DNA of 64,000 nt from Nitrospinota bacterium (GTDB lineage: Bacteria; Nitrospinota_A; UBA7883). A model generated the notes under the pieces. The model made no database searches. It saw only the letters and a list, made by a program, of their open reading frames with translations, and was not told the DNA's origin. The translations under genes were made by a program, and so were the position numbers. This document shows, piece by piece, positions 1 to 64,000 of this stretch (within the stretch, counting starts at the first letter, position 1; the number at the start of each line of letters is the position of its first letter). The stretch covers positions 1-64,000 of the forward strand of contig JAOUMU010000002.1 of NCBI GenBank assembly GCA_029881335.1, given 5' to 3'.

Positions 1-256
1 AGTTCGACTGGGTGTCCGTGTAATACAGGTTGGATGTATGCCCAAGCCGGGTCATCTGCTTTTGCAGAGCCTTGCTCACCACTGAATTGCAGTGGCCCAG
101 GTTGGTCACGGCCACCCCTGATACGAAGTCAAGGTACTTTTTTCCCTCGGCGTCCCACACGTAAGCGCCTTTTCCCTTGACCAAAGCGAAGGGCTGGCGA
201 GTATAATTAGGCGAAAGGTACACGCCAGCCATGTCAATTATTTCCTTGTTTCCCAT
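1..256 (-). CDS. argD: class-III PLP aminotransferase, acetylornithine aminotransferase-like. Only the N-terminal 85 codons are present; the gene runs off the window start
   Basis: Manual minus-strand translation from the ATG at 254-256 gives MGNKEIIDMAGVYLSPNYTRQPFALVKGKGAYVWDAEGKKYLDFVSGVAVTNLGHCNSVVSKALQKQMTRLGHTSNLYYTD. This matches the conserved ArgD/class-III N-terminus (YxRxP..V.G.G.Y.WD..G..YLDF..G.AV..LGH). It is absent from the ORF track because it is truncated. Confidence 0.75.
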   Translation of the reverse strand, partial: MGNKEIIDMAGVYLSPNYTRQPFALVKGKGAYVWDAEGKKYLDFVSGVAVTNLGHCNSVVSKALQKQMTRLGHTSNLYYTDTQSN

Positions 257-480
257 CGTATTATCCCAGGAATCGCTGTTAGTGACGCGCAGGCCGGAAA
301 TTATGGGCCGCGGTCCGTGAAATTCGGCATTGTAACCCAAATCTTCTTGATTTTCAAGGAGCATTGCAGGATTTTTTGACGGATAGCAGAGGAATCAGCC
401 CATCCGGTATCTTATGGGCTCTCCGCACAGGCGGGCTGCATATATTGCCCGAGGGGGCCAGGCGGCAGGGGCTTGGGTTG

Positions 481-1698
481 TTACTTTACTTGGCCAAGCG
501 CGGTCTGCCATAGCTTGACCAGCTCCTTGGGGATATAGTCAACCAGGAGCCCTTGGCTCCACAAGAAATAGCCGACCGCTCCAGCAAGGACTAGCATGAT
601 GAAAAGCAGCTTTGACAGGAACCGGGAGCGCCTCGGTCGGCTATCGGTGTCATCGCCGAAGTCATCGGCGTCTTTTCTTGGTTGCCGGATTATGGCCAGG
701 GTGGCCATGGTGGCGCTGGTCCTGGTTTTGCCCGGCCTGACATTCAACCCCTCAAGGGCTTCTTTCAGATTTTCCGCGCTGGCGTATCTTTTCCCAGGTT
801 CCTTTTTCAGGCAGCGAAGGATGACGGTCTCCAATCCCTTGTTTAACTTGGGATTTTTCAATGTGGGCTTGGGGGGCTTTTCGTTTATATGTTTGGCTAT
901 CATACCGAATGGGGAGTCCGACTCGAACGGCAATGCCCCGGTAACCATCTGATAGAATATAACTCCCAACGAATAAATATCGCTGGCGACGCCTATTTCC
1001 TTTATCTCTCCCCTCCCCTGCTCCGGCGACATGTAAGCCGGAGTCCCCAGGATCATCCCGTCTTTGGTAAGGTTGGCCCCCCCCAGCGACATTGCATCCG
1101 TGTCCGCGTCCACCGCCTTGGCGATGCCGAAATCCAGAATCATGGCGGCCAGCTTGCTCTCCAGCTCGGTCACAATGATGTTCTCCGCCTTCAGATCCCG
1201 GTGGATTATCCCCTTGCGATGGGCGTATTCCACTCCCTCCAGAATCTGGTATGCCAGGTCTAAAAACACAGGCAACTCGATATACCCCAGTTCCGTCACC
1301 AATTCATCCAGCGATCTGCCATCAACATAAGGCATCACTATGAAAAACTGCCCCTTTGGCGACTTGTCAAAGTCGTACACGGTAACAATGTTCGGGTGTT
1401 CCAGCTTGCTCTGAATACGCATTTCCCGTTGGAACCGGGCGGCGCTCTCCGGGTCGGCGGTCATCTTTTTGCTGATAACCTTGATGGCGACGGTTTTTCC
1501 GGTGGTGATCTGCTTGGCCCTGTACACCACGCCCATCCCACCGCTCCCCAGCTTGTTCAATATGGTGTAGCGGCCGGCGAACACCTTTCCCGATTCGCCA
1601 TCCTTGGTCCTGATAACCAGTTCGGCTCCGTCGTTCGGGCAGAACTTGATACCGCGCTTGAATTCGCTCTCGCACACCGGGCAGTATGGCTTTGACAT
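481..1698 (-). CDS. Ser/Thr protein kinase with an N-terminal zinc ribbon and a C-terminal TM anchor
   Basis: An N-terminal CPVC...CPNDG zinc ribbon is followed by the Hanks kinase motifs GSGGMGVVY, AIKV, HRDLKAENII, DFGIA and a C-terminal hydrophobic helix. Confidence 0.85.
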   Translation of the reverse strand: MSKPYCPVCESEFKRGIKFCPNDGAELVIRTKDGESGKVFAGRYTILNKLGSGGMGVVYRAKQITTGKTVAIKVISKKMTADPESAARFQREMRIQSKLEHPNIVTVYDFDKSPKGQFFIVMPYVDGRSLDELVTELGYIELPVFLDLAYQILEGVEYAHRKGIIHRDLKAENIIVTELESKLAAMILDFGIAKAVDADTDAMSLGGANLTKDGMILGTPAYMSPEQGRGEIKEIGVASDIYSLGVIFYQMVTGALPFESDSPFGMIAKHINEKPPKPTLKNPKLNKGLETVILRCLKKEPGKRYASAENLKEALEGLNVRPGKTRTSATMATLAIIRQPRKDADDFGDDTDSRPRRSRFLSKLLFIMLVLAGAVGYFLWSQGLLVDYIPKELVKLWQTALGQVK

Positions 1699-1804
1699 TA
1701 CATCTTCCTGATTTATTATCTGGATCCCGACCCTTGTTGAAATGTATCAGGACGACTGGTTTTTGTCAAAAGACGCGTCCCATGGCGGACCGGTACAGAC
1801 ATCC

Positions 1805-3289
1805 CTAGCCGCACAGGGAGCAGCGTAGCTGAGGCCGGCGGGCGGCGGCGGCCTCGTCCAGCCGGGTCCTGACAGTGGTCACCGGCGCGGCTTTAATCGA
1901 TTCCGGGTCCCTCCGGGCCAGGTCCGCTATCTCTATCATCGCCTCGCAGAAACCGTCGAGCGTTTCCAGGCTTTCCGTCTCCGTCGGCTCGATCATCATG
2001 GCCCCCCTGGCGATGGTGGGGAAGTATACTGTGGGCGGGTGGAATCCTCGATCAATAAGCGCCTTGGCGATATCCAACGTGGTGACTCCATATTCGGCCT
2101 GCAGCTTGTCTGTGATCACCAGCTCATGCATGCAGCGGCCTGGGTACGGAATATGGTAATGGTTTCCCAACCGGGCGCGAATATAATTGGCGTTTATCAC
2201 CGCCGCTTCGGCAACCTGGGCCAGCCCCTGGGGGCCCATGGAGAGTATATACGCAGCCGCCCTCAAAAGCACACCGGTGTTACCGAAGAATCCATGCACC
2301 CGCCCCACGCTTTGGGGCCGGTCATACTCCAGCCGGTAAGCGCCGTCGCCCGCATGCTCCACCACGGGAAAGGGTAGGTATGGCGCCAGCTCCCTTTTCA
2401 CCACCACCGGCCCTGCCCCCGGCCCGCCACCGCCGTGGGGAGTGGAAAAGGTCTTGTGCAGATTAATATGCGCCACATCCACCCCCATGTCGCCGAACCG
2501 GGCCTTCCCCAGAAAGGCGTTCAGGTTCGCCCCGTCGCAATAGACAAATCCGCCTCTATCGTGGACCAGCCTCGATATGCGGATGATGTCCGACTCGAAA
2601 ATGCCGAGAGTGTTGGGGTTCGTCACCATCAGCGCCGCCGTTTCGTCATCCATCACACGGTCCAGTTGGGCCATGTCCACCCGGCCATCGGGCCCGCTGG
2701 GCAAGGTTACGGCCTCGTATCCGCAATATACGGCGGACGCCGGATTGGTGCCATGGGAGGAATCTGGCAGAAGCACCTTCTTGCGGGGATTTCCCCTCTC
2801 CGTCAGCGCCGCCCGGATCATTAGCAGTCCAGTAAACTCACCATGCGCACCGGCCGCCGGTTGCAGCGTGGCCGCGTCCATGCCGGATATCTGGCAAAGC
2901 CATCTTCCCAGATCGTTAATTATCCGCAGCGTCCCCTGAGCCTGCTCCTGGGGGGCCATCGGATGCAAAGTGGAAAATCCTCCTATCCGGGCCACCGCCT
3001 CGTTGATCCTGGGATTGTATTTCATAGTACAGGAGCCCAACGGATAGAAGTTCAGGTCCACAGCGAAGTTCCACTGGCTCATCCTGGTGTAATGGCGGGT
3101 CACCTCCGGCTCCGACAGGCTTGGGAAGCCCTCAAGCTCCCCCCGCAGCGCCCCGGCAGGCAGCGCGCTTTCCGGGTCCAGGGCCGCCAGGCCGCTCCAC
3201 GGCGGGGTGTAGCCTTCTCTACCTGGGTTACCCCGGCCGAATATTTCCTCTTCTCTGAAGTTTATTCCTCTTTGAGACTCGACGCTCAT
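1805..3289 (-). CDS. gcvPB: glycine dehydrogenase (decarboxylating) subunit 2 (P-protein C-terminal half)
   Basis: 494 aa with a PLP-lysine region NLHKTFSTPHGGGGPG. It follows gcvPA with a 4-bp overlap. Confidence 0.9.
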   Translation of the reverse strand: MSVESQRGINFREEEIFGRGNPGREGYTPPWSGLAALDPESALPAGALRGELEGFPSLSEPEVTRHYTRMSQWNFAVDLNFYPLGSCTMKYNPRINEAVARIGGFSTLHPMAPQEQAQGTLRIINDLGRWLCQISGMDAATLQPAAGAHGEFTGLLMIRAALTERGNPRKKVLLPDSSHGTNPASAVYCGYEAVTLPSGPDGRVDMAQLDRVMDDETAALMVTNPNTLGIFESDIIRISRLVHDRGGFVYCDGANLNAFLGKARFGDMGVDVAHINLHKTFSTPHGGGGPGAGPVVVKRELAPYLPFPVVEHAGDGAYRLEYDRPQSVGRVHGFFGNTGVLLRAAAYILSMGPQGLAQVAEAAVINANYIRARLGNHYHIPYPGRCMHELVITDKLQAEYGVTTLDIAKALIDRGFHPPTVYFPTIARGAMMIEPTETESLETLDGFCEAMIEIADLARRDPESIKAAPVTTVRTRLDEAAAARRPQLRCSLCG

Positions 3290-4635
3290 ATAGCCTCCCT
3301 GGCGATCAGGTCCACCAGATCGTCCATGTTCCTTTTTGAGTGAACCTCCGTAGCGCTGATAAGTATGGTGTTCTTCATATCGGGGTACCAGCGGCCCAAG
3401 TCCAGCCCGGCCAGGTATCCGACGGAGGCCAGCGTGGCCAGAAGCGGGCCTGGGTCCTTGGGCAAGGTCACGACAAATTCATTGAAAAACTGCTTATCGA
3501 ACGCCAGTTTCACTCCGGCGATTTCCTCCAGTCGCCGGGCAAGGTAATGGGCCGCGGTAAGGTTCGCCAGAGCCACTTCCCGCAATCCGGAGGCGCCCAG
3601 CAGGCTGATATGGATCGCCGCGGCTGTGGCCATCAGCGCCTGGTTGGAGCAGATATTGGACGTGGCCTTTTCCCTTCTGATAGGTTGCTCCCGGGTGGAG
3701 AGGGTGAGCGTGTAGGCATCCCGGCCTATTGTGTCTTTGGTCTTTCCCACCAGCCGTCCCGGCATCTTGCGGGCCAGGCTGCTCTTCACGGCGAACATCC
3801 CCAGCGCTGGGCCGCCGAAGGAAAGAGACCCGCCGAAGGATCGCCCCTCCGCAACAGCCATATCCACCCCGAATGCCCCAGGCCCTTTCAAAAGCCCCAG
3901 GGACATCGGCTCCGCCACCGCGCCGATCAACAAAGCTCCCGATTCCTCCCTGGCCCTGTTTATGGAATCCAGATCCTCCACGCAGCCGAAAAAGTTTGGC
4001 GACTGGACCACCACCACGGCTGTTTCATGGTCCATGGCGGCAGCCAGCTTCTCAGGATTGCAGACTCCATCTGACGCCAGTTCCAGGTTTACAATCTCAA
4101 TCCCCAGATGCCGGGTATAAGTCTGGACTACCTGGCGCCAGTTGGGATGGACCAGGTCAGGCATCACAACCTTGTTCCTGCCCGTGATCCTGCAAGCCAT
4201 GATCACCGCCTCGGCCAGGGCCGATGGGCCGTCGTACATGGAGGCGTTTGCCACTTCCATCCCCAGCAGGGCTGCTGTATAAGTCTGGTATTCGTATATC
4301 GCGGCCAGAGTCCCCTGGCTCACTTCCGGCTGGTATGGGGTGTAGCATGTGAAAAACTCGGTGCGGCTGATCAGATGGTCCACCGCCGTCGGCACGTGGT
4401 GCACATATGCTCCCGCGCCGATGAAAGTTCTCCTGGGTCCGGCGTGAGTATTCTTATCCGCAGCCGCCTCGAACCAGTCCATCAGGTCCATTTCCGATAA
4501 TGGACCCGGGATATCCAGCGGGTGGGCCATCCTGGCCTCGGCTGGAATATCTTCGAAGAGTTGATCAACAGAACTGGCGCCGATTACCGCCAGTGCCCTT
4601 TCTCGATCACTGGCCGACAGTGGGATATACCTCAT
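3286..4635 (-). CDS. gcvPA: glycine dehydrogenase (decarboxylating) subunit 1
   Basis: 449 aa. The N-terminus MRYIPLSASDRERALAVIGASSVDQLFEDIP is typical of GcvPA. Confidence 0.9.
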   Translation of the reverse strand: MRYIPLSASDRERALAVIGASSVDQLFEDIPAEARMAHPLDIPGPLSEMDLMDWFEAAADKNTHAGPRRTFIGAGAYVHHVPTAVDHLISRTEFFTCYTPYQPEVSQGTLAAIYEYQTYTAALLGMEVANASMYDGPSALAEAVIMACRITGRNKVVMPDLVHPNWRQVVQTYTRHLGIEIVNLELASDGVCNPEKLAAAMDHETAVVVVQSPNFFGCVEDLDSINRAREESGALLIGAVAEPMSLGLLKGPGAFGVDMAVAEGRSFGGSLSFGGPALGMFAVKSSLARKMPGRLVGKTKDTIGRDAYTLTLSTREQPIRREKATSNICSNQALMATAAAIHISLLGASGLREVALANLTAAHYLARRLEEIAGVKLAFDKQFFNEFVVTLPKDPGPLLATLASVGYLAGLDLGRWYPDMKNTILISATEVHSKRNMDDLVDLIAREAI

Positions 4636-4645
4636 GGAGCGGCCG

Positions 4646-5032
4646 TTACCCCTTCTGCGTAAGATCGCGGTAGTCCTGGGCGGAGAGAAGGCTTTCCAGC
4701 TCCTTCGGATCTTCCATCTTCATTTTGATGATCCAGCCTTCACCGAAAGGGCTCTCGTTGACAAGCTCCGGGCGCCCTTCCAACTCCGGATTAACCTCTA
4801 TCACCCTGCCGGCCACCGGACTGTAAAGGTCAGACACGGTCTTGACAGATTCCGCCACGCCGAAGGACTCGCCCGCCTTCAGGTCTTGGCCGATCTTGGG
4901 TGTCTCCACGAACACAATGTCGCCCAGCTCATCCTGGGCAAAATCGGTAATCCCGATGATGGCGGTGTCGCCACCCTCAACGCGCACCCATTCGTGCTCC
5001 TTGGAATACTTAAGGTCCTTTGGAAATTCCAC
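4646..5032 (-). CDS. gcvH: glycine cleavage system H protein (lipoyl carrier)
   Basis: 128 aa. The lipoyl-lysine motif ESVKTVSDLY and the HEW start are typical of GcvH. Confidence 0.9.
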   Translation of the reverse strand: MEFPKDLKYSKEHEWVRVEGGDTAIIGITDFAQDELGDIVFVETPKIGQDLKAGESFGVAESVKTVSDLYSPVAGRVIEVNPELEGRPELVNESPFGEGWIIKMKMEDPKELESLLSAQDYRDLTQKG

Positions 5033-6207
5033 TACTCCTCCTTGGCCGCCGCTTCGCCGCCATTAGCTGACACAGCGGGCGCAGGCTTGGCTTTTTTGGT
5101 TTTAGAGGGCAAAAACGGGCGACGAACCACTGTGGCCTCCACCGCTTTGCCCCGGATGTCTATCTGTATGGGAGTTCCAGGCTTCGAGTGCTCGGCCAAG
5201 ATATAGCCCAGTCCGATAGTCTTGCCGGAGCAGGGGCTCATCCCGCCGCTGGTAACCTCGCCCACGATCCTGCCCTCCGCCAGTATTGAATAGCCATGGC
5301 GAGGCAGGCCGCCGCGCTCGTTCATCTCGAATCCGGCGATCTTTCTGGCGGCGCCCTCCGTTTTTTTCCGGGTCAGGGCCTCCTGGGCCACCAGGCCCCC
5401 TTCCTTATCCAGCTTCACGATCCACTCCAGCCCGACTTCATACGGGGTCACGGAGGCGTCCATATCCACGCCGTGAAGCAGGTACCCCATCTCCAGCCGC
5501 AAAAGGTCCCGGGCTCCCAGCCCGCACGGCTTTAAGCTCCAATGCTTCCCCTTTGCCATCAATGCGTCCCAGAGGATGTCGGTGTCCCGCCAATCGCAAT
5601 ATATCTCGAATCCGTCCTCGCCGGTGTAGCCGGTGCGCGAAAGGATGACGTTTTTTTCCGCCATGTTGGTGATCATGAAATGGAAATACTCCATCCCAGC
5701 CGCCCTGGCGCCTGCCAGGCTCTTGATCAGGACTTCCGAGTTTGGCCCTTGCACAGAGAGAAGGCCATACTGGCGGGTGAGGTTTCGCACTTCCACGTCC
5801 GGATATTGGAGGGCGAATTCGGCGATCCAGCTTATATCCTTTTCGGTGTTGGCTGCATTGAGGCACAAAAAGAACCTGAACCTGGATATCTGGTAAATCA
5901 CCAGGTCGTCGATTATTCCTCCCTGATCATCGATCAGAGCGGTGTATTGGGCCTGTCCTTCTGAAATCCTGGACAAATCGTTGGTGGAAATATGCTGGAG
6001 CAGCCTGAATGCGTTTTTCCCTTTTACTTCCACCTTGCCCATATGGCATATGTCGAAGAGGCCCGCCGATTTGCGCACCGCCTTGCACTCATCCATCATC
6101 GACATGTACTGCAGCGGTAGGCTCCACCCGTGGAAATCCGTCATCTTCGCCCCGGCGGCGACATGCTTGCGGAACAGCGGCGTTTTAAGCAAAGTGGTGG
6201 GGCTCAT
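5032..6207 (-). CDS. gcvT: aminomethyltransferase (glycine cleavage T protein) with a Lys/Ala-rich C-terminal tail
   Basis: 391 aa. The N-terminus ...TPLFRKHVAAGAKMTDFHGWSLPLQY is GcvT-like. It is the first gene of the minus-strand gcvT-H-PA-PB operon. Confidence 0.88.
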   Translation of the reverse strand: MSPTTLLKTPLFRKHVAAGAKMTDFHGWSLPLQYMSMMDECKAVRKSAGLFDICHMGKVEVKGKNAFRLLQHISTNDLSRISEGQAQYTALIDDQGGIIDDLVIYQISRFRFFLCLNAANTEKDISWIAEFALQYPDVEVRNLTRQYGLLSVQGPNSEVLIKSLAGARAAGMEYFHFMITNMAEKNVILSRTGYTGEDGFEIYCDWRDTDILWDALMAKGKHWSLKPCGLGARDLLRLEMGYLLHGVDMDASVTPYEVGLEWIVKLDKEGGLVAQEALTRKKTEGAARKIAGFEMNERGGLPRHGYSILAEGRIVGEVTSGGMSPCSGKTIGLGYILAEHSKPGTPIQIDIRGKAVEATVVRRPFLPSKTKKAKPAPAVSANGGEAAAKEE

Positions 6208-6347
6208 GGGCGTATCTGTGGCGTCATCCCGCCAGTGGCTCCGGAGAGCTTTGTCGCGATATGGATTGTCATAAGCTGAAGTGATATCCTATCCAGAGAC
6301 AAGGGTAAAAGCATCGTAAAAGTATACCAAACCCGCGCTGAAAGCAA

Positions 6348-6869
6348 GTGGCGCTTTTCGTGATGGACCTGATGAAGAGAAAAAACCGAGCTCCCGATCA
6401 TATCGGTTCCGTACTTGAGAGCCTTTCCGTCTCCATGGGCAAGCGGGAGCTTTACGATTTCGCGGCCATCTGTGGTAATTGGCGGGGGATAGTGGGCCAT
6501 GCCTTGGCGGAGGTCTCCTCCCCGGCCCGGCTTGCGCGCAAATCCCTCACCATAGAGGTGGCCCAGCCTGTGTGGGCGGACTCCATGGGGTATATGAAAA
6601 ATGAGATCATCGAGAAGGTGAACTCGACGCTGGGGCGTCGTATGGTATCCAGGATCAGAATGATCGTGCGAAAGGGGAGCGGAAAGGGACTTGGCGCGGA
6701 GGAAAATGGGCCGACGAACCGGCCGCCCCTCCCCCAGTCGGCGGTGCGGGAGGCCGAAGAGGCGGTAAAATATATTGATGATTCGCAATTGCGCTCTACA
6801 TTCAAAAGGATTATTCTGAAGGACGTTAGCCTGAAATACTACTTAAACGACAAAAAGAAGAACCCTTGA
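6348..6869 (+). CDS. DUF721 / DciA-like protein
   Basis: 173 aa. The pattern IGSVLESL....W..IVGHALAEVS.P..L....L.I.V....W..S.....NEI resembles DUF721. Assigned by recollection only. Confidence 0.45.
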   Translation: MALFVMDLMKRKNRAPDHIGSVLESLSVSMGKRELYDFAAICGNWRGIVGHALAEVSSPARLARKSLTIEVAQPVWADSMGYMKNEIIEKVNSTLGRRMVSRIRMIVRKGSGKGLGAEENGPTNRPPLPQSAVREAEEAVKYIDDSQLRSTFKRIILKDVSLKYYLNDKKKNP

Positions 6870-8662
6870 GAGCCGAATACAAAGTTATTATATCCGCGGT
6901 TATTGTCGCAGTGTCTTTTCATTCCTCCACGGCCACCGCCTTTCCCGGAAAAAAAGAGAAGTCGGCCGAGGTGAAGAAGGAGGCGCCGCTAACCCCCGGT
7001 GACGGGGTGGACCGCTCCGGAGCATACGACATGTTCCTGCAGGCCGTGCTCGAGGAGCGGGCGGGCGACTATCCGGCCGCCATCGCGCTGTACCAGAAGG
7101 CAGCCCGATCGGATGAAACATCCTCCCAGGCCCTGCGCCGCGCAGCCGGGCTGTATTTAATAATCGGTGATATAAAATCGGCGCTTAAAACAGCTGAAAA
7201 ATGTGTGCGGATAAACGCTGATTCGACGGAGTGCCTCGATATCCTGGCCGGAATAAACACGAGCCTGGACAAAACTGAAAAAGCCATCAAATATCTCCAG
7301 GAGAAAATCAGAATATCTCCGGAGGATATAAGCGCCATAGTGGCGCTGGCTGTGGTCCACCTTCGGGCGGAGTCCCCAAAAAAGGCGATTGAGATACTAG
7401 AGGCGGCCCCTCCATCCACTAGCCACCAGTTCGTCTTCGACAAATACTTTCTTGGCCGCTCGTACATCGCCAGTGGCGAATATGAAAAAGCCGCCGAAAA
7501 GTTTGAAATGCTGTTGGGTGGCCGCCCGGACCTCTCCATTGCCTTTGAGAATCTAGCCTGGACATACAGGATGTTGGGGAAGTGGGACAAGGCTATCGAT
7601 CTGTACAGAAAATATCTGGTCATAAATTCCAACGACCTTAATATCCAGGTGGCTATGGAGAGGGCGCTTTCCGAACAGGAGAGCGGCAAGCCGGTGGCGG
7701 AGCTGCACGGCGACATATTGAAAGACATACCGGAGGAGATCAATTACCGGTTCTTTCTGGGCATGACCAAATGGCAGCAGGGGGAGATGACTCGGGACAT
7801 GAACCTGATCCAGGAGGCGCTGGCCCAGTTCCAGCTGGTGAGAGCCGCAGAGCCGGAAAACCAGACTGTGATTTCGTATATCGCGTCTATCTTCGAGAGC
7901 CTTAACCTTTTAAATGAAGCGGTGAGCGCCTGGAAACAGATTCAAGCCTCCAGCGATGACGAGAAGAAAAGCATCAACCTGAAGATAGCGGACCTGTATG
8001 ACAGGATGGGTAAATATGACATGAGCCTCAAGCATGCCCAGATCGCGGCTAAACTGGATCCGACTGATCCTGAACTGATGTTTATGACCGGTTTCATGCA
8101 TGGAAAGCTGAAGCAGTACGACGACTCCATAGATGTGTTTAAGGCCGCCCTGGATATGAATCCGAACAACCCCAAGTATTACTTCCACCTGGGCGTGACA
8201 TATGAAAAAATGAAGAAGTATGACCTGTGCATCGAGGCGATGAAAAAAGCGATCACGCTCAAGCCGAACCATTCCAACGCTCTCAATTACCTGGGCTACA
8301 TCTACGCGGAGCAGGACATCAACCTGGACGAGGCGGAAAAATATCTTCTACTTGCCCTGGAGCTGGAGCCGGAGAACGGATATTTTATCGACTCCCTGGG
8401 ATGGGTGTACTACAAAAAGAAACTGTATGAAGAAGCATTGGACCAGCTTCTGACCGCTGTGCGCAACATCACTCCGGACCCGACGGTGCTGGAGCACCTG
8501 GGGGACGTATACATCGCGCTAGACAGGATTGAGGAAGCGGCCAAAACCTATCAAAGCTCCCTGGACGCCAAAGTTTACGACGACCGAATCCTGGACCGTG
8601 AAGCCACCCGCAAAAAGCTGGACACCGCCAGGAAGCTTCTCAAGAAAAGATCAAAGAACTAG
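6866..8662 (+). CDS. secreted tetratricopeptide (TPR) repeat protein
   Basis: 598 aa with a signal peptide and many 34-aa TPR-like repeats of the form A...Y.KAL..NP. Confidence 0.8.
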   Translation: MRAEYKVIISAVIVAVSFHSSTATAFPGKKEKSAEVKKEAPLTPGDGVDRSGAYDMFLQAVLEERAGDYPAAIALYQKAARSDETSSQALRRAAGLYLIIGDIKSALKTAEKCVRINADSTECLDILAGINTSLDKTEKAIKYLQEKIRISPEDISAIVALAVVHLRAESPKKAIEILEAAPPSTSHQFVFDKYFLGRSYIASGEYEKAAEKFEMLLGGRPDLSIAFENLAWTYRMLGKWDKAIDLYRKYLVINSNDLNIQVAMERALSEQESGKPVAELHGDILKDIPEEINYRFFLGMTKWQQGEMTRDMNLIQEALAQFQLVRAAEPENQTVISYIASIFESLNLLNEAVSAWKQIQASSDDEKKSINLKIADLYDRMGKYDMSLKHAQIAAKLDPTDPELMFMTGFMHGKLKQYDDSIDVFKAALDMNPNNPKYYFHLGVTYEKMKKYDLCIEAMKKAITLKPNHSNALNYLGYIYAEQDINLDEAEKYLLLALELEPENGYFIDSLGWVYYKKKLYEEALDQLLTAVRNITPDPTVLEHLGDVYIALDRIEEAAKTYQSSLDAKVYDDRILDREATRKKLDTARKLLKKRSKN

Positions 8663-8666
8663 GCCG

Positions 8667-9365
8667 ATGCCTCGCCTCGGCCTTGCTATCCTTTCGCTTT
8701 TTCCGGCGCTGGGGCTTTTCTCCTGCGTCACTTTCGCTTTCCCCCCTCAAGAAGCCACCGGGGATCTGGGCGCCATGGCCAAGCCAGGCTATCCCACTTT
8801 CCGGGGATTGGGCCAGCTGACCATGGAAAACCTTCGGGGAAAATTTACCGGCGCCATCCTGCTTGCCCTCGATGGAGAAAGATTCCGGGTGGAAATATCT
8901 GACAAAACAGGGCGAACTGTGCGGACCTGGGCATGGAACGGAGCCAGGCTAATGCGTCTTAACCTTTCCACCGGGGCCAAGGAGTGGATGGACGAAGGAT
9001 TCATGAATAAAGCGCCGATGTCCCTTGCCCGAACGATGGTGACGGGGGCGCCGCCCGGCTATACAAAGGTCATTTCCACAAAAGTGTCTGGAGGGATGAA
9101 GGTGGCGTGGGTATCCGGCCCGGGCATGGGCCTTTCATACCAGGCGGAGAGGCTGGTCAAGGTGGAAGGGGGCGGCGCCTTCTCCTGGGAGATGGCACTG
9201 GGCCCTTTCTCAGATGGCCCGACTGCCCCATATGTGGAGTCCGCCACCCTTTCCGCCGCGGGGAGCAGGCTCTTTGTCCAGTGGATCAGGGTAGAGCAGG
9301 GTGTGAAGTTTGCCCCGGGATTTTTCATGTTTGAAGAGGATGTCCTGGACCCGGAACAGTGGTGA
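8667..9365 (+). CDS. lipoprotein, unknown function
   Basis: The in-frame ATG at 8667 gives MPRLGLAILSLFPALGLFSC, a signal peptide with a lipobox. The upstream part of the ORF-track frame overlaps the TPR gene. Confidence 0.6.
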   Translation: MPRLGLAILSLFPALGLFSCVTFAFPPQEATGDLGAMAKPGYPTFRGLGQLTMENLRGKFTGAILLALDGERFRVEISDKTGRTVRTWAWNGARLMRLNLSTGAKEWMDEGFMNKAPMSLARTMVTGAPPGYTKVISTKVSGGMKVAWVSGPGMGLSYQAERLVKVEGGGAFSWEMALGPFSDGPTAPYVESATLSAAGSRLFVQWIRVEQGVKFAPGFFMFEEDVLDPEQW

Positions 9366-9378
9366 CCGGCTACCAGGA

Positions 9379-10143
9379 TCAGATATCCAGTACAAGACCA
9401 TCCCAGGCCAGGTGGACATTCTCCGGAAGGTCAGCCGAACCCTCCTTGTGGGTTTTGCTGTGGTTTAGATGGGTGAGGTAAGTCCTTGTCGGCCTTATCC
9501 GCTCCACCGCCTCCAGGGCCTTTTTCATGGTGAAGTGGGTAGCATGACGCTCCAGCCACAGCGCTCCCAGGGCCAGGGTGTCCAGCCCCTCCAGAAGCGG
9601 GAATGACTCCTCCGGAATGAAAGAGCAATCGGTGATGTAGGCGGTGTTTCGGATACGATACCCGAAAGCGTCTATGCTTCCATGCTTGACCGGGATTGGA
9701 ATCACTCGTACCGTCCCCACGGAAAAGGGGCCCTCCACCGCGTGCAGGTCCAGCTGTGGCTTGGCAGCGCCTTCGCTGGCTTTCCCGTCGAAGATATATC
9801 CATGCAGTTCCCGGATCCGCTCCAGACTTTTTTGGTTTCCATAACAGGGGATTTGTCCCCCCTGAAAATAATTATACGCCCGTAGTTCGTCCACGCCGTG
9901 GATGTGATCGGCGTGGTGGTGTGTATACAACACCGCGTCCACACCCCCGATCTTCGCGCGCAGAGCCTGGGTGCGCAGATCTGTGGTGGTGTCGACTAGC
10001 AGGCTCACGCCGCCTGCTTTTATCCAGACCGAGGAGCGCAGCCTTTGATCCCTTGGCTCGATAGAACTGCACACACCACACCTGCACCCCAGCATCGGAA
10101 CGCCGGTGGAGGTGCCTGTTCCTAAAAAAGTAATGGTTCCCAT
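9379..10143 (-). CDS. MBL-fold metallo-hydrolase (PhnP / phosphoribosyl cyclic phosphodiesterase-like)
   Basis: 254 aa with a CxxC N-terminal segment, the HHHADH metal-binding motif and the beta-lactamase fold pattern. Confidence 0.75.
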   Translation of the reverse strand: MGTITFLGTGTSTGVPMLGCRCGVCSSIEPRDQRLRSSVWIKAGGVSLLVDTTTDLRTQALRAKIGGVDAVLYTHHHADHIHGVDELRAYNYFQGGQIPCYGNQKSLERIRELHGYIFDGKASEGAAKPQLDLHAVEGPFSVGTVRVIPIPVKHGSIDAFGYRIRNTAYITDCSFIPEESFPLLEGLDTLALGALWLERHATHFTMKKALEAVERIRPTRTYLTHLNHSKTHKEGSADLPENVHLAWDGLVLDI

Positions 10144-10252
10144 GATCGTCTAACTTTATTATATCCTTTCAGGAGCTTTGGCGCTGTCCGGGGTTATAAT
10201 AGGCGTAAGTTTTACAAATGCGGGCGGCTGCGTCCGGTTCAATTCTTTTTAA

Positions 10253-11554
<1,302 letters not shown>

Positions 11555-11575
11555 TTTGGTGGATAATATTACTTC

Positions 11576-11896
11576 ATGAAGAGCAACAGGGGTAGCGCGG
11601 CTCTCGGTATGTCCATACTGTTTTTTGGCATTATGGCCTCCGCCGCGTATTACAAGGACAACGGCCTGTACGATGTAGGACGCTTGCGCGAGGAGATAGG
11701 CGCCATCCAACTGCAGAACCTGCGCCTGACTCAGGAGAACGTACGGATGCGCCACGAGCTGGACAACCTCAAGTTCGGCGATTTCATCGTGGAGTCGATT
11801 GCCCGCGAGGATCTGGGCCTGGTTAAGCCGAACGAGGTGGTCTATGAATTTATCTACGCTAAGACACTCCAAGACCCATTGGGCCACAAAGAATAA
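11576..11896 (+). CDS. ftsB: septum formation initiator FtsB/DivIC family
   Basis: 106 aa with an N-terminal TM helix plus a coiled coil. It sits in the conserved position immediately downstream of eno. Confidence 0.7.
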   Translation: MKSNRGSAALGMSILFFGIMASAAYYKDNGLYDVGRLREEIGAIQLQNLRLTQENVRMRHELDNLKFGDFIVESIAREDLGLVKPNEVVYEFIYAKTLQDPLGHKE

Positions 11897-11954
11897 AAGG
11901 CGCCCGCCTTTTGAAATACCGCTTTTGCCTTTTGCGGCGCCTGTCATCGTCGCA

Positions 11955-12977
11955 ATGGCGCTGTTTACATCAGGCGCGCCTTTCGCCATGGCCCATGGCC
12001 CGGCCGCCGGCCATGGCCCGGGCTTGCAGGGAAGGAACCTTTCCGGAGCGAACCTGAGCGGCCAGGATTATTCCGGCGCGAGCATGCAGGGGGCGGACCT
12101 TTCCGGCGCCAATTTATCCCGAGCGGACCTGAGTATGGCCAACCTGCAGGGTGCGGACCTGACCGGCGCCAACCTGGAAGGAGCCGACTTGAGCCGCGCC
12201 AGGATGGAAGGCGCCACGGTGTCCGCCGCGCGCATGGCCGGGGCCATCCTTAAATACGCCAGCGCCCAGGGAGTGGACTTTAGCGACAGCGACCTTAGAC
12301 GGGTGGACTTTTCCCGCGCAATGATGCAAAGCGTGGATTTGCGCGGGGCGGATCTTTCCGCTGCCAGGATGTCCGATGTCCATCTGGAAGGAGCGAAGAT
12401 GGCGGAGGTTGTCATGCCTGGCGCTGACCTTTCCGGCGCCAACCTTCAAAGCGCCCGGCTTTCCCGGGCCAACTTGGCGGGGGCCGATCTTTCCGGCGCC
12501 AGGATGGAAGGGGCGGATTTTTCCAGGGCTGTCCTGGCGGGGGCGGACCTGTCTTTCGCCAACCTGCAAAGCGCCGATTTTCGAAAGGCGGACCTGCGGG
12601 GAGCCCTGATAGTTGGGGCCCGCATGGAGGGCGCGGATTACTCCGGGGCGGACATGTCCGGCGCGGTCATCATGGAGGCGGACCGGGACAAAAAGGCTGA
12701 TCCGAGGGATTTTTCCGGCGCCCACACCGATTTCACACACTTGGGCAGGGACGGGGATGAATACTTCATCCAGGCCAGGCTGGCGGCGGCGTGCCACAGC
12801 AAATACGCGGCGGCGGGCATATTGCGCCAGACCGCGGGGGAAAAACCCAGAGCGCCGGAGAAAAACGGTGTTTTGAACCATATCGTACATCTGGACAAGG
12901 ACCTGGAGGGCCATATCAGGAAAAAATGCGGCAAGGAAACAGTGGATTATCTTAAAGATGAGGGACTGCTGGAATAG
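11955..12977 (+). CDS. secreted pentapeptide-repeat protein
   Basis: Dozens of A(D/N)LSGA-type pentapeptide repeats are present. The start is placed at the in-frame ATG at 11955, which gives the signal-like MALFTSGAPFAMA. Longer upstream frames overlap ftsB. Confidence 0.6.
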   Translation: MALFTSGAPFAMAHGPAAGHGPGLQGRNLSGANLSGQDYSGASMQGADLSGANLSRADLSMANLQGADLTGANLEGADLSRARMEGATVSAARMAGAILKYASAQGVDFSDSDLRRVDFSRAMMQSVDLRGADLSAARMSDVHLEGAKMAEVVMPGADLSGANLQSARLSRANLAGADLSGARMEGADFSRAVLAGADLSFANLQSADFRKADLRGALIVGARMEGADYSGADMSGAVIMEADRDKKADPRDFSGAHTDFTHLGRDGDEYFIQARLAAACHSKYAAAGILRQTAGEKPRAPEKNGVLNHIVHLDKDLEGHIRKKCGKETVDYLKDEGLLE

Positions 12978-13061
12978 TCCCGCGGGCGGCAAACACCCTC
13001 GGCCGGGGGATAATGAACCATATATGGGCGGCTGCAGCGGAAGAGAGAAATGTGAGGGGAA

Positions 13062-13802
13062 ATGAGCTGGCTGACAAAAACCATCGGGGGAACCGATGGG
13101 CTGACGCTGGGAGGGCCGATGGGTGAAGTATGCGGCCGGGCGCTGGAGGCTTTTTACGAAACAAACGTGATAAGCCCCGCCAAGCTGCGGTTGCTGGAGG
13201 AAAAATATTACTCCTCCAGGCTCGATGCCCGGGAGAAATCCCAGCTTCTTTTTTTCCTGGCCCTTTGCTCTTTGCTGGGAAAGATTTGTGTGGAGGACGA
13301 GAAAATATCCGCCGAAGAGGTGGATATCTCCACCAAAATAATGGTCGGCCCATTGAAGCTCTCGGGCGTATCGCTGGCTTTCGCCAAAATAGTGTTCCAC
13401 CAGGCCCGGGCCAGCCGACATTCCGCCAGGTCCATCGCTGCGCAGTTCCAGGCCCAGGTCGGCAAAAACGGGAGCAAGTCGGCTCAGTTCCTGGTGGAGT
13501 CTCTTCTGGTGGTCGCCTACGCGGATGGAGAAATGCACACGCGTGAATGGAGGATGATCAGCTCCATCGCCAGGATCCTTTTGGTGGATGGAAAGCGCCT
13601 GAAGCTGACCGCCGTCAAACACTCCCGAAAGACTGGCAATCTCTCCGCCCCGAGTGAAGAGGTGGAAAAGCGCCGAAAGCAGCTTGCCCGATTGTTCGAC
13701 CCAAAGACTATGGAGAAGAAACGAATCCCTCCGGAACTGGGCAAGTTCGCCGCCACCCAGCTGCGGGAGTTTAAAAAAGGCGGGATAAGCCGGGGAGGAT
13801 GA
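13062..13802 (+). CDS. TerB-like (tellurite-resistance TerB family) domain protein
   Basis: 246 aa. It shows VAYADGEMHTREWRMISSIARIL and a similar earlier half-repeat. The assignment is tentative. Confidence 0.4.
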   Translation: MSWLTKTIGGTDGLTLGGPMGEVCGRALEAFYETNVISPAKLRLLEEKYYSSRLDAREKSQLLFFLALCSLLGKICVEDEKISAEEVDISTKIMVGPLKLSGVSLAFAKIVFHQARASRHSARSIAAQFQAQVGKNGSKSAQFLVESLLVVAYADGEMHTREWRMISSIARILLVDGKRLKLTAVKHSRKTGNLSAPSEEVEKRRKQLARLFDPKTMEKKRIPPELGKFAATQLREFKKGGISRGG

Positions 13803-13906
13803 CATCCGTCCGGCTTACTTTTCCCATCAGCGCGAGTAGACATTAGTCCTTCCAGAATCCACACGCCAGGAGTAGCATGGAACGATATGGAGGAAGATAC
13901 CAGGCA

Positions 13907-14766
13907 ATGACGCGCCAACTTCGAACAATTCTTATTTTGATGGCCTTTCTTGCGGCCCTCCCCACCCCAGCCCAGGCAGCCGACTATGCGGAAGCCATGT
14001 ATGCCGTGACGCATGGCGACCGAAAGAGGGGATATCAGATGCTCATTCCCCTTGCCCAGGCTGGAGACGCCAGAGCCCAGAATAGCCTTGGAGTTATGTG
14101 GCAGAACGGGTATATCGGCACAACGAACATGGAGAAGGCCATCGAGTGGTTTATGATGGCTGCGGATAGCGACCTGCCTGAGGCGCAATATAACCTGGGA
14201 ATGATATACGCCAAGGGGGAGGGGGTGGAGCAGGATTACAAGGAGGCGGTAAAGTGGTATGAAAAAGCGGCGAACCAGGGGGTGCACCAGGCCCAGTTCA
14301 AGCTGGCCACTATCCTGCTGGAGGGGCGCAACGGCCGGGCTGATCATGAGAAAGCGGCCCAGTGGTACCGAAAAGCGGCGGATAAGGGAATGCTAAAGGC
14401 AATGACCGCCCTTGCCGGCATGTACCAGAGGGGACTGGGGCTCCCACTTGATCCGTCGGAAGCGGCAAAATGGTGGCGGAAGGCCGCTCAAAATGGGGAG
14501 ATTGTGGCCCAGTACAAGCTGGGGCTGGCATATGCCAATGGCCGAGGAGTGAAACAGAATCCCACGGAGGCGTTTAAATGGCATATTGCTGCCGCGACGC
14601 AGGGTTATCACCTTGCCCAGCTCTCCGTCGGCAATATGCTGTTCGAAGGACGGGGCGCCCCCGCGACAAATATCGGGCAAAGCGATGGTGGAAACGCGCG
14701 GCGAACCAGGGGAACGCCGATGCACAGCTTAAGCTGGAGAAGCTGAAACAAAGCGAAGATATGTAG
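13907..14766 (+). CDS. secreted Sel1-repeat (SLR) protein with an apparent +1 frameshift in a C5 run near 14658-14662
   Basis: Seven Sel1-like repeats (A..W..KAA.QG...AQ..LG..Y..G.GV) are present. The final repeat continues in another frame (ORF 14578..14766: KRWWKRAANQGNADAQLKLEKL). Confidence 0.7.
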
Positions 14767-14788
14767 CGCGCCAGGCGTGCCGCCGGAT

Positions 14789-15220
14789 CTATTTTTTCTT
14801 TTTACCAGCGGGCTTCGCAGAAACCTTGCCCTTCGCCTTGGCCCTTTTTTTGGCCTGGCGCTGACGCTTCTTTTTTTCCATATCCATATACTCCTGCAGC
14901 TCTGTTGGGTCGTGGAACATCACGTCGGCGATCTCCCCGTGGAACTCGCAGCCCGGCGGGTTATGGTCCCTGCACACTTGTGGCCTTGTGTCGTATATGC
15001 CGCAACGGTTGTCCTGCCCCAGATAGCGGCACCGTCCGGTGGACATCTTGTACCATCGTTTGTTGCGTATGAACACCATGGTGTTCACAAAGTAGAGCTC
15101 CCACTTCAGGTTCTCCACCTCCTGCACGGTGGTGGGGCGGATGATTGCCTCCTCCAGTCCATGACAGCACATGGCCGGGCACCCCTGGCAGCCATCATTC
15201 CCTAGCGGCATAGATTCCAT
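14789..15220 (-). CDS. YkgJ-family cysteine-cluster protein (UPF0153, CxxCxxCC putative Fe-S/Zn) with a Lys-rich tail
   Basis: 143 aa with GCQGCPAMCC plus later conserved Cys residues and a KKRQRQAKKRAKAKGK tail. Confidence 0.7.
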   Translation of the reverse strand: MESMPLGNDGCQGCPAMCCHGLEEAIIRPTTVQEVENLKWELYFVNTMVFIRNKRWYKMSTGRCRYLGQDNRCGIYDTRPQVCRDHNPPGCEFHGEIADVMFHDPTELQEYMDMEKKKRQRQAKKRAKAKGKVSAKPAGKKKK

Positions 15221-15301
15221 ATTTCAACTCTCACAGGTCAGGTGATAACAAAAAGCGTCAGCGCAAGATTGTAACCGATCACAGATCGACTTGCCACGCC
15301 G

Positions 15302-17065
15302 TTGGCGATCTCATTGCGGAAGAGGCCAAAGGTTCATGCTATACTTGGCCCCATGATTTTTGCTCGCTTTCAATCTCCTTTTGCCAGAATAGTTTTCGCC
15401 GCGGTGTACATATTGCTGGCCTTCGCAGCCATTTTTGTGTCCAGGGATATCATGGAGAAGAACCGCCAGAAGGTGTTCTACCAAGTGAATCTGGAATGGC
15501 ATGGCCAGGGATTCTGGAATGGTCGCAAGGCTGTGGAGCTATCCTCCCCCAAGGAGATGCTGCCGGTGCAACTGCCAGGCCCGGCGGATGGATGGGCCGG
15601 CGGCGATAACAAGGAAATACGCATCAAGGCGCCTTTTTACCACAAGACGGAGTTCACGGTCCGGTTCCTGGAAAGCCATGAGGCTGCGCCCCCTTTCATC
15701 GAGGTGTGGGCCGATGATGCGAAAGTGGCGGAATTCCAGGTGGAAAAGGGAACAGGGTATCCAAGGATCCATTGGCCCAGGGAGGGGAAGACCTCCAAGG
15801 CCGGCTTCATCATACATTCCAGGAACCTCAAGAAGGGAACGATCATCACATTCAGGACCGTCTCCGGCTCCTGGGCTGCGCTGCAGACCATATCGGCCGC
15901 GGCCATGCCGGAGCGGTGGGAGAGTCTTGTGGCCTACGGGTGCTGCGCCCTGGTGGTCCTGATGACGCTTGTGTGGATCGCGCTCAAGATCACCCAAAGC
16001 GCGCTGAAGCCACGGCAAGTGATTTTCGCCGCTATTCTTATGGCAATTGGTGTTCTCTTTGGTCTGGCGACCGGGGAAGTGACGTTCCGTGCGCTGGATG
16101 TTTTGCCCAAGCCGATGCGCACCCAGCCTGTGCGGGATTTCAAGCTCTCCAGCAATCCGGTTATCCTGTATGAATACCGCCCGGGAATCAGGCAGGGGGA
16201 TATGACCCCGGAGGGCATAGAAAACAGGATATCGACAAACAGCGCCGGTTTCCGCGATATGGAAAGGTTGATCGACAAACCGGAGGGTACTTACCGGATA
16301 ATCGTAATCGGTGATTCCACAGCCGCAGGCAGCGGTGTGAAATCTGGGGAAGCGTTGTTCAACCGTATCCTGGAAAAGCAACTTAACAGGCCAGGAGAGT
16401 CCCGGAGTTATGAGGTTATCAACATGGGCGTGCATGGTTACCAGACCCTGCAGGAGGTGGAGACCTTGAGGGCCACGGGGCTGGCCTACCATCCGGACCT
16501 TGTCATTACGCTATTTTGCCACAACGATTTCCAGCTGAACGTGGACGGCAACACATACTACAACCTGCTGGCCAGCAATCCCGATTTCAAGTTCGAGAGC
16601 AGAACGCCGGGATTGCGCGATTGGTTTTTGAGCCATTCCCGTCTGGCGTTTGTGGTGTACCACCGGCTAATGGCGCTGATCCAGCCGCCCACCAGTTTTG
16701 ACGAGATTGTTAGCGAGTATAGGGAAAAATACCTCCACGGTAAAAGCACGGTGGAGGTGGGTATGGAGTCATTCTCCCGCATGGCCAAGGAGAGCGGATT
16801 CACCGCTGTGATGGCCATCCTGCCGGTCTTCGACCGCCCCTTCGACAAATACCGCCACGAATACCAGCACGACAGAGTGAAAAAGATAGTGGACAAGTTC
16901 GACAATATTGAGCTGTTGGACCTTAAGGATGGTTTTGCCCGGATCGACAACGACGCGTCGAAGTTCACCACTGACGGGCTGCACATGAATGAGGCTGGTC
17001 ACGCGGCGTTGGCCGATATACTGCGCGGGTGGATGAAGAATCGCCAAGGCTCGGGCGACAGGTAA
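15302..17065 (+). CDS. membrane-anchored SGNH/GDSL hydrolase family protein
   Basis: N-terminal TM helices are followed by a C-terminal domain with the IVIGDSTAAGSG block I and the DGLHMNEAGH block V. The start may instead be the in-frame ATG at 15353. Confidence 0.75.
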   Translation: MAISLRKRPKVHAILGPMIFARFQSPFARIVFAAVYILLAFAAIFVSRDIMEKNRQKVFYQVNLEWHGQGFWNGRKAVELSSPKEMLPVQLPGPADGWAGGDNKEIRIKAPFYHKTEFTVRFLESHEAAPPFIEVWADDAKVAEFQVEKGTGYPRIHWPREGKTSKAGFIIHSRNLKKGTIITFRTVSGSWAALQTISAAAMPERWESLVAYGCCALVVLMTLVWIALKITQSALKPRQVIFAAILMAIGVLFGLATGEVTFRALDVLPKPMRTQPVRDFKLSSNPVILYEYRPGIRQGDMTPEGIENRISTNSAGFRDMERLIDKPEGTYRIIVIGDSTAAGSGVKSGEALFNRILEKQLNRPGESRSYEVINMGVHGYQTLQEVETLRATGLAYHPDLVITLFCHNDFQLNVDGNTYYNLLASNPDFKFESRTPGLRDWFLSHSRLAFVVYHRLMALIQPPTSFDEIVSEYREKYLHGKSTVEVGMESFSRMAKESGFTAVMAILPVFDRPFDKYRHEYQHDRVKKIVDKFDNIELLDLKDGFARIDNDASKFTTDGLHMNEAGHAALADILRGWMKNRQGSGDR

Positions 17066-17077
17066 CGAGCAGGTTTC

Positions 17078-18154
17078 CTAGCTTAGCGGATCCTGCTGGT
17101 CGTATACCACCTGGTAGGAGAGTGGCCGGACCGAGTTGTTCTCCTTATTGGGGAGCAGCAGCTGTTGTCGCACGCGGGTCCATTGCAGATCCGGTTTCAA
17201 TTCCCTCATCTTCCCATCGGCCGGTGGCTTGGAATGCTCTGTATGGACATATACCACCTGAAACACCGCCACGCCGAACTCCTTCGTCCTGTGGATCAGA
17301 AACTTCCTGGCGAACTCAGGATCGCCTTTAGGGTGTCTTTCGATCTGTTCGATGGTGTTGTTGTCCAGCCGGATCAGCAGATGCTTGATGATCCCGTCCT
17401 CGCTGATCTTGGTCATGGTCCTGCTCTCCGAGGAGGAGACATACACCGTGCTCAAGTATCCGGAGTTGCGCAAAAACTGGGCGGCGAGCATGGCTGCCGT
17501 CCTGCGGCCAGAGGCGCTGTGGTGGAAGGAGTAATACTCGAACAACTTCTCCATCATCTCCTGTGCGTGCTGATCCCCTTTTTCATACAGATCCTTGGAG
17601 ATATAACGCAACTCCTTGCCCAGCGATTCGGCCGCGCTGTCTATCATCCAGTCCACCCGCACATGGAAGTGGCTCAGTGCAAAGCGGTTCTTGCTTTTGG
17701 ATGAGGTATCCCGCTGAATCAGCAGGGCGTAGTCAACTAGCATCAGGTCTCGCATCAGGGTGAAAAACCGAACGCTTTCGAAATACTTCATTTTGGCGTG
17801 GAACCTGTCGGCCAGGTTCAGCCCGGTGAGCTTCAGCTCTCCCAGGTTTTCCTTGGTCACCTTGTTGTGGGAGAAAAAACGGATGTACTTTTTGATATCG
17901 CTGTCCAGGGCTCGCTCCGTGAAGATCACGATGAAAGCGTTCATCAGCTTGTTTTCCATCTCCCCCACCTTGGCGCGGGGCTTAAGATCGCGCATGGAGA
18001 CAAACGGGTATGGTTCCCCCTTCTCCAGGGTATTGACGTATGAATCCACAAGAGCGTAGTCGATAAGGTATGAGTCCAGCTCGTTGCGCAATGCCTGATA
18101 CAGCAGGCGCACCTGCTTCTCTTCTTTGCTCAGATCATTTTTATGCAGCCACAT
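17078..18154 (-). CDS. hypothetical protein; contains an H-x5-R(T) loop reminiscent of a Cys-to-His substituted protein-tyrosine/dual-specificity phosphatase P-loop
   Basis: 358-aa ORF with a coherent codon pattern. The motif FHHSASGRRTAAMLAAQFL is similar to the PTP signature HCxAGxxR(S/T)G. No other confident similarity was recognised. Confidence 0.45.
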   Translation of the reverse strand: MWLHKNDLSKEEKQVRLLYQALRNELDSYLIDYALVDSYVNTLEKGEPYPFVSMRDLKPRAKVGEMENKLMNAFIVIFTERALDSDIKKYIRFFSHNKVTKENLGELKLTGLNLADRFHAKMKYFESVRFFTLMRDLMLVDYALLIQRDTSSKSKNRFALSHFHVRVDWMIDSAAESLGKELRYISKDLYEKGDQHAQEMMEKLFEYYSFHHSASGRRTAAMLAAQFLRNSGYLSTVYVSSSESRTMTKISEDGIIKHLLIRLDNNTIEQIERHPKGDPEFARKFLIHRTKEFGVAVFQVVYVHTEHSKPPADGKMRELKPDLQWTRVRQQLLLPNKENNSVRPLSYQVVYDQQDPLS

Positions 18155-18362
18155 TCCACACCCCTGGACAATCTAAAGAACCCACCGAGCCCTTTGCGAC
18201 CATAACCTTTTATATATTAACATGTTCCAAGCTGTGTTACAATAGGTAAAAAGGATTTTCAACTTATGTTTTGCCCTGGGATTAGCTCTTTTCGGCTTTT
18301 GTTCCCGCCACAACCGGTCTCTGAAATCTACGCGGAGAGAATTACGGATAAATAATGGATAT

Positions 18363-20645
18363 ATGAAAGAGAGTCAGCTGAAGAAGTCCCTGGCCGAGCT
18401 GTTGGCCACCCCCCTGCCCATGCGCGAAATACTGGTCAAGCTCAAGATCAAGGGGGAAGAGAAGGTGGAGGTCAAGAGCCGAATCCGGGATCTTGCCCAG
18501 CAAGGTCACATCATCCGGCTGCGCGGCGCCCGCTATGGCCTGCCGGAAAAGATGGATCTGGTTATCGGCGTGGTGCAAGGCCATAGGGATGGGTATGGAT
18601 TCGTGATACCGGACGATCCGGACCAGGAAGACCTGTTTTTGAAAGCCTATAACTTTCACGAGGTGATGCATGGTGACCGTGTGGTGGCCAGGGTGGAGCG
18701 CCAGAAAGCTGGCGGCAAGAGAGAAGGAAGGGTCGTCAAAATCCTGGAGCGGGCCAATGAAACCATGTCCGGGGTTCTGGAGACCTTCCATGGCGGCGCC
18801 TATGTGGTCCCTTTCGAGCGAAGAATAGCCCAAGACATATTCATCCCCCCGGGAAAGGCCATGGAGGCCGCCGATGGACAGGCGGTAGTGGCTAGAATCA
18901 CTATCCACCCCTCAAAGACCAGGCAGGCCATGGGAGAGGTGATAGAGGTGCTGGGTGACCCGGAAGACCCACAGGTGGAGATCCAGCTCGCTTGTTCCAG
19001 GTTTCATATCAGGAACCAGTTCCCTCTGTCGGCGCTGGAGGAAGCAAAAAAGGCAACCCCCCCCGCCGGAGGGACATACGATGGGAGGATCGACTTTCGC
19101 GGCCGGCAGATAGTCACTATAGATGGCGAGACCGCCAAGGATTTCGACGACGCGGTAGAGGTCCAGGACCTGCCCGGCGGAGGCTGGGAGCTGGGTGTCC
19201 ACATCGCCGATGTTTCCCATTACGTGACGGAAGGATCCTCCCTGGACAAAGAGGCCGCCCTCCGTGGGACATCGGTCTACTTTCCTGGCACGGTGATCCC
19301 CATGCTCCCCTTCGAGCTCTCCAACGAAATCTGCTCCCTCAATCCGAGGACGGACCGGTTCACCCTAAGTTGCGTCATGCAAATATCCCCCGCAGGGGAG
19401 GTGACAAACTCACAGATCAGCGAGTCGGTGATAAGCACCGTGGAGCGAATGACATACACCGATGTAGCGGCGATCCTGGAAGAGGAGGAACCATCGGCCA
19501 AGGAGCGGTACGCCGACCTGGTCCCCATGTTCCGGCGAATGGGCGCCCTGGCGGAGGTGTTGAGGGAGAGGCGGCACGCTGATGGCGCGCTGGATTTCGA
19601 CCTGCCGGAGTCTGAAGTGATCCTGGACATCACCGGCCGCCCGGAGAATATCATCAGGGCCCAGCGCAATGTCGCCCACAAGCTGATAGAAGAGTTCATG
19701 CTGCTGGCCAACAAGACCGTGGCTGCCCACCTGCACGACCATGGGGCCAGGCTGCTAAGCCGGGTGCATGAACGACCCGACCCCATGAAGATCGATGTTT
19801 TTCTCAACTTCATCTCCGCTTTTGGCATCAGAACCACCGAACCGGAGAAGATAAACTCCAAGTGGCTGGCCAACATTCTGACGCGTTTTTCCGGCAGGCC
19901 GGAGCAGAAGCTGGTGACCCACGTCATGCTCCGCTCCATGAAACAGGCGCGTTATAGCGCAGAGGCCAGGGGCCATTTCGCCCTGGCGTTTGCCCATTAC
20001 GCCCATTTCACAAGCCCTATCAGGCGATACCCGGACCTGATCATCCACCGGACCATAAAAAGGGTGGCGAGAAAAGAAGCAGCCTCCCCTGGATGGGAGG
20101 AAGGCCTGGACAAGATCGCGGAGCATTGCTCCACCACCGAGCGCGCCGCGGAAGAAGCGGAGCGGGATATCGTGAAGCTGAAACAAACCCAGTACATGGC
20201 CAACAGGGTGGGGGAGGAGTTCGAGGGAATGATCTCCGGTGTGACCAACTTTGGCTTTTTCGTGGAGTTGGACGATCCGGCAGTGGAAGGCCTGGTGCGG
20301 ATTTCCACCATCGGGGACGACTACTATATTTACGATGAAACTGGCCACACTCTCACCGGCGACAGGAACGGAAAGGTGTTCCGCCTGGGAGACCCGGTAC
20401 GGGTGCTGGTGTCGGAAGTCTCCGTCCAGCGACGCCAGATAGATTTTGAGCTTATCGAAGCTTCTGGCGCCGCCCTGACAACCGGGCGAGGCAACAAGTC
20501 GCGAAGTGACAAGTCACGGGGCGACAAGTCACGGAGGGATAGGTCGAAAAGCACCAAGCCAGCCAGTGGCAGACCTCGCCCAGAGGGGGCCAAGGGCAAA
20601 GTGAAGGGAAAGGCTTCTGTAACGCGGAAAAAACGGCGGAAATGA
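18363..20645 (+). CDS. rnr: ribonuclease R
   Basis: 760 aa with cold-shock-like N-terminal domains, an RNB catalytic core, a C-terminal S1 domain and a Lys/Arg-rich tail. Confidence 0.95.
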   Translation: MKESQLKKSLAELLATPLPMREILVKLKIKGEEKVEVKSRIRDLAQQGHIIRLRGARYGLPEKMDLVIGVVQGHRDGYGFVIPDDPDQEDLFLKAYNFHEVMHGDRVVARVERQKAGGKREGRVVKILERANETMSGVLETFHGGAYVVPFERRIAQDIFIPPGKAMEAADGQAVVARITIHPSKTRQAMGEVIEVLGDPEDPQVEIQLACSRFHIRNQFPLSALEEAKKATPPAGGTYDGRIDFRGRQIVTIDGETAKDFDDAVEVQDLPGGGWELGVHIADVSHYVTEGSSLDKEAALRGTSVYFPGTVIPMLPFELSNEICSLNPRTDRFTLSCVMQISPAGEVTNSQISESVISTVERMTYTDVAAILEEEEPSAKERYADLVPMFRRMGALAEVLRERRHADGALDFDLPESEVILDITGRPENIIRAQRNVAHKLIEEFMLLANKTVAAHLHDHGARLLSRVHERPDPMKIDVFLNFISAFGIRTTEPEKINSKWLANILTRFSGRPEQKLVTHVMLRSMKQARYSAEARGHFALAFAHYAHFTSPIRRYPDLIIHRTIKRVARKEAASPGWEEGLDKIAEHCSTTERAAEEAERDIVKLKQTQYMANRVGEEFEGMISGVTNFGFFVELDDPAVEGLVRISTIGDDYYIYDETGHTLTGDRNGKVFRLGDPVRVLVSEVSVQRRQIDFELIEASGAALTTGRGNKSRSDKSRGDKSRRDRSKSTKPASGRPRPEGAKGKVKGKASVTRKKRRK

Positions 20646-21106
20646 ACCGTGCGGATAGAGTCATGATTGGTCCTAGCATCTATTCGGCTGGCAGGATGGC
20701 CGTTATCACGGTTTGCCTGGCGCTCTTCACTGTGTCCGCCATCAAGCAGGCCCTCACCCATCATTCCTTGTATGAAGCTTTTTTTAAACCGGATCGAAAA
20801 GGGGATAATTACAGCCCGATGCAACTCAAGGAAATAGCCCTTCGTCCAGTGTTGCCTGATTCCGGGGTGGAACTGGCCGGTTATTATTCCGACTTATACG
20901 AAGTGGGCTATAGCAAGTGGGGGAATTTTTTCAGGGCCCGATACGTGGCTCTCCCTCTCATACTCACGAGGTTCCACCCTAGCCAACCCCTGGTTTTGGT
21001 GGAGATGAGCTCCGCTGATGGAGTGAAGGAATTTTGCCTGAAATGGGGATATAAAGTCTCCAGGGAAGGCGCCCCGGGAGTGGCTCTGTTAGAAAAGGCG
21101 CCCTAA
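20642..21106 (+). CDS. hypothetical N-terminally TM-anchored small protein (module copy 1, A1)
   Basis: 154 aa. It is a paralogue of the gene at 22583..23026 (shared ...ARY(V/M)ALP(L/I)IL..F.P.Q.LV...M.SA.GV..FC..WGYK......G..LLEK.P). Confidence 0.6.
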   Translation: MNRADRVMIGPSIYSAGRMAVITVCLALFTVSAIKQALTHHSLYEAFFKPDRKGDNYSPMQLKEIALRPVLPDSGVELAGYYSDLYEVGYSKWGNFFRARYVALPLILTRFHPSQPLVLVEMSSADGVKEFCLKWGYKVSREGAPGVALLEKAP

Positions 21107-21108
21107 CC

Positions 21109-22578
21109 ATGCCGCAGGCCAGTATCTTAGTTGGGATTGTTACCCCAGCGCTGTTCGGGTTTTTCCTTACGAGCATTCTGCTTCGGCCAGAAAGGGGGGT
21201 GGTGTCCTTTCTCGTCCGGCTATCCCTGGGCTGGGGCGTCGGTGTCGGTTGCTTTTCCATTCTTCTCTTTTTTCTGATGATATCGCCTATCAATCCGCGT
21301 TTTTTACCGTGGATCGAGGTCGCCGCCGCCGGTTGCCTGGTAGCGGCCTACTTTTTATCGATCCGGGGCAGGGGTGGATATGACGAGGATTTTTCCGCTC
21401 CATCGCGGCGGCAGGGCTGGATAGCGCTTATGGCGGGAGTGGTGTTTATTATTGTCATGGCCGCGGCGGCATATGTGTTCGCCGCCAAAGTGGCGATTAC
21501 TCCTGAAGGCGAGTGGGATGCATGGATGACGTGGAACCTTAGGGCCAAAGCGTTTTATTATTTCCAGGATAACTGGGACAAGCCCATAAATTACATCTAT
21601 GGCTGGACCCACCTTGACTATCCCCTTCTTCTGCCTCTGTCTGTCACCCGGTTATGGATGCTGAGTCAATCCGCTTCACACTCCATCGAGCCGATCATTA
21701 TAGCTTTTCTTTTTACATTCTCCCTGCCACTTATGGTTTTTTCCTTCATCTGCTCATTGCGCGGAGCCGCCCTGGGCCTGGCGGCTGGCGGCGCGCTACT
21801 CTCGGCGGAGACTGTCTATCTGCTGGGGGGATGGTTGTACGCGGATCTACCCCTGACATTCTATATAACCGCCTCTGTAGGCCTGGCCGCCATGGCCACT
21901 GAAAAGCCGGAACGGGCTGGAAGGACTTGGGCCCTGGCGGGGCTATGCGCCGGGCTTGCCGCATGGACCAAGAACGAGGGAATGTTGTTCCTGGTGGTGA
22001 TTATTGGCGCCGTGGGCGCCGTGACCCTGGCCAGGAGTGGGTGGCGCCAGGCGGCGCGCAGGCTGGGAATGATCGGCGTTGGGATCGCCGCGCCTACGAT
22101 CACACTAATTGCTTTCAAACTCGCCATACCCTCCCAGAATTTCCTGATACGCTCCAATTCCTTGGAGAGGATCTTAGACAGCCTCACCGATCCGGAGCGC
22201 TATGCTTCCATAGTCATCGGGGTTACATATGAGATATTTCATTACGGTGGATTTGTGGTGGCCGGCAATCACTTCTCGGCTCCCGTGCTGGCCCTGATAT
22301 TTCTGGCGGCCTGGGGTCCACGTAAGGGGTCTATGCGTCTGGAAGCGATCCAGATATCCCTGGTTTGCCTGGCAGCCATGCTGGCCGGATACTCTACTGT
22401 ATATCTTTTATCCCCCCTGGATATCAATTTCCAGATACTTACAACTGTGTCCAGGTTGCTGACCCATGTTTGGCCGCTGTTTCTGCTGTGCGTAATGTTA
22501 GCGGCCTCTAGGGACCAGGAGAATGAGTCCACCGCTCCCGTCCCAGCTGAAGAATCGGCGAAGAACCGGGATCCATGA
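21109..22578 (+). CDS. polytopic membrane protein, GT-C-fold glycosyltransferase-like (module copy 1, B1)
   Basis: 489 aa with more than 10 predicted TM helices. It is a paralogue of 23029..24519 (shared WTKNEGMLF, YEIFHYGG, FLAAWG blocks). Confidence 0.6.
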   Translation: MPQASILVGIVTPALFGFFLTSILLRPERGVVSFLVRLSLGWGVGVGCFSILLFFLMISPINPRFLPWIEVAAAGCLVAAYFLSIRGRGGYDEDFSAPSRRQGWIALMAGVVFIIVMAAAAYVFAAKVAITPEGEWDAWMTWNLRAKAFYYFQDNWDKPINYIYGWTHLDYPLLLPLSVTRLWMLSQSASHSIEPIIIAFLFTFSLPLMVFSFICSLRGAALGLAAGGALLSAETVYLLGGWLYADLPLTFYITASVGLAAMATEKPERAGRTWALAGLCAGLAAWTKNEGMLFLVVIIGAVGAVTLARSGWRQAARRLGMIGVGIAAPTITLIAFKLAIPSQNFLIRSNSLERILDSLTDPERYASIVIGVTYEIFHYGGFVVAGNHFSAPVLALIFLAAWGPRKGSMRLEAIQISLVCLAAMLAGYSTVYLLSPLDINFQILTTVSRLLTHVWPLFLLCVMLAASRDQENESTAPVPAEESAKNRDP

Positions 22579-22582
22579 AATC

Positions 22583-23026
22583 ATGAGCAACGCCCCATTC
22601 CTGCAACAGGTCAGGGCTCTGGCCGTTGGATTATGCCTTGCGCTAATGGCCCTTTCCGCCGGACAAATGCTGGTGGATCATCATGCCATTATGCAAAGAG
22701 TTTTCAGTTCGGCATCTGGTGAAAATAGCATTGATCCGGTGATGGTCAAGGGGCGAAGGCTTCTGCCGGTGCTGCCGGTTTCCGCAGATGAGCCGGTAGG
22801 TTATGTCACGGATTTCGAGGAGCCAGGATTCCGAAAACAGGAAAATTTTTATATAGCTCGATACATGGCTCTGCCGATTATCCTGAAAATGTTCAAGCCT
22901 GGGCAGCGCCTGGTTGTGGCGGATATGCGCTCGGCAAATGGTGTGGAGATATTCTGCCAAACATGGGGCTACAAGGCGATTAAAGCGGAAGAAAGCGGCG
23001 CCACTCTGCTGGAAAAGGTTCCCTGA
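22583..23026 (+). CDS. hypothetical N-terminally TM-anchored small protein (module copy 2, A2)
   Basis: The start is set at the ATG at 22583, just after the B1 stop at 22578. The ORF-track start at 22523 overlaps B1. Confidence 0.6.
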   Translation: MSNAPFLQQVRALAVGLCLALMALSAGQMLVDHHAIMQRVFSSASGENSIDPVMVKGRRLLPVLPVSADEPVGYVTDFEEPGFRKQENFYIARYMALPIILKMFKPGQRLVVADMRSANGVEIFCQTWGYKAIKAEESGATLLEKVP

Positions 23027-23028
23027 CT

Positions 23029-24519
23029 ATGACGAGTCTGTATATAGCGCCCGGATTCATGGTTTCGGCGTTGATCGGGTTTTTTCTTGTAAGCCTGCTA
23101 CTGACATCCAGGGAGGGAGAAATGTCCTTGATAATCAGGCTATCCATGGGCTGGGGTGTCGGGACGGGCCTCTTGTCCATCCTCTTTTTTTTCTGGATGA
23201 CCATTTTCCAATCAAGCAGCCTTTTGCCCATGGTTGAGGCAGCGGTCACATTAGCCCTCGGTATATTTTATTTCAGATCCAGGGGCAAGTGGGCGCCCCT
23301 GCCGGGAGCCCATTCTCCAGCTACACAGGAAAGCAGGGCCATCACCCTCTTCGCCGGTGTGGTGTCGCTTTTTCTTTTGGCCTCCGCGGTTTATGTATTT
23401 CTGGTCAATTTGGCTATACTGCCCCATGGAAGATGGGACGCATGGATGATCTGGAGCCTGCGTGCAAAAGCCCTGAGCTATTTCCACGACGACTGGAGGA
23501 TGGCATTCGACCCTTCATATGGCTGGACCCACGCGGGATATCCGCTCTTGCTGCCAGCGTCCATGGCCAGAGTGGCGATCCACTACAACCTATCCGGTTG
23601 TCTTCCCATGAAAGTGTTCGAGCCCATTATTCCAGCCATTACTTCGTTTTTGTTCACCTTTTCGGTTCCGGCTCTGGTTTTCTCTTTTATTTTCCATTTG
23701 CGAGGGGCGGCCCTGGCCCTGGCCGCAAGCGCTATGCTGCTATCTGCGCAGATGATCTGCTTGCAGGGCTCCTCACTATATGCCGATCTGCCTTTGGCGT
23801 TTTACATGCTGGCGGCCGTGGGGCTGGCGGCAATCGCCATGGAGGGGAAAAAGGAGAATGGGAGGACATGGGCGCTGGCGGGTTTCTGCGCTGGCCTTGC
23901 CGCATGGACCAAAAACGAGGGGATGCTATTTGTGTTGGCGCTTATATGGGCCGTGGTGTGCGCATCTTGGCTCAAGGGTGGTTTTCGGCGAGCCTTGCCA
24001 AGGCTGGGGATGTTGGCCTTGGGATTGGCCCCGCCAGTGTTTACCATCATTGCCTTTAAAATTGCCATACCCGCCCATAATTACCTGATATCCGCCAACA
24101 CTGTGGAAATGATTTTGGCCAAGGCTCTTGATCCGGATCGATACCTCTTTATACTTTTCGGCATGGTATACGAAATATTTCACTATGGCGGAGTAATTTT
24201 TGCCGGATACACATTACCTGCGCCGGCCCTGGCCCTGATGTTTCTGGCCGCATGGGGAACCAGGGAAAGAGCCTTGCGTCAGGAGCCGGTCATGATGATC
24301 ATGCTCTCCCTGACGGCAATGCTGATCGGATACACTGCGGTTTACATCATCACGCCCATGGGGCTTCAATATCAGTTCACCACATCCGTGGCGCGGTTGA
24401 TCACCCAGGTGTGGCCGATTTTTGTTATGCTGGTGACACTAGCCGCCCGGCATGGGGATGGAGAGGGTAGCGCCGCGGCTTTTACCGAACTGGCCGACAA
24501 TGGAGGCGAAGATGGCTGA
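23029..24519 (+). CDS. polytopic membrane protein, GT-C-fold glycosyltransferase-like (module copy 2, B2)
   Basis: 496 aa, co-linear with B1 over its full length. Confidence 0.6.
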   Translation: MTSLYIAPGFMVSALIGFFLVSLLLTSREGEMSLIIRLSMGWGVGTGLLSILFFFWMTIFQSSSLLPMVEAAVTLALGIFYFRSRGKWAPLPGAHSPATQESRAITLFAGVVSLFLLASAVYVFLVNLAILPHGRWDAWMIWSLRAKALSYFHDDWRMAFDPSYGWTHAGYPLLLPASMARVAIHYNLSGCLPMKVFEPIIPAITSFLFTFSVPALVFSFIFHLRGAALALAASAMLLSAQMICLQGSSLYADLPLAFYMLAAVGLAAIAMEGKKENGRTWALAGFCAGLAAWTKNEGMLFVLALIWAVVCASWLKGGFRRALPRLGMLALGLAPPVFTIIAFKIAIPAHNYLISANTVEMILAKALDPDRYLFILFGMVYEIFHYGGVIFAGYTLPAPALALMFLAAWGTRERALRQEPVMMIMLSLTAMLIGYTAVYIITPMGLQYQFTTSVARLITQVWPIFVMLVTLAARHGDGEGSAAAFTELADNGGEDG

Positions 24520-25315
24520 TATATTTGAAAACAGGGTTCTGGGCAGAACCGGTTTTAATGTACACCCTCTGGGCGTGGGCGCAAGCTATGGAGTGGGAGC
24601 CCAGGGAATCCGGGAGGCTTTCGACCGGGGAGTGAACTACTTTTACTGGGCGTGGCGCCGCAGAGGCGGAATGGCCGATGGAATACGTGAAATCGCCAAA
24701 TCCGACCGGGAGAAGGTCTTCATTGTAGTCACCAGCCTGGCGCCCAGCGAGTTCATGATCAGACGAAGCGTTGAAGGAGCCCTGCGCGCACTGGGAACCG
24801 ACTACCTTGACGGACTTCAGTTCTATGTCCGCAAGGACCACCCTCCCTCCATGGGGTGGTGGATGGACGCGGCGCTGAAGCTGAAAGAAGAGGGAAAAAT
24901 CCGCCATATCTGCTCCACTGGCCACCACCGACCAAACTTCGCCAAATTCCACAGCGAGCCCTTCATGGATATCTTCCATGTGCGATACAACGCTGTTCAC
25001 CGTGGAGCGGAGACAGAAGTGTTCCCCCAACTGCCGGAAAAGGGAAGCCCGGCCCGGCCAGGTGTGGTGGCATTCACCGTCACCTGCTGGAGAAAGCTCA
25101 TCAACGCATCGCCGAACAGGATCGGCGGGCTGCCAGTCCCCACCGCCGGAGATTGCTACCGCTTCGCCATGACCAACCGGAACATAGACGTCACCATCTG
25201 CGGTCCCGCTGACGAGGAGCAGATGCGCCACGCCCTGGACGCAGTGGAGAAAGGGCCTATGACGGAAGATGAGATGGAATGGATGCGAAAGGTGGGCGCT
25301 CTTCTGTATGGATAA
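24512..25315 (+). CDS. aldo/keto reductase family oxidoreductase
   Basis: The start is placed at MADIFENRVLGRTGFNVHPLGVGASYG (ATG 24512, overlapping the B2 stop). This is the AKR N-terminal signature. Confidence 0.8.
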   Translation: MADIFENRVLGRTGFNVHPLGVGASYGVGAQGIREAFDRGVNYFYWAWRRRGGMADGIREIAKSDREKVFIVVTSLAPSEFMIRRSVEGALRALGTDYLDGLQFYVRKDHPPSMGWWMDAALKLKEEGKIRHICSTGHHRPNFAKFHSEPFMDIFHVRYNAVHRGAETEVFPQLPEKGSPARPGVVAFTVTCWRKLINASPNRIGGLPVPTAGDCYRFAMTNRNIDVTICGPADEEQMRHALDAVEKGPMTEDEMEWMRKVGALLYG

Positions 25316-25439
25316 CAGTGCGATGGCCGCCTTCAGCTTGTGCGAGCACATCTGGTCCATGGCCATCCATAGGGCCTTTAAGTGGATTATGACGGCCTGG
25401 TCGTAAACCGGCTTGGGGCCTGGCTTGCGGGCTGGAGCC

Positions 25440-25598
25440 CTCTTCCTTCCTGGCGTTGAGGATCCGGACGGCGTATTTGCGGTCGCAGCCGCAAACGGCG
25501 CAGAATTCGGAGAGGATGGCGCCTTTTTCCTTGCGTCCGGCTTTGCGGTATCGGACCCTGATCTTGGCAAGGCATTCTTTTCGCGAGTTTTTCCCCAT
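25440..25598 (-). pseudogene. remnant of an IS transposase N-terminal HTH domain (about 50 codons, no catalytic domain)
   Basis: MGKNSRKECLAKIRVRYRKAGRKEKGAILSEFCAVCGCDRKYAVRIL matches the conserved N-terminus (..R.RY..A.KKEK..ILDEF...TGYHRKYAIRLL) of a widespread transposase family. The remainder of the reading frame is antisense to the AKR gene. Confidence 0.5.
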
Positions 25599-25764
25599 AT
25601 TCCACGCTCCTTTCGGTTACATGAAACATGAGGCGCCGAATCATTTTCGCCCCTTACTTCGGTTACATTTAATTTGAGGCAATTCGGCAGATCGCTATTG
25701 CGTTTGGTTTTTGGAAGACAGAATGTATAATCTAAAGTCCGTTGCGCATAAAATTGCGAACGTG

Positions 25765-25840
25765 GCCCCCGTAGCTCAGGGGATAGAGCGCCGGATTCCT
25801 AATCCGTAGGTCGCAGGTTCAAATCCTGCCGGGGGTACCA
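25765..25840 (+). tRNA. tRNA-Arg (anticodon CCT) with encoded CCA
   Basis: Manual cloverleaf. Acceptor GCCCCCG / CGGGGGT (G1·U72). D-arm GCTC-AGGGGATA-GAGC. Anticodon arm CCGGA-TTCCTAA-TCCGT (U33, anticodon CCT, A37). T-arm GCAGG-TTCAAAT-CCTGC. Discriminator A73, then CCA. Confidence 0.8.
25795..25838 (+). repeat. attL: 44-bp core identical to 45277..45320 (anticodon loop to acceptor 3' end of tRNA-Arg)
   Basis: The exact 44/44 match ATTCCTAATCCGTAGGTCGCAGGTTCAAATCCTGCCGGGGGTAC was read directly. Confidence 0.9.
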
Positions 25841-26068
25841 TTAAATCAATGGGTTATCGGGTATAGCAAAAACCGGGTTATGGCCTAGTAAGCACCTGGT
25901 AAGCAGTACGTGGCAATTTCAAGCGTAAATTCAGATAAATTTCCATAGCCCTTTATATATCTAAACCGCCACTTTTGCCCTCCACCACGTCCATTGAAAC
26001 AATTTTTTTCCCCACCAGATCAAAAAAATTCCCGGCTCAAATATGGCCGGGAAGGGTATTTTTAAAGT

Positions 26069-26500
26069 TTAATCATCACCGTTATATCCCCAGACTTGAC
26101 GCCTTATTTGGTTCAATTCTTCCGGCGTTATTGTCCCAAGCTCAGGCTTTACCGGCTCAAGCTTTGTCGGCGCGTCCAGGCCGAGCAACTTGGCTTGACG
26201 CTCCATGGCCTTTAACATCAGACTGGCGGCCTTCCAATCCCCTTCCTTGGCTTTCTTGTAGCTTATGCCGATAATGGACTCCAGACGCAGAAGGGCGATA
26301 TCCCGCTCCATGATCGCTGTTTCATGGGTATCCGCGCGAATTGCCTCCAGCTCGCTTTTAATGTACTTGTGGACCATCACGGCGGAAACACCCAGCCGCT
26401 GGCCAATTTTCGCCAAGGTCAGCCCCTCCTTGCGAAGCTGGACCGCTTCCCTTTTCCGCTCCAGGGATATTACCTGCGTCTTACCTGTAATTTTTTTCAT
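26069..26500 (-). CDS. HTH DNA-binding protein (phage-type regulator or terminase-small-subunit-like)
   Basis: 143 aa. The LTLAKIGQRLGVSAVMVHKYIK helix-turn-helix is followed by a coiled-coil region. Confidence 0.5.
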   Translation of the reverse strand: MKKITGKTQVISLERKREAVQLRKEGLTLAKIGQRLGVSAVMVHKYIKSELEAIRADTHETAIMERDIALLRLESIIGISYKKAKEGDWKAASLMLKAMERQAKLLGLDAPTKLEPVKPELGTITPEELNQIRRQVWGYNGDD

Positions 26501-26790
26501 TTTTAACCTCTATGGTTAACCTATTATAACATATTTCATGTAGAATATGCTTAATTTGCTTAGGTTTTCTATTTGCCTTCCGTTTACCCTCGCTTAAAGT
26601 GTTCTATGGCTCCGAAAACCCGCCTGCAAGGCACGCTTCGCTCTGAAGGCCTTGAGGGCGGAACTTCTCCGCCATCTACGAACACTGCGAGGGACGAGAC
26701 GGAAACAGGTTAAATCAATATCCTTGTTAAAAATAGGTATTTAGAATATCCTTTCTTAGGGTGAGCGCTAAAGAAAGGATCGTTGCGTAA

Positions 26791-27966
26791 TTGAAAACCT
26801 TAAGAAAGGGAAAAAGAACCGGAGAGTTTGTTCTCAACGCCGTTGGTGGTGAACAGGTTCGCGCCTATCTGCCGCCACCACTGCCGCCAGAACCATCGCT
26901 CAATCTGGAAAAACTCTATGGTCTGATGGAAGACGCCAACAGGTCATTAGGACGGCTTGACGGCATCGCCTCAATCCTGCCGGACACTCCGTTATTCCTC
27001 TACATGTATGTCCGCAAGGAAGCGCTGCTTTCTTCCCAGATCGAAGGAACACAATCGTCCTTGTCTGACCTCTTGCTTTTTGAAAGCGATGAGGCTCCCG
27101 GAGCGCCGCTCGATGACGTCCAGGAAGTCTCCAATTACGTCGCCGCCATGAATTACGGGCTGGAGCGATTACGCGGCGGGTTTCCGTTATCGCTTCGGTT
27201 GATAAAAGAAATCCATGGAATCCTGCTTGCGATGGGGAGGGGGGCGACCAAGCAACCTGGTGAATTCCGGAGAAGTCAAAACTGGATCGGTGGCACACGT
27301 CCGGGCAATGCAATCTATGTTCCGCCGCCGCCCGACAAGGTGCTCGGTTGCATGGGTGAACTCGAAAAATTTATCTATGAGGAAGAGTCAAAGCTTCCAA
27401 CGCTAATCAAGGCGGCCCTGATCCATGTACAGTTTGAAAGCATTCACCCCTTCCTGGATGGTAACGGACGTTTGGGCCGGTTGCTCATCACTTTCCTTTT
27501 GTGCGCGGAAGGGGTTTTAAGCGAACCGATTCTTTATCTCAGTCTCTTTTTTAAAACGCATCGTCGCCGGTATTACGATCTTCTGCAAGACGTGCGTGAA
27601 GAAGGCGACTGGGAAGGGTGGCTGGAATTCTTTCTAACCGGCGTGAAAGAAACATCAGATCAGGCGGCGGAAGCGGCCCGCCGAATTCTTGCCGTTTTCG
27701 AGCGGGATCGGCGCAAGATCGAGGACCTTGGCCGACCAACCGCATCCGCGCTCAGAGTGCATCAATATCTGCAATCAAAACCGATTCTGTCTGTACCTGT
27801 CGCGACCAAGGCACTGGGCCTGACCGCTCCTACGGTCAGGAAATCCGTTGAGCATCTTCTGGAGCTGGGAGTCATGCGAGAGATCACCGGAAAAAAACGA
27901 GGCAAGTTATTCGTCTACGACGATTATCTCAACCTCCTCAATGAAGGAACGGAGCCGTTGCGATAA
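26791..27966 (+). CDS. Fic/DOC family protein (AMPylase-type fold) with a C-terminal winged-helix domain
   Basis: 391 aa with the canonical Fic motif HPFLDGNGRLGRLL. Its stop overlaps the SNF2 gene start (TAATG). Confidence 0.9.
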   Translation: MKTLRKGKRTGEFVLNAVGGEQVRAYLPPPLPPEPSLNLEKLYGLMEDANRSLGRLDGIASILPDTPLFLYMYVRKEALLSSQIEGTQSSLSDLLLFESDEAPGAPLDDVQEVSNYVAAMNYGLERLRGGFPLSLRLIKEIHGILLAMGRGATKQPGEFRRSQNWIGGTRPGNAIYVPPPPDKVLGCMGELEKFIYEEESKLPTLIKAALIHVQFESIHPFLDGNGRLGRLLITFLLCAEGVLSEPILYLSLFFKTHRRRYYDLLQDVREEGDWEGWLEFFLTGVKETSDQAAEAARRILAVFERDRRKIEDLGRPTASALRVHQYLQSKPILSVPVATKALGLTAPTVRKSVEHLLELGVMREITGKKRGKLFVYDDYLNLLNEGTEPLR

Positions 27967-30900
27967 TGCTACTCGATAACAAAAAGAACGGAAAGGTGGG
28001 TGACAAACTACGAACTCACTTAGCCAATGGCTCAAAGCTATCAATCATATCCGGTCTGTTTTCGATCTACGGTTTTGAATCTCTGAAAAAGGAACTGCAA
28101 AATATAGACGCTTTACGCCTTGTCTTGTCACAAAATCCAATAAACAGTAATTTGCAGGAAGCGGGAATTGCCTCCCTATCCGGAGACAGGTTTGAGCTAC
28201 GGTTCAAGAACCAGCTCAATCAGGCACAAGTTGCTAAAGAATGCGCTTCCTGGCTTAAAGAAAAAGCTGAAATACGTATAGCAACAAACCCCATGGCCAT
28301 AAGCCAAAATCTCTTTCACGTTCAAGAGGGGAATGGGGAAGCAATAGCCATTCAAGGCAGTTCCGAGTTCACCAGCACCGGTTTTGGATACACGGAAACT
28401 GACCGGTACCACATGAATACCTGCTCAACGGGCAAGGCAAGTACGATAGCAATGCTGGAGTGGTTTGAAGCCATCTGGGATGATCCATCGGCTGTTCAGG
28501 ATGCAAAGGAGCTACTTTTACGTCAGCTTTCCAACCTGACAAAGGATCATTCTCCTGAATTTATCTACTTTCTTACCCTCTACAACCTGTTTAAGGACTT
28601 CATCGAAGACATTGACGAAGACAACATTATCAAGGCCAAAACGGGATTCAAGGAAACCATCGTTTGGAAAAAGCTCTATAAATTTCAGCGCGACGGAGTC
28701 CTGGGTGCAATAGACAAAATCGAAAAATACAATGGTTGCATTATCGCAGACAGCGTGGGCTTGGGTAAAACTTTCGAGGCGTTGGCCGTTATCAAATATT
28801 ACGAGTTACGCAATGATCGCGTGCTTGTGCTATGCCCCAAAAAGCTAAGGGATAATTGGACGGTCTATACAGTAAACGACAAACGTAATCTGCTCGCCAA
28901 GGATCGGTTCAACTACGACGTTCTCAACCATACTGACCTGACCCGCCTGCAAGGCCGCTCTGGCGAAATCAATCTCGAAACCCTGAACTGGGGTAACTAC
29001 GATCTGGTTGTGATTGATGAGTCTCATAATTTCCGCAACAGCAGCTCATCAAGGGAAGGTCTTACCCGTTATTCCCGCCTGATGAATGAAATTATCCTAT
29101 CTGGCGTTAAAACCAAAGTCCTTATGCTTTCAGCCACTCCTGTTAATAGCCGAATGAACGACCTGAAGAATCAGGTCGCTTTTATTGCTGAAGGACTAGA
29201 TTTTGCCTACAGCGACTTCGGCATTGTAAGTATTGAGCAGACCTTGAAGAAAGCGCAAACCCGGTTTAATCAATGGCTCAAGCTGGACGATGAAAGCCGG
29301 TCGGTCGAAGGATTGCTTGACAGTATGAACTTCGATTACTTTAAGCTTCTGGACATTTTGACAATTGCCCGGTCGCGCAAGCACATTGAAAAATATTACG
29401 ACATAGCGGAGGTAGGCGATTTTCCCGAACGTCTAAAACCGATAAACATTAAGGAAGATATCGATAAGGGAGGGAAGTTTCCGCCCTTGGAAGAGATCAA
29501 CCGGAAGATTCGAAAGCTAAATCTCAGCGCTTATTCCCCACTTAAATATGTGCGAACAGAAAAGCGAGAGGAGTATAACCGCAAATACGATATCGAAGTA
29601 AAAGGCGGATCAATCTTTCGACAGGTTCACCGAGAACAAAGTCTGATCCACCTTATGCGAGTGAACCTGCTCAAACGCATGGAAAGCTCGATAAATTCAT
29701 TCAGCCTCACTTTGGGAAAGCTTCAGGGAGAGGTGGATCGCCTGATGGAAAAACTTGAAAACCACAGTAGCGAAGACCTCGAGGAGCTGGGGATCGAGGA
29801 TATTGAAGTCGATGAACCTGAATTTGACCCCTTCCTTATTGGCAAAAAAGTAAAGGTGCTAATCAAGGATTTGGACGAAGTTCGTTGGAAACAGGACCTT
29901 GAGGATGACCATGACAAACTGACCGAACTGCTATCAGAAGCACGAGACATCGAGGCGAAGCGCGATGCCAAGCTATACCGGTTACGCGCAATGATCGAGA
30001 ATAAATGCCAAAATCCGATCAATGACGGCAACCGCAAGATCATCGTCTTTACAGCTTTTACCGATACCGCCAATTATCTCTATGAACATCTTGCCGAGTG
30101 GGCAAAGGAGACCTTGGGCGTGTATTCGGCTAAAATCACAGGAAGCGGCACCAACAAGACTACAATGCCAGGCATGGGGAGCAACTTCGATACTCTTCTC
30201 GCTTCCTTTTCTCCAATCTCGAAGGAGCGGAGCAAAATAGACGAAGGGGCAACTGATGAAATTGACCTCCTGATCGCCACGGATTGCATATCTGAAGGGC
30301 AAAACCTTCAGGATTGCGATTATCTGATCAATTACGATATACACTGGAATCCAGTCCGCATCATTCAACGCTTTGGCCGCATAGACCGTCTTGGCTCAAA
30401 GAATAAGGTTATCCAACTCGTCAACTTCTGGCCAAACATGGAGCTGGATGAATATATCAACCTGGAAGCGCGGGTAAGCGGCCGTATGGTTCTTCTCGAT
30501 ATTTCCGCAACTGGCGAGGAAAATGTAATCGAGCAGGACACCACTGGCAAGATGAACGATCTTGAGTATCGGAGGAAACAGCTTCATCAGCTCAAGGATA
30601 CTGTCATCGATCTGGAAGATATATCGGGTGGCGTTTCAATCACCGATCTTACCCTAAACGATTTCCGGATGGACCTGTCCGCATTCATGAAGGAGCACTT
30701 GGGCGAATTGGAGCAATCACCCACCGGGCTTTATGCGGCCACGACGCTAGATTCCGAACTGCAAAAGGAAGAGCTGGAACCTGGTGTGATCTTTTGCCTG
30801 AAAAACATTGGCAAGACGGTTGCAGAGGAGGAAGGCTACGCGCTTGCTCCCTATTACATGGTCTACATCACCGACGATGGCCAGGTGAAATACACCTTCA

Positions 30901-31184
30901 CCCAGTCAAAGAGGATTCTTGACGTTCTGAAAAAGCATGGCCATGGGCAAAAACAAGCAGATGCCAAGGCCATTGAGCGCATGAACAAACGAACCAGAAA
31001 CGGCAAAGATATGAGCCATTACCGTTCGCTTTTGGAAACCGCCGTCAGTAGTATCGTAGGCAAGTCAGAAGAGAAGGGCGTAGAAAGCCTGTTCAGTCGT
31101 GGGGGAACCAACCTGACCAAGGAGAGTTTTCAGGGGATGGAAGACTTCGAGGTCATCAGCTACATGATTGTGAATACGCCATGA
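27966..31184 (+). CDS. SNF2-family helicase/ATPase with an N-terminal degenerate PLD-like domain
   Basis: 1072 aa. SNF2 motifs are ADSVGLGKTFEA (I), DLVVIDESHNFRN (II) and C-terminal QRFGRIDRLGS (VI). The N-terminal 150 aa carry an HKD-like segment HVQEGNGEAIAIQGSSEFT, with HxK degraded to HxQ. Confidence 0.85.
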   Translation: MLLDNKKNGKVGDKLRTHLANGSKLSIISGLFSIYGFESLKKELQNIDALRLVLSQNPINSNLQEAGIASLSGDRFELRFKNQLNQAQVAKECASWLKEKAEIRIATNPMAISQNLFHVQEGNGEAIAIQGSSEFTSTGFGYTETDRYHMNTCSTGKASTIAMLEWFEAIWDDPSAVQDAKELLLRQLSNLTKDHSPEFIYFLTLYNLFKDFIEDIDEDNIIKAKTGFKETIVWKKLYKFQRDGVLGAIDKIEKYNGCIIADSVGLGKTFEALAVIKYYELRNDRVLVLCPKKLRDNWTVYTVNDKRNLLAKDRFNYDVLNHTDLTRLQGRSGEINLETLNWGNYDLVVIDESHNFRNSSSSREGLTRYSRLMNEIILSGVKTKVLMLSATPVNSRMNDLKNQVAFIAEGLDFAYSDFGIVSIEQTLKKAQTRFNQWLKLDDESRSVEGLLDSMNFDYFKLLDILTIARSRKHIEKYYDIAEVGDFPERLKPINIKEDIDKGGKFPPLEEINRKIRKLNLSAYSPLKYVRTEKREEYNRKYDIEVKGGSIFRQVHREQSLIHLMRVNLLKRMESSINSFSLTLGKLQGEVDRLMEKLENHSSEDLEELGIEDIEVDEPEFDPFLIGKKVKVLIKDLDEVRWKQDLEDDHDKLTELLSEARDIEAKRDAKLYRLRAMIENKCQNPINDGNRKIIVFTAFTDTANYLYEHLAEWAKETLGVYSAKITGSGTNKTTMPGMGSNFDTLLASFSPISKERSKIDEGATDEIDLLIATDCISEGQNLQDCDYLINYDIHWNPVRIIQRFGRIDRLGSKNKVIQLVNFWPNMELDEYINLEARVSGRMVLLDISATGEENVIEQDTTGKMNDLEYRRKQLHQLKDTVIDLEDISGGVSITDLTLNDFRMDLSAFMKEHLGELEQSPTGLYAATTLDSELQKEELEPGVIFCLKNIGKTVAEEEGYALAPYYMVYITDDGQVKYTFTQSKRILDVLKKHGHGQKQADAKAIERMNKRTRNGKDMSHYRSLLETAVSSIVGKSEEKGVESLFSRGGTNLTKESFQGMEDFEVISYMIVNTP

Positions 31185-31939
31185 CCACAGCTATCACCCT
31201 CGATCAGTTCTACCAGAATATGGCCCTGCCGGAAGCATGCGCCCTTGGAAAGCGAATATTCAAAAAGCAGTTTTACGACAACGGCCAGCTAAACGCCGCC
31301 GACAAGAAGGCGTTTGTCGAGGATATAGAAAGCATCGAATGGCGTTACACGCTAAAACCCTCAACGATCAATATCCCCAAGCACGAAGACGAAACCCATG
31401 AATATCTGGAAGTGGCCATTCTTCAGGTTCTGCTTTCGGCTATGGGGAAAAGCGCACGAATCGCAATGGCCATGCAGAAAGCCATTCCTTATCCGGTTCT
31501 GATTGTCTTCGTTTACGGCGGCCAGCTTTCGCTTAACGTGGCGGAAAAGCGAATCAACCGCGCCGACAGCAACAAGATCGTTGTTGAGACCGCACACGAT
31601 AGCGGATGGATATCCTTGCAGGAACCGGAACAATGGCAGACCGATTTCTTCAATGATTTTCAAGTCACTAATTATTCCTTTCGCAACTTCTTTGACTTCT
31701 ATAAAGATATGGTGAAGCGGATCATAGCCCTGAACTGCGCCTGTCATACCGGTCAATATTCGCTAGGTACAAGCGTTGATAGGGTGGAAGCTTTGCGGCA
31801 GATGGAAAAGTTACAGCAGGAACGGAACGAGACCAGCAACTTGCTCAAAAAAGAAAAGAACCTGGGAACACAGGTTCAACTGAACACACGGATCAAACAG
31901 ATTACGGATCGCATAGAAGCGATTAAGGGCGAATTATGA
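31181..31939 (+). CDS. hypothetical protein; recalled as a DUF4391-like family member habitually encoded between SNF2 helicase and type III methyltransferase genes
   Basis: 252 aa. It overlaps the SNF2 stop by 4 bp (ATGA) and ends 5 bp before mod. The family assignment is by recollection only. Confidence 0.5.
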   Translation: MTTAITLDQFYQNMALPEACALGKRIFKKQFYDNGQLNAADKKAFVEDIESIEWRYTLKPSTINIPKHEDETHEYLEVAILQVLLSAMGKSARIAMAMQKAIPYPVLIVFVYGGQLSLNVAEKRINRADSNKIVVETAHDSGWISLQEPEQWQTDFFNDFQVTNYSFRNFFDFYKDMVKRIIALNCACHTGQYSLGTSVDRVEALRQMEKLQQERNETSNLLKKEKNLGTQVQLNTRIKQITDRIEAIKGEL

Positions 31940-31943
31940 GGGG

Positions 31944-33821
31944 ATGCGCATGGAAAAAATGACAAAGCAGGACGGCAAAAGCCTCGATATGGTGAAGGGG
32001 AATCTAGAAGCTTTAAAAACCATCTTCCCGGAAGCTTTTACAGAGGATGGCGTTAACTTTGAAACACTGCGGCAGTTGCTTGGCGACGAGGTTGATGATG
32101 GCGAGGAGAAATACGGTCTCAACTGGCATGGCAAGAAAAAGGCCCGCCAGATCGCATTGACTCCTTCTCTGGGAACTCTGCGCCCATGCCCGGAAGAGAG
32201 TGTCGATTGGAACACCACACAGAACCTCTTTATCGAAGGGGACAATCTGGAAGTCCTGAAGCTCTTGCAGAAAAGCTACGCCAACAAGGTCAAGATGATC
32301 TATATCGACCCGCCCTATAACACAGGGAAGGAGTTCATCTATCCCGACAAGTTCCAGGACAATCTTGATACATATCTCAAATATACCGGTCAGAAAGATG
32401 ATGAGGGGTTCAAGGTCAGCTCCAACACGGAAAGCTCAGGCAGGTACCACACCAACTGGTTGAATATGATATATCCCCGCTTAAAGCTAGCGAGGAATCT
32501 TCTTCGGGATGATGGGGTCATTTTTATCTCAATAGATGATAATGAATCTACAAACCTAAGGATAATTTGTAATGATATTTTTGGAGAAGAAAATTTCATT
32601 GGGTCATTAATATGGAAACGCCGAGTGTCATCAGCAATGGCTGATAATAACGTTTCATCTGATCACGACTATGTAGTTTGCTATCAAAAAGGCAATCTAA
32701 AAGGGTTTGCTGGATTTGAAAAGGATTTCAAAAGATATTCCAACCCAGATAATGATAAAAGAGGTCCTTGGATTTCAGACAATTTGACTGTAGGTATGAA
32801 TTCGTCAATGCGCCCTAATCAAGCGTATGATTTAGTCGATCCAAAAACAGGTAGTACATACCCATATAATCCTAATCGTGTTTGGGCTTTTATTCCAGAA
32901 ACGATGAATAGAATGATTGCTGAAGGCAGGATTATTTTCCCGGACGATCCTGCAAAGCGTCCAATGCAAAAACGATTTCAGAATGAGCTTAATAATACAC
33001 ACAACCCTTTTTCTACTTTGATGCTGGATAGAGTAGGGTTAAATACAGAGGCTACCCGGACTATCCAAGATGTAATGGAAAGGAATGTTTTCGAGTATTC
33101 AAAGCCTGTTTCACTGCTTAAAACATTAGTTCCGCAAATATGTGTAAGCAAAAACGATATAGTTTTAGACTTTTTTGCAGGTTCGTGTGTAACTGCTCAT
33201 GCAGTTCTGGACTTAAACAAAGATGGAGATGATAATCTCAAATTTGTCATGGTTCAGCTTCCAGAACCATGTGATGAAAAGTCAGAAGCATTCAAAGGAG
33301 GATATAAAACCATAGCAGACATTGGTAAAGAACGTATCCGCCGGGTAGCCGCTAAAATCAAGGAGGAAACTCCGTTATATCAAGGCGATCTTGGATTCAA
33401 GGTCTTCAAGCTCGATAGCAGTAACATCCAAACATGGAATCCGGACAGGGATGATCTGGAACAGACGCTTCTGGATCATGCGGATCATCTTGTGGAAGGG
33501 CGGAGCGAAGAGGATGTTCTCTATGAATTGCTCCTGAAGCGTGGTGTTGATCTGACCGTACCCATTGAGCAAAAGGAAGTATCCGGCAAGGCTGTTTATA
33601 GCATCGGTTATGGAGTGTTGTTCACTTGCCTGGACACCTCCATCAGCCGGGATGATGTGGAAAGCCTCGCCCAGGGGATCGTCGCATGGCATGAAGAGCT
33701 GAAGCCGGAGAGCGACACACAAGTGGTCTTTCGGGACAGCGCGTTCGCCGATGACATTGCAAAAACCAACATGACAGCCATTCTTGAACAGAACGGCATC
33801 GCTCATGTGCGTAGTCTGTGA
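31944..33821 (+). CDS. mod: type III restriction-modification Mod subunit (beta-class N6-adenine DNA methyltransferase)
   Basis: 625 aa. Motif IV is IYIDPPYNTG. Motif I is FFAGSCVTAHAV, in the C-terminal part (beta-class circular permutation). The middle region is the presumptive variable target-recognition domain. Confidence 0.88.
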   Translation: MRMEKMTKQDGKSLDMVKGNLEALKTIFPEAFTEDGVNFETLRQLLGDEVDDGEEKYGLNWHGKKKARQIALTPSLGTLRPCPEESVDWNTTQNLFIEGDNLEVLKLLQKSYANKVKMIYIDPPYNTGKEFIYPDKFQDNLDTYLKYTGQKDDEGFKVSSNTESSGRYHTNWLNMIYPRLKLARNLLRDDGVIFISIDDNESTNLRIICNDIFGEENFIGSLIWKRRVSSAMADNNVSSDHDYVVCYQKGNLKGFAGFEKDFKRYSNPDNDKRGPWISDNLTVGMNSSMRPNQAYDLVDPKTGSTYPYNPNRVWAFIPETMNRMIAEGRIIFPDDPAKRPMQKRFQNELNNTHNPFSTLMLDRVGLNTEATRTIQDVMERNVFEYSKPVSLLKTLVPQICVSKNDIVLDFFAGSCVTAHAVLDLNKDGDDNLKFVMVQLPEPCDEKSEAFKGGYKTIADIGKERIRRVAAKIKEETPLYQGDLGFKVFKLDSSNIQTWNPDRDDLEQTLLDHADHLVEGRSEEDVLYELLLKRGVDLTVPIEQKEVSGKAVYSIGYGVLFTCLDTSISRDDVESLAQGIVAWHEELKPESDTQVVFRDSAFADDIAKTNMTAILEQNGIAHVRSL

Positions 33822-36800
33822 GCGGGGATTACTACATGAAATTACATTTTGAAGACAATCTGGAATATCAGCATGCGGCTATTGAGGCCGTTGCCGACCT
33901 GTTCAGAGGGCAGGATATTTGCCGGACGGAATTTACCGTTACTTACCAATCCGACGATGGCGCACAAGGCAGGCTTGGCATTGCAGAAAGTGAACTAGGT
34001 ATCGGGAACCGTCTTCAGCTCCTGGATGATGAAATACTGAAGAATTTGCACGATATCCAGCTCCGTAATGGATTGCCCCCGTCGGACTCCCTTGCCAATG
34101 GCGACTTCACCGTCGAGATGGAGACCGGAACCGGCAAGACCTATGTTTATCTGCGTACCATATTCGAGCTGAACAAGCGTTATGGCTTCACCAAATTCGT
34201 TATAGTCGTCCCTTCCGTGGCCATCAAGGAGGGAACCTACAAGACACTCCAGATCACGAGGGAGCATTTTGAAAACCTCTTTCCGATAGCCAAAGGCTAC
34301 GAGTATTTCCTCTACGACTCCGGCAAGCTTGGGCAGGTGCGCAATTTTGCAACCAGTCCTAATATCCAGATCATGGTTGTGACCGTCGGCGCGATCAATA
34401 AAAAGGACGTGAACAACCTCTATAAGGATAGTGAAAAAACCGGTGGCGAAAAACCGATTTATCTTGTCCGGGCAACCCATCCAATCATCATTGTTGACGA
34501 ACCGCAGAGTGTGGATGGTGGCATGAAAGGTCAGGGAAAAAAAGCTCTTGAAGCCATGAACCCGCTCTGCACATTACGTTATTCAGCAACCCATGTAGAT
34601 AAACATCACATGCTCTATCGCCTAGATGCCGTGGACGCATATGACCGTGAGCTGGTCAAACAGATCGAAGTGGCCGCTCTGGAAGTGGAAGGTGGCCATA
34701 ACAAGCCTTATGTGAAGCTGGTCTCAACGCACAACAAAAAAGGCTCGATCACGGCCAAGGTGGAGCTGGATGTTCAACGAGGAAAGAACATCCGCCGCGA
34801 CATAGTGACCGTGGAGGATGGAGACGATCTGGAGCAGGAAACTGGCCGTGCAATCTATGAGAATTTCCGAATAGGAACAATCACCTGTGGGAAGGGTAAT
34901 CAGTCCTTGGATATCAGCATGCCTGGCGGTGAATACACCATGCAGCCGGGTGAGGAGGTTGGCGGCGTTAATCCAGACGATCTAAAGAGGCTGATGATCC
35001 GCCGCACGATCAAGGAACACCTGGACAAGGAAATACGCTTTGCGGCGCAGAAGCGGGAAGTGAAAGTGCTTAGCCTGTTCTTCGTTGATAGCGTCGAATA
35101 TTACCGAAGCTACGATGAAGACGGGAATGCGGTGAAGGGAAAATACGCCCTGATGTTTGAAGAGGAATACCGCAAGCTGGCGAAACAGGCGGACTACCAC
35201 ACGCTGTTTGAGAAGATCGATCTCGATACCGATGCCAGTGATGTTCATAATGGTTATTTCTCAATCGACAAAAAGGGCGGATGGACAGAAACAGCGGAGA
35301 ACAATCAATCCAACAGAGACAGTGCTGAACGCGCCTATAACCTGATTATGAAGGATAAGGAAAAGCTTCTCAGCTTTGACTCTAAGCTCAAATTCATATT
35401 CTCCCATTCAGCCCTGAAAGAAGGGTGGGATAATCCGAACGTCTTTCAAATATGCGCTCTGCGTGACATGGGATCAGAACGCGAACGGCGGCAAACCCTT
35501 GGGCGCGGTTTGCGGTTATGCGTCAACCAAGAAGGCCTTCGGCTCCGTGGTTTTGACATTAATACGCTTACCGTAATCGCAACCGAGAGCTATGAGCAAT
35601 TTGCAGAGAACCTCCAGAAGGAAATAGAGGAGGATACCGGAATCCGGTTTGGCATCGTAGAAAAGCATCAGTTCGCCACACTGCCCGTGACTGCCGAAGA
35701 TGGTACGACGCAACCTCTGGGGGTGGAGAAATCAGAAAAAGTCTGGGATTTCCTGAAGGTGAATGACTATCTGGATAACCGAGGGAAAGTTCAGGACAGC
35801 TTGAAAACAGCGTTAAAAGAAAACACTCTGAAGATACCAGAGGAATTTAAGGAGCAGGAAGCAGGGATCAAAGGTATTCTGCGCAAACTTGCCGGGAAGC
35901 TGGATATCAAGAATGCGGATGAGCGTGTTACCGTCCGGACACGAGAGGCGGTACTGGAGAGTGAAGAGTTTAAGGCTCTATGGGATCGCATCAAGCACAA
36001 GACGACTTATCGTGTCGAGTTTGACAATGCGAAACTTATTGAGGATTGCGGAAAGGCCATTTTGGCCGGGCCACCAATTACCAAAACCCGAGCGCAATTC
36101 CGTATGGCGGATATTGCTATCGGGAAGGGTGGGGTGGAGGCTAAAGAAACAGCTACGTCGGGATTTACATCGATCAACGAAACCGATATTGAACTTCCGG
36201 ATTTACTGACGGATTTGCAGGACAAGACGAGCCTGAAGCGGCGGAGCCTGGTCGAGATTCTCACCGGTTGCCGTCGCTTGAACGACTTTATGAAGAACCC
36301 GCAGGAATTCATCGAACTAGCGACGGAGGCAATCAACAGGATAAAACGCCTTGCGCTTGTTGACGGCATTCGATATCGGCGTGTCGGTGACGATCACTAC
36401 TACGCCCAGGAGCTTTTTCAGCAGGAAGAGTTGACCGGATATCTCAAGAATACTCTGGAAACGCAAAAATCTGTTTATGAGCGTGTCGTTTACGATTCCG
36501 CCGGTGTTGAAAAACGCTTTGTCGAAGATTTGGAAGGGAACGAGGCGGTCAAAGTCTACGCCAAGCTCCCCGGCTGGTTCAAAGTGCCGACGCCGCTTGG
36601 CACATACAACCCTGACTGGGCGGTTCTGGTGGAAATCGACGGGCAGGAAAAGCTCTATTTCGTTGTCGAGACCAAGGGCAGCAATTGGTGGGACGATCTG
36701 CGCCACAAGGAAGGGGCCAAGATCAAATGCGGTGAAAAACACTTCGCCGTGCTGGCCGAAGGCGACAACCCGGCCAAGTACATTAAAGCCACCTGCGTCG

Positions 36801-36823
36801 ATGACATGATGAAGAATGGTTGA
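33818..36823 (+). CDS. res: type III restriction enzyme Res subunit (SF2 helicase plus C-terminal PD-(D/E)xK nuclease)
   Basis: 1001 aa. Walker A is METGTGKTY. DEAD-like motif II is IIVDEPQS. The C-terminal nuclease motif is YNPDW...VVETKGS. It overlaps mod by 4 bp. Confidence 0.88.
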   Translation: MSGDYYMKLHFEDNLEYQHAAIEAVADLFRGQDICRTEFTVTYQSDDGAQGRLGIAESELGIGNRLQLLDDEILKNLHDIQLRNGLPPSDSLANGDFTVEMETGTGKTYVYLRTIFELNKRYGFTKFVIVVPSVAIKEGTYKTLQITREHFENLFPIAKGYEYFLYDSGKLGQVRNFATSPNIQIMVVTVGAINKKDVNNLYKDSEKTGGEKPIYLVRATHPIIIVDEPQSVDGGMKGQGKKALEAMNPLCTLRYSATHVDKHHMLYRLDAVDAYDRELVKQIEVAALEVEGGHNKPYVKLVSTHNKKGSITAKVELDVQRGKNIRRDIVTVEDGDDLEQETGRAIYENFRIGTITCGKGNQSLDISMPGGEYTMQPGEEVGGVNPDDLKRLMIRRTIKEHLDKEIRFAAQKREVKVLSLFFVDSVEYYRSYDEDGNAVKGKYALMFEEEYRKLAKQADYHTLFEKIDLDTDASDVHNGYFSIDKKGGWTETAENNQSNRDSAERAYNLIMKDKEKLLSFDSKLKFIFSHSALKEGWDNPNVFQICALRDMGSERERRQTLGRGLRLCVNQEGLRLRGFDINTLTVIATESYEQFAENLQKEIEEDTGIRFGIVEKHQFATLPVTAEDGTTQPLGVEKSEKVWDFLKVNDYLDNRGKVQDSLKTALKENTLKIPEEFKEQEAGIKGILRKLAGKLDIKNADERVTVRTREAVLESEEFKALWDRIKHKTTYRVEFDNAKLIEDCGKAILAGPPITKTRAQFRMADIAIGKGGVEAKETATSGFTSINETDIELPDLLTDLQDKTSLKRRSLVEILTGCRRLNDFMKNPQEFIELATEAINRIKRLALVDGIRYRRVGDDHYYAQELFQQEELTGYLKNTLETQKSVYERVVYDSAGVEKRFVEDLEGNEAVKVYAKLPGWFKVPTPLGTYNPDWAVLVEIDGQEKLYFVVETKGSNWWDDLRHKEGAKIKCGEKHFAVLAEGDNPAKYIKATCVDDMMKNG

Positions 36824-36835
36824 GGGATATTAGAA

Positions 36836-37051
36836 ATGATGGAAGATAATAAGCCACTCAATGTGCAAGTCACCTCCAAAGAAACACCCACTCTTTTAAA
36901 TACTGACCGCCTTCGGTTGCACTTGAAAGAAGATGGATTGGCAGTGGCTTTACTTGACGTATGGCTTGATGATCCAAAACTCGATAATCAGGCGCGTATG
37001 CTTCAAATTATCGATAGTTATCATAAAAAAAAGCAAGTGAACGATGGCTAG
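36836..37051 (+). CDS. small hypothetical protein (71 aa), translationally coupled to the downstream ABC ATPase
   Basis: It starts 13 bp after the res stop. Its stop overlaps the ATPase start (ATGGCTAG). Confidence 0.5.
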   Translation: MMEDNKPLNVQVTSKETPTLLNTDRLRLHLKEDGLAVALLDVWLDDPKLDNQARMLQIIDSYHKKKQVNDG

Positions 37052-39566
37052 GCCCCAACTACGAAAAATTGAAATCCAGGGATTCCGTAGCTTTGGCTCT
37101 GGGAAACAATCATTTGAATTATCCCAAACTGTATCGGTCCTTTGGGGTGGGAATAGCCAAGGTAAAACGAGCCTTGCCGAAGCTATTGAATTCCTTTTTA
37201 GTGGCCAAATCGCCCGTCGCGAGTTGCTAGCCAGTACGAAGGACGAGTTTTCAGACTCACTCCGAAACGCTCATATCCCTAATACACTCCCTGTTTTTGT
37301 ATCCGCTGAAATAGTATGTGCTGACGGAAAAATAAGGCAATTAAAGCGCGTATTGAGCGAGGATTACAAGAAAGGAAACCATGGATGTATCAGCACACTG
37401 GAAATTGATGGACTTCTTTGCCTAGATGGCGATATTGAAACAAAATTGGGTATTAAGCTCTTCCAAGCACCCCTAAGCTCACCAGTGCTGGCCCAACACA
37501 CTCTTGGATATATATTTTCCGCTGGCCCAAATGATCGCTCCACCTATTTTAGGGCTGTGCTGGATACACAGGATTTAGAAGATTTCCGTGCGGCTATTGC
37601 CGCCCTATCAGAGTATATTCCCACACCAGTCCTAAAAGAAAATGGACTCTTGCATGCTATCGAGATCATACCAGAGCTGGGTAATACAAGCAGTGCCATA
37701 CGGAAATCCAAATCGCTGTCCAATTTAGAGAATAGTTTACTTGATGCAACAACTGCTCTCCTAACCAGCCTGGGGCTTAATCCACAAGATCAGCTTGCGG
37801 CACAGGCTATACAGATCGAGGAGGAGTTAATAAAAAGACGTGCAAAGTCATTTCCCCTCGATCTGTTTACCAAATCCTCCTTCGTGCCATGGGATAAGAA
37901 TTCAGGTAGCTTGGATCAACACATTAAAATATTTTACGAGGAACGCGCTAAAATTGACGTGGAAACCCGAAGACTTGTCGATTTATTCAAGATGGCTTTG
38001 CTATTGCCTGAAGCCAGTAATGAGCCTGAAGTAGCAAACTGTCCATTATGTGGCACGATTGACGCTTTAACGCCAAAGCGCATCCATGCGATACGCGAAC
38101 AGGTTAAAGATACAGAAATATACCAAGCGGCCGAGAAAGATATCTGTCAAACTCTACAAGCAATATCAACAAGGTTGTCTTCCTTGACTACAGCTCTGGA
38201 TTCCTCTTTGCCAAAATTTATTTTGGAACAACCACAGGCCAGACGTGCAAAAGGATTTACCGTAACCCGCATGCGTGACCTCGTGAATGATGCAGCCATG
38301 GTTACAAATTGGCTTGTTCCTACACGCCAAATTATCCGTGCTTCAGTAACCTTTAGAAAATCAATTATCGATGCACAAACAACTATCAATACTGTCATAG
38401 ACAGTCTAGATATATGGAACGATAAAACATCGATAACCCGTGCACTCGATAAAGTTAAATCAGCTCAAGATGTATATGCACAAAGCATCGATAATTATAC
38501 GCAAGTGGCAGAGTTGCTCGTCGGGCCACTGAAGAGTGCTGTTGACCAAAGCACGAACACTAAAGGCTGGGAAGAACTGGCCAAGCTGGCACACAGTCCT
38601 ACCGCCTTGTGGAATGCACTTGTAGAAACGGCCACGTATGAGCAGAAGAAGAAAGACCTTAACAGGGCACTCAAGGAAATTGACGCTGGCAATGGCAGGG
38701 TTGCGGATGATAAATTCGCCGATATGAGCACAGAAGTTAAAAAATGGTGGGATTATTTGCGACCTGATGAAACAACATTCTTTGATGCTGTGCAACGGCG
38801 TAGCACAAAAGCACGGCGAAATATTGACATTAAAGTCGGCCTTTCTGCTACTGAAGATCGTAGCAATCCGGCATTCCGAAATGCTGTTGCCGTATTTAGT
38901 CAATCGCAATTGCATTGCCTTGGTCTTTCGATGTTCCTAGCCCGAGCTGTGCAAGCTAAAACGGGATTCATTGTAATGGATGATCCTGTTTTGACTAGCG
39001 ATGACGATTTTAGACCTAATTTTGCTTCAACTGTCATCGAGGGTCTGTTGAATGAAGGGGTGCAATCCATAATTCTGACACAAGATCATTCGAGCTGGAA
39101 AGATATTGGACATCGTTGGGTACACCGCGATGTTGCCCAATTTCAAATTGTGTGCAACAACCCACTTTTGGGAACTGAAATCAGAAATCAGAATGATGGT
39201 CTTGCTACTATGATTGCAAGGGCACAGCCATTTGTTAAATCACACGACCTTGACCAACAAAAAACAGGTGCTACCCAAATACGATTATCTATCGAACGTT
39301 TCGGTAAAGAAATTCTTGTACGGAAAAGTCGCCTTGACGGTAACCAGATAGCTTCCATAACTGACTATGACGGAAAGAACTTCGGTGAATTCAGTAATTC
39401 TGTTTATGCCCTTCTCACAAAAGACCCTGCTCATCCAGGCAAGCTGAAGGCTGCGCATTCATACGTTACGCCAGGGGCACACGACGATACTCCTCCATCG
39501 TCAGGCAAGCTTTCAACGGCACTTGGAGACCTGAAGAAAATGAAGCGCGACTATCTAGACTCATAA
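37044..39566 (+). CDS. Rad50/SbcC-like ABC ATPase with a coiled-coil insertion and a CxxC zinc-hook motif; candidate RloC-like anticodon nuclease or other defence ATPase
   Basis: 840 aa. Walker A is GGNSQGKTS near the N-terminus. A long helical middle region contains CPLCG near residue 330. A signature-like QLHCLGLS and Walker B FIVMDDP are followed by an extra C-terminal domain of about 170 aa containing an R-x3-E...H pattern (IRLSIER ... DPAH). Confidence 0.6.
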   Translation: MARPQLRKIEIQGFRSFGSGKQSFELSQTVSVLWGGNSQGKTSLAEAIEFLFSGQIARRELLASTKDEFSDSLRNAHIPNTLPVFVSAEIVCADGKIRQLKRVLSEDYKKGNHGCISTLEIDGLLCLDGDIETKLGIKLFQAPLSSPVLAQHTLGYIFSAGPNDRSTYFRAVLDTQDLEDFRAAIAALSEYIPTPVLKENGLLHAIEIIPELGNTSSAIRKSKSLSNLENSLLDATTALLTSLGLNPQDQLAAQAIQIEEELIKRRAKSFPLDLFTKSSFVPWDKNSGSLDQHIKIFYEERAKIDVETRRLVDLFKMALLLPEASNEPEVANCPLCGTIDALTPKRIHAIREQVKDTEIYQAAEKDICQTLQAISTRLSSLTTALDSSLPKFILEQPQARRAKGFTVTRMRDLVNDAAMVTNWLVPTRQIIRASVTFRKSIIDAQTTINTVIDSLDIWNDKTSITRALDKVKSAQDVYAQSIDNYTQVAELLVGPLKSAVDQSTNTKGWEELAKLAHSPTALWNALVETATYEQKKKDLNRALKEIDAGNGRVADDKFADMSTEVKKWWDYLRPDETTFFDAVQRRSTKARRNIDIKVGLSATEDRSNPAFRNAVAVFSQSQLHCLGLSMFLARAVQAKTGFIVMDDPVLTSDDDFRPNFASTVIEGLLNEGVQSIILTQDHSSWKDIGHRWVHRDVAQFQIVCNNPLLGTEIRNQNDGLATMIARAQPFVKSHDLDQQKTGATQIRLSIERFGKEILVRKSRLDGNQIASITDYDGKNFGEFSNSVYALLTKDPAHPGKLKAAHSYVTPGAHDDTPPSSGKLSTALGDLKKMKRDYLDS

Positions 39567-40020
39567 AGACGGCAACCGCTAAGGGTAAGTCCCCTTTTCA
39601 AACATGATAAAATACATTATCACGTTTAAAAGAAAGAAACATTGTCAAGGTCTGAAGACTCAATAGCAATATCATGCAGGACAATGATATCCTTGATCCG
39701 GCCATGTTTTCTCCGCCCACCTGGCTTTGATCACACCTCTCCTAATGAAGTTTTTTTCCATTATGCTCAAAATATCGCATCATGGTTAACTGCGCCGCGC
39801 AAAGGTATAGCTAGAAATTGGAAATGCTTTTCTGTCGTCAATGTGAGAAAGCCATATGTAAATCTGGAATTTCCCATATACCTGTCATTGAATGGATTAC
39901 ATTGCCAGACGGATAATTACATGACCTATGATTCATATACAAAACATACAAAACCCTAATCCAAAATGAAATCGCCAGAGTTTTGTATGTTTTGTATACG
40001 TGTATACGCAAAGGCCTTTC

Positions 40021-40047
40021 CAAAAAGATAGGGGGCGCGAGCCCCCC
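40021..40047 (-). terminator. rho-independent terminator for the minus-strand primase operon
   Basis: A GC hairpin GGGGGC-GCGA-GCCCCC (40031..40047) is followed, on the minus strand, by TATCTTTTTG. It lies 10 bp downstream of the primase stop. Confidence 0.6.
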
Positions 40048-40057
40048 ATCGTTTGGC

Positions 40058-42652
<2,595 letters not shown>

Positions 42653-42756
42653 CTTTTCGTTCCATCAAGTAATGTTGATAATCAACGGCAACCGCGCCGC
42701 TTAAAGGATATAAAATCACACTCTCGATGATATAAAAAACTACCATTTCTATTTAT

Positions 42757-42873
42757 GGTAGGTTTGTTTTTGAGGTAGGTTTATTCGAGCGTGTATTGGA
42801 GCGGGTTTTATGTGATACCTATCTTGAGAATATTTCGATCCGAGGTAGGTTTTAGAGGGAAAAGGTAGGTATT
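42757..42873. promoter_or_regulatory. four direct iteron-like repeats GGTAGGT(T/A)T plus a palindrome TACCAT-N8-ATGGTA upstream of the alpA-primase operon
   Basis: Copies were read at 42757, 42774, 42844 and 42864. The palindrome at 42741..42760 overlaps the first copy. Confidence 0.55.
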
Positions 42874-43597
42874 AATTTGGCGATTCTTGCTTTCGCGGAC
42901 GGCCATGCGGCTTTTTACCGGTTTGCCGAATAGTTTTTTTGAGCGTAATATCTGAATATTCGTGAACTGGAAACTGCGTTCTATCTTTATATTTGCCCTC
43001 CCGATAAAGGCGGATTAATTCGTCATGAGTTGAGCTGGGATTTTCCTTCACAAGGCGATTGAGAACACCAAAGCGTTCCGCCGCCTTGGCTTGGCGTGTC
43101 TGCTTCCCTTTGACCGGCGATTCGATGCGCCACATGGATTCCTGCGCCTGGGCTTTGCGATTCTTCGGAAAAAGGAAGGCGGGCTGTTGGTGAAGGCGCT
43201 TTGCTAGGTCTTTCAATATATCGCGGGATACCTTTGTTTCATACAGAAACATATCCTGCCATATCATCCTGCCATCGATGACTGTTGGTTGTCCTGCTTG
43301 CTTTCCTATGTTCAAAAAGGCCTTCGCTTGCAGGTTCATATGATTACTATATGGTCTTGCATAGTTTTCAGATAATGGCGATTCAGCATATTCGCGACTA
43401 TCCAAAGCGCCAATAATGAGGGAGAGTATTTTTCCGACACATAATGGGATTTCGCTCTCTCTCAAGGGCGATACTTTTATTCCTCCAATATGTTGTGGCG
43501 GCGCAAAACCACACCAAAGAAAACATACCTCGTATAGAGTAAAAGATCCATCAACCTTCAACTGTTCATAGTCATTATCGGTCAGTGGCTTCAGCAT
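42872..43597 (-). CDS. hypothetical island protein
   Basis: 241-aa ORF between the integrase and the alpA operon. No recognisable motif was found. Confidence 0.5.
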   Translation of the reverse strand: MLKPLTDNDYEQLKVDGSFTLYEVCFLWCGFAPPQHIGGIKVSPLRESEIPLCVGKILSLIIGALDSREYAESPLSENYARPYSNHMNLQAKAFLNIGKQAGQPTVIDGRMIWQDMFLYETKVSRDILKDLAKRLHQQPAFLFPKNRKAQAQESMWRIESPVKGKQTRQAKAAERFGVLNRLVKENPSSTHDELIRLYREGKYKDRTQFPVHEYSDITLKKTIRQTGKKPHGRPRKQESPN

Positions 43598-43811
43598 CGC
43601 GCCCTCCTTCCGGCGCCCTGAAATAAGATATTGACCGGCGGGGCTGGTTCAGGAAAGCCAGCTTTTCGGGGATCAACCTAGCCGGTCAAAGTGTAGCAAA
43701 AATAGCATGAATAGCAATTGCAGGCCGCCAAAGCGAATTATCGCGCCAAGGCTAGCGGATGCCGTTAAGTCAATCTATTGGCAGTAATGGCAGTGGCTTT
43801 ACCTTAGGTAT

Positions 43812-45074
43812 TTAATCAATCCCGCCCGCTTTCTTGAATGGCAGAACGTCCGCGCCACCTTTTCGCCCGGCCCGTGTAAGGATTGCGTCCGTTATCCTTT
43901 GCATGGGCGCCCTTAGCCTTTCCGCGTCGTGAACTATATAGCCCTCCGTCACGTCTCCGGCCTGCTTGTGGTTCAATAATCGCTTCAAAGCGTATCCGCT
44001 TATGTCCAGGCTTTCCGCCACCGTGGCGAATGTCCGCCGCAAGTCATGGACAGTAAACTTCACCCCAGATATGGCTGTTATCTTCTTCATTTGGCGCCGG
44101 GGCTCCATAAGGTGGCCGGTTTTGCTTCTATCTGGGAATACATATTCACTTGATAGGTTCGCACCACGGCGCCGGTCCAGCATTTCATAAACCATATCGC
44201 TCATGGGCAAGGTTAGCGGCTGGCTGTTCTTTGTGTCCGTTATGGTGAAGGTCTTTTCTGCCATATCAACATCGGCCCATTTCAAATGGGCCGCCTCTTG
44301 CCGTCTTAATCCCGTAAAGAGAATCAATTCCAGATAATCCGGGACAACTTCCGTTGTCTTTGTGCTTTCCATCAATTCGCTTCTTAGCGCGTCCAGAGCG
44401 TCAAGAAACACGCCAAGGCTTGAATCCTTAATGTAGGTCCGTTTCCTGTCCACTTTATACCAAGCTCGTGTTTCGGAAAGACGCTTGACGGGATTTACCT
44501 GCAATAGCGGCTGGCCATCGTTTGTTTCGTATTTTGCCATCGCGAAATTGAAAACCGCCCGCAATACCCTCATGGCCTGATTCCCCTGGGCGGGGCCGTG
44601 ATCCTTGGCGATATCAGCATGGCGTTGTTGAATCATGTTCTTAGTAATTCCCCTTACCTGCTTCCCCAGCCAATCGCCAAACCGCTTTTCCACTTGGTAC
44701 CTATAATCAAGAACTGTCCGGGGCTTTAATTGTTTCCGCGCCATCATATATTCATCAAACGCTTCCCTTAACGTCACCTGGGCCGCTCTGGCCGCTTGCT
44801 TTTCCGCCATGGGGTCCACGCCCTGGGTCATTTCCGAAAGCCGTTGTAATGCCATTGAGCGGGCTTGGTCCGGAGTTAATTTCCCATGCTTCCCTAAGGT
44901 AACCCTTACTGAGCGGCCTGATACGCGTGATTGAACAACATACACCTTCCCGGAAGGAACAACCTTTACACCGAAGCCTTGCAAAGCCTTATCCCAATAA
45001 AAGACCGATTTCCCCGGCTCTGTAACGGGGGGAAGACCGTCAACCGCCGATTTTGTGATCTTCATTTTCGCCAT
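43812..45074 (-). CDS. int: tyrosine-type site-specific integrase (P4-like, with an N-terminal DUF4102 arm-binding domain)
   Basis: 420 aa. The N-terminus is GLPPVTEPGKSVFYWDKALQGFGVKVVPSGKVYVVQSRV (Arm-DNA-bind type). The C-terminal catalytic region carries the R...HDLRRTF...Y pattern. Confidence 0.9.
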   Translation of the reverse strand: MAKMKITKSAVDGLPPVTEPGKSVFYWDKALQGFGVKVVPSGKVYVVQSRVSGRSVRVTLGKHGKLTPDQARSMALQRLSEMTQGVDPMAEKQAARAAQVTLREAFDEYMMARKQLKPRTVLDYRYQVEKRFGDWLGKQVRGITKNMIQQRHADIAKDHGPAQGNQAMRVLRAVFNFAMAKYETNDGQPLLQVNPVKRLSETRAWYKVDRKRTYIKDSSLGVFLDALDALRSELMESTKTTEVVPDYLELILFTGLRRQEAAHLKWADVDMAEKTFTITDTKNSQPLTLPMSDMVYEMLDRRRGANLSSEYVFPDRSKTGHLMEPRRQMKKITAISGVKFTVHDLRRTFATVAESLDISGYALKRLLNHKQAGDVTEGYIVHDAERLRAPMQRITDAILTRAGRKGGADVLPFKKAGGID

Positions 45075-45276
45075 TTCCGCCTTGCCTCCGATAATCGGTT
45101 TCTGCTTACTAGAAATCCTAGTAAGCGCCTAGTAAGCGCCGCGTGGAAATATGTAGGGCTGGCTGTACAACCCTGTATAACGGAACATCTTCAAATAATG
45201 GCGTAAATAAAGGCGATTGTCAACTATGTGGATATTTATATCACTGGGTAAAACCCAGTAAACCGGGCCATATTCA

Positions 45277-45320
45277 AATTCCTAATCCGTAGGTCGCAGG
45301 TTCAAATCCTGCCGGGGGTA
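45277..45320 (+). repeat. attR: duplicated 3' 44 bp of tRNA-Arg
   Basis: Exact match to 25795..25838. It is followed by TTTTT instead of CCA. Confidence 0.9.
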
Positions 45321-45782
45321 CTTTTTCTACTGTATACCAAAAACGCCGCTTCTCCTCTCCGCCAATTCTGAAGACGGGGAACACGTAAGCGTTCCTCCAT
45401 GACAGAATCCACTTTCCACGGCGTCCACACCTCCTGCTGGTTAAACAGAAAGTGTAACGCATGACTCCGGTACGATATGTCACCTATGTCTCGGGTAGCT
45501 CAGAGACTCTTTACTCACACAAACGGGATGGTGCGGTCCTCCCCGGCTTATCCGATTTTCCAAGCCGCTGTTGTTCGCGTCCACCCCGATGGCGCAGACT
45601 ACGTGCAGGGCCCTCAAGAAAGAGCGCAACATCCTTTAAACTCCATGATAAATATGGTAGAATCCGCGCATTGCATCTCTGATGCTAGGTGGGGCGAATG
45701 GTTATCCAGGTCAAATGGTATTTCATTGCCGCGAGATTGGCGGCGATCCTCGTAGCCTGTGTGTATAATTATGGATGAAGTC

Positions 45783-46571
45783 ATGAGCAGAAATGCACTC
45801 CTTTATATTCTGGTTGCCATGGTGGCTGTTCCTCTGTTCATTCTGAGCAGTTGCGGAAAGATACAGGACAGGGAGCCTACTGTAGCTCCTGGCGCATCCG
45901 CTGGTCCCGGAACAGACCAGCCTGGGACAGGCCAGCCTGGGACGGGATCTTCCAATTGCGGACCCGACCAGAAGATGGAGAACTACAAGGCTGTGTGGGT
46001 GTATACCAATTGCTCGCCTCCCGCCACCTTGCTGATCAATCCGGATACGGAAAGCGACAATGGGACGCCGCTGAAAACTCTGGATGTAAACCGAGGGATG
46101 ATCTCCTTTCGATATAGCGGCATGCATAATGACATGATCCCCAGCAATCCCACTTTCGCCTTGTTCTTCAAATCCAGGGGTTGGGAAGGTTATGAAGCTA
46201 ACTGGCAGTGGATGACCACGAAGCAGGGGGGCAAGTTCCTGCAGCACAGGCTGGTCTCCCAACGGTTCGATGGCACCTGCGGCAGACGTTATTGTGAGGT
46301 GTGGGAAGCTATAAACGAGTTACAATTCTTCGACGAAACCGATGTATTTCAATGGGACTGCCAGTGGGATACATCCGCCAGTAAAATCGCCTGCGTGGTT
46401 GTGAAGGTTGGCGATCCGAAGATCATGTTCAGCTTGCAGACAGATCCGAAGGGCCCGTTTTTCATCCTGACATACCTGGGCCTGGGCAATGGCGCATACG
46501 ATGGGGACAAGTACCTGGGCTACCAGGGGCAACTATCCGATGTGAAGCTGACTTTCTTCGAGGCCCCCTGA
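45783..46571 (+). CDS. lipoprotein, unknown function
   Basis: The start is set at MSRNALLYILVAMVAVPLFILSSC (signal plus lipobox). A Gly/Pro/Thr-rich linker precedes a Cys- and Trp-rich domain. Confidence 0.55.
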   Translation: MSRNALLYILVAMVAVPLFILSSCGKIQDREPTVAPGASAGPGTDQPGTGQPGTGSSNCGPDQKMENYKAVWVYTNCSPPATLLINPDTESDNGTPLKTLDVNRGMISFRYSGMHNDMIPSNPTFALFFKSRGWEGYEANWQWMTTKQGGKFLQHRLVSQRFDGTCGRRYCEVWEAINELQFFDETDVFQWDCQWDTSASKIACVVVKVGDPKIMFSLQTDPKGPFFILTYLGLGNGAYDGDKYLGYQGQLSDVKLTFFEAP

Positions 46572-47426
46572 GAGATATTTGAAGGCTGTTAAATATCTCC
46601 ATAGACGCTGACAATCCAATGTGAGGCATCAGACTTTTCAATGGTTGTCTGTGTCGTGGCATTTACGATCGGTTGACATTTTCCCCGGAGGCATGGATTT
46701 TTGGATACTATTTTTCCATACACTATCCAGGCGTTTTCTGATTTGACGACCGGCACACATTGCTCGTTACCATCTTTGGATCTGAACGAAATATAGGTCG
46801 TTTGCGGATTGCGCTCCCCGCTGGAGAAGCAACGGTCCTCGTGTCTGGCAGGATAGCTCCACCCAGGTTTCCTCTGGTAAAAAACGCGTATAGATCCTTA
46901 GCCGAAGGAGACGATAGAATCTGGATAGACTGGACCTCTACTGATACCGCAATCTCCGCCGACGCGGAATGCGCCTCCCGCCAATGCGCTGACATGATGG
47001 TTAACACCAGAATAAGCACTGTTCCGCACTTTACACTAAACATCATACTACCTTGGACGGGTAATACCCGAGTGCCATTAGCTACCGCATATCTTATGCC
47101 ATAATATGCTTTCAGTAGACATTATTATATCTAACGGAAAATGGTGGGATTACTAAAGATCGGAAATTCCGGAGAGGTGCAACCAGAAGAGGTGTACTAT
47201 TTATAATAGGACTCGAATCCTAATAGTTAGATATTAATGGGTCCATTATGGTGCTCTGATTCGGGTCTGAAACCTGACTGAACTGGCTGTCATAGAATGA
47301 CTATAGAATGACTATTGATTATGGAAGGCGCCCTGCGCGTCACTGTAAAAGGTTAATAAGATAGGCCTTAGGGCCTTTCTGGTGGGAAATGACTGAAGTG
47401 TGCTGGTCAAACGCCCTCACCCCCCG

Positions 47427-48605
47427 CTACCGCCTCCGGAAAACCACTTCCCCCCCTATCATCGCCATATGACACACCGCCGCCGGGTCCAATGGGTGGC
47501 TGGAGTAGACCGCCACGTCCGCGTCCTTCCCTCGTTCCAGCGTGCCTGCGCGGCGGGCGATCCCCAATGTGGCGGCGGGAGTGGTGGTGATCGCCTTGAA
47601 CACCTCGTCGCGGTGGGCGCCATGGTCGCGCACCAGCTTGATCGCCTCCTGGCGCAGCTCCTGGATGGGAATCACCGGGTGGTCCGTGATCAACGACACG
47701 ATGCACCCGGCCTTTATACAGCGGGAGGCGTTATCGCGCACCAGGTCCTTTAGCTCCACCTTGGAGCGGCCGGTGGTGGATGGGCCAAGGTTCAGCGGTA
47801 TCCTTTTTGCCGCCAGGATGTCGGCTATCTTGTATGCCTCGGTTCCATGCTCGATAACGATTTTCATCCCAAACTCCCCGGCGATCCGCACTGCGGTCAT
47901 GATGTCGTCGGCGCGATGGGCGTGGACTCGGGCCGGTTTCTTCCCGCCGATGACAGCCTGCAGCGCCTCCATCCGCAGGTCCAGCGGCGTTTCGCTTTTT
48001 TTCTTTTTTCTTTTCTCACGATAGTTTTGCGCCTCCACCAGGGCTGTCCGCATCAGGGCTGCGATCCCCATGCGGGTCATGGGAGCCTTTTTCTGGCCAC
48101 CGTACACCCTTTTCGGATTCTCGCCGGTGGCCATCTTCTGGCCGATGTCCTGATCCACGATCATCTCCTCCACTGTGCGACCGCGAGTCTTCACCACGCA
48201 TGCGGCCCCGCCGATCACGTTGCCGGAGCCGGGAGTGATCATGACGGAGGTGACACCATCCGCCCGGGCCTCGGCGAATGCGGGGTCCTCCGGGTCTATG
48301 GAGTCTATGGCGCGCACATGGGGAGTAACGGGGTCTATCATCTCGTTACCATCCTCGCCCATCTCACCGGAACCCTCGGCGTATACGCCCAGATGTGTAT
48401 GAGCGTCTATCAGGCCGGGAGAGGCGGTCATCCCGGTGATGTCGATGGTCTCGTATTCGTTTTGGGGGTACCCGCGTTCGGCCCCGGCGTATTCTATTTT
48501 CCCCTCTTTAATGAGTATCAAACCCTTCTGCGCGATCCCTTTCGGCAGGATGACCGAGCCGCCGCGCAGGGCGATTTTATTTGCTTTAGCTTTCATGTGA
48601 ACCAT
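47427..48605 (-). CDS. amidohydrolase-family metal-dependent hydrolase
   Basis: 392 aa. PGLIDAHTHLG is the HxH metal site. The fold resembles imidazolonepropionase or dipeptidase enzymes. Confidence 0.75.
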   Translation of the reverse strand: MVHMKAKANKIALRGGSVILPKGIAQKGLILIKEGKIEYAGAERGYPQNEYETIDITGMTASPGLIDAHTHLGVYAEGSGEMGEDGNEMIDPVTPHVRAIDSIDPEDPAFAEARADGVTSVMITPGSGNVIGGAACVVKTRGRTVEEMIVDQDIGQKMATGENPKRVYGGQKKAPMTRMGIAALMRTALVEAQNYREKRKKKKSETPLDLRMEALQAVIGGKKPARVHAHRADDIMTAVRIAGEFGMKIVIEHGTEAYKIADILAAKRIPLNLGPSTTGRSKVELKDLVRDNASRCIKAGCIVSLITDHPVIPIQELRQEAIKLVRDHGAHRDEVFKAITTTPAATLGIARRAGTLERGKDADVAVYSSHPLDPAAVCHMAMIGGEVVFRRR

Positions 48606-48738
48606 CTCCCTTTCGTCCGGGTATTGTATCAGGTTAGGGACGGGGATAGGAGAGGGCGACGGCTACTCATAAGGGATCGACAGATACGTACTTACCTCCT
48701 TGGCTGAACAGCCTTGGATTGAATTTTCCAATTAAATA

Positions 48739-49188
48739 TCATCCTCCCATCTTCCTCACCACTTGGGCGACCTTGGCCGCTACCCTCTCCGGTGATTTCA
48801 TGATCGCGCTTTCCCAGATGCGCACAACTTTCCATCCCGCTTTTTTCAGGTTCGCGTTCACTCGCCGATCCCGCTCCATGTTGCGCTTTATCTTCGTCAG
48901 CCAATAGGAACGGTTGCTCACCCCTGCCAGTTGTTCCTCCAGGCTTTTATGTCCCCGCAGTTTCCACTGATTGCCGTGCCAGTAGTCTCCGTCCACAAAC
49001 ACGGCCACCCTGGCGGAGAGGAACAGGATATCCGGTTTCCCCGGGAGAGCGCTCCCCTGGCTGCTCCCCCCCAGCCGGTAGCGCAATCCCATGGCGAACA
49101 GAGCCTTGCGCAGAGCTATCTCCGGTGTAGTATCCCTGCTTTTCACAGCGGCCATGATGGCGCTGACGCTCTTTGTGTCTCTTGGCAT
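48739..49188 (-). CDS. vsr: very-short-patch-repair (Vsr) endonuclease
   Basis: The start is placed at MPRDTKS. The blocks TPEIALRKALFAMGLRYR, PGKPDILF, FVDGDYWHG and GWKVVRIWE are Vsr hallmarks. Confidence 0.8.
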   Translation of the reverse strand: MPRDTKSVSAIMAAVKSRDTTPEIALRKALFAMGLRYRLGGSSQGSALPGKPDILFLSARVAVFVDGDYWHGNQWKLRGHKSLEEQLAGVSNRSYWLTKIKRNMERDRRVNANLKKAGWKVVRIWESAIMKSPERVAAKVAQVVRKMGG

Positions 49189-49274
49189 GGTATAGAAAGG
49201 GTAGCACAAGGGGATGGATGGCTGAATCGTCCGCTGGGGGCGCCGAAGAAGCCACAGACGCAATGCACCGATGT

Positions 49275-50465
49275 TTAGTTGGGGGATTCCTTGACTGGCA
49301 CGGAAAGGGTTCCTCCACCTCGGATAACGACTGCTGTCACGATCATCATCACGAATAGAAACAGAAAGACAGTCGACTCATGCCTGGAGACCAGAAGCCC
49401 CGCGGAGACACCTCCCACGAAGGTGCCCATGAACTGGCTGAAGTTATAGACGCCGATTATCGATCCCTTGTGGGTGGGATCCGCCAGCTTGGAGACAGCG
49501 GAGGGTAATACAGCCTCCAGCACGGAGAAGGCCGTGAAGAAGATGGAGAATCCAGCCAGGGTGTATGGCAAAGTGGTTCCCAACCCCAGGATAAGGTATG
49601 CCACGCATAACGATATCAGCGATCCCGCGATCACGCCCCGGGCCCCGCCAGCATCGGCTTTTTTGGCGGTGAGCATCATGGCCACGGCGCCCATTATGCT
49701 CAGTGGCAGGTATATCTTCCACAGTTGGCTGGTCTCAAACCTCTCCGCGAGCCGGAGGGGAACCACGAAAAAAGTGGCTATCATGGCCATGTTGACCATG
49801 AAGCCGGTCATGTTCAGGCGAAGCAGGTCCGGCTTGGCCGCGTGTTTGATTATCACCCTCGGGTCGAGGGTATTGAATTCGGTTTCGTGGTTATCGGCTT
49901 TCTTTTTTTCCGGCACCAGGAAAAGCGTCACAATCAGGGCCCCAAAGCAAAACAGCACAGCCAGCCAGAAGAGAAACCGGATCCCGGTGGCCCCGGAGAT
50001 GATCGGACCGAAGATCATCCCCATAACGATGCTCCCTCCCACGGAAATCCCCAGAAAGGCCATGGCGGTGCTCCTGTGGGAGGGCTCCGTCAGGTCCGCC
50101 ACCCAGGCGAAGCAGGCGGAGGCGATGGCCCCGCCCCCCTGGAGCATTCGCCCGGCGATGAGAACATATATGTTGTCTGTCAAGGCGCATATGGCGCTAC
50201 CAAACCCGAAAAGAATCAGGCCGAACGCCACCACCTTTTTTCGTCCTATTCGGTCGGAATAATATCCGAATGGAATTTGCAGCATGGCCTGAGTGAATCC
50301 GTATACGCCGAAGGCCAGCCCTGCTAATAGCGCGGAGGAGTGGGGCAACTGCAAGGCGTATATACTGAAAACCGGAATTATCATCGATAGCCCGAGCATA
50401 CGGAGGGCAATCACGCCGGAAAGACCCGCGATCGACTTTTTCTCTAATGAAGTAAAACCAGCCAT
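49275..50465 (-). CDS. MFS transporter
   Basis: 396 aa with 12 predicted TM helices and the MFS motif GYYSDRIGRKK after TM2. Confidence 0.8.
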   Translation of the reverse strand: MAGFTSLEKKSIAGLSGVIALRMLGLSMIIPVFSIYALQLPHSSALLAGLAFGVYGFTQAMLQIPFGYYSDRIGRKKVVAFGLILFGFGSAICALTDNIYVLIAGRMLQGGGAIASACFAWVADLTEPSHRSTAMAFLGISVGGSIVMGMIFGPIISGATGIRFLFWLAVLFCFGALIVTLFLVPEKKKADNHETEFNTLDPRVIIKHAAKPDLLRLNMTGFMVNMAMIATFFVVPLRLAERFETSQLWKIYLPLSIMGAVAMMLTAKKADAGGARGVIAGSLISLCVAYLILGLGTTLPYTLAGFSIFFTAFSVLEAVLPSAVSKLADPTHKGSIIGVYNFSQFMGTFVGGVSAGLLVSRHESTVFLFLFVMMIVTAVVIRGGGTLSVPVKESPN

Positions 50466-50689
50466 AAGTAGATAAATGGAGTATCGGATTTTGGAGACAA
50501 AGGATGTTAACCCGATATGAGGGAAAAGACCATTTAATTTGTTCGTATTTCAGTCTCATCGAGGGCTGATGGAAAGACTCCTTTTCGATAGCGCTCCAGC
50601 CAGGCCGGGCGGAGGCCTGACATTATTGCCCCCTCGCGCAATATTACATGTATACAGGAACCCAACAATATTGCAGGCTGATATGCCGC

Positions 50690-50900
50690 CTGATAAAGAC
50701 TCCCAGGACCGATATGACGCTTTGACTCGCAATCCCAGGGCATTGGCCCACCCACACGGAGCTTTCTGGTCGAACAGCTTAGGGATGGTGGAAGATGCGT
50801 CTGCGCGCTACAGACGTTGGTCAACGCTAATATATCGACTCTGTCACGCCATTTGGCTGCCCTGAGAAGCACCGGTGTTGTTGTTGATTACCTTCATCGG
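50690..50900 (+). pseudogene. degraded ArsR/SmtB-family HTH regulator (frameshifted)
   Basis: The recognition-helix-like NISTLSRHLAALRSTGVVV sits in one frame (ORF 50817..). A possible N-terminal part sits in another frame (ORF 50539..). There is no intact ORF. Confidence 0.3.
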
Positions 50901-51298
50901 CTTTATCTTCTATGCTTTTGCACGGGGTATCCCCTCCTTCCGCGACGGTTCGCGCTCCCCCGGCGATCATGGGGTGGACAAGAGATGGAACTTCCTATCT
51001 AAATACCAATAGCTCTCTCTGTATTGGTTTCGTGGAGAGGAAATCCACGGACCCGGGTTCACACTACCTCGGTTTATTACATTGCTCCTTCAGTGGGATA
51101 GATTTCGGGATGGGTCTATATATGACATTTCTTGCCCTCCGTCCAACAATTTGTGCGATATAAATCACACTTTAACCGCCTCTCTTCTCTTCGCTAGTTA
51201 TGTCGCGGTAACTGCACAAGATACAACGACATATACTCGCCTTTTAGAACGAATTGGCATGATATATGCCTCTATATGGATACAGGAGTATGAATGAG

Positions 51299-51472
51299 AT
51301 GAGACATGGAAGGCATGAGGGAAAGGGAAAACTGAGCCGCAATGCGCTTATGTCCATTTTCCTGGAGGAAGCCCGAAGAATATTGGATGACGACCAATCC
51401 GCCAGATCAGCGGCGGAAGAGGCTATACGCAACTTTTTGCGGAATTATCCGCAAATGTTCGAATCCGACTGA
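51299..51472 (+). CDS. small hypothetical alpha-helical protein (57 aa)
   Basis: An AGGAG at 51284..51288 lies 10 nt before the ATG at 51299. The product is a helical acidic peptide. Speculative. Confidence 0.3.
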   Translation: MRHGRHEGKGKLSRNALMSIFLEEARRILDDDQSARSAAEEAIRNFLRNYPQMFESD

Positions 51473-51675
51473 CGGCTTGATATGGGCGGGCAGACGAGCC
51501 ATGGGAGAAAAACCTTTGGGGTTTGCTGACTGGGCAGGCAGGGCCAACCCACCCCCGATTCCGCGGCCGTGACATCCCCGGAAGAGGAGACCTTCATATA
51601 CGGTGCGAACCGAGGATACCGACATGCAACCATGTCTAGCGGCAAAGCCGCTCCAGCGCGCCCCACGCGGTGGAG

Positions 51676-52005
51676 TCAGACCACCTTGCGGACCAACGCC
51701 ATGTCCTCTTCCGATGGCTCAATGAACTCGACACCGATCTCGATAGTACCATCGTCGTTTTTATGGTAGTGGGCCAGCTTCCCCTTTATCCGGACCACAT
51801 CATCCTCAATTCCCAATGCGACATTTATGGGAATCTCGAAAGGCATGGCGGCGGGAAGCTCCATCAGAATACCCCCTTCGGATACGTTGATGGACCTGCC
51901 CATGCTCGGTGTGCCCTGGGCGCCACCCTCGGTGAACGGGGTCACCTCGGTAAACAGCAGCTTGGCCACTCTCTGGCTTTTTCTGGTCTTGCTCATTGCT
52001 TTCAT
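51676..52005 (-). CDS. PilZ-domain c-di-GMP-binding protein
   Basis: 109 aa with RKSQR (RxxxR) and NVSEGG (D/NxSxGG), the PilZ signature motifs. Confidence 0.75.
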   Translation of the reverse strand: MKAMSKTRKSQRVAKLLFTEVTPFTEGGAQGTPSMGRSINVSEGGILMELPAAMPFEIPINVALGIEDDVVRIKGKLAHYHKNDDGTIEIGVEFIEPSEEDMALVRKVV

Positions 52006-52204
52006 TCACTCCACCTCCTTAACAGACCCACTTCTACGTATAATATTGGTCTAATCCACCAGATATGATTATATATTATAAAAAGTCTCCCATGTACCAA
52101 GGGCATGGGATGACGTGGCGATCAAGGATTCCTTGCGCCTGGCTTCAATGGTTCCAGGAGCAAGCTGCGGAATTATGCTCAAAAAGCTATCCGGGGCGCC
52201 ATCT

Positions 52205-53065
52205 TCACTTGGCGGAGCCGGCTTTTTCTTCTAGTTTATCAGTCAGTTTGACGAAATTCTCTGGTGTGAGGGGGAATCCGAATTTCTCCACCAGGTCGGC
52301 CCCCGGTGAATGAAGAAAGTTATCGATCTTCTTCTTCAGATCGAAAGGCGCGGATTTGTCCAGCATGTAGTGGCTTAGAAAATTGGCAAAATGCACTATG
52401 GTGGAAAGCTCCTGACTCTTGTCATCTTCCCAGGGATTGTGGTGGAATCTGATGCCACCGACCAAAGCTGGAGGAAGACCCCATTTCTCCAGTATCCTCG
52501 CCCCGACCTCGGCGTGGGTGGCGCCGAACTCCGATTTCTCCAGCTCCCATATATCCTTGTCCTCGCTGGAGGTTTGGGAGACCAAGCCTGAAAAGGATCC
52601 CCAAAAGGAACGGGACAGCAGCAAAAAACCCACATCGTGGATAAGACCCGCCAAGTAGAACATGGCGCTGTCGCTCTGACCCATCTCCTCGGCCAGAACC
52701 CTGGCCACCTGCCCGGTGAGCACACTATGATCCCGCATGCGAATCAGATACACATAGCCGTCGTCGGCTCCGGTGGAAAAGTAGCTGGAGGTGGCCGATT
52801 TCATGACCAGTTCCGCCAGTTCCTTGATGTTCAGGATTTCCGACGCCTGGTTGATAGAGCTAACGGCGCCAGCGCGTCCGTTCTCCGGGGAGTTGGCCAC
52901 TTTCATCACGTTTGCGGCAATGGCGGGATCCCGCTCGATGATGGAAACCATATCCCGGAACATGAAAGCGCTGCTGTTGGCAAGTTCAATAAGTTCCAAG
53001 GCCGCATCCGGCAGGATGGGAAAAGAGACCAAATCAGAAATGGCCTTTTCAAGCTGCTCGTTCAA
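52205..53065 (-). CDS. HDOD-domain signalling protein
   Basis: 286 aa with an HD-related output domain pattern (VMKVANSP..., HDVGFLLL). Confidence 0.75.
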   Translation of the reverse strand: MNEQLEKAISDLVSFPILPDAALELIELANSSAFMFRDMVSIIERDPAIAANVMKVANSPENGRAGAVSSINQASEILNIKELAELVMKSATSSYFSTGADDGYVYLIRMRDHSVLTGQVARVLAEEMGQSDSAMFYLAGLIHDVGFLLLSRSFWGSFSGLVSQTSSEDKDIWELEKSEFGATHAEVGARILEKWGLPPALVGGIRFHHNPWEDDKSQELSTIVHFANFLSHYMLDKSAPFDLKKKIDNFLHSPGADLVEKFGFPLTPENFVKLTDKLEEKAGSAK

Positions 53066-53382
53066 CTCACGCTCCTAGGAGGTAAACAGTCTTAACTTAA
53101 TTTTTTCGACGCTTCCCGCATTTCCCAATTACTTCCAGGTCAAGCGCCCTTTCAACTTCAACGGGGTGAACAGCTGGGGATATCGTGTCTCCACCCGGTT
53201 TTAATACCCTACTCGTTGTATTTTAACATATTTGCTATATATCGCCTACAAGCAAAAGCGGCGGAACCACGGGAGCTGCCCTTGCCGAGAACCACAGCCC
53301 AACCATAAAACCGCCACGGTGGGAACCGCCACGGCGGGAACCATCGCGACTGACACCATGGCCCCCATTCCCCTCTCGTCTG

Positions 53383-53565
53383 TTAAAACAGTGTGTATAT
53401 AAACGGCGCCACAACCGAACTTTCTGTCAGAATGATCAACGCGCCAAGGGCCAAAAGGGATATTATCACCGGCAAAAGCATCAGCTTTTTGCGGACTTGC
53501 ATATACTCCCAGAACTCCTGCAAATCGCTATTCGGTTCTTGCTTGTCTTCTTCCATATTTTCCAT
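53383..53565 (-). CDS. DUF5989-like small membrane protein
   Basis: From MENMEED the product ...EFWEYMQVRKKLMLLPVIISLLALGALIILTESSVVAPFIYTLF matches a widely conserved small membrane protein family as recalled. Confidence 0.55.
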   Translation of the reverse strand: MENMEEDKQEPNSDLQEFWEYMQVRKKLMLLPVIISLLALGALIILTESSVVAPFIYTLF

Positions 53566-53696
53566 TATTGACCTCCGTTTACAATTTACCACAGTCCCAC
53601 GCCTTTTCAAAGCCGCCATGGCTACCCCTTTTCATCACCGCATCTCTTTGTCATAATGGTCATAATCCGAAACAAATTAAATCCGACTACAGCGCA

Positions 53697-54311
53697 ATGA
53701 CACTACAAGCGGCTTTCTGGTTCCCCCGATATAGACTTCCCGCGCCGATCACCCGGAAGCGTTTCTACATTATCTTTGCCCTATCCATGGCGCTGGTCAT
53801 GATGGCCGCCGTCACGTTCATGAGCGGCGCCTCGAAACAGGAGATCACCACGGCCAACGGTTTCACCTGGTGGGAGAGGGGCGCCGAAAAGCCGCTGCTC
53901 GATTCACCAGCGCTGCCACATTCATTTATCTGGCCCATAACAAGAGTAGATGTTTCATCCCCATTTGGCATACGAGATGGGCAATGGCATAGAGGAGTTG
54001 ACCTGCGCGGGCCAAAAGGGACCCCAATCCTGGCGGCGGCAGGGGGAGCGGTGGTCTATTCCGGCATGGGTGAGGCAGGTTATGGTAATACAGTCATCAT
54101 CGACCATGGAGAGGGCGTTCAGACTCTCTATTCCCATAATAATCGCAACGTATTCAGGGCTGGGGCCATCGTCCCCAAAGGCGAGACCATCGCCTACGTC
54201 GGCAAGACCGGAGCCGCCACAGGATATCATGTCCACTTCGAAATCCGACTGGCCGGCCGCCCCCTGGACCCCGCAAAGCTGTTGCCCCCATTGCACTCCA
54301 GCAAGCCTTGA
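53697..54311 (+). CDS. M23-family (LytM-like) peptidase
   Basis: The start is at MTLQAAF. The HxxxD and HxH zinc-site pattern GVDL...GYHVHFEIR plus a TM anchor are present. Confidence 0.8.
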   Translation: MTLQAAFWFPRYRLPAPITRKRFYIIFALSMALVMMAAVTFMSGASKQEITTANGFTWWERGAEKPLLDSPALPHSFIWPITRVDVSSPFGIRDGQWHRGVDLRGPKGTPILAAAGGAVVYSGMGEAGYGNTVIIDHGEGVQTLYSHNNRNVFRAGAIVPKGETIAYVGKTGAATGYHVHFEIRLAGRPLDPAKLLPPLHSSKP

Positions 54312-54716
54312 GTATTACCTGACGCTGATCCGACCCGTCATAACCTTCCTCCCATCGGCTATCCCAAGTCCGCATCGGGTGAAACACCCTGCGGTTTCCT
54401 TTGTCAAGTTCGGATGAAAAGCTCGAAACAATCGGGACATAGCCAACACAATACGTACCATGACATGAGATGATCCGTGACATAAGGTGCTGGCATACCC
54501 GGTTGGTTTATCTCCTTTTTTGCACAATAATTGAATTTGTTTGCTTAAGTGAAGAAATGATATAAGATCAGACTCACAAGGGGAATTCCGGGTAAGTTTG
54601 GATAATTGCGCCTTGTATTCAATGCGCATGTTGTAATTTATCGCATCGGCGGCAGATAGGCGATTGTGTGGGGCCATGCCGTGTCGTTGGATGCGGCCTT
54701 ACCACAGGAGATGACC

Positions 54717-56786
54717 ATGCCCAGCGCCGAGAACATATTATTAGCCACATTCCGTTGCTCCAGGCACGGAATGATTCTGGTTCGCCTGGACCAGCGGCTT
54801 GTGCAAGTAAATTCCAAATTCTGCGGGCTTCTGGGTTACCAGGAGAACGAATTGCTGGAAAGGCCGCTTGCCGAATTCACTTACCCCGAGGACGCCATTC
54901 TGGCCCAGAAGCTTTTCGACAATGTGGCTAACGGGCGAATGAAGCGATTCGAGATTGTTTTGCGCCTTGTTAACGAGAGGGGGGAGAACCTGCTGAGTCA
55001 TCTAACCGCCCATTCTGTATTGGACGCCTCGGGGAAACCTGGGCTTTGCGCCATCGCCGTGGAGGACATTACCGAAAAAGATAAAGCGGAAGATAAGCTG
55101 AGGATCGCGGCGAAAATATATGAAAGCTCCGAGGAGGGGGTGGTGGTCACCGACAGGGAGGGGATTATCCAGTTTGTAAATCCCGCCTTCACCATGATAA
55201 CCGGCTACTCCCCTGAGGAAGCGTTAGGCAAAAATCCGAACATACTCAAGTCCGGAAGGCACACCCAGGAGTTTTACGAGCTGATGTGGGGCTCCCTGAA
55301 CACAGAGGGTAAGTGGGAGGGGGAGATATGGAACCGAAGTAAGAACGGCGAAGCTTATCTGGAGCGCTTGAGAATAACCTCCATTAGGGACGCCGCCGGC
55401 AGGACAACCCATTACACAGCCATTTTCAGCGACCTTACCCAGATCCGGGATACTGAGGAAAAGATCCGCTATCAGGCATATCACGACATCCTTACCGGAC
55501 TGCCCAACAGATCCTTGTATTTCGACCGTGTTCGACAGGCCATCACCCGGGCCCAGAGGGGGGGGAAGAAGCTGGGGGTGATGTTTCTTGACCTGGACGA
55601 CTTCAAGAAAATTAATGACAGGCTGAGCCATTCGGCCGGCGATCTGATGCTGCAGGGTGTGGCCACCAGGCTGGTAGGTTGCTTGCGGGATACAGACACT
55701 GTTGCGCGAATCGGCGGCGACGAGTTCACAATCCTACTAGAAGATGTGGACGGCGAGAAACAGTCCTCCGTGGTGGCAGGGAAAATCATGAGATCCATTT
55801 CGGAACCTTATTTTTATAATTCAGAAGAGCTCTTCGTCTCCGCCAGCCTCGGGATAGCCATCTACCCCGCCGATGGCGCTAGCGTGGAGGATTTGACAAA
55901 GAACGCCGATATCGCCATGTATCACGCCAAGGACTTGGGGAAAAACAATTTCCAGTTTTTCACCGAGTCGATGAATCAGAAAGTGGTCAAACGGCTGGAA
56001 GTGGAGACCAACCTGCGAAAGGCGCTGGACAAGGATGAGATGTTCGCATGCTACCAGCCAAAGGTGGACCTGAAGACGGGGCGAATTGTGGGGATGGAGG
56101 CGCTGATCCGCTGGCGCCGGGATGGGCTGGACATTGTGCTGCCCAACGAGTTCATCCCCCTGGCCGAGGAGACGGGGCTTATCCTGGGACTGGACGAGTG
56201 GATGCTGGGGAAAGCATGCGCCTTCAACAGGAGAATCCATGATGGAGGGGACGAGGAGTTCTCCGTGGCGGTGAACGTGGCGGTGAACGTATCCGCCAAG
56301 GCCTTTGAAAGCCCCGACCTGGTGAAAAGTATCCAGGATGTGGTGGCCCTTTCCGGCCTGTCTCCACGCTACATCGAGCTGGAAGTGACCGAAAGCTCCA
56401 TTATCCGCAACATGGATCAGGCGGTGACCGTCTTATGCAGGTTGCGCGAGATTGGATTTAATATTTCCATGGACGATTTCGGCACCGGCTACTCGTCACT
56501 AAGCTACCTGGCCAAGCTTCCCATAAACATCCTGAAGATCGACAGATCATTCATCGTCGACCTGGTTTCCAATCCAAAATCACGGTCCATCGCAAAGGCG
56601 ATTGTCTCCATGTCCCACGAAATGGATATCAAGGTGGTGGCGGAGGGAGTGGAGAAGGCGGAACAGCTCGAATACCTTCGTGGCATAGGTTGCGACGAGG
56701 TGCAGGGATACCTGTTCTGCCGCCCGCTGCTGGAAAACGATATGGAAGACCTGATCAAGAGCAGGGTGCAGTACCAGAGCCACTGA
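54717..56786 (+). CDS. PAS/PAC-PAS-GGDEF-EAL c-di-GMP turnover protein
   Basis: Two PAS domains are followed by a GGDEF domain (RIGGDEF) and an EAL domain (EALIRW...DDFGTGYSS). Confidence 0.9.
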   Translation: MPSAENILLATFRCSRHGMILVRLDQRLVQVNSKFCGLLGYQENELLERPLAEFTYPEDAILAQKLFDNVANGRMKRFEIVLRLVNERGENLLSHLTAHSVLDASGKPGLCAIAVEDITEKDKAEDKLRIAAKIYESSEEGVVVTDREGIIQFVNPAFTMITGYSPEEALGKNPNILKSGRHTQEFYELMWGSLNTEGKWEGEIWNRSKNGEAYLERLRITSIRDAAGRTTHYTAIFSDLTQIRDTEEKIRYQAYHDILTGLPNRSLYFDRVRQAITRAQRGGKKLGVMFLDLDDFKKINDRLSHSAGDLMLQGVATRLVGCLRDTDTVARIGGDEFTILLEDVDGEKQSSVVAGKIMRSISEPYFYNSEELFVSASLGIAIYPADGASVEDLTKNADIAMYHAKDLGKNNFQFFTESMNQKVVKRLEVETNLRKALDKDEMFACYQPKVDLKTGRIVGMEALIRWRRDGLDIVLPNEFIPLAEETGLILGLDEWMLGKACAFNRRIHDGGDEEFSVAVNVAVNVSAKAFESPDLVKSIQDVVALSGLSPRYIELEVTESSIIRNMDQAVTVLCRLREIGFNISMDDFGTGYSSLSYLAKLPINILKIDRSFIVDLVSNPKSRSIAKAIVSMSHEMDIKVVAEGVEKAEQLEYLRGIGCDEVQGYLFCRPLLENDMEDLIKSRVQYQSH

Positions 56787-56953
56787 TAATCCGCTACTCG
56801 TCATGCGGGGTGGCTGGGCCACCTATACCCGTTGTTTTCCAAAAGCCTCATATCCTGTACAATCTTGCGGTAACATCGCTTGCGATGATATCGCCTGCGA
56901 TAACATTGTGGGCAATTACCAAAAGTTAACATAGGCTCAGGAGAGTTTTAGAT

Positions 56954-58720
56954 ATGACCGACATCCACGCCGCGCGTCACTCTGCGGCCCACGTCATGGC
57001 GGAGGCCATACAGCAGCTCCATCCCGGCGCCCAGTTTGCCTACGGCCCGGAGACGGACGATGGCTTCTACTACGATGTCAAGATACCGGAAGGCTCCATC
57101 ACCGAGGAAGACCTGCCGAAGATCGAGAAGATCATGAAGAAGATCGTCAAGGCTCGCCACAAGTTCACCATGGAGGCGGTCCCCCGCAAACAGGCCATAG
57201 AGCTTTTCGCCGGGCAGAAATACAAAGTCCTGACTCTGGAGAACCAGCTGGCGGATCAGGAAACCGTGAGTGTCTATCGCCAGGGAACGTTTACTGATCT
57301 GTGCCGGGGCCCCCATGTGGAGCATACCGGCCAGATATCCGCCTTCAAGGTGGACCGTATCGCCGGCAGCTACTGGCTGGGGGACTCAAAGAATGAGCCG
57401 CTGCAGAGGGTGTATGGTCTCTGCTTTTCCACCAAAGAGGAGCTGCTGGAACACGTCACCCGCGTCGAGGAGGCGAAGAAACGGGACCATCGGCTGATCA
57501 GCAAACAGCTGAAGCTTTTTTCATGGCACGACGAAGGGCCAGGATTCCCCTTCATGTTGCCCCATGGCCGGGTGCTGTTCAATCTGCTGATAGACTACAA
57601 CCGCGCCCAGAACAACAGGCGCGGATATGTGGAGATTCACACTCCCCAGATGTTGGTAGAGGATCTGTGGGCCACCTCTGGCCATACAGGATACTACCGG
57701 GAGAACATGTACTTTTCCAAGGTGGACGACCGGCAGTTCGCCATCAAGCCGATGAATTGCCCCGGCGGGATATTGGTTTATAAGGAAGACCGCCGATCCT
57801 ACCGAGAGCTGCCGCTGCGGGTGGCGGAGTTCGGCCTGGTTCACCGACATGAGCTCTCCGGCGTGCTGCATGGGCTTTTCAGAGCGCGCGCATTCACCCA
57901 GGATGACGCGCATATCTACTGCGCCCTGGAGGATATGGAGAAGGAAATCCAGGACGTGGTGGCCCTCACGCTGGAAACCTACCGCGACTTCGGATTCGAC
58001 GAGTATGTGATATACGTCGCCACCCGGCCGGAGAAAGCTATCGGCGAACCGGAAGTGTGGGACCGAGCCACGGAAATACTTAAGCGCGCCCTGGCGCACC
58101 AGGGGCTGGAGTATAAGATCAAGGAAGGGGAGGGAGCCTTCTATGGACCGAAGATCGAGTTCAATGTCAAAGACTCCATCGGCCGCCAATGGCAGCTGGG
58201 TACGGCGCAACTGGACTTCTTTCTGCCAGAGAGGTTTGGCATGGAATATATCGGCCACGACAGCGCCACTCACACTCCGGTGATGCTTCATCGCGCCATC
58301 TTCGGTTCGCTGGAGCGGTTCATCGGCATATTGATTGAGAACACAATGGGCGCCTTCCCCCCATGGTTGGCGCCTTTGCAGGCGGTGGTTCTGCCGATCA
58401 CCGACGACCAGAACGACTACGCCATAGCCACTGCGAAAAAGATGCGGGAAGCGGGATTGCGCGCCGAGGCGGACGTATCCTCGGAACGGTTGCAGAAGAA
58501 GATTCGCAACGCCCAATTGTTGAAGATACCACACATGCTTGTGGCCGGTGGGCGGGAGGCGGAGGCGGGCGCCGTGGCGGTTCGCCTGCGCACCGGGGAG
58601 GATCTGGGAGCCATGCCGCTGGAGGATTACATAGCCGGAGCCACATCGCAAGTGGCGGCGCGGTCTTGGGACCTTTGGAACAAAACGGAAGCAGAGGAGG
58701 AGAATAATGGCCAAGGATAG
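56954..58720 (+). CDS. thrS: threonine--tRNA ligase (short form starting at the editing domain; no N-terminal TGS domain)
   Basis: 588 aa. The N-terminus RHSAAHVMAEA is the HxxxH editing-site motif. Class II aaRS motifs and a C-terminal anticodon-binding domain are present. Confidence 0.9.
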   Translation: MTDIHAARHSAAHVMAEAIQQLHPGAQFAYGPETDDGFYYDVKIPEGSITEEDLPKIEKIMKKIVKARHKFTMEAVPRKQAIELFAGQKYKVLTLENQLADQETVSVYRQGTFTDLCRGPHVEHTGQISAFKVDRIAGSYWLGDSKNEPLQRVYGLCFSTKEELLEHVTRVEEAKKRDHRLISKQLKLFSWHDEGPGFPFMLPHGRVLFNLLIDYNRAQNNRRGYVEIHTPQMLVEDLWATSGHTGYYRENMYFSKVDDRQFAIKPMNCPGGILVYKEDRRSYRELPLRVAEFGLVHRHELSGVLHGLFRARAFTQDDAHIYCALEDMEKEIQDVVALTLETYRDFGFDEYVIYVATRPEKAIGEPEVWDRATEILKRALAHQGLEYKIKEGEGAFYGPKIEFNVKDSIGRQWQLGTAQLDFFLPERFGMEYIGHDSATHTPVMLHRAIFGSLERFIGILIENTMGAFPPWLAPLQAVVLPITDDQNDYAIATAKKMREAGLRAEADVSSERLQKKIRNAQLLKIPHMLVAGGREAEAGAVAVRLRTGEDLGAMPLEDYIAGATSQVAARSWDLWNKTEAEEENNGQG

Positions 58721-59204
58721 TTCGTTTGATATTGTCTCCAAGGTGGAGATGGCGGAGGTGCAAAACGCCGTGAACCAGGCCACGGCGGAGATTAAACAGC
58801 GCTTCGACTTTAAGGGATCGAAAGCGGAAATCGATCTGGACCAGAAGGAGGGATCGTTGACCCTCATGGGGGATTCGGAGCCGCAGCTGAAAACCATAAT
58901 AGACATCCTGCAATCGAAATTCATCAAGCGCAACGTGCCGATAAAGGCGCTGATCTATGGCGACCCGGAGGCGGCGGGAGGGGGCATGAGCCGACAGAAA
59001 ATAACACTGCAGCAGGGGATCCCGATAGAGAAGGCGCGGGAGATAGTGAAACTGGTGAAGCAGATGAAGAACAAGACCCAGGCCTCCATCCAGGATGATC
59101 AGGTGCGGGTTTCCGGGAAAAACAAGGACGACCTGCAAGCCGTGATGGCGATGATCAAGGAGCAGGATTTCGATATCGACATGCAGTTTACGAACTACAG
59201 ATGA
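58707..59204 (+). CDS. yajQ: YajQ-family (UPF0234) nucleotide/c-di-GMP-binding protein
   Basis: 165 aa. MAKDSSFDIVSKV...KQRFDFKGS is the YajQ N-terminal pattern. Confidence 0.85.
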   Translation: MAKDSSFDIVSKVEMAEVQNAVNQATAEIKQRFDFKGSKAEIDLDQKEGSLTLMGDSEPQLKTIIDILQSKFIKRNVPIKALIYGDPEAAGGGMSRQKITLQQGIPIEKAREIVKLVKQMKNKTQASIQDDQVRVSGKNKDDLQAVMAMIKEQDFDIDMQFTNYR

Positions 59205-60019
59205 GCATACCCCTCTTCTGCGTGGACGCCTTCACTAGCCTGCCGTTCAAGGGCAATCCGGCCGCCGTGGCGATCCTGGATAACGAAGCGCCGGAGGAGT
59301 GGATGCAAAATGTGGCCGCGGAGATGAATCTGGCGGAGACAGCGTTTGTGGTCAAGCAGAAGGTGGGGGAATATGGTCTGCGTTGGTTCACTCCCGCCAC
59401 CGAGGTGGACCTGTGCGGCCACGCCACCCTGGCTGCGGCGTATGTGCTGTGGGAAGAGGAGTTGGAGAGATCGAAGACGATAACCTTCCACACCAAAAGC
59501 GGGGCGCTGATTGCCAAACAGGATGGCGAAGCCATCATGGATCGAACCATCGCTATAGACCTGCCGGTGGTGGAGGTTGCGCCCGCTTTGGCGCCTGCCG
59601 GACTGATGGCGGCGATGGGTTTACCAACGGACCTGCCAGTCTACCTGGGTGAGCGATATTGCCTGATCGAACTGGAGAGCGAGGCCGCCGTCCTGGCTGT
59701 GGCGCCGGACTTTTCACAACTTAAAAAAGTGAGCGCATTTGGCGTGATCGTCACCGCCGAGGGTTCAGAGCCAGAGGTGGATTTCGTCTCCCGTTTCTTC
59801 GCTCCGGCGGTGGGGGTAGATGAGGACCCTGTCACCGGCAGCGCCCATTGCCGCCTGGCGCCATACTGGTCCAGGAAGCTGAAGAAGGAAAATCTTTCAG
59901 CCAAACAAATCTCCCGCAGGGGTGGCGAGTTAAATGTCCGCCTGCCCGGTGATGGACGGGTGATCCTGCAAGGTCGGGCGGCGCTGGTGTGGAGAGGCGC
60001 CATCAACACCTCATTCTAA
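59201..60019 (+). CDS. PhzF-family isomerase
   Basis: 272 aa. MSIPLFCVDAFTSLPFKGNPAAV is typical of the PhzF/YHI9 fold. Confidence 0.85.
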   Translation: MSIPLFCVDAFTSLPFKGNPAAVAILDNEAPEEWMQNVAAEMNLAETAFVVKQKVGEYGLRWFTPATEVDLCGHATLAAAYVLWEEELERSKTITFHTKSGALIAKQDGEAIMDRTIAIDLPVVEVAPALAPAGLMAAMGLPTDLPVYLGERYCLIELESEAAVLAVAPDFSQLKKVSAFGVIVTAEGSEPEVDFVSRFFAPAVGVDEDPVTGSAHCRLAPYWSRKLKKENLSAKQISRRGGELNVRLPGDGRVILQGRAALVWRGAINTSF

Positions 60020-60145
60020 ACGAGACGTGGTTTCATAAGTTTCCCCTTTTCTTCTATAGCCATGGACACGGAGAAATCCGGAATGGCGTCCAGACTTGGG
60101 ATTTTTGGCTGCGATCTCCGCCGGTTTTTAAGTTACACTAGGCTC

Positions 60146-61015
60146 ATGAGACCTATCGCATTGACTATCGCGGGGTCCGACTCTGGTGGAGGCGCTGGAA
60201 TCCAGGCGGATCTGGCCACGTTTTTCGCTCACAAGGTATACGGGACCTCTGTCATCACCGCGCTGACGGCGCAGAACACCATGTCCGTGGCCGGTGTCCA
60301 TGCCGTCCCAGCGGAATTCGTGGCCCTGCAGATGCGGACCGTGCTGCAGGACATCCCCGTAAACGCGGCAAAAACCGGTATGCTGTTCAACGCCCTAATT
60401 GTGAGGGCCGTGGCTGAAGAGATCAGCGCCACCGGGCTGACTACGCTGGTTGTGGACCCGGTGATGATCGCGAAGAGCGGCGATTCTCTGTTGCTGGATG
60501 ACGCCGTGGAGACACTGATCGCAGAGCTTTTGCCCCTGGCTTATTGCGTCACCCCGAACATCCCGGAGGCTGAAAGGCTGGCCGGCGTGACCATCCATGG
60601 TGTGGACGACATGAAGAGAGCGGCGGAGAAGATCCTTGCTCTGGGGCCCAGAAACGTGGTGGTGAAGGGGGGCCACATGAGGGGGGAGAAGACGCTGGTG
60701 GATGTGGCGCTGGTGAATGGAATGTTCCACCAGCTAGCGCGGGAGCGCATCGATACACAGAACACTCATGGCACCGGGTGCACATTCTCCGCGGCTATCA
60801 CCGCCGGGATGGCCGGGGGGTTGGATATCTGGTCCGCGGTAGAGAGCGCGTGGGTGTACATCGGCAAGGCGATAGAGAATGCATGGTCCCTGAACGAGGG
60901 GCTCACCCCTGGAAAGGGGCTCACCCCCGGAAAGGGGCTCACCCCCGGAAAGGGGCTAGCTCCTTCGGGCGACAGCCCTGTAAAAAGCCACAGCCCGGTG
61001 GAGCGATTTTTCTAG
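60146..61015 (+). CDS. thiD: hydroxymethylpyrimidine/phosphomethylpyrimidine kinase with a C-terminal (GLTPGK)n repeat extension
   Basis: The start is at [23 protein letters not shown]. The C-terminal extension is encoded by an 18-bp tandem repeat. Confidence 0.88.
60898..60960 (+). repeat. 18-bp tandem repeat GGGCTCACCCC(T/C)GGAAAG, about 3.4 copies, within the thiD 3' end
   Basis: Read directly; it encodes GLTPGK three times. Confidence 0.85.
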
Positions 61016-61037
61016 AGCCTGCGATCCGGGATCAAGT

Positions 61038-61970
61038 TTATTCCACTTTGTCCGGGGTGGACTGTTCCTTTTCCATTTGCATCATGGGGCATTTATCAGT
61101 CCCCTCTTTCATATGCATCATTTGGTGATCGCTTCCCTTGTGCATGGCGGCGCACTTTTCCGGAGTCATGGCGCATTTGCCATCTTTCATCATGGGGCAT
61201 TCATCCTCGCCAGCGTGCATTCCAGGCTTCCCCTTCATCATGATGCAATCGGCCATGCCTTCATGTTCCGCTTTCATGGCTTCATGTTGCGCACGCATAG
61301 CGGGATATTGCGACTGCATGGCTTCACTCTTGCCATGCTCCTCACCAATTGATGGGTGGTTCAGAGGGAAGATTCCTTCCCGTCCGCCAAATTTGGTGGC
61401 CTTGCCCGCCAGTTTTGGAAACCTCTCCTGAGCGTAAGTGGCGTGGCAGTTCATGCACCCCTCACTCAGCCGATAGTAGAGATAGGGGACAACGTTCCAT
61501 TGTTCGGCTTTGGCGGCGCTGGCCAGCATCCCGGAGAAGTCGTGGAAGTCGGTATCCATTTTCACGAATCCCGGCGGCAAAGAGTGGTGTAGCTCCTTCA
61601 TTTGCTCCGGCTTCAGTTTTTTCGCCAGGATAAAGCTCTCTTTCATACGAGTGGCTACATCGGCCACCTTCACCGAATCACCGGAGGCGATGGCGGGAAC
61701 CAGTTCCGTCATCCCCTGCTGAATAAACCGCATCTCCTCGGCCAGCAACGTTTTCAATTCGGGGGAAAGGTTCAGCTTCCCCTCCGGCGCCATGGATTGG
61801 CTCTCGCGGGAATGGCCTTCCGCTGATTGACTCTCGTCGTGGGTTGCCGATGCCGATGGGGCATGATGGGCCATTGCCCCACCGCCGTAGGCATTGTGGT
61901 GGCACCCGGCCATGGAAATGATGGCCGCAGCCAGAGGAGCGAATATGGAGTATCTTGTATTTTTATTCAT
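61038..61970 (-). CDS. lipoprotein class-II cytochrome c (cytochrome c'-like, CxxCH near the C-terminus of the helical domain) with His-rich N-terminal and Met/Cys/His-rich C-terminal repeat regions
   Basis: It has a signal peptide with lipobox ISMAGC and the heme motif CMNCHATY. The tail carries five C(P/A/I)MM-type repeats (CIMMKGK, CPMMKDGK, CAMTPEK, CAAMHKGS, CPMMQMEK). Confidence 0.7.
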   Translation of the reverse strand: MNKNTRYSIFAPLAAAIISMAGCHHNAYGGGAMAHHAPSASATHDESQSAEGHSRESQSMAPEGKLNLSPELKTLLAEEMRFIQQGMTELVPAIASGDSVKVADVATRMKESFILAKKLKPEQMKELHHSLPPGFVKMDTDFHDFSGMLASAAKAEQWNVVPYLYYRLSEGCMNCHATYAQERFPKLAGKATKFGGREGIFPLNHPSIGEEHGKSEAMQSQYPAMRAQHEAMKAEHEGMADCIMMKGKPGMHAGEDECPMMKDGKCAMTPEKCAAMHKGSDHQMMHMKEGTDKCPMMQMEKEQSTPDKVE

Positions 61971-62070
61971 AGGAGTTTTCCTTATCTATATCGACTACTT
62001 GACACAAGGAGAACCTCAACTTTAGCACACCGGAAGACCCATCGCGAGAAAAACCAGGGCCGGATTAAGT

Positions 62071-64000
62071 TCACTCAGCCACCGCAGGCAGCTCAACATA
62101 AAACACGCTTCCATCACCCGGCTTGCTTTCCGCGCGGATGACGCCTCCATGGGCGCTGATGATCTCGTGGCAATAGGCCAATCCCAGGCCTGTTCCCACT
62201 TCTCCTGCGGTGCCTGGCGTTGTTAAGCGCATGTCGATCCGAAAAATATCCTGAAGCAGCCTGTAGTCTATTCCCGTTCCAGTATCCCGCACCGCCACGA
62301 CCCCTTGCTGGATATCGGGCCGGAAGAACGTCACCGTGTCCCCCTTGTGGCAGAACTTTATGGCGTTGGAAAGGAGGTTTGCCAGCACTTCGCCGAAGAG
62401 GTCCGGGTCCACCGAAATTACGAAATCATGTGGCATGTCATTGACAATGGTCACTCCCTTGTCCATGGCCAGAAATTCCAGATCCAGAATATGGGAATTT
62501 GCAAGATGCCACATATCCGTGGGCTTTCTGGAGACACCTATCTTACCGGAGGAGAGCCTGCTGATATTCAATATGTTGTCTACCAGACGTAGCAACCTTT
62601 CCGAAGAAGCAAGGACACGGGTGACGATCTCCTCGTTTATGGCGATAGTGGGGGTGTCCGGATTTTCCAGCTTTAATAACTTTATCATGTTGATCAAGGA
62701 GCCTATGGGAGCGCGCAGGTCGTGGGAAACCATGCCGACGAATTTGTCCTTTAGCTCGGTGGCCTGTTCCGCCTGTTCCTTGGCTTGTGTCAGCTCCACG
62801 GTGCGTTTTTCCACCATCGCCTCCAGGTCGTGCTTCGATTCCGTGAGTACTATTCGTACTTCCTCCTCGGCAAGATCCTTTGCCACCATTTCGATTCTAA
62901 TTTTGTCCGCCAGTGCAAAAGAGAGAAGCAAAGCGTTGAGCGCCATACCCACCTCCATCGAATGGATTGATACAAGGTCCGCTTGGCCATGCCCCAACAG
63001 AGCCAGATTTGTAAACATAATCCCAATAACGGATGACACCCACGCCAGGATGAAATACCTGGCCTCGCGAAACTTATAGAAATATGCCGCCACCCCGATG
63101 AACGTCATGATCCATGGGAAGATTGTCGCGATGACAATGGAGGTGTGGTTGGCTGAATGGTGAGCTCCATTTAGAACACCATACGCCGCCACTGTCAGAA
63201 GAAGCGCTTGAAATCCCGAAAGAAACCGGTTTATCCGTGGCATCCGCTGTGGAGTGTTGAAAAAGACTTTTGTAAAAAAGACTCCCAGAAGCATTGACAA
63301 GTACGCCGCCAGGAATAGCGCCCGGTCCTGAAGCCATGGAGATCCGGGCCATAAATATTGATATGAGTATCCTGTATGGGCGGAAATCATGAAAGCAAGG
63401 CTAGCGATATAAATTACAATATATGCATGGCCTTTATTCCCTAGCAACAGAAACATAAAGATGTCGTACAGAAACACGGCCAGAAGAAGGCCGAACCACA
63501 AGCCGTAGTAGAGGTTCAATCCTTGAATATGGGCGCTTAGGGCGTGCTGGCCCCAGAGCATGAAAGGCGCCTGGAGCGGCTCATCGCCGGTTATCCGGAC
63601 AAACAGCAGGGTCTCTTCGTATGCATTGTTCGATAGAGGGAAAAGAAAGTGCGGGCTGACGATGGGCCGCCGGGCAAACGGATAATTGGCGCCAGCTTTC
63701 ATGCTGGTCCTTTTCCCCTTATCTTGGATCAAATAAACATCAATCGAATCTATCCAGCATGAAAATTGCTGAAGGACCAGATGGTCATGTTTATTGGTAC
63801 TGTTTCTGATGATAGCGCGAAACCAGAAAGCGCTCCTGGAAATCCCGAAATTCGGGATTTCCTGCCCTAATGGAGCGAACCGGTCCCTGTATGGGGGGGC
63901 GATCACATCTTCGAAAGTCAGCTCTCCGGTTTTGTCCTCCAGAACATCCATATGGGGACCCAGCAGATAGCTGGAAGTATTGGCGTCGAGTTCCAGCGCA
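62071..64000 (-). CDS. 7TMR-DISM-type sensor histidine kinase, N-terminally truncated by the window end
   Basis: A 7TMR-DISM extracellular region and seven TM helices are followed by HisKA (MVSHDLRAP) and HATPase_c (DTGTGI, GLGLAYC). The reading frame stays open to position 64000. Confidence 0.85.
   Translation of the reverse strand, partial: ALELDANTSSYLLGPHMDVLEDKTGELTFEDVIAPPYRDRFAPLGQEIPNFGISRSAFWFRAIIRNSTNKHDHLVLQQFSCWIDSIDVYLIQDKGKRTSMKAGANYPFARRPIVSPHFLFPLSNNAYEETLLFVRITGDEPLQAPFMLWGQHALSAHIQGLNLYYGLWFGLLLAVFLYDIFMFLLLGNKGHAYIVIYIASLAFMISAHTGYSYQYLWPGSPWLQDRALFLAAYLSMLLGVFFTKVFFNTPQRMPRINRFLSGFQALLLTVAAYGVLNGAHHSANHTSIVIATIFPWIMTFIGVAAYFYKFREARYFILAWVSSVIGIMFTNLALLGHGQADLVSIHSMEVGMALNALLLSFALADKIRIEMVAKDLAEEEVRIVLTESKHDLEAMVEKRTVELTQAKEQAEQATELKDKFVGMVSHDLRAPIGSLINMIKLLKLENPDTPTIAINEEIVTRVLASSERLLRLVDNILNISRLSSGKIGVSRKPTDMWHLANSHILDLEFLAMDKGVTIVNDMPHDFVISVDPDLFGEVLANLLSNAIKFCHKGDTVTFFRPDIQQGVVAVRDTGTGIDYRLLQDIFRIDMRLTTPGTAGEVGTGLGLAYCHEIISAHGGVIRAESKPGDGSVFYVELPAVAE

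Follow-up and report, generated by a model that had tools for sequence, protein, structure and literature searches.

Tandem two-gene modules encoding candidate two-subunit GT-C glycosyltransferases in a Nitrospinota bacterium

Described systems and the locus

In the eukaryotic oligosaccharyltransferase (OST), the catalytic subunit is a GT-C protein accompanied by small membrane-anchored subunits bearing lumenal domains. Bacterial PglB acts alone as far as we know and, to our knowledge, ArnT, PglB and the Gtr enzymes, the bacterial GT-C enzymes investigated to date, all act as single polypeptides. ArnT (GT83) and the PMT_2 family (PF13231) are polytopic inner-membrane GT-C proteins with an Asp in the first external loop (EL1) after the canonical TM1 and a presumed polyprenyl-phosphate-sugar donor, features that recur in the B proteins described below. 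Four motifs of the clan have been delineated, namely the EL1 Asp, M2 (H/K..Y.P in EL1), M4 (K-E in EL3) and M7 (R-Y before a late TM helix) (PMC7801869). The three-component systems of periplasmic glycosylation, as outlined in PMC11127046 citing Mann & Whitfield 2016, consist of a GtrA flippase, a GtrB polyprenyl-phosphate-sugar synthase and a Gtr* GT-C enzyme. A small membrane protein can also assist a glycosyltransferase of another type, as with the DUF2304 activator GacJ that complexes with and stimulates the GT2 enzyme GacI (bioRxiv 10.1101/180810).

The window analysed is a 64-kb stretch of a Nitrospinota contig (JAOUMU010000002.1, positions 1 to 64,000). Two pairs of genes, each encoding a small protein (A) and a large membrane protein (B), are found in it between rnr and akr:

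18363..20645, + strand: rnr, RNase R with RNB, CSD2 and S1 domains; flanking gene, context only
20642..21106, + strand: A1, ORF of 154 aa
21109..22578, + strand: B1, ORF of 489 aa, polytopic, with about 14 helices
22583..23026, + strand: A2, 147 aa, paralogue of A1
23029..24519, + strand: B2, 496 aa, paralogue of B1
24512..25315, + strand: akr, aldo/keto reductase-like, start at 24512 likely; flanking gene, context only

From rnr to akr, the successive junctions measure -4, +2, +4, +2 and -8 nt. The ATG of A1 overlaps the rnr stop codon by 4 nt (ATGA), A2 starts 4 nt past the B1 stop and the likely akr start and the B2 stop overlap by 8 nt. With such spacing the six genes are tightly packed and probably form a single operon. 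The longest ORF of A2 reaches back to 22523, and the ATG at 22583 is preferred because the NCBI protein (P0124) and the orthologues agree on it. Parts of this order are found in related contigs: rnr-A1-B1 in L002, B1-A2 in L088, where an A2 orthologue of 70% identity follows the B1 orthologue, and A2-B2-akr in L001 and L089, with 85% identity for akr.

A preliminary description of the locus regarded A1/B1 and A2/B2 as co-linear paralogue pairs derived from an old duplication, and both statements are borne out. By BLASTP, B1 and B2 share 49% identity over 481 aa (E=1e-146) and A1 and A2 share 42% over 137 aa (E=3e-37), similarities far beyond chance, and all the shared blocks that had been quoted are present (WTKNEGMLF, YEIFHYGG and FLAAWG in B; ARY(V/M)ALP.IL and GV(K/E)(E/I)FC..WGYK in A). 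The duplication is old: the identity of B1 and B2 at third codon positions is 0.40, where composition alone predicts 0.27, and each copy has its own orthologues in related contigs, such as the B2 orthologue P0003 of L001 (63% identity).

The B proteins within the GT-C clan

Neither B1 nor B2 matches any Pfam or NCBIfam model, even with the cut-off relaxed to E<=10, and a profile of the B family finds nothing at E<=10 among PDB sequences. The resemblance to ArnT/PMT glycosyltransferases noticed beforehand is nevertheless upheld by the relatives of B, by fold matches and by invariant clan motifs. Among 60 family members, 46 match PMT_2 and 22 match PMT (PF02366), and relatives at about 30% identity to B score 32-40 bits with PMT_2, whose gathering threshold is 26.1. 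Thus, the profile search connects the relatives with curated families, whereas B1 and B2 themselves fall short of the PMT_2 and PMT thresholds; both are outliers of the family, and their membership in PMT_2/PMT (CAZy GT39/GT83-like) follows from transitive homology only.

The AlphaFold2 (AF2) model of B1 is confident (pLDDT 91.3, pTM 0.93) and all-helical with about 14 helices. It has no soluble domain and displays three additional N-terminal TM helices (residues 1-85), whereas ArnT, whose donor is undecaprenyl-phosphate-L-Ara4N and whose acceptor is lipid A, carries a C-terminal periplasmic domain and STT3 a C-terminal domain that B lacks. Cytoplasmic loops are limited to 1-14 residues and the conserved external loops are long, the first of them (residues 131-192) holding the short helices 136-151 and 174-186. 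In a Foldseek search of the PDB, the best matches of this model are STT3 (8pn9_A, ranked first), ArnT (5f15 and 5ezm), ALG3, AglB, AftA and Pmt1, with probabilities up to 1.0; the matches are weak in terms of E-value (at least 0.055) and TM-score (0.3-0.43). Ranks 1-13 are all occupied by GT-C enzymes, and transporters appear from rank 14 with probabilities <=0.08.

Residues D137 (in PxGxWDAW), K288, E290 and R364 are invariant in 60/60 family members. The full set of invariant positions, retained in B2 as well, includes D137, Y171, P172, W286-G291, K337, R364, R449 and P456, while H168 is kept in 58/60 members and Y365 in 48/60; B1 shows the family consensus at every conserved position. By inspection, SHKSYRP among the motifs of PMC7801869 corresponds to THxDYP in B, KET to TKNEG and ERxxY to (E)RY, so that the H/K..YP-like and K-x-E motifs and the carrier-phosphate-binding Arg of ArnT/PMT_2 have counterparts in B. 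Judging from its position in the motif, D137 would be the equivalent of ArnT D55 and Pmt1 D77. The following residue distinguishes the family: A138 is found in 60/60 members, D-A replacing the DE/DD of ArnT/PMT_2 and its second acidic residue. Compared with the PMT enzymes (GT39), which belong to the same clan and carry a lumenal MIR domain of beta-trefoil fold and a DE motif, B has no MIR domain, shows D-A and is about half the size.

The neighbourhood of related loci points in the same direction. A GT2 similar to polyprenyl-phosphate-sugar synthases (GtrB/ArnC/AglJ-like) is encoded in the fetched flanks of 24/87 loci, mostly directly adjoining the A-B module. The window itself speaks against such a donor supply, as no homologue of the GT2 of locus L010 was detected by phmmer among all ORFs >=60 aa of the window, and Pfam analysis of ten selected neighbouring ORFs in the window revealed neither a GtrA-like flippase nor a GtrB-like GT2. 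As in Gtr systems, B would be a GT-C enzyme whose lipid-phosphate sugar presumably comes from a small GT2, a dependence suggested by its fold, its phosphate-binding motifs and the GT2 genes near related loci. The conserved unit differs, being A-B here instead of GT2-flippase-GT-C: GtrA is absent from the frequent neighbour families of related loci, and A accompanies B even at loci with no GT2 nearby. Moreover, GtrA is a 4-TM protein, whereas A is single-pass with a soluble domain.

That B is some other polytopic membrane protein, a transporter or a polymerase with only superficial similarity to PMT_2, would account for the missing direct matches of B1 and B2 in Pfam, NCBIfam and PDB sequences and for Foldseek E-values above 0.05. 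This explanation is highly improbable given that relatives pass the PMT_2 gathering threshold, that thirteen GT-C enzymes outrank the first transporter, that the four functional motifs of the clan are invariant and that donor-synthase-like GT2 genes flank related modules. Taken together, the data place B in the PMT_2/ArnT clan as a divergent GT-C glycosyltransferase.

The A proteins and their pairing with B

The A proteins consist of a single N-terminal TM helix followed by an alpha/beta domain of about 95 aa. In the AF2 model of A1 (pLDDT 87.5), helix 13-48 precedes elements in the order alpha-beta-alpha-beta-beta-alpha-beta-beta. A belongs to no curated family: A1 and A2 have no Pfam or NCBIfam match at E<=10, and 41 members compared with Pfam yield only scattered single spurious matches. 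The best hit of the A profile among PDB sequences is MotB over 34 residues (E=0.05), and the best Foldseek match of the fold in the PDB reaches E=0.09 with TM<0.3, the periplasmic domain of ArnT not being matched. We know of no described counterpart of A for ArnT. The domain probably faces the periplasm, the flanks of the TM helix having a net charge of +1.9 on the N-terminal side and +0.2 on the other; since K+R counts are equal on both sides (2.3 vs 2.4), the orientation is uncertain.

The presumption that A is an accessory subunit receives strong genomic support. In 87/88 independent genome loci, the ORF immediately preceding B is matched by an iterated A profile. Of the 93 profile matches among 3980 ORFs of these loci, 91 are the ORF abutting B; one of the two others precedes a second B on the opposite strand and the last one (L039 3758..4438) immediately precedes the A gene of L039. 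In metagenome contigs, an A-like ORF accompanies 57/63 B genes, and the 60 A matches among 3291 ORFs all lie beside B. At one genome locus and at six metagenome loci, the profile detected no A-like ORF beside B. Almost everywhere, A and B are joined by a stop/start overlap or a 2-nt spacer, and their distance matrices are correlated (r=0.83, Mantel p=0.001). The pairing is not a local feature and extends over roughly a dozen phyla or more; this distribution, like the missing soluble domain and the three added N-terminal helices of B, had escaped the preliminary description. A is therefore probably a dedicated partner of B, and this gene context suggests that the two proteins associate physically.

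A might instead be a chaperone, an assembly factor or a regulator acting transiently on B (insertion, stabilization, gating). The gene pairing fits such a role equally well and the only conserved residues of A (G80, Y81, D84, Y101, P105 and G146) do not look catalytic. GacJ, a small membrane protein that merely stimulates its enzyme and whose gene adjoins that of GacI as A adjoins B, provides a precedent, although it differs from A by its three TM helices and its cytoplasmic GT2 partner, and A matches no DUF2304. A transient role remains unlikely, because the overlaps and 2-nt spacers suggest stoichiometric co-production and because A co-duplicates and co-diverges with B, as fits a cognate, specific contact. 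A stable subunit recalls the OST, whose catalytic STT3 is also the top fold match of B; this is an analogy, as A has no sequence or fold relation to OST subunits, none of which was matched in the PDB.

A could also be the acceptor substrate glycosylated by B, like pilins encoded beside their O-oligosaccharyltransferases. Its gene immediately precedes that of the transferase, and its long N-terminal hydrophobic helix preceding a small alpha/beta domain looks superficially pilin-like. The class III signal peptide of type IV pilins (G/FTLxE, the prepilin-peptidase motif) is found in 0/73 A sequences, as is the lipobox (0/73), and no pilin is present among the Foldseek PDB matches, so that A was rejected as a type IV pilin-like protein. 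Conservation exceeds 68% in no Ser/Thr column, and a gene order that is translationally coupled and fixed across phyla typifies subunits more than enzyme-substrate pairs, which makes the substrate role improbable.

Two modules and their probable functions

The preliminary description had further deduced two substrate specificities from the two diverged copies. This proposal gains some support from the first external loop, where N143S, D170G and W183A (B1 numbering) are found only in B2 and its orthologue (2/60 members), the three positions being otherwise near-invariant in the family; the difference in specificity itself is deduced from these changes. A1-B1 keeps the ancestral active-site loop and A2-B2 has a remodelled one, so that the acceptors or the sugars most likely differ between the two pairs.

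The loss of D170, N143 and W183 could alternatively mean that B2 is a catalytically impaired paralogue, either a pseudo-enzyme or a regulatory copy. There is little to recommend this interpretation, as B2 retains every fully invariant residue and persists alongside its own A2 in related contigs (63% and 60% identity), which indicates purifying selection on both proteins. B1 and B2 might also form an obligate heterodimer, each with its own A. PMT-family enzymes are dimeric, Pmt1-Pmt2 being a heterodimer according to PDB entry 6p25, and paralogous catalytic subunits occur together in both cases; here the two pairs are probably co-transcribed and their tandem arrangement is kept in relatives. A single A-B pair is present in 82/88 genome loci, so that heterodimerization is no requirement of the family, and the substrate-loop changes of B2 fit an altered specificity at least as well. 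Pmt1-Pmt2 also differs in that each B is paired with its own A. An obligate heterodimer is unlikely. The A+B unit underwent an independent tandem duplication in a Thermoguttaceae MAG; Desulfobacterales MAGs contain tandem pairs as well.

The reading retained, which we consider fairly likely, is that the two ancient tandem modules encode two A-B glycosyltransferases acting in the periplasm, dependent on polyprenyl-phosphate sugars and differing in specificity. B would be the catalytic subunit, transferring a sugar from the lipid carrier to an acceptor on the periplasmic side of the inner membrane. D137, in the first external loop, would have a catalytic role; K288/E290, K337, R364 and R449 would serve to bind either the carrier phosphate or a metal. 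A, translationally coupled and single-pass, would most likely provide in trans the extramembrane domain of B, for acceptor recognition or stabilization.

A wider proposal is more tentative: A-B may represent a widespread, so far unrecognized class of two-subunit bacterial GT-C enzymes, in which a catalytic subunit devoid of a soluble domain, whether by loss or from the outset, is supplied with one in trans by the new alpha/beta fold of A, which would set acceptor specificity for an envelope glycoconjugate. The phyla named for this putative class are Desulfobacterota, Acidobacteriota, Gemmatimonadota, Planctomycetota, Nitrospinota and others, mostly uncultured.

A near-obligate small partner would add an architectural variant to the GT-C enzymes, in which the enzyme is split and receives its soluble domain in trans. 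It would also offer a handle on specificity, since cognate A and B are duplicated as pairs and diverge in step. The family definition covers a few hundred or more "hypothetical" proteins, namely A and a divergent B clade missed by current models, and it points to an envelope modification in lineages that are abundant in the environment and poorly cultured.

Gene pairs, probable operon and genomic setting

Four forward-strand reading frames fill the interval between the gene for RNase R (rnr, 18363..20645, +) and that for an aldo/keto reductase (akr, 24512..25315, +), both flanking genes being identified from Pfam. They form two tandem pairs of a small protein with a single transmembrane (TM) helix (A) and a large polytopic membrane protein (B):

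20642..21106, + strand, A1, ORF of 154 aa
21109..22578, + strand, B1, ORF of 489 aa
22583..23026, + strand, A2, ORF of 147 aa
23029..24519, + strand, B2, ORF of 496 aa

The preliminary description had read A1/B1 and A2/B2 as co-linear paralogue pairs, and the paralogy is established by BLASTP, with 49% identity over 481 residues for B1/B2 (E=1e-146) and 42% over 137 residues for A1/A2 (E=3e-37); every shared sequence block that it quoted is present. In the deposited annotation of the contig, which belongs to a Nitrospinota MAG, all four are 'hypothetical protein' (OEZ32_00565..00580), with shorter starts for A1 (147 aa) and B1 (458 aa). The longer starts of the preliminary description are favoured and the NCBI ones less likely, since the family conserves the first B1 helix (G17 in 57/60 aligned members), which is modelled with a pLDDT of about 90. 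Junctions are short or overlapping (rnr/A1 -4 nt, ATGA; A1/B1 +2; B1/A2 +4; A2/B2 +2; B2/akr -8), so that RNase R-A1-B1-A2-B2-aldo/keto reductase probably constitutes a single tightly packed operon.

The duplication is old, as had been proposed from its divergence. The third-codon-position identity of B1 and B2 (0.40) compares with 0.27 expected from base composition, synonymous sites being near saturation, and each copy has separate orthologues in related contigs. One contig (L002) carries RNase R (83% identity) with orthologues of A1 (63%) and B1 (59%), another (L088) orthologues of B1 (75%) and, behind it, of A2 (70% to A2, 43% to A1), and two others (L001 and L089) orthologues of A2 (60%) and B2 (63%) with the aldo/keto reductase (85%). 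The whole arrangement is thus older than the split of these relatives. Across the wider family, B1 and B2 are closer to one another (~50% identity) than to any sequence beyond their clade (about 33%), and the duplication therefore arose within this lineage. RNase R and aldo/keto reductase are Nitrospinota-specific neighbours. Where their synteny is kept (L001, L002, L089), the flanks are 83-85% identical and A and B 59-63%, so the envelope genes evolve much faster than their housekeeping operon neighbours.

Two genes upstream of the module lies a gene for a GDSL/SGNH protein, which may be another envelope-modifying enzyme. This and two putative genes from a mechanical ORF list are:

15302..17065, + strand, protein of 587 aa, hydrophobic segments at the N-terminus, GDSL/SGNH hydrolase domain at the C-terminus (Pfam Lipase_GDSL_2, E=7e-16)
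17078..18154, - strand, putative 358-aa ORF, no Pfam match
8529..9365, + strand, putative 278-aa ORF, no Pfam match

Downstream of this probable operon, a region of about 20 kb with lower GC (0.43-0.50), within 25765..45074, looks like an integrative element inserted at a tRNA and carrying a helicase/DUF4391/methylase/restriction defence cluster:

25765..25840, tRNA-Arg(CCT), immediately 3' of akr
26791..27966, Fic
27966..31184, SNF2-like helicase
31181..31939, DUF4391
31944..33821, N6/N4 DNA methylase
33818..36823, type III res helicase with endonuclease domain
37044..39566, SMC/AAA_23 ATPase
40058..42148, - strand, DUF3987
43616..43688, - strand, int-alpA RNA, island end
43812..45074, - strand, tyrosine integrase, island end

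Family, fold and motifs of B

No Pfam or NCBIfam model matched B1 or B2, even at E<=10, and a 60-sequence profile of the B family matched none of the PDB sequences at the same threshold. The family is large, with at least 413 proteins in a word-indexed search and at least 563 loci in species-representative genomes. Among the 60 aligned members, PMT_2 is matched by 46 and PMT by 22, the PMT_2 scores of these relatives (32-40 bits, gathering threshold 26.1) covering residues ~180-330. The AF2 model of B1 (pLDDT 91.3, pTM 0.93) consists entirely of helices, about 14 of them in the membrane, and lacks a soluble domain. Its top 13 Foldseek matches in the PDB are GT-C enzymes (STT3, ArnT, ALG3, AglB, AftA, Pmt1), with weak statistics (best E=0.055, TM 0.3-0.43); transporters appear from rank 14 onward, with a probability of at most 0.08. 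In the Pfam PMT alignment, the canonical GT-C TM1 corresponds to helix 100-130 of B1, and B therefore begins with three additional helices (residues 1-85); a conserved LGxGxGxxS motif lies within them.

The functional motifs of the GT-C/PMT clan comprise an Asp in the first external loop (EL1), 'SHKSYRP', 'KET' and 'ERxxY' (PMC7801869). All have counterparts in B, matched by inspection rather than by structural superposition. The EL1 Asp is D137, conserved in 60/60 sequences and followed by Ala instead of Asp/Glu; 'SHKSYRP' corresponds to T-H168-x-D170-Y171-P172, 'KET' to T-K288-N-E290-G (likewise 60/60) and 'ERxxY' to (E)-R364-Y365. Beyond these, K337 and R449 are invariant. The suggested resemblance to ArnT/PMT-type transferases is upheld by the Pfam matches of the relatives and the retained motifs and, more weakly, by the fold: B is very likely a GT-C transferase, a divergent one within the PMT_2/ArnT clan. 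A bona fide ArnT is ruled out by the absence of the periplasmic domain, and a PMT proper by that of the MIR domain.

B1 follows the family consensus at every near-invariant position, whereas B2 and its orthologue in L001 (P0003), alone among the 60 sequences, are changed at three such positions, all in EL1:

N143S, EL1 of B2; N in 57/60
D170G, EL1 of B2; D in 56/60
W183A, EL1 of B2; W in 58/60

EL1 contributes to the acceptor site as well as the donor site of GT-C enzymes (PMC7801869), so these substitutions would fit a changed specificity of the A2-B2 pair. Alternatively, B2 could have lost activity or could heterodimerise with B1; all fully invariant family residues are kept in B2.

The A family and its pairing with B

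Neither A1 nor A2 matched Pfam or NCBIfam. Single-sequence and narrow-profile searches returned a handful of relatives, and an exhaustive HMM search with a four-sequence profile 5 representatives. The clade restriction first suggested by this narrow profile was overturned once it was broadened with the ORFs upstream of distant B homologues. Two such homologues (P0005 and P0007) have their starts overlapped by 4 nt by a 151-aa ORF devoid of Pfam matches, which aligns with A over its full length, though weakly. In the 88 loci considered, an ORF of 130-190 aa ends at the B start of nearly every homologue, and iterating the A profile over these upstream ORFs raised the hits from 17 to 91, in 87 of the 88 loci.

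Specificity was checked by running the final profile on all 3980 ORFs (>=60 aa) of these loci. It matched 93, including 91 that abut B; one of the other two precedes a second, opposite-strand B gene, and the other (L039 3758..4438) is immediately upstream of the A gene in its locus. The pairing was replicated in an independent set of 80 metagenome contigs. In 63 of their B genes the upstream sequence is long enough to judge, and 57 of these have an A-like ORF directly upstream; the profile hit 60 of 3291 ORFs, every one of them beside a B. A-B adjacency and stop/start coupling are nearly universal. Distance matrices of A and B are correlated over 85 pairs (Pearson 0.83, Mantel p=0.001), which demonstrates co-inheritance and would agree with co-evolution, without being proof of contact.

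Tandem A-B-A-B arrangements also occur elsewhere, as recent, mutually nearest paralogues in a Thermoguttaceae MAG (L047 2115..6293; 67% and 52% identity) and as old paralogues in two Desulfobacterales MAGs (L012 and L016 4582..8425). A Brocadiia locus (L060 1028..4292) is A-B-B, its second B lacking a preceding A. No A-B fusion protein was found, with one possible weak exception in a Planctomycetaceae MAG (L030, about 4690..4900), where no separate A gene was detected and a short A-like segment, TM plus first helix, appears to be joined in frame to the B N-terminus (weak hit, E=0.004); it may be a degenerate fusion.

Family members from the protein database all measure 112-165 aa, and none has a name or a Pfam domain, a Pfam scan of 41 members giving nothing but scattered single spurious matches. 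Against PDB sequences, the sole match of the A profile was MotB (34 residues, E=0.05). The family motifs are VGY(V/Y)(T/S)D, (T/A)(Q/R)YxLAPxx(V/L), LVxGNF and DFGxGxxL, with G80, Y101 and P105 invariant. In the AF2 model (pLDDT 87.5), a long helix 13-48 (TM about 19-39) precedes an a-b-a-b-b-a-b-b domain for which Foldseek found nothing significant in the PDB (best E=0.09, TM<0.3). A prepilin motif, a lipobox and a conserved Ser/Thr are all absent from the family, and A was accordingly rejected as a pilin, lipoprotein or substrate.

The TM flanks carry net charges of +1.9 (N-terminal) and +0.2 (C-terminal) with equal K+R counts, so that a positive-inside analysis by these counts is equivocal. 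An N-in/C-out orientation with a periplasmic domain is favoured and moderately determined, one further reason being that the cytoplasmic loops of B have only 1-14 residues and its conserved loops are external. That A is a dedicated partner subunit of B is mildly favoured.

Proposed sugar donor and mechanism, and known systems

The sole recurrent neighbour of the module is a ~230-aa GT2 glycosyltransferase, the next downstream gene in 17/70 loci and present in the fetched flanks of 24/87, mostly directly adjacent. Its best full-length NCBIfam similarities, all below equivalog cut-offs, are to polyprenyl-phosphate-sugar synthases (AglJ, PpgS, ArnC, dolichyl-phosphate hexose transferase). In three-component systems, the GT-C enzyme needs a lipid-phosphate sugar donor (PMC11127046), and by analogy the adjoining GT2 would fit such a need. 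A GtrA-like flippase is not among the recurrent neighbours at related loci, and the 64-kb window contains no such GT2. The genes upstream of the module vary from locus to locus, HflX (8/74) being a lineage-specific synteny; with GT2 alone recurring downstream, a conserved functional neighbourhood was rejected. Among non-recurrent neighbours at L005 (7545..8759) and L006 (9263..10579), a radical SAM gene separates B from GT2 in one distant locus and the other has, close by and in opposite orientation, a Kdo transferase-like gene (Glycos_transf_N); a lipid A acyltransferase and KdsA are neighbours in single loci. These are weak hints of a link to LPS.

In ArnT, PMT and STT3, the extramembrane domain is part of the same polypeptide. 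We propose that B would take a sugar carried on a polyprenyl phosphate and transfer it to a periplasmic or envelope acceptor, and that A, produced stoichiometrically with B and anchored beside it in a complex, would supply the extramembrane domain that those enzymes carry in cis, contributing to acceptor recognition or stability. The window would then encode two such enzymes differing in specificity, a proposal that we consider moderately likely as a whole.

The closest systems include ArnT/PMT_2 enzymes, of which B is a divergent relative, Gtr-type three-component systems, Pmt1-Pmt2 dimers, and OST complexes with their single-pass accessory subunits. To our knowledge, none of these, nor GacI-GacJ, has an A-like partner. 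In GacI-GacJ, also among the closest, GacJ is a small membrane activator, but of a GT2 (bioRxiv 10.1101/180810). No description of the A-B pair was found in the literature searched, where absence does not mean that it was never described. A is an uncurated family and B a divergent representative of an established superfamily; their conserved architecture appears to be so far undescribed, and the pairing, both robust and widespread, can be tested directly.

Follow-up and report, generated by a model that had tools for sequence, protein, structure and literature searches.

The window analyzed here, a 64,000-nt stretch of DNA from an uncultured Nitrospinota bacterium, raises the question of what kind of element follows its tRNA-Arg(CCT) gene, and what that element carries. 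The sequence-only reading had proposed a P4-like island bounded by exact 44-bp att copies of the tRNA 3′ end. ARAGORN placed the single tRNA of the window, tRNA-Arg(CCT), at 25765..25840 on the plus strand, in agreement with this reading, and its score with Rfam RF00005 was 68.9 bits. This gene, the integration target, is intact and has its CCA encoded, while element DNA now follows its 3′ part. The 44-nt core ATTCCTAATCCGTAGGTCGCAGGTTCAAATCCTGCCGGGGGTAC, which starts in the anticodon loop and ends on the first C of the CCA, is exact (44/44 identity) in attL (25795..25838, plus strand) and attR (45278..45321, plus strand). The attR copy corresponds to the displaced original tRNA 3′ part; it has no encoded CCA and is followed by host DNA (TTTTTCTAC...). 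Hence, the proposed exact repeat stood, while the position given earlier for attR, 45277-45320, was one base off. The match is also unique to the element ends, as had been presumed, because a repeat search of the window gave only these two copies on both strands, even with up to three mismatches, against none expected from 100 shuffles. The island, 19,483 bp from core to core, is AT-richer than its surroundings, with a GC content of 0.477 inside (25841-45277) versus 0.555 outside, and its tetranucleotide distance to the flanks is about doubled (24-34 inside versus 10-16 outside). The tRNA, the att cores, the composition and the gene calls together bear out an island that is bounded by an integrase and inserted at the 3′ end of tRNA-Arg(CCT), and each gene named in the sequence-only reading was found with Pfam, PADLOC or the list of open reading frames.

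The tyrosine integrase gene (43812..45074, minus strand), recognized by its Pfam Phage_integrase and Arm-DNA-bind_3 domains, lies 204 nt from attR. Aligned to P4 Int, with which it shares 22% identity (E 4e-4), the protein shows all of the catalytic residues R, H-x-x-R, H and Y. The comparison of k-mers between both element ends detected arm-type repeats. The 9-mer CTAGTAAGC has exactly four copies in the 64 kb, none of them more than about 175 nt away from an att core; three are at the integrase start and one is just past attL. The three exact repeats, one inverted and two direct, form the P arm at 45104..45137, which precedes the int start codon by 30-63 nt, while the candidate arm-type sites of the P′ arm (25885..25904, plus strand), which are CTAGTAAGC and the one-mismatch copy CTGGTAAGC, are located 47-66 nt beyond the core. 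The fact that CTAGTAAGC is confined to the vicinity of the cores on both ends argues that the two ends belong to one element. The arm-binding domain, the similarity to P4 Int and the P4-like attP layout make the integrase one of the P4 type, when this term is used in its broad sense. The best sigma-70-like promoter match of the island (45195..45223, minus strand; TTGACA-17-CATTAT), which is a consensus match only, is positioned to drive int. Downstream of int, between this gene and a 241-aa ORF, is an int-alpA RNA motif (Rfam RF02996; 43616..43688, minus strand), which scored 37.7 bits versus the Rfam gathering score of 35.8, and 61.9 bits in a related element, L005.

Integrases 60-79% identical to that of the island were found at three loci of Nitrospinota MAGs (L001, L002 and L005). 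In both L001 and L002, part of a tRNA-Arg 3′ end lies about 200 nt ahead of int; it starts at the same position of the anticodon loop as the island core or no more than one base away, and each of the two loci has triple repeats of its own where int starts. In L005 such a tRNA-Arg fragment is located where the element meets a second integrase element. The backbone order is kept in L001 (identities of 63% for Int, 50% for AlpA, 65% for the zinc ribbon and 37% for the primase), and the AlpA-like protein is 50-58% identical in L001 and L002.

The leftward backbone consists, in order, of the integrase, the int-alpA RNA, the 241-aa ORF, an AlpA-like gene, a zinc-ribbon gene and a Toprim-DUF3987 gene. 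The 241-aa ORF (42872..43597, minus strand) had no family match in Pfam, PADLOC or PHROGs and a weak match in L002 only; ORFs of similar size are at the same position in related elements. The AlpA/Vis-like HTH_17 protein (42419..42652, minus strand; phrog_66 excisionase) is assigned to excision or regulation, the CHC2 zinc-ribbon primase domain is encoded by a separate gene (42145..42429, minus strand; Pfam Zn_ribbon_DnaG, E 1.2e-14), and the Toprim and DUF3987 primase/helicase (40058..42148, minus strand; Pfam DUF3987, E 1.5e-95; PHROG helicase/primase) is assigned to replication. These Pfam and PHROG assignments support the maintenance module of integrase, AlpA and primase that had been claimed. 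The strongest terminator-like hairpin of the island (40027..40050, minus strand), with a 10-bp stem and then a T-run, is 8 nt past the stop codon of the primase gene and marks where the backbone operon ends. Near attL, a gene at 26069..26500 on the minus strand encodes a 143-aa HTH DNA-binding protein, a candidate regulator with weak Pfam HTH_23/Sigma70_r4 matches and a match to phrog_645, and just beyond its stop codon is a GC-rich terminator-like hairpin with T-runs on both sides (26029..26053). This gene was also considered as a small terminase, which was rejected, as its phage homologues are late-genome HTH proteins. The HTH gene, the 241-aa ORF, the arm-type repeats and the int-alpA RNA were absent from the feature list of the sequence-only reading.

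The cargo is one rightward operon of seven genes, which overlap or are 4-12 nt apart. The Fic, SNF2, DUF4391, Mod, Res, small ORF and ATPase genes that had been proposed as defence cargo were all detected (Pfam, PADLOC), the catalytic motifs read from the translations are all intact, and the operon comprises three separable modules with putative defence activities: a SoFic-like Fic, an SNF2-DUF4391-Mod-Res cassette, and a small ORF with an RloC-like ATPase. The Fic AMPylase (26791..27966, plus strand; Pfam Fic_N and Fic) matches the PADLOC SoFic model over its full length (E 1.4e-123) with an intact HPFLDGNGRLGR motif, and its stop codon overlaps the SNF2 start. It differs from SoFic in its score of 154 bits versus the NCBIfam equivalog cut-off of 550, the Res match being likewise under its equivalog cut-off, and in lacking a small antitoxin gene of the AS1 kind downstream (PMC12249575). 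The 1072-aa SNF2-family helicase (27966..31184, plus strand; Pfam SNF2-rel_dom/Helicase_C) matches PADLOC C3a139 "HKD+Snf2" (E 7.7e-134), and in its N-terminal PLD-like domain H-x-Q replaces H-x-K, as seen in the alignment of five homologues. The DUF4391 protein (31181..31939, plus strand; Pfam PF14335, E 2e-68) was predicted by AF2 (pLDDT 86) to have an alpha/beta N-domain and a C-terminal helical coiled coil; the predicted structure gave no confident fold match, and no function is described for DUF4391 in open-access papers. The type III Mod methyltransferase (31944..33821, plus strand; Pfam N6_N4_Mtase, DPPY motif) and the Res helicase-endonuclease (33818..36823, plus strand; Pfam ResIII and RE_endonuc) match the PADLOC MTase_III (E 5.5e-226) and REase_III (1256.7 bits) models over their full length. 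In this and in their intact motifs they resemble EcoP15I-type III R-M, but here Mod-Res is preceded by the SNF2 protein with its degenerate PLD-like N-domain and by DUF4391. The SNF2 and DUF4391 order ahead of Mod-Res is kept in every other context examined (bacteria and one archaeon), and Acinetobacter, Shewanella and archaeal plasmids all carry the four genes in this order. Another genome has a copy with SNF2, DUF4391 and Res 90-92% identical and Mod 70% identical; neither the island backbone nor SoFic nor the ATPase accompanies it. The four genes of the cassette move together as one unit among distant hosts.

The last module consists of a 71-aa ORF taken from the ORF list (36836..37051, plus strand), which overlaps by 8 nt the start of its partner, an 840-aa Rad50/SMC-like ABC ATPase (37044..39566, plus strand; Pfam SMC_N/AAA_23). 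A homologue of the ATPase on a Bradyrhizobium plasmid also has its start overlapped by a small ORF. The family alignment showed that the CxxC hook (C333/C336) and the C-terminal R747-x3-E751...H813 are invariant, which, compared with the definition of RloC (PMC2610378), lends support to the earlier guess of an RloC-like protein. The ATPase resembles RloC in its ABC ATPase head and coiled-coil insert with the CxxC, in its C-terminal domain with R-x3-E...H, in its length of about 800-840 aa and in its site beside an R-M locus (PMC2610378). On the other hand, its Glu-His spacing is 61 residues versus the published 36-52 (PMC2610378), it has no Pfam AAA_13 match, which is present in only 4 of 16 relatives, and it is paired with a small upstream ORF, while its best PADLOC similarity is to LmuB of Lamassu. 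The ATPase is most likely an RloC-type anticodon nuclease.

We consider it highly probable that the locus is an integrative island, inserted into the 3′ part of tRNA-Arg(CCT) by a P4/arm-binding-type tyrosine integrase and carrying this three-module defence cargo. The circular element would have carried an attP with a 44-nt copy of the tRNA 3′ part and arm-type integrase sites on either side. Recombination with the chromosomal gene would have rebuilt an intact tRNA at attL, with the CCA end now encoded by the element, and moved the original 3′ part out to attR. The leftward operon, closed by the strong terminator, would provide maintenance functions, with the AlpA-like protein as a predicted excision regulator and the split primase, zinc ribbon and then Toprim-DUF3987 helicase, serving replication. 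In the cargo, the SoFic-like AMPylase would be expected to work via abortive infection, and the small ORF with the zinc-hook ATPase would most likely act as an RloC-type anticodon nuclease. No empty attB site and no circular form or attP junction was found in any collection searched, and so we infer insertion and mobility from the anatomy alone. What the sequence data show directly is the anatomy, the homologies and the modular make-up of the cargo; excision and replication in the present day, a possible need for a helper phage and every defence activity are deduced.

The island could alternatively be a true phage satellite of the PICMI/PICI kind, with helper-induced, AlpA-dependent excision, replication by the DUF3987 primase and packaging in helper capsids, in which case the cargo would shield the host from competing phages. 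The published PICMI model has four mandatory markers, of which the island has three, the integrase, AlpA (PF12728) and the DUF3987 primase. SatelliteFinder labels this set Type C PICI, but the authors of the classifier hold the three genes alone to be ambiguous (PMC10085698), and the backbone is such an ambiguous "Type C PICI"/PICMI-like set. The int-alpA RNA, the small integrase elements arrayed in tandem at a site of this kind in L005, and the fact that satellites are known as defence hotspots are also in keeping with a satellite. However, Pfam and PHROGs gave no gene for packaging or for redirecting capsids (TerS, Sid, Psu, Delta, Ppi or Rpp), a small terminase was rejected for the HTH gene, no P4 cos site was found, IMG/VR contained no relatives of the integrase or primase, and 19.5 kb is large for the minimalist class, which makes this reading doubtful.

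It is still less likely that the island is a fixed relic, integrated long ago and no longer mobile, whose neighborhood has since been rearranged. In the nearest relative, in which RNase R is 88% and the amidohydrolase 92% identical, tRNA-Ser(GGA) comes after the left flank, and the block of the right flank is found in inverted orientation, joined to DNA which in the window lies 5 kb further on. Because synteny is broken at both island ends, the locus is rearranged and is not readable as a simple insertion into a conserved neighborhood. This and the failure to find an empty site or circle in the collections searched could suggest a relic, but the att cores are identical, three of the arm repeats are exact copies, the open frames of all backbone and cargo genes are full-length and keep their motifs, and the base composition shows no drift in the direction of the host. 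In a second assembly, ERZ27296367 (84-kb contig), which like SRR7132271 belongs to the source metagenome, the right flank, attR, int and the following genes to the ATPase are present; on the attL side, the contig concerned ends 79 nt short of the tRNA, and this junction is found in a single assembly. A metagenomic chimera, in which the element of another organism was joined to this chromosome through common tRNA sequence, would fit the metagenome-assembled source, the breaks of other assemblies at 25,686, inside attR (45,294) and near 33.66 kb, and the cassette at 90-92% identity in another genome, but it is very improbable, as an independent k=141 assembly covers the right flank, attR, int and about 11.6 kb of the island, the 44-nt repeat is shorter than the k-mer of 141, the arm motif beside attL matches those beside int, and related integrases in other Nitrospinota MAGs adjoin the same tRNA-Arg fragment.

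Phage P4 and PICMI are close known systems. P4 likewise has an arm-binding tyrosine integrase that uses the 3′ part of a tRNA gene as its target, and in both elements int shares its strand with genes for an AlpA/Vis-type HTH protein and a primase-helicase. The attP layout agrees too, with three arm repeats where int starts, then the core after about 110-140 nt, and a further two arm repeats some 50 nt past the core. The low identity of the Int proteins is a difference, and so are the host, Nitrospinota instead of an enterobacterium, the core of 44 nt reaching the anticodon loop instead of the annotated 20 nt, and the replication protein, which has DUF3987 in place of the helicase domain of P4 alpha and only the Toprim region in common with it. 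No Psu, Sid, Delta or epsilon homologues were detected in the island (Pfam, PHROGs), and it has no P4 cos site. The earlier assignment to P4-like satellites was therefore rejected by the published rule, because at most three of the seven core genes are present. The likeness to PICMI of Vibrionaceae (PMC10803314) and to Type C PICI (PMC10085698) lies in the integrase (PF00589), AlpA (PF12728) and the DUF3987 primase (PF13148). PICMI, however, is located next to fis and has about 6 genes, while the island, for which no helper phage is known, is in tRNA-Arg and has 14 genes in about 19.5 kb. As a tRNA-inserted defence island, it belongs to an ordinary, known kind of genomic island.

The island has the anatomy of an integrated element. 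Its attP is of the P4 type, and both its backbone operon and its cargo operon, which is built of separable modules, are intact. The ends of the island were defined by a repeat search together with tRNA prediction. The tRNA-Arg(CCT) gene at 25765-25840 on the plus strand, which is the sole tRNA gene of the window according to ARAGORN, is intact and scored 68.9 bits with Rfam. Its 3′ part (25795-25838) is identical in 44/44 nt to the sequence at 45278-45321, and the two copies form a direct repeat. The 44-nt block begins one base before the anticodon loop and ends at the first C of the CCA. The exact 44-bp repeat at both ends, which had been proposed in a sequence-only reading, was borne out together with the position of attL, while attR had been placed one base too low. 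The match is also limited to the element ends: only two copies were found in 64 kb when both strands were searched with up to 3 mismatches, and none would be expected by chance. The GC content of the island interior is 47.7%, compared to 55.5% outside, which agrees with the AT-richness noticed earlier. Consistently, the tetranucleotide distance to the flanks was 24-34 inside the island and 10-16 in flank windows, which is a two- to threefold difference. The integrase gene lies 204 nt from attR. Hence, three features of a tRNA-integrated element were found, which are a repeat with an intact tRNA gene, a recombinase gene beside one end and a deviating composition.

The sequences that continue beyond the two cores indicate which DNA came from the element. 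On the attL side the tRNA gene runs on as CCA-TTAAATCAAT, with arm repeats beyond, which suggests that the DNA to the right of attL is element-derived. The attR copy retains just the first C, which is followed by TTTTT (45321-45326), and after the core come TTTTTCTAC and host genes. These continuations suggest that the original tRNA gene did not encode CCA, while the rebuilt gene does; the integration is thus predicted to have turned a CCA-less tRNA gene into a CCA-encoding one, with the CCA supplied by the element. The predicted attB junction is GAGCGCCGG followed by the 44-nt core ATTCCTAATCCGTAGGTCGCAGGTTCAAATCCTGCCGGGGGTAC and TTTTTCTACTGTATACC, and the predicted attP junction is GGGCCATATTCAA followed by the same core and CATTAAATCAATGGGTTATCGGG.

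The putative arm sites of the integrase are among the features that the sequence-only reading did not contain, the others being an int-alpA RNA and related integrase loci in Nitrospinota. The 9-mer CTAGTAAGC is present in exactly four copies in the window, where about 0.5 would be expected in 64 kb. Three copies, one inverted and two direct, occupy 45104-45137 and precede the integrase start by 30-63 nt, while the fourth copy at 25885 and a one-mismatch copy at 25896 are located 47-66 nt past the attL core. Because the 9-mer is present at both ends, it links the left end with the end that contains the integrase gene. In the annotated attP of P4 the arrangement is the same: three arm repeats lie at the int start, the core comes after some 110 nt, and two more repeats lie about 55 nt past the core. 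This layout also fits the arm-binding domain of the integrase.

To find the empty site and other copies of the element, several databases were searched. JGI metagenome contigs contained neither the exact attB junction pattern nor the full tRNA, no copy of the attP junction was present in IMG/VR, and exact-protein look-ups of both flanking genes returned the same strain only. The flank proteins are 100% identical to proteins of a Nitrospinota bacterium MAG. IMG/VR contained no relatives of the island integrase or primase, and neither the island nor its primase had a nucleotide match in E. coli genomes. The nearest relative was found via homologues of the flanking genes (RNase R 88% and amidohydrolase 92% identical). 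Its left flank corresponds to that of the window through the final gene that precedes the tRNA, and then continues with tRNA-Ser(GGA) and unrelated genes. On the right side, the block 45764-48662 has the opposite orientation and directly adjoins DNA that corresponds to the window from 53624 onwards, and the region 48739-53500, which contains a Vsr-like gene, an MFS transporter gene and HD-domain genes, is missing there. Because synteny is broken at both island ends, no empty site could be read from this relative. In the comparison of window 25316-25764 and 45322-53623 with loci L013 and L020, the rearrangement breakpoints coincide with the tRNA/att region. Independent support was obtained for the attR junction, because the order from the right flank through attR and the integrase to the ATPase is also present on an 84-kb contig of a second assembly, from another sample. 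This support concerns attR only, as the corresponding contig on the attL side stops 79 nt before the tRNA.

Several further observations were made around these junctions. In independent assemblies of this strain, breaks occur at about 25686, which is 79 nt before the tRNA, at about 33660, which is the Mod/Res boundary, and at 45294, inside attR; these breaks may reflect population heterogeneity or sequence common to other genomes of the community. The genes at 21109-22578 and 23029-24519 are paralogues that encode proteins of 489 and 496 aa and are about 67% identical at the nucleotide level; a gene of about 160 aa is located near each of them. As only one copy is present in locus L020, the pair appears to have arisen by tandem duplication at this place, immediately left of the tRNA. 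On the right side, the gene at 48739-49263 (minus strand) encodes a Vsr-type mismatch endonuclease fused to an MTES_1575/DUF559-like nuclease domain, and there was no adjoining cytosine methyltransferase gene in the few neighboring ORFs scanned.

The gene families were assigned by scanning the island ORFs with Pfam, PADLOC, NCBIfam and PHROGs, and every gene that had been named from the sequence was recovered in these scans. The backbone genes are all on the minus strand. In order from attR, they encode a tyrosine integrase with Arm-DNA-bind_3 and Phage_integrase domains and its catalytic residues present (43812-45074), a 241-aa ORF with no family match (42872-43597), an HTH_17/AlpA-like protein (42419-42652), a separate CHC2 zinc-ribbon protein (42145-42429), and a Toprim+DUF3987 protein (40058-42148), which is followed after 8 nt by the strongest terminator-like hairpin of the island. 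The plus-strand cargo consists of genes for a SoFic-like Fic protein (26791-27966), an SNF2 helicase (27966-31184), a DUF4391 protein (31181-31939), a type III Mod (31944-33821), a type III Res (33818-36823), a 71-aa ORF (36836-37051) and an 840-aa SMC-like ATPase (37044-39566). These seven genes overlap or are spaced by 4-12 nt, and can thus be read as a single operon. In the translated sequences, no catalytic motif of Fic, SNF2, Mod, Res or the integrase is disrupted. Near attL, a 143-aa HTH protein is encoded on the minus strand (26069-26500); its assignment as a small terminase was rejected, because the homologues found in phages are late-genome HTH proteins, and some of these carry the wrong label "RNase E". 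The 105-aa ORF at 39642-39959 had no family match in Pfam, PADLOC or PHROGs and was taken as probably non-coding.

An int-alpA RNA (Rfam RF02996) is located in the region between the integrase gene and the 241-aa ORF (43616-43688, minus strand). It is 124 nt downstream of int and 18 nt upstream of the ATG of the 241-aa ORF. Its score of 37.7 bits is just above the gathering score of 35.8. This motif has been reported mainly from Proteobacteria; the host of the island belongs to Nitrospinota. Integrases 60-79% identical to that of the island are encoded at three loci from Nitrospinota metagenome-assembled genomes (L001, L002 and L005). The RNA motif was found in L005 (1769-1839) with 61.9 bits, while the search with the Rfam motif did not detect it in L001 or L002. 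A partial tRNA-Arg 3′ fragment is located about 200 nt upstream of int in L001 and L002; the fragment of L001 has the same start in the anticodon loop as the window repeat, while the starts in L002 and L005 differ from it by at most one base. Element-specific triple repeats adjoin this fragment, which are CCAAGTAATC in L001 and CATGTAGGCA in L002. The backbone order in L001 is the same as in the island, with identities of 63% for Int, 50% for AlpA, 65% for the zinc ribbon and 37% for the primase, and the 241-aa ORF has no significant similarity to the ORFs at the same position in L001 and L005. The region 1-5473 of L005 is a tandem array at the tRNA-Arg fragment (4132-4186). It contains a small element, with an integrase C-terminus 79% identical to that of the island, the int-alpA RNA and AlpA, which ends at the fragment and has no match to the window primase. 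A second integrase, 27% identical, follows directly after the fragment (4538-5473).

The SNF2-DUF4391-Mod-Res cassette contains the genes of a type III restriction-modification system, with Mod and Res adjacent, intact and with their motifs present. Mod matched PADLOC MTase_III (E = 5.5e-226) and Res matched REase_III (1256.7 bits), both over the full length, while the score of Res against the NCBIfam Res equivalog was 384 bits, under the cut-off of 564. A copy of the cassette was found at a locus of another genome (L021), with identities of 92% for SNF2, 90% for DUF4391, 70% for Mod and 92% for Res. It is located between efflux and housekeeping genes, a Bro-N gene is inserted between Mod and Res in its Mod-Res region (L021, 10770-13565), and its neighborhood contains no integrase, SoFic or ATPase gene, which argues that the cassette is a self-contained unit that moves between hosts. 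The divergence of Mod is concentrated in its middle part, and the 70% identity suggests that the two copies could differ in the target-recognition region. DUF4391 homologues were also found on Acinetobacter, Shewanella and Methanomethylovorans plasmids, in the order helicase, DUF4391, methyltransferase and Res-like helicase. In these three plasmid copies the identity of DUF4391 was 32-40%, compared to 47-72% for SNF2 and Res, so DUF4391 diverges faster. On the Acinetobacter gerneri plasmid (L010, 1-5608) the cassette directly follows Tn7-like tnsA, a Mu-type transposase gene, tniB and tniQ, and there it appears to be the cargo of a different kind of mobile element. The cassette is widespread and moves as a unit across distant hosts, and two of its four genes are without published function; the literature on DUF4391/PF14335 yielded nothing functional.

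Other assignments of the cassette proteins and of Fic were also considered. The Hma system consists of HmaA with DUF3883 and a helicase, HmaB with DUF1156, and HmaC with DUF499 (PMC11232893). None of these three signature domains was found, and the HmaA match was partial (E = 1.3e-25), so this assignment was rejected. DISARM, the core of which is DrmA and DrmB (DUF1998) with DrmD/DrmMI or DrmC, was rejected as well, because the DrmD-like match of SNF2 was just partial and scored 165.8 bits, where the cut-off is 610, and there was no DrmA- or DrmB-like gene. The SNF2 protein matched the PADLOC candidate model "HKD+Snf2" over its full length. Its N-terminal domain (27966-28655) has the PLD-like motif H-x-Q...GS(S/A)xF, and in five homologues the His and GS are kept while the Lys of HxK is never present. 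This makes a nuclease role of the domain doubtful, and suggests that it may be non-catalytic or altered. The Fic protein has Fic_N and Fic domains with an intact HxFx(D/E)GNGRxxR motif, and it matched PADLOC SoFic (E = 1.4e-123), while its score against the NCBIfam SoFic equivalog was 154 bits, far under the cut-off of 550.

The ATPase at the end of the cargo operon was compared with known anti-phage proteins. Its best PADLOC similarity was to Lamassu LmuB (E = 1.6e-18), but a Lamassu system was rejected because there was no LmuA-like gene nearby and the sole partner is the 71-aa ORF. A scan of 1.84 billion representative proteins identified about 200 clusters of relatives at E < 1e-30, nearly all of them 830-860 aa long. 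In an alignment of 16 members the Walker motifs were invariant, as were CxxC at 333-336 (C333, C336) in the middle of the coiled-coil region and, in the C-terminal domain, R747-x3-E751 and H813-D814. The SMC_N match covers residues 6-683. RloC combines an ABC ATPase with a Rad50-like coiled coil that bears a CXXC zinc hook, its C-terminal part contains an Arg-X3-Glu-X36-52-His triad, and it is sometimes linked to type I or III restriction-modification loci (PMC2610378). The island protein resembles this plan in its ABC ATPase, the CXXC hook in the coiled coil and the R-x3-E...H triad, although its Glu-His spacing is 61 residues (R747-x3-E751-x61-H813), different from the published 36-52. Pfam AAA_13 had no match on the island ATPase and matched 4 of the 16 relatives. 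Because of the spacing, the lack of an AAA_13 match and the LmuB best match, we call the 840-aa protein RloC-like and treat it as a candidate RloC, and from the sequence the family of about 200 zinc-hook ATPase clusters looks like distant RloC relatives. In a Bradyrhizobium plasmid homologue, located beside an AbiE module, a small ORF also overlaps the start of the ATPase gene.

These data suggest a working model of how the element is maintained and how its cargo could act. Int, guided by the arm and core sites, would have integrated a circular form into the tRNA-Arg gene. AlpA, and perhaps also the int-alpA RNA, would control excision, and the excised form would be replicated by the split primase/DUF3987 helicase. 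The cargo would provide layered protection, in which methylation-dependent restriction is helped or modified by SNF2 and DUF4391, and two suicide-type effectors, which act by Fic AMPylation and tRNA cleavage, would serve as backup. A tentative and rather unlikely reading is that SNF2 and DUF4391 define an uncharacterized four-component type III-like class of restriction in bacteria and archaea, with the seven cargo genes possibly forming one layered system. The cassette appears to be translationally coupled to the Fic toxin on one side and to the candidate RloC-like anticodon nuclease on the other, which is why the seven genes might act as one layered system. DUF4391 could be the part that interacts with the invader, because it has no recognizable fold relative and evolves faster than its partners. 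PrrC monitors EcoprrI, and by analogy the suicide modules might watch the restriction complex. To our knowledge, mobile elements of Nitrospinota have been little described, and the island is a clean, fully annotated example with a complete attP-like architecture and an int-alpA RNA. Of greater interest are two leads from the cargo, the cassette and the zinc-hook ATPase family.

The island had been described as P4-like, with a maintenance set typical of P4-like satellites and PICI-like elements. In a broad sense the P4-like description holds, for the integrase class, the tRNA target, the attP architecture, the AlpA/Vis-type protein and the primase-helicase. It does not hold for membership in the satellite family, which is defined by at least five of the seven genes int, psu, delta, sid, alpA, epsilon and alpha (SatelliteFinder, PMC10085698), because int and alpA are the only P4 core genes found in the island. 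Their pairwise similarity to P4 is weak (integrase against P4 Int, E = 4e-4; AlpA against ORF88, E = 4e-3), and the replication protein aligns with P4 alpha in the Toprim region alone (E = 1e-3), its helicase part being DUF3987. No Pfam or PHROG match to psu, delta, sid or epsilon was found on any island ORF, and the P4 cos 19-mer was absent even with 3 mismatches. PICIs have five core components, at least four of which are needed for Type A or B; int, AlpA and primase alone form a "Type C PICI", a class described as ambiguous, which may comprise satellites, other mobile elements or chance clusters (PMC10085698). The island has just these three components, with no capsid-morphogenesis or packaging genes by Pfam or PHROGs, so the PICI-like maintenance set is present but stays below the Type A/B threshold. 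By gene families, the closest defined model is that of PICMIs, which is int, AlpA (PF05930/PF12728) and a primase with DUF3987/DUF5906 (PMC10803314), and the island has PF00589, PF12728 and PF13148. PICMIs lie beside fis, comprise about six genes and are known only from Vibrionaceae (PMC10803314), whereas the island is integrated in tRNA-Arg and has 14 genes over 19.5 kb. Helper-phage dependence is possible, and if true it would extend satellite biology to a new phylum. The observation made from the sequence was real and mostly well interpreted, and the better label should be an int-alpA-primase integrative island with a P4-type integration module. Integrase-bounded defense islands that target tRNA genes are a textbook class of mobile elements, and the island is another instance of this well-known kind.

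Follow-up and report, generated by a model that had tools for sequence, protein, structure and literature searches.

The seven plus-strand genes at positions 26791-39566 of the window (the whole stretch of Nitrospinota DNA analysed here, 64,000 nucleotides long) are carried as cargo by a 19.5-kb integrative island at a tRNA-Arg gene. Our preferred reading, to which we give a probability of about 0.7, is that they represent three separately mobile anti-phage modules stacked head-to-tail on the island and probably served by one promoter region: a Fic protein (module 1, g1), a conserved four-gene extended type III restriction-modification (R-M) cassette (module 2, g2 to g5), and a small ORF followed by a Rad50-like ATPase (module 3, g6 and g7).

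The island and its seven-gene array

The island measures 19,483 bp from repeat to repeat, and its GC content is 0.477, compared to 0.563 and 0.543 in the flanks. Its backbone and borders are listed with the seven genes in Table 1.

Table 1. Features of the island and of the seven-gene array, in window coordinates.
Feature	Position	Strand	Basis or remark
tRNA-Arg (CCT)	25765..25840	+	ARAGORN; Rfam tRNA, 68.9 bits
Left att repeat (3' part of tRNA-Arg)	25795-25838	+	44-nt perfect direct repeat of 45278-45321
Divergent HTH protein, 143 aa	26069..26500	-	Weak Pfam HTH_23, Sigma70_r4; PHROG 645, 4.8e-23
g1, SoFic-type class II Fic AMPylase (predicted)	26791..27966	+	391 aa, TTG start
g2, SNF2-family ATPase, degenerate PLD-like N-terminal domain (probable)	27966..31184	+	1072 aa; first cassette gene
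g3, DUF4391 protein	31181..31939	+	252 aa; second cassette gene, ATGA coupling to g2
g4, type III Mod methyltransferase	31944..33821 (probable start ATG 31950)	+	Pfam/PADLOC
g5, type III Res helicase-endonuclease	33836..36823 (longest ORF from GTG 33818)	+	Pfam/PADLOC
g6, conserved partner gene of the ATPase	36836..37051	+	71 aa; module 3
g7, Rad50/SMC-like zinc-hook ABC ATPase, all-alpha C-terminal domain	37044..39566	+	840 aa; probably RloC-like
Backbone primase region	40058..42429	-	Primase/helicase and DnaG-type zinc-ribbon protein
Toprim+DUF3987 primase/helicase	40058-42148	-	Pfam DUF3987 1.5e-95, Toprim; PHROG DNA helicase/primase families
DnaG-type zinc-ribbon protein	42145-42429	-	Pfam Zn_ribbon_DnaG; PHROG DNA helicase/primase families
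HTH_17 excisionase/AlpA-type regulator	42419..42652	-	Pfam HTH_17 1.6e-7; PHROG 66, excisionase
int-alpA RNA motif, downstream of integrase gene	43616..43688	-	Rfam RF02996, 37.7 bits (gathering score 35.8)
P4-type tyrosine integrase	43812..45074	-	Pfam Phage_integrase, Arm-DNA-bind_3, Phage_int_SAM_1; PHROG 1, 1.1e-52
Right att repeat (copy of tRNA-Arg 3' end)	45278..45321	+	44 nt, 100% identical

The array consists of seven co-directional ORFs, and the domain calls of an earlier sequence-only reading (Fic, SNF2, DUF4391, mod, res, small ORF, ATPase) are right. Several of the tight junctions that it described are confirmed: the final base of the Fic TAA is also the first of the SNF2 ATG (TAATG, 27964-27968), SNF2 and DUF4391 overlap by ATGA, res and the small ORF lie 12 nt apart, and the small ORF stop overlaps the ATPase start over 8 nt (ATGGCTAG). 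The two junctions of mod depend on the start codon. DUF4391 and mod are closely spaced as described, the 4-nt gap being that of the longest ORF; orthologue alignments start at the residue matching ATG 31950, the independently called mod gene of a second assembly has the same start, and the gap is then probably 10 nt. The overlap described between mod and res (GTGA) holds for the longest res ORF, from GTG 33818. In 11/13 orthologues, though, res starts at a Met matching ATG 33836, with mod-res gaps of 12-16 nt, and DNA homology with the nearest relative (L001, blastn) picks up again at 33836, so that ATG 33836 is the more likely start and the junction probably a 14-nt gap. Overall, six successive junctions are each ≤14 nt, three or four of them overlapping. 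Note that by crude ORF calling gaps of ≤15 nt also separate 16 of the 32 other same-strand neighbour pairs of the window: close spacing is common in this genome, and six such junctions in a row (~0.5^6) are notable yet ordinary for an operon-like array.

Conservation of the cassette and its variable neighbours

About 40 cassette relatives were inspected (21 genome, 10 metagenome and 6 plasmid loci), spread over Nitrospinota, Alpha-, Beta- and Gammaproteobacteria, Desulfobulbia, Bacteroidota, Bacillota, Campylobacterota, Chloroflexota and one archaeon. The order SNF2-DUF4391(-like)-mod-res is kept in every relative with a long enough contig, g2 identity ranges from 53 to 92% across all cassette loci, and the ATGA overlap of g2 and g3 is present in 12/13 orthologous loci. 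This four-gene cassette appears to be uncharacterised so far. Co-location elsewhere, which had been proposed as a check on the unity of the array, thus holds for g2-g5, in the same order, but not for g1, g6 and g7: tblastn detected no homologue of these three in the 31 genome and metagenome cassette loci, and a Fic gene heads none of the 37 cassette loci scanned, plasmids included. In L001 (87% identity), the blastn match covers only 27959-36819; it begins 7 nt ahead of the SNF2 ATG and ends 4 nt short of the res stop. Within it, a break at 32599-33243 marks the replacement of the g4 target-recognition region (32600-33242), a segment with a GC content of 0.378. GC3 is 0.54-0.59 for SNF2, DUF4391 and res, and 0.39-0.40 for g6 and g7 (0.40 for g6).

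The slots around the cassette are variable. After res, at 11-54 nt and on the same strand, relatives carry HEC-05, PDC-S19, PDC-S46 (twice), PDC-S06 (twice), PDC-S14 or PDC-S68; RloC-like ATPases occupy this slot in 3 of ~19 cassettes, those of the window, L008 and L013, all three being zinc-hook ABC ATPases of the RloC/PDC-S06 kind. The position before SNF2 is taken by an HTH_17 gene in 6 loci (gap 0 or -1), by an overlapping RHH gene in 3 loci, or by AbiEii, and in L001 a PDC-S13 gene lies between mod and res, with an ATGA overlap with res. Because the other genes found before SNF2 and after res in relatives are packed equally densely, we take junction overlap as packing and not as the sign of a shared complex. 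The translationally coupled gene seen repeatedly before SNF2 in relatives suggests that SNF2 is normally expressed together with whatever gene stands upstream.

Modules 1 and 3 are found elsewhere by themselves. Homologues of g1 are 390-392 aa long with 100% coverage (the source record of g1 also gives 391 aa), and close ones (80-86% identity) lie away from the cassette in four other contexts, on plasmids or ICEs beside other genes; one of these homologues is followed after 87 nt by an MmeI-type R-M enzyme. Homologues of g7 occur in four other contexts, all of which have the small ORF and none the cassette, and the g6+g7 pair is present without it in Bradyrhizobium, Sphingomonas, Sinorhizobium and a MAG. 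These contexts include ArdC anti-restriction genes and type III res genes within 7 kb, and those of Bradyrhizobium and Sphingomonas have no R-M gene nearby. Pfam, PADLOC and PHROG profile searches matched g6 to no family. Its homologues in L022-L027 and L043 (small ORFs, tblastn 2e-6 to 5e-12) also overlap the start of the ATPase gene, and L044 has a small ORF in the equivalent position.

Predicted activities, wiring and expression

Fic, SNF2, Mod, Res and g7 all retain their catalytic motifs. Module 1 would be an auto-inhibited class II Fic AMPylase of the SoFic type, with matches to Pfam Fic_N (3e-29) and Fic (2e-20) and to PADLOC SoFic (1.4e-123 over the full length), the Fic motif HPFLDGNGRLGR at 219 and the inhibitory motif SSQIEG at 81. 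In module 2, Mod (Pfam N6_N4_Mtase 3.7e-33; PADLOC MTase_III 5.5e-226; DPPY at 122) would methylate host sites via its swappable recognition domain, and Res, an SF2 ATPase with a PD-ExK nuclease (Pfam ResIII and RE_endonuc 2.8e-35; PADLOC REase_III 1257 bits; GTGKT, DEPQ, SAT and PD...ETK motifs kept in 17 orthologues), would cut unmethylated DNA. The SNF2 protein (Pfam SNF2-rel_dom and Helicase_C; PADLOC C3a139 'HKD+Snf2' 7.7e-134 over the full length) has intact GLGKT, DESH and QRFGRIDR motifs; the PADLOC label and motif remnants point to a PLD-like N-terminal domain, which lacks the HxK..D motif and whose His varies among orthologues. The DUF4391 protein (Pfam 2.2e-68) belongs to a family of 977 clusters at 50% identity (E≤1e-10), and its AF2 model (pLDDT 80.7) has an alpha/beta N-domain and a helical hairpin, for which a PDB search returned no informative match and no structural relative. 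By likeness to MtsD and MtsB of MANTIS, the coupled pair, with its catalytically degenerate PLD-like domain, may serve as an accessory motor and adaptor, which would either aid the loading or activation of Mod-Res or form a second ATP-dependent checkpoint. In module 3, the predicted g7 model is Rad50-like, and the all-alpha C-domain carries an RloC/PrrC-type Arg-x3-Glu...His motif; these motifs fit the published RloC definition (PMC2610378). HMM comparison gave no match of g7 to PrrC, and hhalign with an RloC-like protein aligned only the Walker B lobe. Motifs and architecture suggest an RloC-like protein and a latent, anticodon-nuclease-like RNase, which together with its small partner would act as a back-up.

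These activities could also be wired in layers, with R-M as the first line and the RloC-like ATPase, perhaps Fic too, silenced by R-M or sensing it and firing when a phage inactivates restriction. The models for this reading are the PrrC-EcoprrI paradigm and the proposed three-level DNA/RNA/protein defence of Fic/Doc, R-M and ABC-HEPN neighbourhoods. PrrC is kept silent by its linked R-M enzyme. The class-level neighbourhood is already published (PMC3710099), zinc-hook ATPases of the RloC/PDC-S06 kind recur after res, the 12-nt g5/g6 spacing would force co-expression, ArdC (as for RloC) and type III res genes lie near g7 homologues, and an R-M enzyme follows a close Fic homologue. We nevertheless hold such wiring to be unlikely: homologues of g1 and g7 are absent from every cassette locus examined and the families are not conserved together, the g6+g7 pair of two genera does without a nearby R-M gene, many unrelated genes occupy the post-res slot, and RloC is described as rarely R-M-linked and self-regulated (PMC3458546; PMC3710099). 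Non-conservation suggests that the three stacked modules are independent, and local cross-talk between them is possible.

The sequence-only reading derived both co-expression and stoichiometric function from the tight coupling. Co-expression stands as the simplest expectation, the genes being so densely packed that read-through should follow; stoichiometric function does not, since only g2-g5 are co-located in relatives. Scans of 26000-40500 gave 16 promoter-like and 15 terminator-like matches, not above the 17.6 and 15.5 expected from shuffled sequence, with none at module boundaries and no plus-strand promoter-like match near 27900 or 36800, consensus promoter scans being insensitive for a Nitrospinota host. 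The g1/g2 (1-nt overlap) and g5/g6 (12 nt) junctions offer no space for a promoter or terminator. From the spacing and the absent boundary signals, co-transcription of all seven genes is likely, the array promoter probably lies within the ~290-nt region between the divergent HTH gene and g1, and the three modules would most likely be read from this one region upstream of the Fic gene. The opposite view, that each module is driven by a promoter inside the coding sequence ahead of it and the overlaps arose by chance at insertion, would suit modules of separate origin, SNF2 and g6 having their own upstream regions in other genomes and the insensitivity of consensus scans in this host; it is improbable given the lack of terminator space and of promoter-like matches at the two boundaries and the coupled gene repeatedly found before SNF2.

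An obligate seven-protein machine of fixed stoichiometry, as first proposed, draws on the single orientation, the six short junctions and the absence of boundary terminators, but is contradicted by the gene neighbourhoods (g1, g6 and g7 missing from relatives' cassettes, g1 alone and g6+g7 alone elsewhere), by L001 homology stopping precisely at the cassette borders, by the differing codon composition of g6 and g7 and by unrelated inserted genes forming the same ATGA or TAATG junctions, and we consider it very improbable.

Comparison with known systems

The variable genes around the cassette recall P4-like satellite hotspots and Hma-embedded candidates (PMC11232893 for Hma), in which defence genes also sit in or by a conserved helicase/methylase operon on an integrase-bearing element and PADLOC recognises the embedded genes as HEC or PDC candidates. 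In contrast, HmaA, HmaB and HmaC are absent here (g2 matches HmaA in the helicase C-lobe only, 1.3e-25), and the island has no recognisable P4 capsid-hijacking genes.

As in canonical type III R-M (EcoP15I/EcoP1I), mod precedes res, g4 is a beta-class N6-adenine Mod with DPPY, g5 combines the SF2 motifs with a C-terminal PD...ETK nuclease, and PADLOC matches both over their full length. However, canonical systems need two genes only, whereas SNF2 and its ATGA-coupled DUF4391 partner always precede mod-res in the ~40 loci, and g5 scores 384 bits on the NCBIfam type III endonuclease equivalog (cut-off 564).

The methylation-based MANTIS (Gao_RL, type-2 BREX-related; MtsA-D) combines MtsD, a PLD-domain and SF2/Snf2 ATPase, with an adenine methyltransferase and MtsB, a small partner without structural relatives, sometimes behind an Arc/CopG repressor (bioRxiv 10.64898/2026.09.23.753747; PMC12839542). 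The cassette likewise has a PLD-like/SNF2 ATPase (like MtsD by description), a small partner and an adenine methyltransferase, g2 has a His at position 118, near the catalytic H122 of MtsD, and 9 relatives have an RHH or HTH gene before SNF2. It differs by lacking a DUF499 AAA+ ATPase and a DUF3780 protein, by its type III Mod and separate Res nuclease, and by a degenerate PLD motif (K, D and N lost, His not orthologue-conserved).

Fic proteins of the SoFic kind are reported as single-protein abortive-infection toxins (PMC12249575). With Fic_N, Fic, a C-terminal HTH-like region and the (S/T)xxxE(G/N) and HPFxxGNGRxxR motifs, g1 resembles SoFic, but its score on the NCBIfam SoFic equivalog, 154 bits against a cut-off of 550 bits, rules out close orthology to the Shewanella protein. 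Unlike for SoFic, an AS1-like antitoxin gene could not fit downstream, as SNF2 begins at the Fic stop.

The length of g7 is inside the 658-897 aa range of RloC/PrrC (PMC2610378, PMC3458546, PMC3710099), and g7 shares the ABC head interrupted by a helical insert whose apex bears an invariant CxxC, the all-alpha C-domain with R-x3-E-x45-(S)H, and ArdC genes near its homologues, a linkage noted for RloC (PMC2610378). It differs in lacking profile-level similarity to the nuclease domain of PrrC and RloC, in an extra invariant HDD motif, and in always having the small upstream partner, which is not described for RloC.

A Fic gene heading an R-M/helicase operon had been called non-standard. These particular families were indeed not found together in the other loci examined, the R-M part here is the SNF2-DUF4391 four-gene cassette, and the HEPN identity of the g7 C-domain is putative; at class level, though, mobile neighbourhoods uniting a Fic/Doc-superfamily toxin, R-M genes and an RloC-like ABC-HEPN ATPase, as here, have been known since 2013, when the trio was proposed as a three-level defence (Anantharaman et al. 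2013, PMC3710099).

Gene array and its mobile island

Seven consecutive plus-strand genes (g1-g7) had been proposed from the sequence alone, and both ORF listing and direct reading bear out this array at the coordinates collected in the table. The junctions claimed for it also match exactly, at -1 (TAATG), -4 (ATGA), +4, -4 (GTGA), +12 and -8 nt from g1/g2 to g6/g7. In what follows, g1 is module 1, g2-g5 (SNF2-DUF4391-Mod-Res) is the cassette or module 2, and g6-g7 is module 3. The encoded proteins match entries annotated from a Nitrospinota MAG at 100% identity. The longest-ORF starts of mod and res are doubtful, judging from their orthologues: 11 of 13 orthologous loci have their res start at the Met aligned with ATG 33836, 12-16 nt past mod, which is the same point at which DNA homology picks up again in L001, the nearest cassette relative (a Nitrospinaceae MAG), while the Mod orthologue alignments start at the residue matching ATG 31950, where the independent gene call of a second assembly also puts the start. 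The array packing stays tight whichever starts are used. Within this genome it is nothing unusual: gaps of ≤15 nt are found in 16 of the 32 other same-strand neighbour pairs of the window (crude ORF calling). Scans for promoter-like and terminator-like matches were uninformative, with no excess over the shuffled expectation and none at the module borders; co-expression of g1-g7 is likely.

The final 44 nt of tRNA-Arg(CCT) are perfectly repeated on the far side of the array. Inside the repeats lie g1-g7, a divergent HTH gene, a Toprim+DUF3987 primase, a DnaG zinc-ribbon gene, an HTH_17 excisionase-type gene, an int-alpA RNA motif and a P4-type integrase, and GC content is 0.477 within the island versus 0.563 and 0.543 in the flanks. 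From the repeats, the integrase/primase gene content and the lower GC, we conclude that g1-g7 are carried as cargo by an integrated mobile island of 19.5 kb. A 24-nt direct repeat (88% identity) has one copy in g6 and the other shortly before the integrase start; chance probably accounts for it.

Features of the window and of the compared loci in other genomes and plasmids
Feature	Record	Position	Strand	Remarks
tRNA-Arg(CCT)	window	25765-25840		island insertion site
44-nt repeat, first copy	window	25795-25838		end of tRNA-Arg
44-nt repeat, second copy	window	45278-45321
g1, Fic	window	26791-27966	+	391 aa, TTG start
g2, SNF2	window	27966-31184	+	1072 aa
g3, DUF4391	window	31181-31939	+	252 aa
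g4, mod	window	31944-33821	+	625 aa
g5, res	window	33818-36823	+	1001 aa, GTG start
g6, small ORF	window	36836-37051	+	71 aa
g7, Rad50-like ATPase	window	37044-39566	+	840 aa
24-nt direct repeat	window	36939-36962; 43788-43811
int-alpA RNA motif	window	43616-43688	-	Rfam, 37.7 bits, barely over gathering score; between integrase and next island gene
Fic homologue	L038, plasmid-like contig	6001-11117		span covers the Fic homologue (86% identity) and, 87 nt downstream of it, an MmeI-type R-M enzyme of 1285 aa
Fic homologue	plasmid			adjoins second Fic gene
Fic homologue	ICE			adjoins relaxase
Fic homologue	contig end, same MAG as L001
Bro-N / PADLOC PDC-S13 gene	L001	12693-13565		290 aa
185-aa protein at DUF4391 position	L052, Listeria monocytogenes plasmid	11184-11741
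Cassette copy with two tandem mod genes	L009, alphaproteobacterial	10785-17669
Remote g2 homologue locus	L051, Synechocystis pSYSX	7959-15392		29% identity
ArdC-type gene	L022	5449-6417		ArdcN + MPTase-PolyVal
ArdC-type gene	L044	10987-11886		ArdcN + MPTase-PolyVal

The SNF2-DUF4391-Mod-Res cassette

Relatives of the cassette were gathered by DUF4391 alignment (21 genome and 10 metagenome loci, the latter mostly short) and by tblastn against plasmids, which matched 56 records, six of them inspected. The sequence-only reading had looked to neighbourhood searches for the same gene order elsewhere, and this holds for the cassette: the order SNF2, DUF4391, mod, res is found in every locus of sufficient length, down to 25-28% DUF4391 identity, in Nitrospinota, Alpha-, Beta- and Gammaproteobacteria, Desulfobulbia, Bacteroidota, Bacillota, Campylobacterota and Chloroflexota as well as in the archaeon Methanomethylovorans. 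The ATGA overlap between SNF2 and DUF4391 is retained in 12 of 13 loci. The conserved order does not extend to the flanking genes, no homologue of g1, g6 or g7 being found within 10 kb of the cassette in the genome and metagenome loci; a scan of 37 cassette loci for the Fic motif returned a single match, on the opposite strand and ~2.8 kb upstream. For a type III system as such, the two genes mod and res are enough; the constant presence of SNF2 and DUF4391 genes beside mod-res suggests that both proteins may be required in this family.

The limits of the cassette are also visible in L001, whose homology to the window (87% DNA identity) covers 27959-36819, i.e. from 7 nt ahead of the SNF2 ATG to 4 nt short of the res stop. 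It is broken only by an extra gene that L001 carries between mod and res and by a replaced segment of mod (32600-33242), which encodes the target-recognition part of the protein. This segment has no DNA similarity to L001, which is otherwise 87-88% identical, and its GC is much lower (0.378), which suggests a specificity-domain swap. Divergence of DUF4391 follows that of Mod with a Spearman coefficient of 0.61 on pairwise identities, versus 0.75-0.79 with SNF2 and Res, and thus shows nothing remarkable with respect to Mod specificity. In Listeria plasmids such as that of L052, the DUF4391 position is taken by a divergent short variant in which nothing beyond the 'IE.I.W...L.P.TIN.P' core motif is preserved (hhalign E 5e-4). 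In the alphaproteobacterial locus with two tandem mod genes, the res match is split into three frame-shifted pieces, and this copy is therefore probably decaying or phase-variable.

In g2, the SNF2 ATPase motifs GLGKT, DESH and QRFGRIDR are all intact, and the protein matches over its full length a PADLOC model labelled 'HKD+Snf2'. The HxKxxxxD...GSxN motif of its N-terminal domain is degenerate (HVQ....E...GSSEF), the His varying across orthologues; the PLD-like label stays at motif level because a profile built from 17 orthologues found no match among PDB sequences. The Synechocystis plasmid pSYSX holds a remote g2 homologue together with a VapC toxin-antitoxin pair and an 1100-aa DNA methyltransferase, in a locus that is BREX-related-like with embedded genes. 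The g3 product is a DUF4391 protein (2.2e-68), predicted to fold into an alpha/beta domain with a helical hairpin (pLDDT 80.7), for which a search of the PDB returned no relatives. In a 1419-aa protein (P0502), DUF4391 lies C-terminal to an RNase_H_2-like nuclease and an SF1 helicase (AAA_11/AAA_12), a helicase class different from that of SNF2, and this fusion hints that DUF4391 may work with translocases. Mod (g4) has the features of an N6-adenine methyltransferase (N6_N4_Mtase 3.7e-33, MTase_III 5.5e-226, DPPY at residue 122). Res (g5), encoded directly after it, combines an SF2 helicase with a C-terminal PD-(D/E)xK nuclease (ResIII + RE_endonuc), and its GTGKT, DEPQ, SAT and PD...ETK motifs are kept across 17 orthologues. 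All motifs of a working type III enzyme are present in g4-g5. Enzymes of this type hemimethylate an asymmetric site and cleave only where two unmethylated sites stand in inverse orientation.

Both bacteria and archaea have the cassette, which is found on plasmids as well as on islands, and the DUF4391 family comprises roughly a thousand clusters (977 at 50% identity, E≤1e-10). The literature on DUF4391 (PF14335, IPR025503) yielded one statistical mention and one apparent typographical use only, and no experimental or comparative description of the four-gene cassette was found in open-access papers and preprints.

Flanking modules and variable slots

The g1 product, with Fic_N and Fic domains, is a SoFic-type class II Fic protein. 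This class is defined by an HxFx(D/E)GNGRxxR active site and an N-terminal (S/T)xxxE(G/N) inhibitory motif, and SoFic reportedly works as a system of one protein (PMC12249575). Both motifs are present, HPFLDGNGRLGR at 219 and SSQIEG at 81; the match to the PADLOC SoFic model reaches 1.4e-123 (residues 22-384), and that to the NCBIfam SoFic equivalog 154 bits, under the 550-bit cut-off. Homologues with 80-86% identity are found in four unrelated neighbourhoods, all without the cassette, and judging by these contexts g1 would act as a stand-alone, single-gene system. The L038 homologue represents a further Fic-before-R-M arrangement, with an R-M type different from that of the window.

Module 3 has a composition of its own, with a GC3 of 0.39-0.40 versus 0.54-0.59 for the cassette. 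A search for a family match to g6 found none. The g7 product is an SMC/Rad50-like ABC ATPase. RloC proteins are defined as 658-897 aa long, with a Rad50-like zinc hook and an Arg-X3-Glu-X36-52-His motif in which Ser often precedes His (PMC2610378). In size and architecture g7 conforms to this definition, being an ABC ATPase with its head split by a coiled-coil insert bearing a CX2C zinc hook, and in its AF2 model (pLDDT 83.8) the ABC head is split, the CxxC sits at the apex of a long helical insert and the C-domain is all-alpha. Across an alignment of 20 homologues, CPLCG, R747 and E751 are invariant and H797 is found in 19, at a spacing of 45 that falls within the RloC motif, with a DPSHPGK consensus that places Ser before His. 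As to the PrrC/RloC (HEPN) nuclease, g7 has no PADLOC PrrC match and residues 653-840 no Pfam match; hhalign against the RloC-like PDC-S06 aligns residues 626-714 only, without C-domain homology, and PADLOC run on a P-loop-less g7 fragment found no C-domain homology either. As the motifs fit RloC but profile-level nuclease homology is lacking, the RNase assignment remains a lead. Cross-talk of the PrrC kind, acting locally between the modules, has a low but real probability.

The g7 homologues inspected (42-70% identity; Bradyrhizobium, Sphingomonas, Sinorhizobium and one MAG) are not accompanied by the cassette. In all these loci an ORF of 65-90 aa, mostly recognisable as a g6 homologue, overlaps the ATPase start. 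The g7 family would be a divergent RloC-like family with a constant small partner gene, not described for RloC. Two of the contexts (L022 and L044) hold type III res genes and ArdC-type genes, echoing the ArdC linkage reported for RloC. Their res genes were rejected as the same cassette (43% identity in L044, no match in L022).

In the relatives, both ends of the cassette are occupied by varying genes. After res, on the same strand and at 11-54 nt, we found HEC-05, PDC-S19, PDC-S46 (twice), PDC-S06 (twice), PDC-S14 and PDC-S68. Before SNF2, six relatives (L002, L004, L005, L006, L008, L016) carry an HTH_17 gene that ends directly at, or overlaps, the SNF2 ATG (gap 0/-1), the same TAATG device as Fic/SNF2 in the window; in three (L003, L009, L012) an RHH gene runs 11-14 nt into SNF2, and one has AbiEii. 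This position is taken by the Fic gene in the window. By analogy with MtsR of MANTIS, the HTH_17 and RHH genes coupled to SNF2 may be cassette regulators. The L001 gene between mod and res, which overlaps res by ATGA, is an embedded defence candidate within the cassette. Since unrelated insertions come to have the same ATGA or TAATG junctions, overlaps with the cassette are routinely formed; a shared complex does not follow from stop/start overlaps in defence islands. The post-res position is a predictable slot in which new defence genes could be sought.

Interpretation and comparison with known systems

Overall, the view of g1-g7 as one coupled super-operon of stoichiometric function stands only in part: co-expression is likely, and the functional unit is a core of four genes with an independently mobile module on either side. 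The SNF2 and DUF4391 proteins would form an accessory motor/adaptor pair, a role that we infer, by comparison with MANTIS, because the PLD is dead, the nuclease is in Res and a DUF499 protein is missing. A bolder reading, given about one chance in four, is that SNF2-DUF4391-Mod-Res represents a distinct and ancient four-component R-M class, in effect a type III/MANTIS hybrid in which a PLD-dead MtsD-like motor and DUF4391 would be needed for methylation or restriction. The cassette ends would then serve as docking slots for back-up effectors transcribed together with it, in the window a Fic toxin and a pair with an RloC-like RNase, which the R-M complex might keep latent. A Fic gene heading an R-M/helicase operon had been considered non-standard. 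Anantharaman et al. (PMC3710099) had already proposed a defence on three levels, those of DNA, RNA and protein, and the window is an instance of this class-level pattern, so that the arrangement is not new. Its importance rests mainly on the uncharacterised cassette with its MANTIS-like features and on the RloC-like pair.

Three described systems were compared, on account of partial PADLOC matches, and rejected for want of their partner genes. Lamassu, which pairs the SMC-like ATPase LmuB with an LmuA effector (and LmuC), is represented only by a weak LmuB similarity of g7 (1.6e-18), with LmuA and LmuC unmatched among the neighbours. For Hma, composed of HmaA (Snf2 with a C-terminal nuclease), HmaB (a DUF1156 methyltransferase) and HmaC (a DUF499 ATPase; PMC11232893), we found a partial HmaA match (1.3e-25) and no HmaB or HmaC equivalents. 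DISARM combines DrmA, DrmB (DUF1998) and DrmC with DrmD/DrmMI; g2 resembles DrmD models over the helicase C-lobe only (2e-40, far under the NCBIfam cut-off), and DrmA, DrmB and DrmC are missing.

The closest described logic is that of MANTIS/Gao_RL, which comprises a PLD+SF2 effector (MtsD), a small orphan-fold activator (MtsB), an adenine methyltransferase, an AAA+ loader and, in many cases, an Arc/CopG repressor (bioRxiv 10.64898/2026.09.23.753747; PMC12839542). The loader MtsA is a DUF499 AAA+ protein of the ORC/Cdc6 clade, whereas g1-g7 have no DUF499/AAA+ match and g7 is an SMC/Rad50-type ABC ATPase; MtsB belongs to DUF3780, for which there is no match, and the small protein in the window is DUF4391. 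MtsD joins an active HKD/PLD nuclease to an SF2 ATPase, and the 'HKD+Snf2' label of g2 fits this description, but its PLD motif is dead and the nuclease of the cassette is located in Res. The resemblance to MANTIS points to concrete roles for SNF2 and DUF4391 that can be put to the test.

Follow-up and report, generated by a model that had tools for sequence, protein, structure and literature searches.

The window, the 64,000-nucleotide stretch of Nitrospinota DNA analysed here, carries a run of four tightly packed plus-strand open reading frames (27966-36823) encoding an SNF2-family ATPase, a DUF4391 protein and the Mod and Res subunits of a type III restriction-modification (R-M) system (Table 1). 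This operon is carried on a 19.5-kb island inserted at a tRNA-Arg gene. The island is bounded by identical 44-nt direct repeats, encodes its own tyrosine integrase, and coincides with a dip in GC content across about 26-47 kb. Near-identical DNA was not found in E. coli genomes. The stop codon of SNF2 overlaps the start of the DUF4391 gene by 4 nt, a further 4 nt separate DUF4391 from Mod, and Mod and Res overlap by 4 nt provided that Res starts at GTG. Many homologue alignments begin at Met7, so Res may start there instead (33836). Promoter and terminator scans scored at chance level and carry no information on transcription units.

Table 1. Features of the island and its defence operon (window coordinates).
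Feature	Position	Strand	Basis or remark
tRNA-Arg(CCT)	25765-25840		contains left repeat copy
Left 44-nt direct repeat, inside tRNA-Arg(CCT)	25795..25838	+	
Divergent 143-aa HTH ORF	26069-26500		sub-threshold sigma-70 region-4-type matches
SoFic-type Fic/DOC protein	26791..27966	+	PADLOC SoFic 1.4e-123; Pfam Fic_N and Fic
SNF2-family ATPase, 1072 aa, N-terminal PLD-fold domain	27966..31184	+	Pfam, PADLOC, motifs
PLD-fold domain of SNF2 protein (about aa 1-180), predicted nuclease-dead	27966..28505	+	
Degenerate HKD motif HVQEGNGEAIAIQGSSEFT, aa 118-136 of SNF2 protein	28317..28373	+	read from sequence
DUF4391 protein, 252 aa	31181..31939	+	PF14335 match
Type III Mod methyltransferase, 625 aa	31944..33821	+	PF01555, PADLOC MTase_III, EcoP15I Mod homology
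Type III Res, 1001 aa from GTG start	33818..36823	+	PF04851, PF19778, PADLOC REase_III
Toprim/DUF3987 primase-helicase-like protein	40058..42148	-	DUF3987 1.5e-95
Tyrosine integrase	43812..45074	-	Phage_integrase and Arm-DNA-bind_3
Right 44-nt direct repeat, identical, far island end	45278..45321	+	

Two neighbouring genes were considered as further components. The SoFic gene lies directly upstream and is translationally coupled, with overlapping SoFic stop and SNF2 start codons. Most related loci lack it; one related locus has a Fic gene between Mod and Res, and another retains a short remnant of a Fic 3' end upstream of SNF2. SoFic is an embedded or neighbouring defence gene outside the conserved module. 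Downstream, an 840-aa SMC-like ATPase was rejected as a fifth component, as it is not conserved among related loci.

All four proteins have profile-HMM matches far above chance. The original prediction, made from the DNA alone, had described canonical type III Mod and Res genes preceded by a coupled 1072-aa SNF2 ATPase and a 252-aa DUF4391-like protein. This description holds throughout: the profile searches returned the families it named rather than unrelated ones, with the sole exception of PLDc, and PADLOC matched MTase_III, REase_III and 'C3a139 HKD+Snf2'.

In the textbook model, type III enzymes consist of two subunits. Their hallmarks are ATP-dependent cleavage that requires two inversely oriented unmethylated sites and hemimethylation of an asymmetric site. 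Mod matches PF01555 (N6_N4_Mtase, 3.7e-33) and PADLOC MTase_III (5.5e-226), is homologous to the Mod proteins of EcoP15I (3.7e-78) and H. pylori (7.8e-88), and carries DPPY(N) at residue 122 and the AdoMet motif FAGSCVT at 411. Its central region varies among loci, as expected for a target-recognition domain. Res matches PF04851 (ResIII), PF19778 (RE_endonuc, 2.8e-35), PADLOC REase_III (1257 bits) and EcoP15I Res (1.1e-71), with GTGKT at 104 and a C-terminal PD...ExK at 932-953. Both subunits are of EcoP15I type and complete, and their methyltransferase, helicase and PD-(D/E)xK motifs are intact. They resemble EcoP15I and EcoP1I (Mod2Res) in full-length homology of both subunits, motifs, domain order and mod-then-res gene order. 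However, the window Res belongs to a distinct subfamily, with about 31% identity to P1-type Res across 60% of its length as against 33-72% over the full length within the subfamily, and the classical systems lack SNF2 and DUF4391 genes. Some members of this Res subfamily, including plasmid-borne ones, form a plain Mod-Res pair without the two extra genes, and the type III core therefore looks self-sufficient. By the same token the SNF2-DUF4391 pair is dispensable in some lineages, an observation equally compatible with a regulatory or an independent role for it.

The SNF2 protein scores above cut-off against Pfam SNF2-rel_dom (50 bits) and Helicase_C (53.6 bits), and matches PADLOC 'C3a139 HKD+Snf2' over residues 25-1069 (7.7e-134). 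Its closest relatives of solved structure are RapA, Sth1 and SMARCA5. Motifs I, II and VI (GLGKT at 265, DESH at 351, QRFGRIDR at 801) are invariant in 36/36 homologues; the ATPase core is both intact and strictly conserved. The N-terminal domain has a PLD fold, and no Pfam PLDc profile matches it. Where a catalytic PLD domain would read HxK(x)4D...GSxN, it reads HVQEGNGE...GSSE. The original prediction of a preserved GSSEFT core with loss of the HxK(x)4D residues was thus largely right: the core is present, and Lys, Asp and Asn are replaced by Gln, Glu and Glu, respectively, but the His is retained in the window copy. Across the family, the Lys is missing from 120/120 aligned members, and an alphaproteobacterial clade has lost the His too. 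With these catalytic residues gone, the domain is predicted to be nuclease-dead, so that the SNF2 motor would not itself be a killer.

The DUF4391 protein matches PF14335 at 231.1 bits (E=2e-68; gathering cut-off 29.9) over positions 1-230 of the 232-position model, and consists of an alpha/beta N-terminal domain followed by a C-terminal long-helix hairpin. No catalytic family match was found in Pfam, NCBIfam, PADLOC or solved structures, nor any solved structural relative, and the fold gives no functional clue. Several candidate relationships were rejected. Vps74 emerged only as a chance-level match when the PDB sequences were searched with the DUF4391 profile. The EAD9 adaptor domain (18.9 bits against a threshold of 25, possibly mere coiled-coil composition) and HEPN_Apea both matched the C-terminal helices below threshold, and are therefore only a weak lead. 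One protein annotated with both SNF2 and DUF4391 domains (P0139) proved to be a deletion chimera instead of a true fusion. Separately, another protein, P0385, is an SF1 helicase-nuclease fused to DUF4391. DUF4391 was the least conserved of the four proteins in 33/33 loci, and this fast evolution suggests either a surface exposed to phage counter-measures or a specificity-matching interface.

The arrangement is widespread. The order SNF2, DUF4391, Mod, Res occurs in at least seven phyla, with examples in Proteobacteria, Nitrospinota, Bacteroidota, Bacillota, Actinomycetota and a Methanosarcinales archaeon, and stop and start codons overlap or abut from archaea to Firmicutes. SNF2 lies immediately upstream on the same strand in 36 of the 41 assessable DUF4391 loci, and Mod and Res follow DUF4391 wherever the contig extends far enough; among 43 loci, none had DUF4391 without a downstream type III Mod where the contig permitted judgement. 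The sample behind these co-occurrence counts is biased and in part redundant: most loci were retrieved by DUF4391 or SNF2 homology, and not all of them represent separate lineages. Divergence of SNF2 closely tracks that of Res (Spearman 0.90), and across phyla the four genes are passed on as a unit. At 50% identity the family amounts to about 2000 DUF4391 clusters. The module nearly always sits on a plasmid or an integrative island; full-length SNF2 was present in 113 plasmid records, including those of Listeria, Enterococcus, Bacillus cereus, Acinetobacter and E. coli. Other defence genes (GmrSD, OLD plus DUF2130, SoFic, Bro-N, DUF262) lie in or beside related operons, and WYL or small HTH regulators are often found just upstream. 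The original prediction had called the four-gene arrangement recurrent and not known to have a named mechanism; it does recur, and no description of an SNF2-DUF4391-Mod-Res system was found in the literature searched (DUF4391, PF14335 and HKD/Snf2/type III combinations). The sole recent preprint naming DUF4391 appears to mean DUF7941.

Several known systems combine PLD or HKD domains with helicases. AbiRc of Lactococcus has the same N-terminal SauUSI-like PLD plus Snf2 architecture, requires its cognate methylase and is toxic without it (PMC13064643). However, its partners are the sigma70-like AbiRa and ParB-like AbiRb, whereas those in the window are DUF4391, Mod and Res. AbiRa and AbiRb have no counterparts on the island, where SNF2 is flanked by SoFic and DUF4391 and no ParB-like match was found; sigma-70 region-4-type matches there are confined to the 143-aa HTH ORF and fall below threshold. 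A Planktothrix homologue of the window SNF2 (28% identical) has an AbiR-like gene context and keeps the H-x-K of the HKD motif, of which the type III-linked family has lost the Lys. Type-2 BREX-related (BR) systems pair an HKD/PLD-SF2 helicase fusion with a methylase and the small alpha+beta protein DUF3780 (PMC12839542), and PbeA likewise fuses an HKD/PLD domain to an SF2 helicase (PMC10853773). In these the HKD domain is predicted to be active and to be the effector, whereas the window combines a dead HKD domain with a type III Res. Their partners are DUF499/DUF1156/DUF3780 or a CxC-ABC ATPase with DndE, none of which matched any island ORF; PADLOC matches to PbeA and PbeC were weak and partial. 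Also unlike the window operon is SauUSI, a modification-dependent type IV restriction enzyme in which a single protein joins an SF2 helicase to a PLD nuclease whose site is active.

Taken together, the operon is best read, with moderate confidence, as an extended type III R-M defence system on a mobile island, in which SNF2-DUF4391 is an accessory motor-plus-adaptor on a self-sufficient core. Three alternatives assign the pair a different role. In the first, SNF2-DUF4391 controls restriction: it would displace or restrain Res at transiently unmethylated host sites and so spare the chromosome, acting as a restriction-alleviation or establishment device whose value would be greatest when the mobile element reaches a naive host that lacks the methylation, or following DNA repair. 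The prevalence of the module on plasmids and integrative islands, which must establish in new hosts, fits this role, as do the position of the two genes ahead of Mod and Res, the small regulators often found just upstream and a motor that is no killer itself. We nevertheless consider it unlikely, as plasmids also maintain plain Mod-Res pairs of this subfamily without SNF2-DUF4391, the closest experimentally studied motor relatives (AbiRc, DrmD) act on the restriction side, and a host-directed role offers no obvious reason for the fast evolution of DUF4391.

It is improbable that the pair constitutes a two-gene defence system of its own, sharing no more than an island or operon with the R-M genes. 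Related operons readily host unrelated defence genes, and the Res subfamily occurs without the pair; however, no assessable locus has DUF4391 without Mod downstream, the gene order and the coupling of stop to start codons hold all the way from archaea to Firmicutes, SNF2 and Res diverge in concert, and neither SNF2 nor DUF4391 has an active effector domain. PrrC- or retron-type guards serve other restriction systems, and type I and III loci are known hosts of such guards (PrrC, RloC). DUF4391, the fastest-evolving component in every comparison, could by analogy detect anti-restriction proteins made by a phage, or harm done to Mod-Res, and release the SNF2 motor in response. Such a guard or back-up is similarly improbable, as no toxic effector is evident: the PLD domain appears dead and DUF4391 lacks a catalytic family match.

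The relation to DISARM requires closer comparison. Class 1 DISARM resembles the window operon in bringing an SNF2 helicase together with an adenine methylase and a domain of the PLD family in a single defence operon, while the window has a type III Res as its nuclease-helicase and also has DUF4391, which does not belong to DISARM. No island gene matched DrmA or DrmB (DUF1998) in Pfam or PADLOC, and B. cereus DrmA and DrmB used as tblastn queries found no match in the window. The C-terminal half of SNF2 matches PADLOC DrmD (2e-40), but against NCBIfam DISARM_DrmD it scores 165.8 bits, again over that half only and far under the curated cut-off of 610, and the protein does not qualify as a DrmD-type SNF2. 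In class 1 DISARM, DrmC is defined as a separate PLD-domain protein and DrmMI as a PF13659 methylase (bioRxiv 10.1101/2021.12.28.474362); in the window, the degenerate PLD domain is fused to SNF2 and the methylase is PF01555. Related loci come closer. On B. cereus plasmids, drmA and drmB precede the four-gene module by 33 bp, and on a Rhizobium plasmid a true DrmD (1.6e-212; 706 bits on PADLOC DrmD) replaces SNF2-DUF4391 before Mod-Res. A DUF4391-like tail considered in this Rhizobium protein had no hhalign support. A DISARM-like reading, as originally proposed, is apt because related loci adjoin drmA/drmB or carry DrmD instead, yet the operon is not DISARM, as had also been claimed, since the window has no DrmA or DUF1998 gene. 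That the operon is itself a class 1 DISARM system has next to no probability despite its DrmD-like half, PLD-like domain, adenine methylase and drm-adjoining relatives, being refuted for the window by the missing drmA and drmB; the low DrmD score, a Mod methylase that is not DrmMI and the presence of a complete Res also speak against it.

For the accessory motor-plus-adaptor reading, we infer the following mechanism. Mod would mark host sites and Res would cut unmethylated invading DNA in an EcoP15I-like manner. PLD nucleases build one active site from two PLD domains, and for this reason SNF2 probably dimerises or clamps DNA via its dead PLD domain. DUF4391 is probably the adaptor that couples the SNF2 motor to Mod-Res. 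Working together, the two would act as an auxiliary motor, powered by ATP, that widens or reinforces restriction, for example by translocating on incoming DNA, stripping its proteins or serving as a collision partner for Res. This role would be analogous to that of DrmD in class 1 DISARM, where deletion of drmD and drmMI nearly abolishes protection against one phage (bioRxiv 10.1101/2021.12.28.474362).

A more specific proposal is tentative and falls short of probable: that dead-PLD SNF2 and DUF4391 form an undescribed, phylum-spanning module that physically joins the type III enzyme and changes how it finds or cuts DNA. Type III action might then involve, for example, directed translocation in place of passive one-dimensional sliding, cleavage of substrates that classical type III enzymes spare (single-site or head-to-tail sites), or clearance of protective proteins from phage DNA. 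If true, the module would link classical type III R-M mechanistically to DISARM-type systems, and DUF4391 would be a new adaptor fold that docks other helicases too, as in P0385.

More broadly, two additional and strictly co-inherited genes accompany the textbook subunits in many type III systems. Native copies on E. coli plasmids make the module directly testable. Working out the role of SNF2-DUF4391 would improve defence-system annotation, since neither the PADLOC library v2.0.0 nor NCBIfam holds a DUF4391 model. It would also provide a function for DUF4391 and help to explain why SNF2 motors recur beside methylases in DISARM, BREX-related, AbiR and Dpd systems.

By their sequences, the four proteins of the window operon belong unambiguously to the families listed in the table. 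The genes lie exactly where the original prediction had placed them, and every motif that it quoted was found in the proteins. They are tightly packed, with a 4-nt overlap of the SNF2 stop and the DUF4391 start, a 4-nt gap before Mod and, should Res use a GTG start, a further 4-nt overlap of Mod with Res. The true Res start may be Met7, at position 33836, because many homologue alignments begin at this residue. The type III core is complete. As predicted, Mod and Res are type III proteins, with agreement between the HMM families and solved structures (EcoP15I Res, 1.1e-71; EcoP15I Mod, 3.7e-78, with H. pylori Mod also matched), and the 252-aa protein, described earlier as DUF4391-like, scores far above the family cut-off.

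Features of the window and of related loci (plasmids, genomes and metagenome contigs with L handles)
Feature	Location	Strand	Remarks
SNF2 ATPase, 1072 aa	window 27966-31184	+	SNF2-rel_dom, Helicase_C (Pfam)
DUF4391 protein, 252 aa	window 31181-31939	+	DUF4391, 231 bits (cut-off 29.9)
Mod, 625 aa	window 31944-33821	+	N6_N4_Mtase; PADLOC MTase_III, 5.5e-226
Res, 1001 aa	window 33818-36823	+	ResIII, RE_endonuc; PADLOC REase_III, 1257 bits
Integrative island, 19.5 kb	window 25765-45321		Lower GC; bracketed by 44-nt repeat
44-nt perfect direct repeat	window 25795-25838 and 45278-45321		3' part of tRNA-Arg(CCT)
HTH ORF	window 26069-26500	-	On island
SoFic-type Fic gene	window 26791-27966		Ends at first base of SNF2 start codon; translationally coupled
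71-aa ORF and 840-aa SMC/Rad50-like ABC ATPase	window 36836-39566		ORF overlaps ATPase start; downstream of Res
Toprim/DUF3987 primase-like gene	window 40058-42148	-	On island
Tyrosine integrase	window 43812-45074	-	On island
Split GmrSD	L001 11811-13497		Embedded defence-type gene
OLD-family nuclease and DUF2130	L004 9710-13002		Embedded defence-type genes
Bro-N protein	L005 12693-13565		Embedded defence-type gene
WYL or ~60-aa HTH gene	L006, L008-L010, L012, L020, L026; L004 4806-5711; L031 7685-7918		Just upstream of SNF2
DISARM-core/type III hybrid arrangement	L029 (Bacillus cereus plasmid NZ_AP022875.1) 3137-16870		drmA, drmB, SNF2, DUF4391, Mod, Res
DUF4391-slot gene	L030 (Listeria monocytogenes plasmid) 11184-11741		hhalign E=2.5e-4 to core motif
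HTH, DrmD, Mod, DUF262, Res	L034 (Rhizobium plasmid NZ_CP072872.1) 1648-10976		Without DUF4391
1419-aa fusion	L037 9001-13260		RecB-like nuclease (RNase_H_2), SF1 helicase (AAA_11/AAA_12), C-terminal DUF4391
469-aa protein	L040 9001-10410		E2-like domain (HVNADGSFCL) and DUF4391

Related loci were gathered in four ways, through plasmid DUF4391 matches, species-representative genomes, plasmid SNF2 matches and diverse DUF4391 representatives. This yielded 43 DUF4391 loci, a biased sample in which several are near-duplicates from one lineage and most were retrieved by DUF4391 or SNF2 homology. Where the upstream neighbour was assessable, a same-strand SNF2 gene of this family preceded DUF4391 in 36 of 41 loci, usually with a stop/start overlap, and Mod and Res lay downstream at every locus where the contig reaches, bearing out the expectation that the arrangement is recurrent. 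A single lineage accounts for three of the 41, with a divergent SNF2 gene and with DUF4391 forming the C-terminal part of a fusion to a RecB-like nuclease and SF1 helicase; in two others, likewise of a single lineage, a CBASS operon and a 41-codon SNF2 remnant occupy the SNF2 position. Hosts include Alpha- and Gammaproteobacteria, Nitrospinota, Bacteroidota, Clostridia, Bacilli, Actinomycetota and one Methanosarcinales archaeon. Plasmid records with a full-length SNF2 of this family number 113. Among 5426 complete E. coli genomes, ten have a copy, in most cases plasmid-borne; one such plasmid copy is at NZ_CP029493.1, 151905-160933.

Compared with the window proteins, the homologues show median identities of 64% (Res), 58% (SNF2), 53% (Mod, best segment) and 35% (DUF4391), and DUF4391 was the least conserved protein in all 33 comparisons. 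The four genes are co-inherited. Identities of SNF2 and Res are correlated (rho=0.90), and the central part of Mod varies between loci, as expected for a target-recognition domain. One related locus (L013, 10785-17669) has two tandem Mod genes and a Res that aligns in three pieces, which points to frameshifts in a copy that is decaying or phase-varied.

The SNF2 ATPase is strongly constrained, with motifs I, II and VI (GLGKT, DESH, QRFGR[IV]DR) identical in 36 of 36 full-length homologues. Pfam does not detect the PLD domain in residues 1-230, and the family profile of this N-terminal domain has no sequence relative in the PDB; a precomputed PLDc_2 match exists in about ten homologues. The motif reads H118-V-Q-E-G-N-G-E...G-S-S-E-F-T, with Lys, Asp and Asn substituted. 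The earlier view of a degenerate PLD-like motif thus stands, but not that all HxK(x)4D residues were lost, as His118 is kept. The Lys is missing from all 120 aligned homologues, the Asn position is variable, and the His is additionally lost in a large alphaproteobacterial clade. His118 apart, the domain is without its catalytic residues, and from this pattern the whole type III-linked family is predicted to be nuclease-dead at the PLD domain. A Planktothrix homologue (28% identical) keeps H-A-K in a different, AbiR-like context. The window protein also matches the full-length PADLOC model 'C3a139, HKD+Snf2'; the helicase family has therefore been noticed before, and no described system could be traced behind this model.

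The DUF4391 protein evolves fast and shows no catalytic signature in any search. Its AlphaFold model, a confident one (pLDDT 89.3), has three long helices after an alpha/beta domain of ~165 residues. Among proteins at 23-90% identity, the conserved positions are P17, K28, I52-x-W54, T62-I-N-I, E77, I102-P-Y-P, K123-R-x-N-x-A-D129, W143, Y174 and a C-terminal helix motif (K-x-E-x-x-x-N...V-x-L-N), positions that neither family libraries nor structure searches linked to a known enzyme. The last helices resemble the adaptor domain EAD9 at 18.9 bits, below the cut-off of 25 and a lead at most. The family comprises 1983 clusters (50% identity) at E<=0.001 and 1040 at E<=1e-10. In Listeria, a 185-aa protein in the DUF4391 slot weakly matches the I-x-W...T-I-N-L-P core. 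Because this match is weak, annotation pipelines overlook the protein, which is a 185-aa 'hypothetical protein' in Listeria, Enterococcus and Lactococcus-type copies.

Evidently, DUF4391 can be attached to a different helicase. In three metagenome contigs (L037-L039), Mod and Res follow the 1419-aa fusion, with SNF2 divergent upstream. In three others (L040-L042), a CBASS SAVED-HNH effector and CD-NTase directly precede the 469-aa protein, with Mod and Res after it; the 41-codon SNF2 remnant upstream suggests that CBASS took the place of the SNF2 gene here. More generally, the operon acts like a hotspot for insertions, with defence-type genes, including DUF262, embedded between its members (Mod-DUF262-Res in L034). 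Type I R-M and Hma loci are insertion hotspots too. The HTH or WYL gene just upstream of SNF2 at many loci suggests a dedicated transcriptional controller; in the E. coli plasmid the WYL gene is reduced to a remnant, and the window copy has no regulator of this kind.

In the window, the operon is cargo of an integrative element, since the tRNA-Arg(CCT) repeat brackets a lower-GC segment with an integrase. The island cargo consists for the most part of recognisable or candidate defence genes. The Fic gene is not conserved with the module, yet a Methylococcaceae locus has another one separating Mod from Res (L018, 12770-13750). In the closest relative, a Nitrospinaceae MAG (L005, 90-92% identity), only ~20 codons from a Fic 3' end (LFVY..YL..L.E, at ~6700-6780) are left ahead of SNF2. 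Fic genes seem to have been repeatedly gained and lost by this operon. Downstream, the scan found no terminator-like site between Res and the pair formed by the 71-aa ORF and the 840-aa ATPase. The ATPase has a central, zinc-hook-like CPLC motif, an additional C-terminal region of ~160 aa and LmuB as its best PADLOC match (1.6e-18). As the ATPase has no homologue in the related loci or plasmid collection, the two genes may form a separate, not previously characterised defence pair.

The window-type Res has 144 full-length plasmid matches at 33-72% identity, a subfamily distinct from P1/P15-type Res (~31% identity across 60% of the length). Some of its members occur without SNF2-DUF4391, as plain Mod-Res pairs in S. 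epidermidis and Aeromonas (with an adjoining IS element) and at one locus with other inserted genes. Thus the type III core probably suffices by itself, with SNF2-DUF4391 as an accessory.

We lean towards SNF2-DUF4391 being an accessory motor and adaptor that assists type III restriction. Active PLD nucleases build one active site from two PLD domains, so the dead domain probably serves dimerisation, or DNA or phosphate binding. DUF4391 would probably connect the motor with Mod-Res, and the pair would probably aid restriction of unmethylated DNA. By analogy, the closest motors studied by experiment favour action on the restriction side: AbiRc, which combines a PLD-like domain with Snf2, depends on its cognate methylase and is toxic when that is missing (PMC13064643), and deletion of drmD and drmMI in class 1 DISARM nearly abolished protection against one phage (bioRxiv 10.1101/2021.12.28.474362). 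A role in restriction control or establishment appears unlikely. It is quite improbable that SNF2-DUF4391 is an independent system merely co-located with type III R-M. We give little credence to a guard role.

Links to DISARM exist elsewhere in the family. At least seven B. cereus plasmids carry SNF2-DUF4391-Mod-Res preceded, across a 33-bp gap and in the same orientation, by drmA and drmB (the DUF1998 gene). In the Rhizobium plasmid L034, a genuine DrmD (949 aa, PADLOC DrmD 1.6e-212, without a PLD domain) directly precedes Mod-DUF262-Res, a second SNF2 family in the same position; Res here is of the window-type subfamily. The window has neither drmA nor drmB and its SNF2 scores far below the DrmD cut-off, in line with the original view that this is not classical DISARM; membership of DISARM is extremely unlikely.

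In the open-access literature searched, 'DUF4391' appears only in a gene-content table and in one near-certain slip for DUF7941. The latter, a preprint calling PhiKZ gp127 DUF4391 amid a passage on DUF7941 proteins (bioRxiv 10.64898/2026.04.21.720040), looks like a typing slip with no real family link. PF14335 is absent from this literature, and type III, SNF2, HKD and DrmD combinations led there to related but different systems (Hma, the BREX-related BR, Pbe, AbiR and ARMADA). No description of the four-gene arrangement was found among these open-access sources, matching the earlier impression that it has no named mechanism. The system is a type III R-M system with a conserved, uncharacterised motor-adaptor add-on, and stands between classical type III and DISARM.
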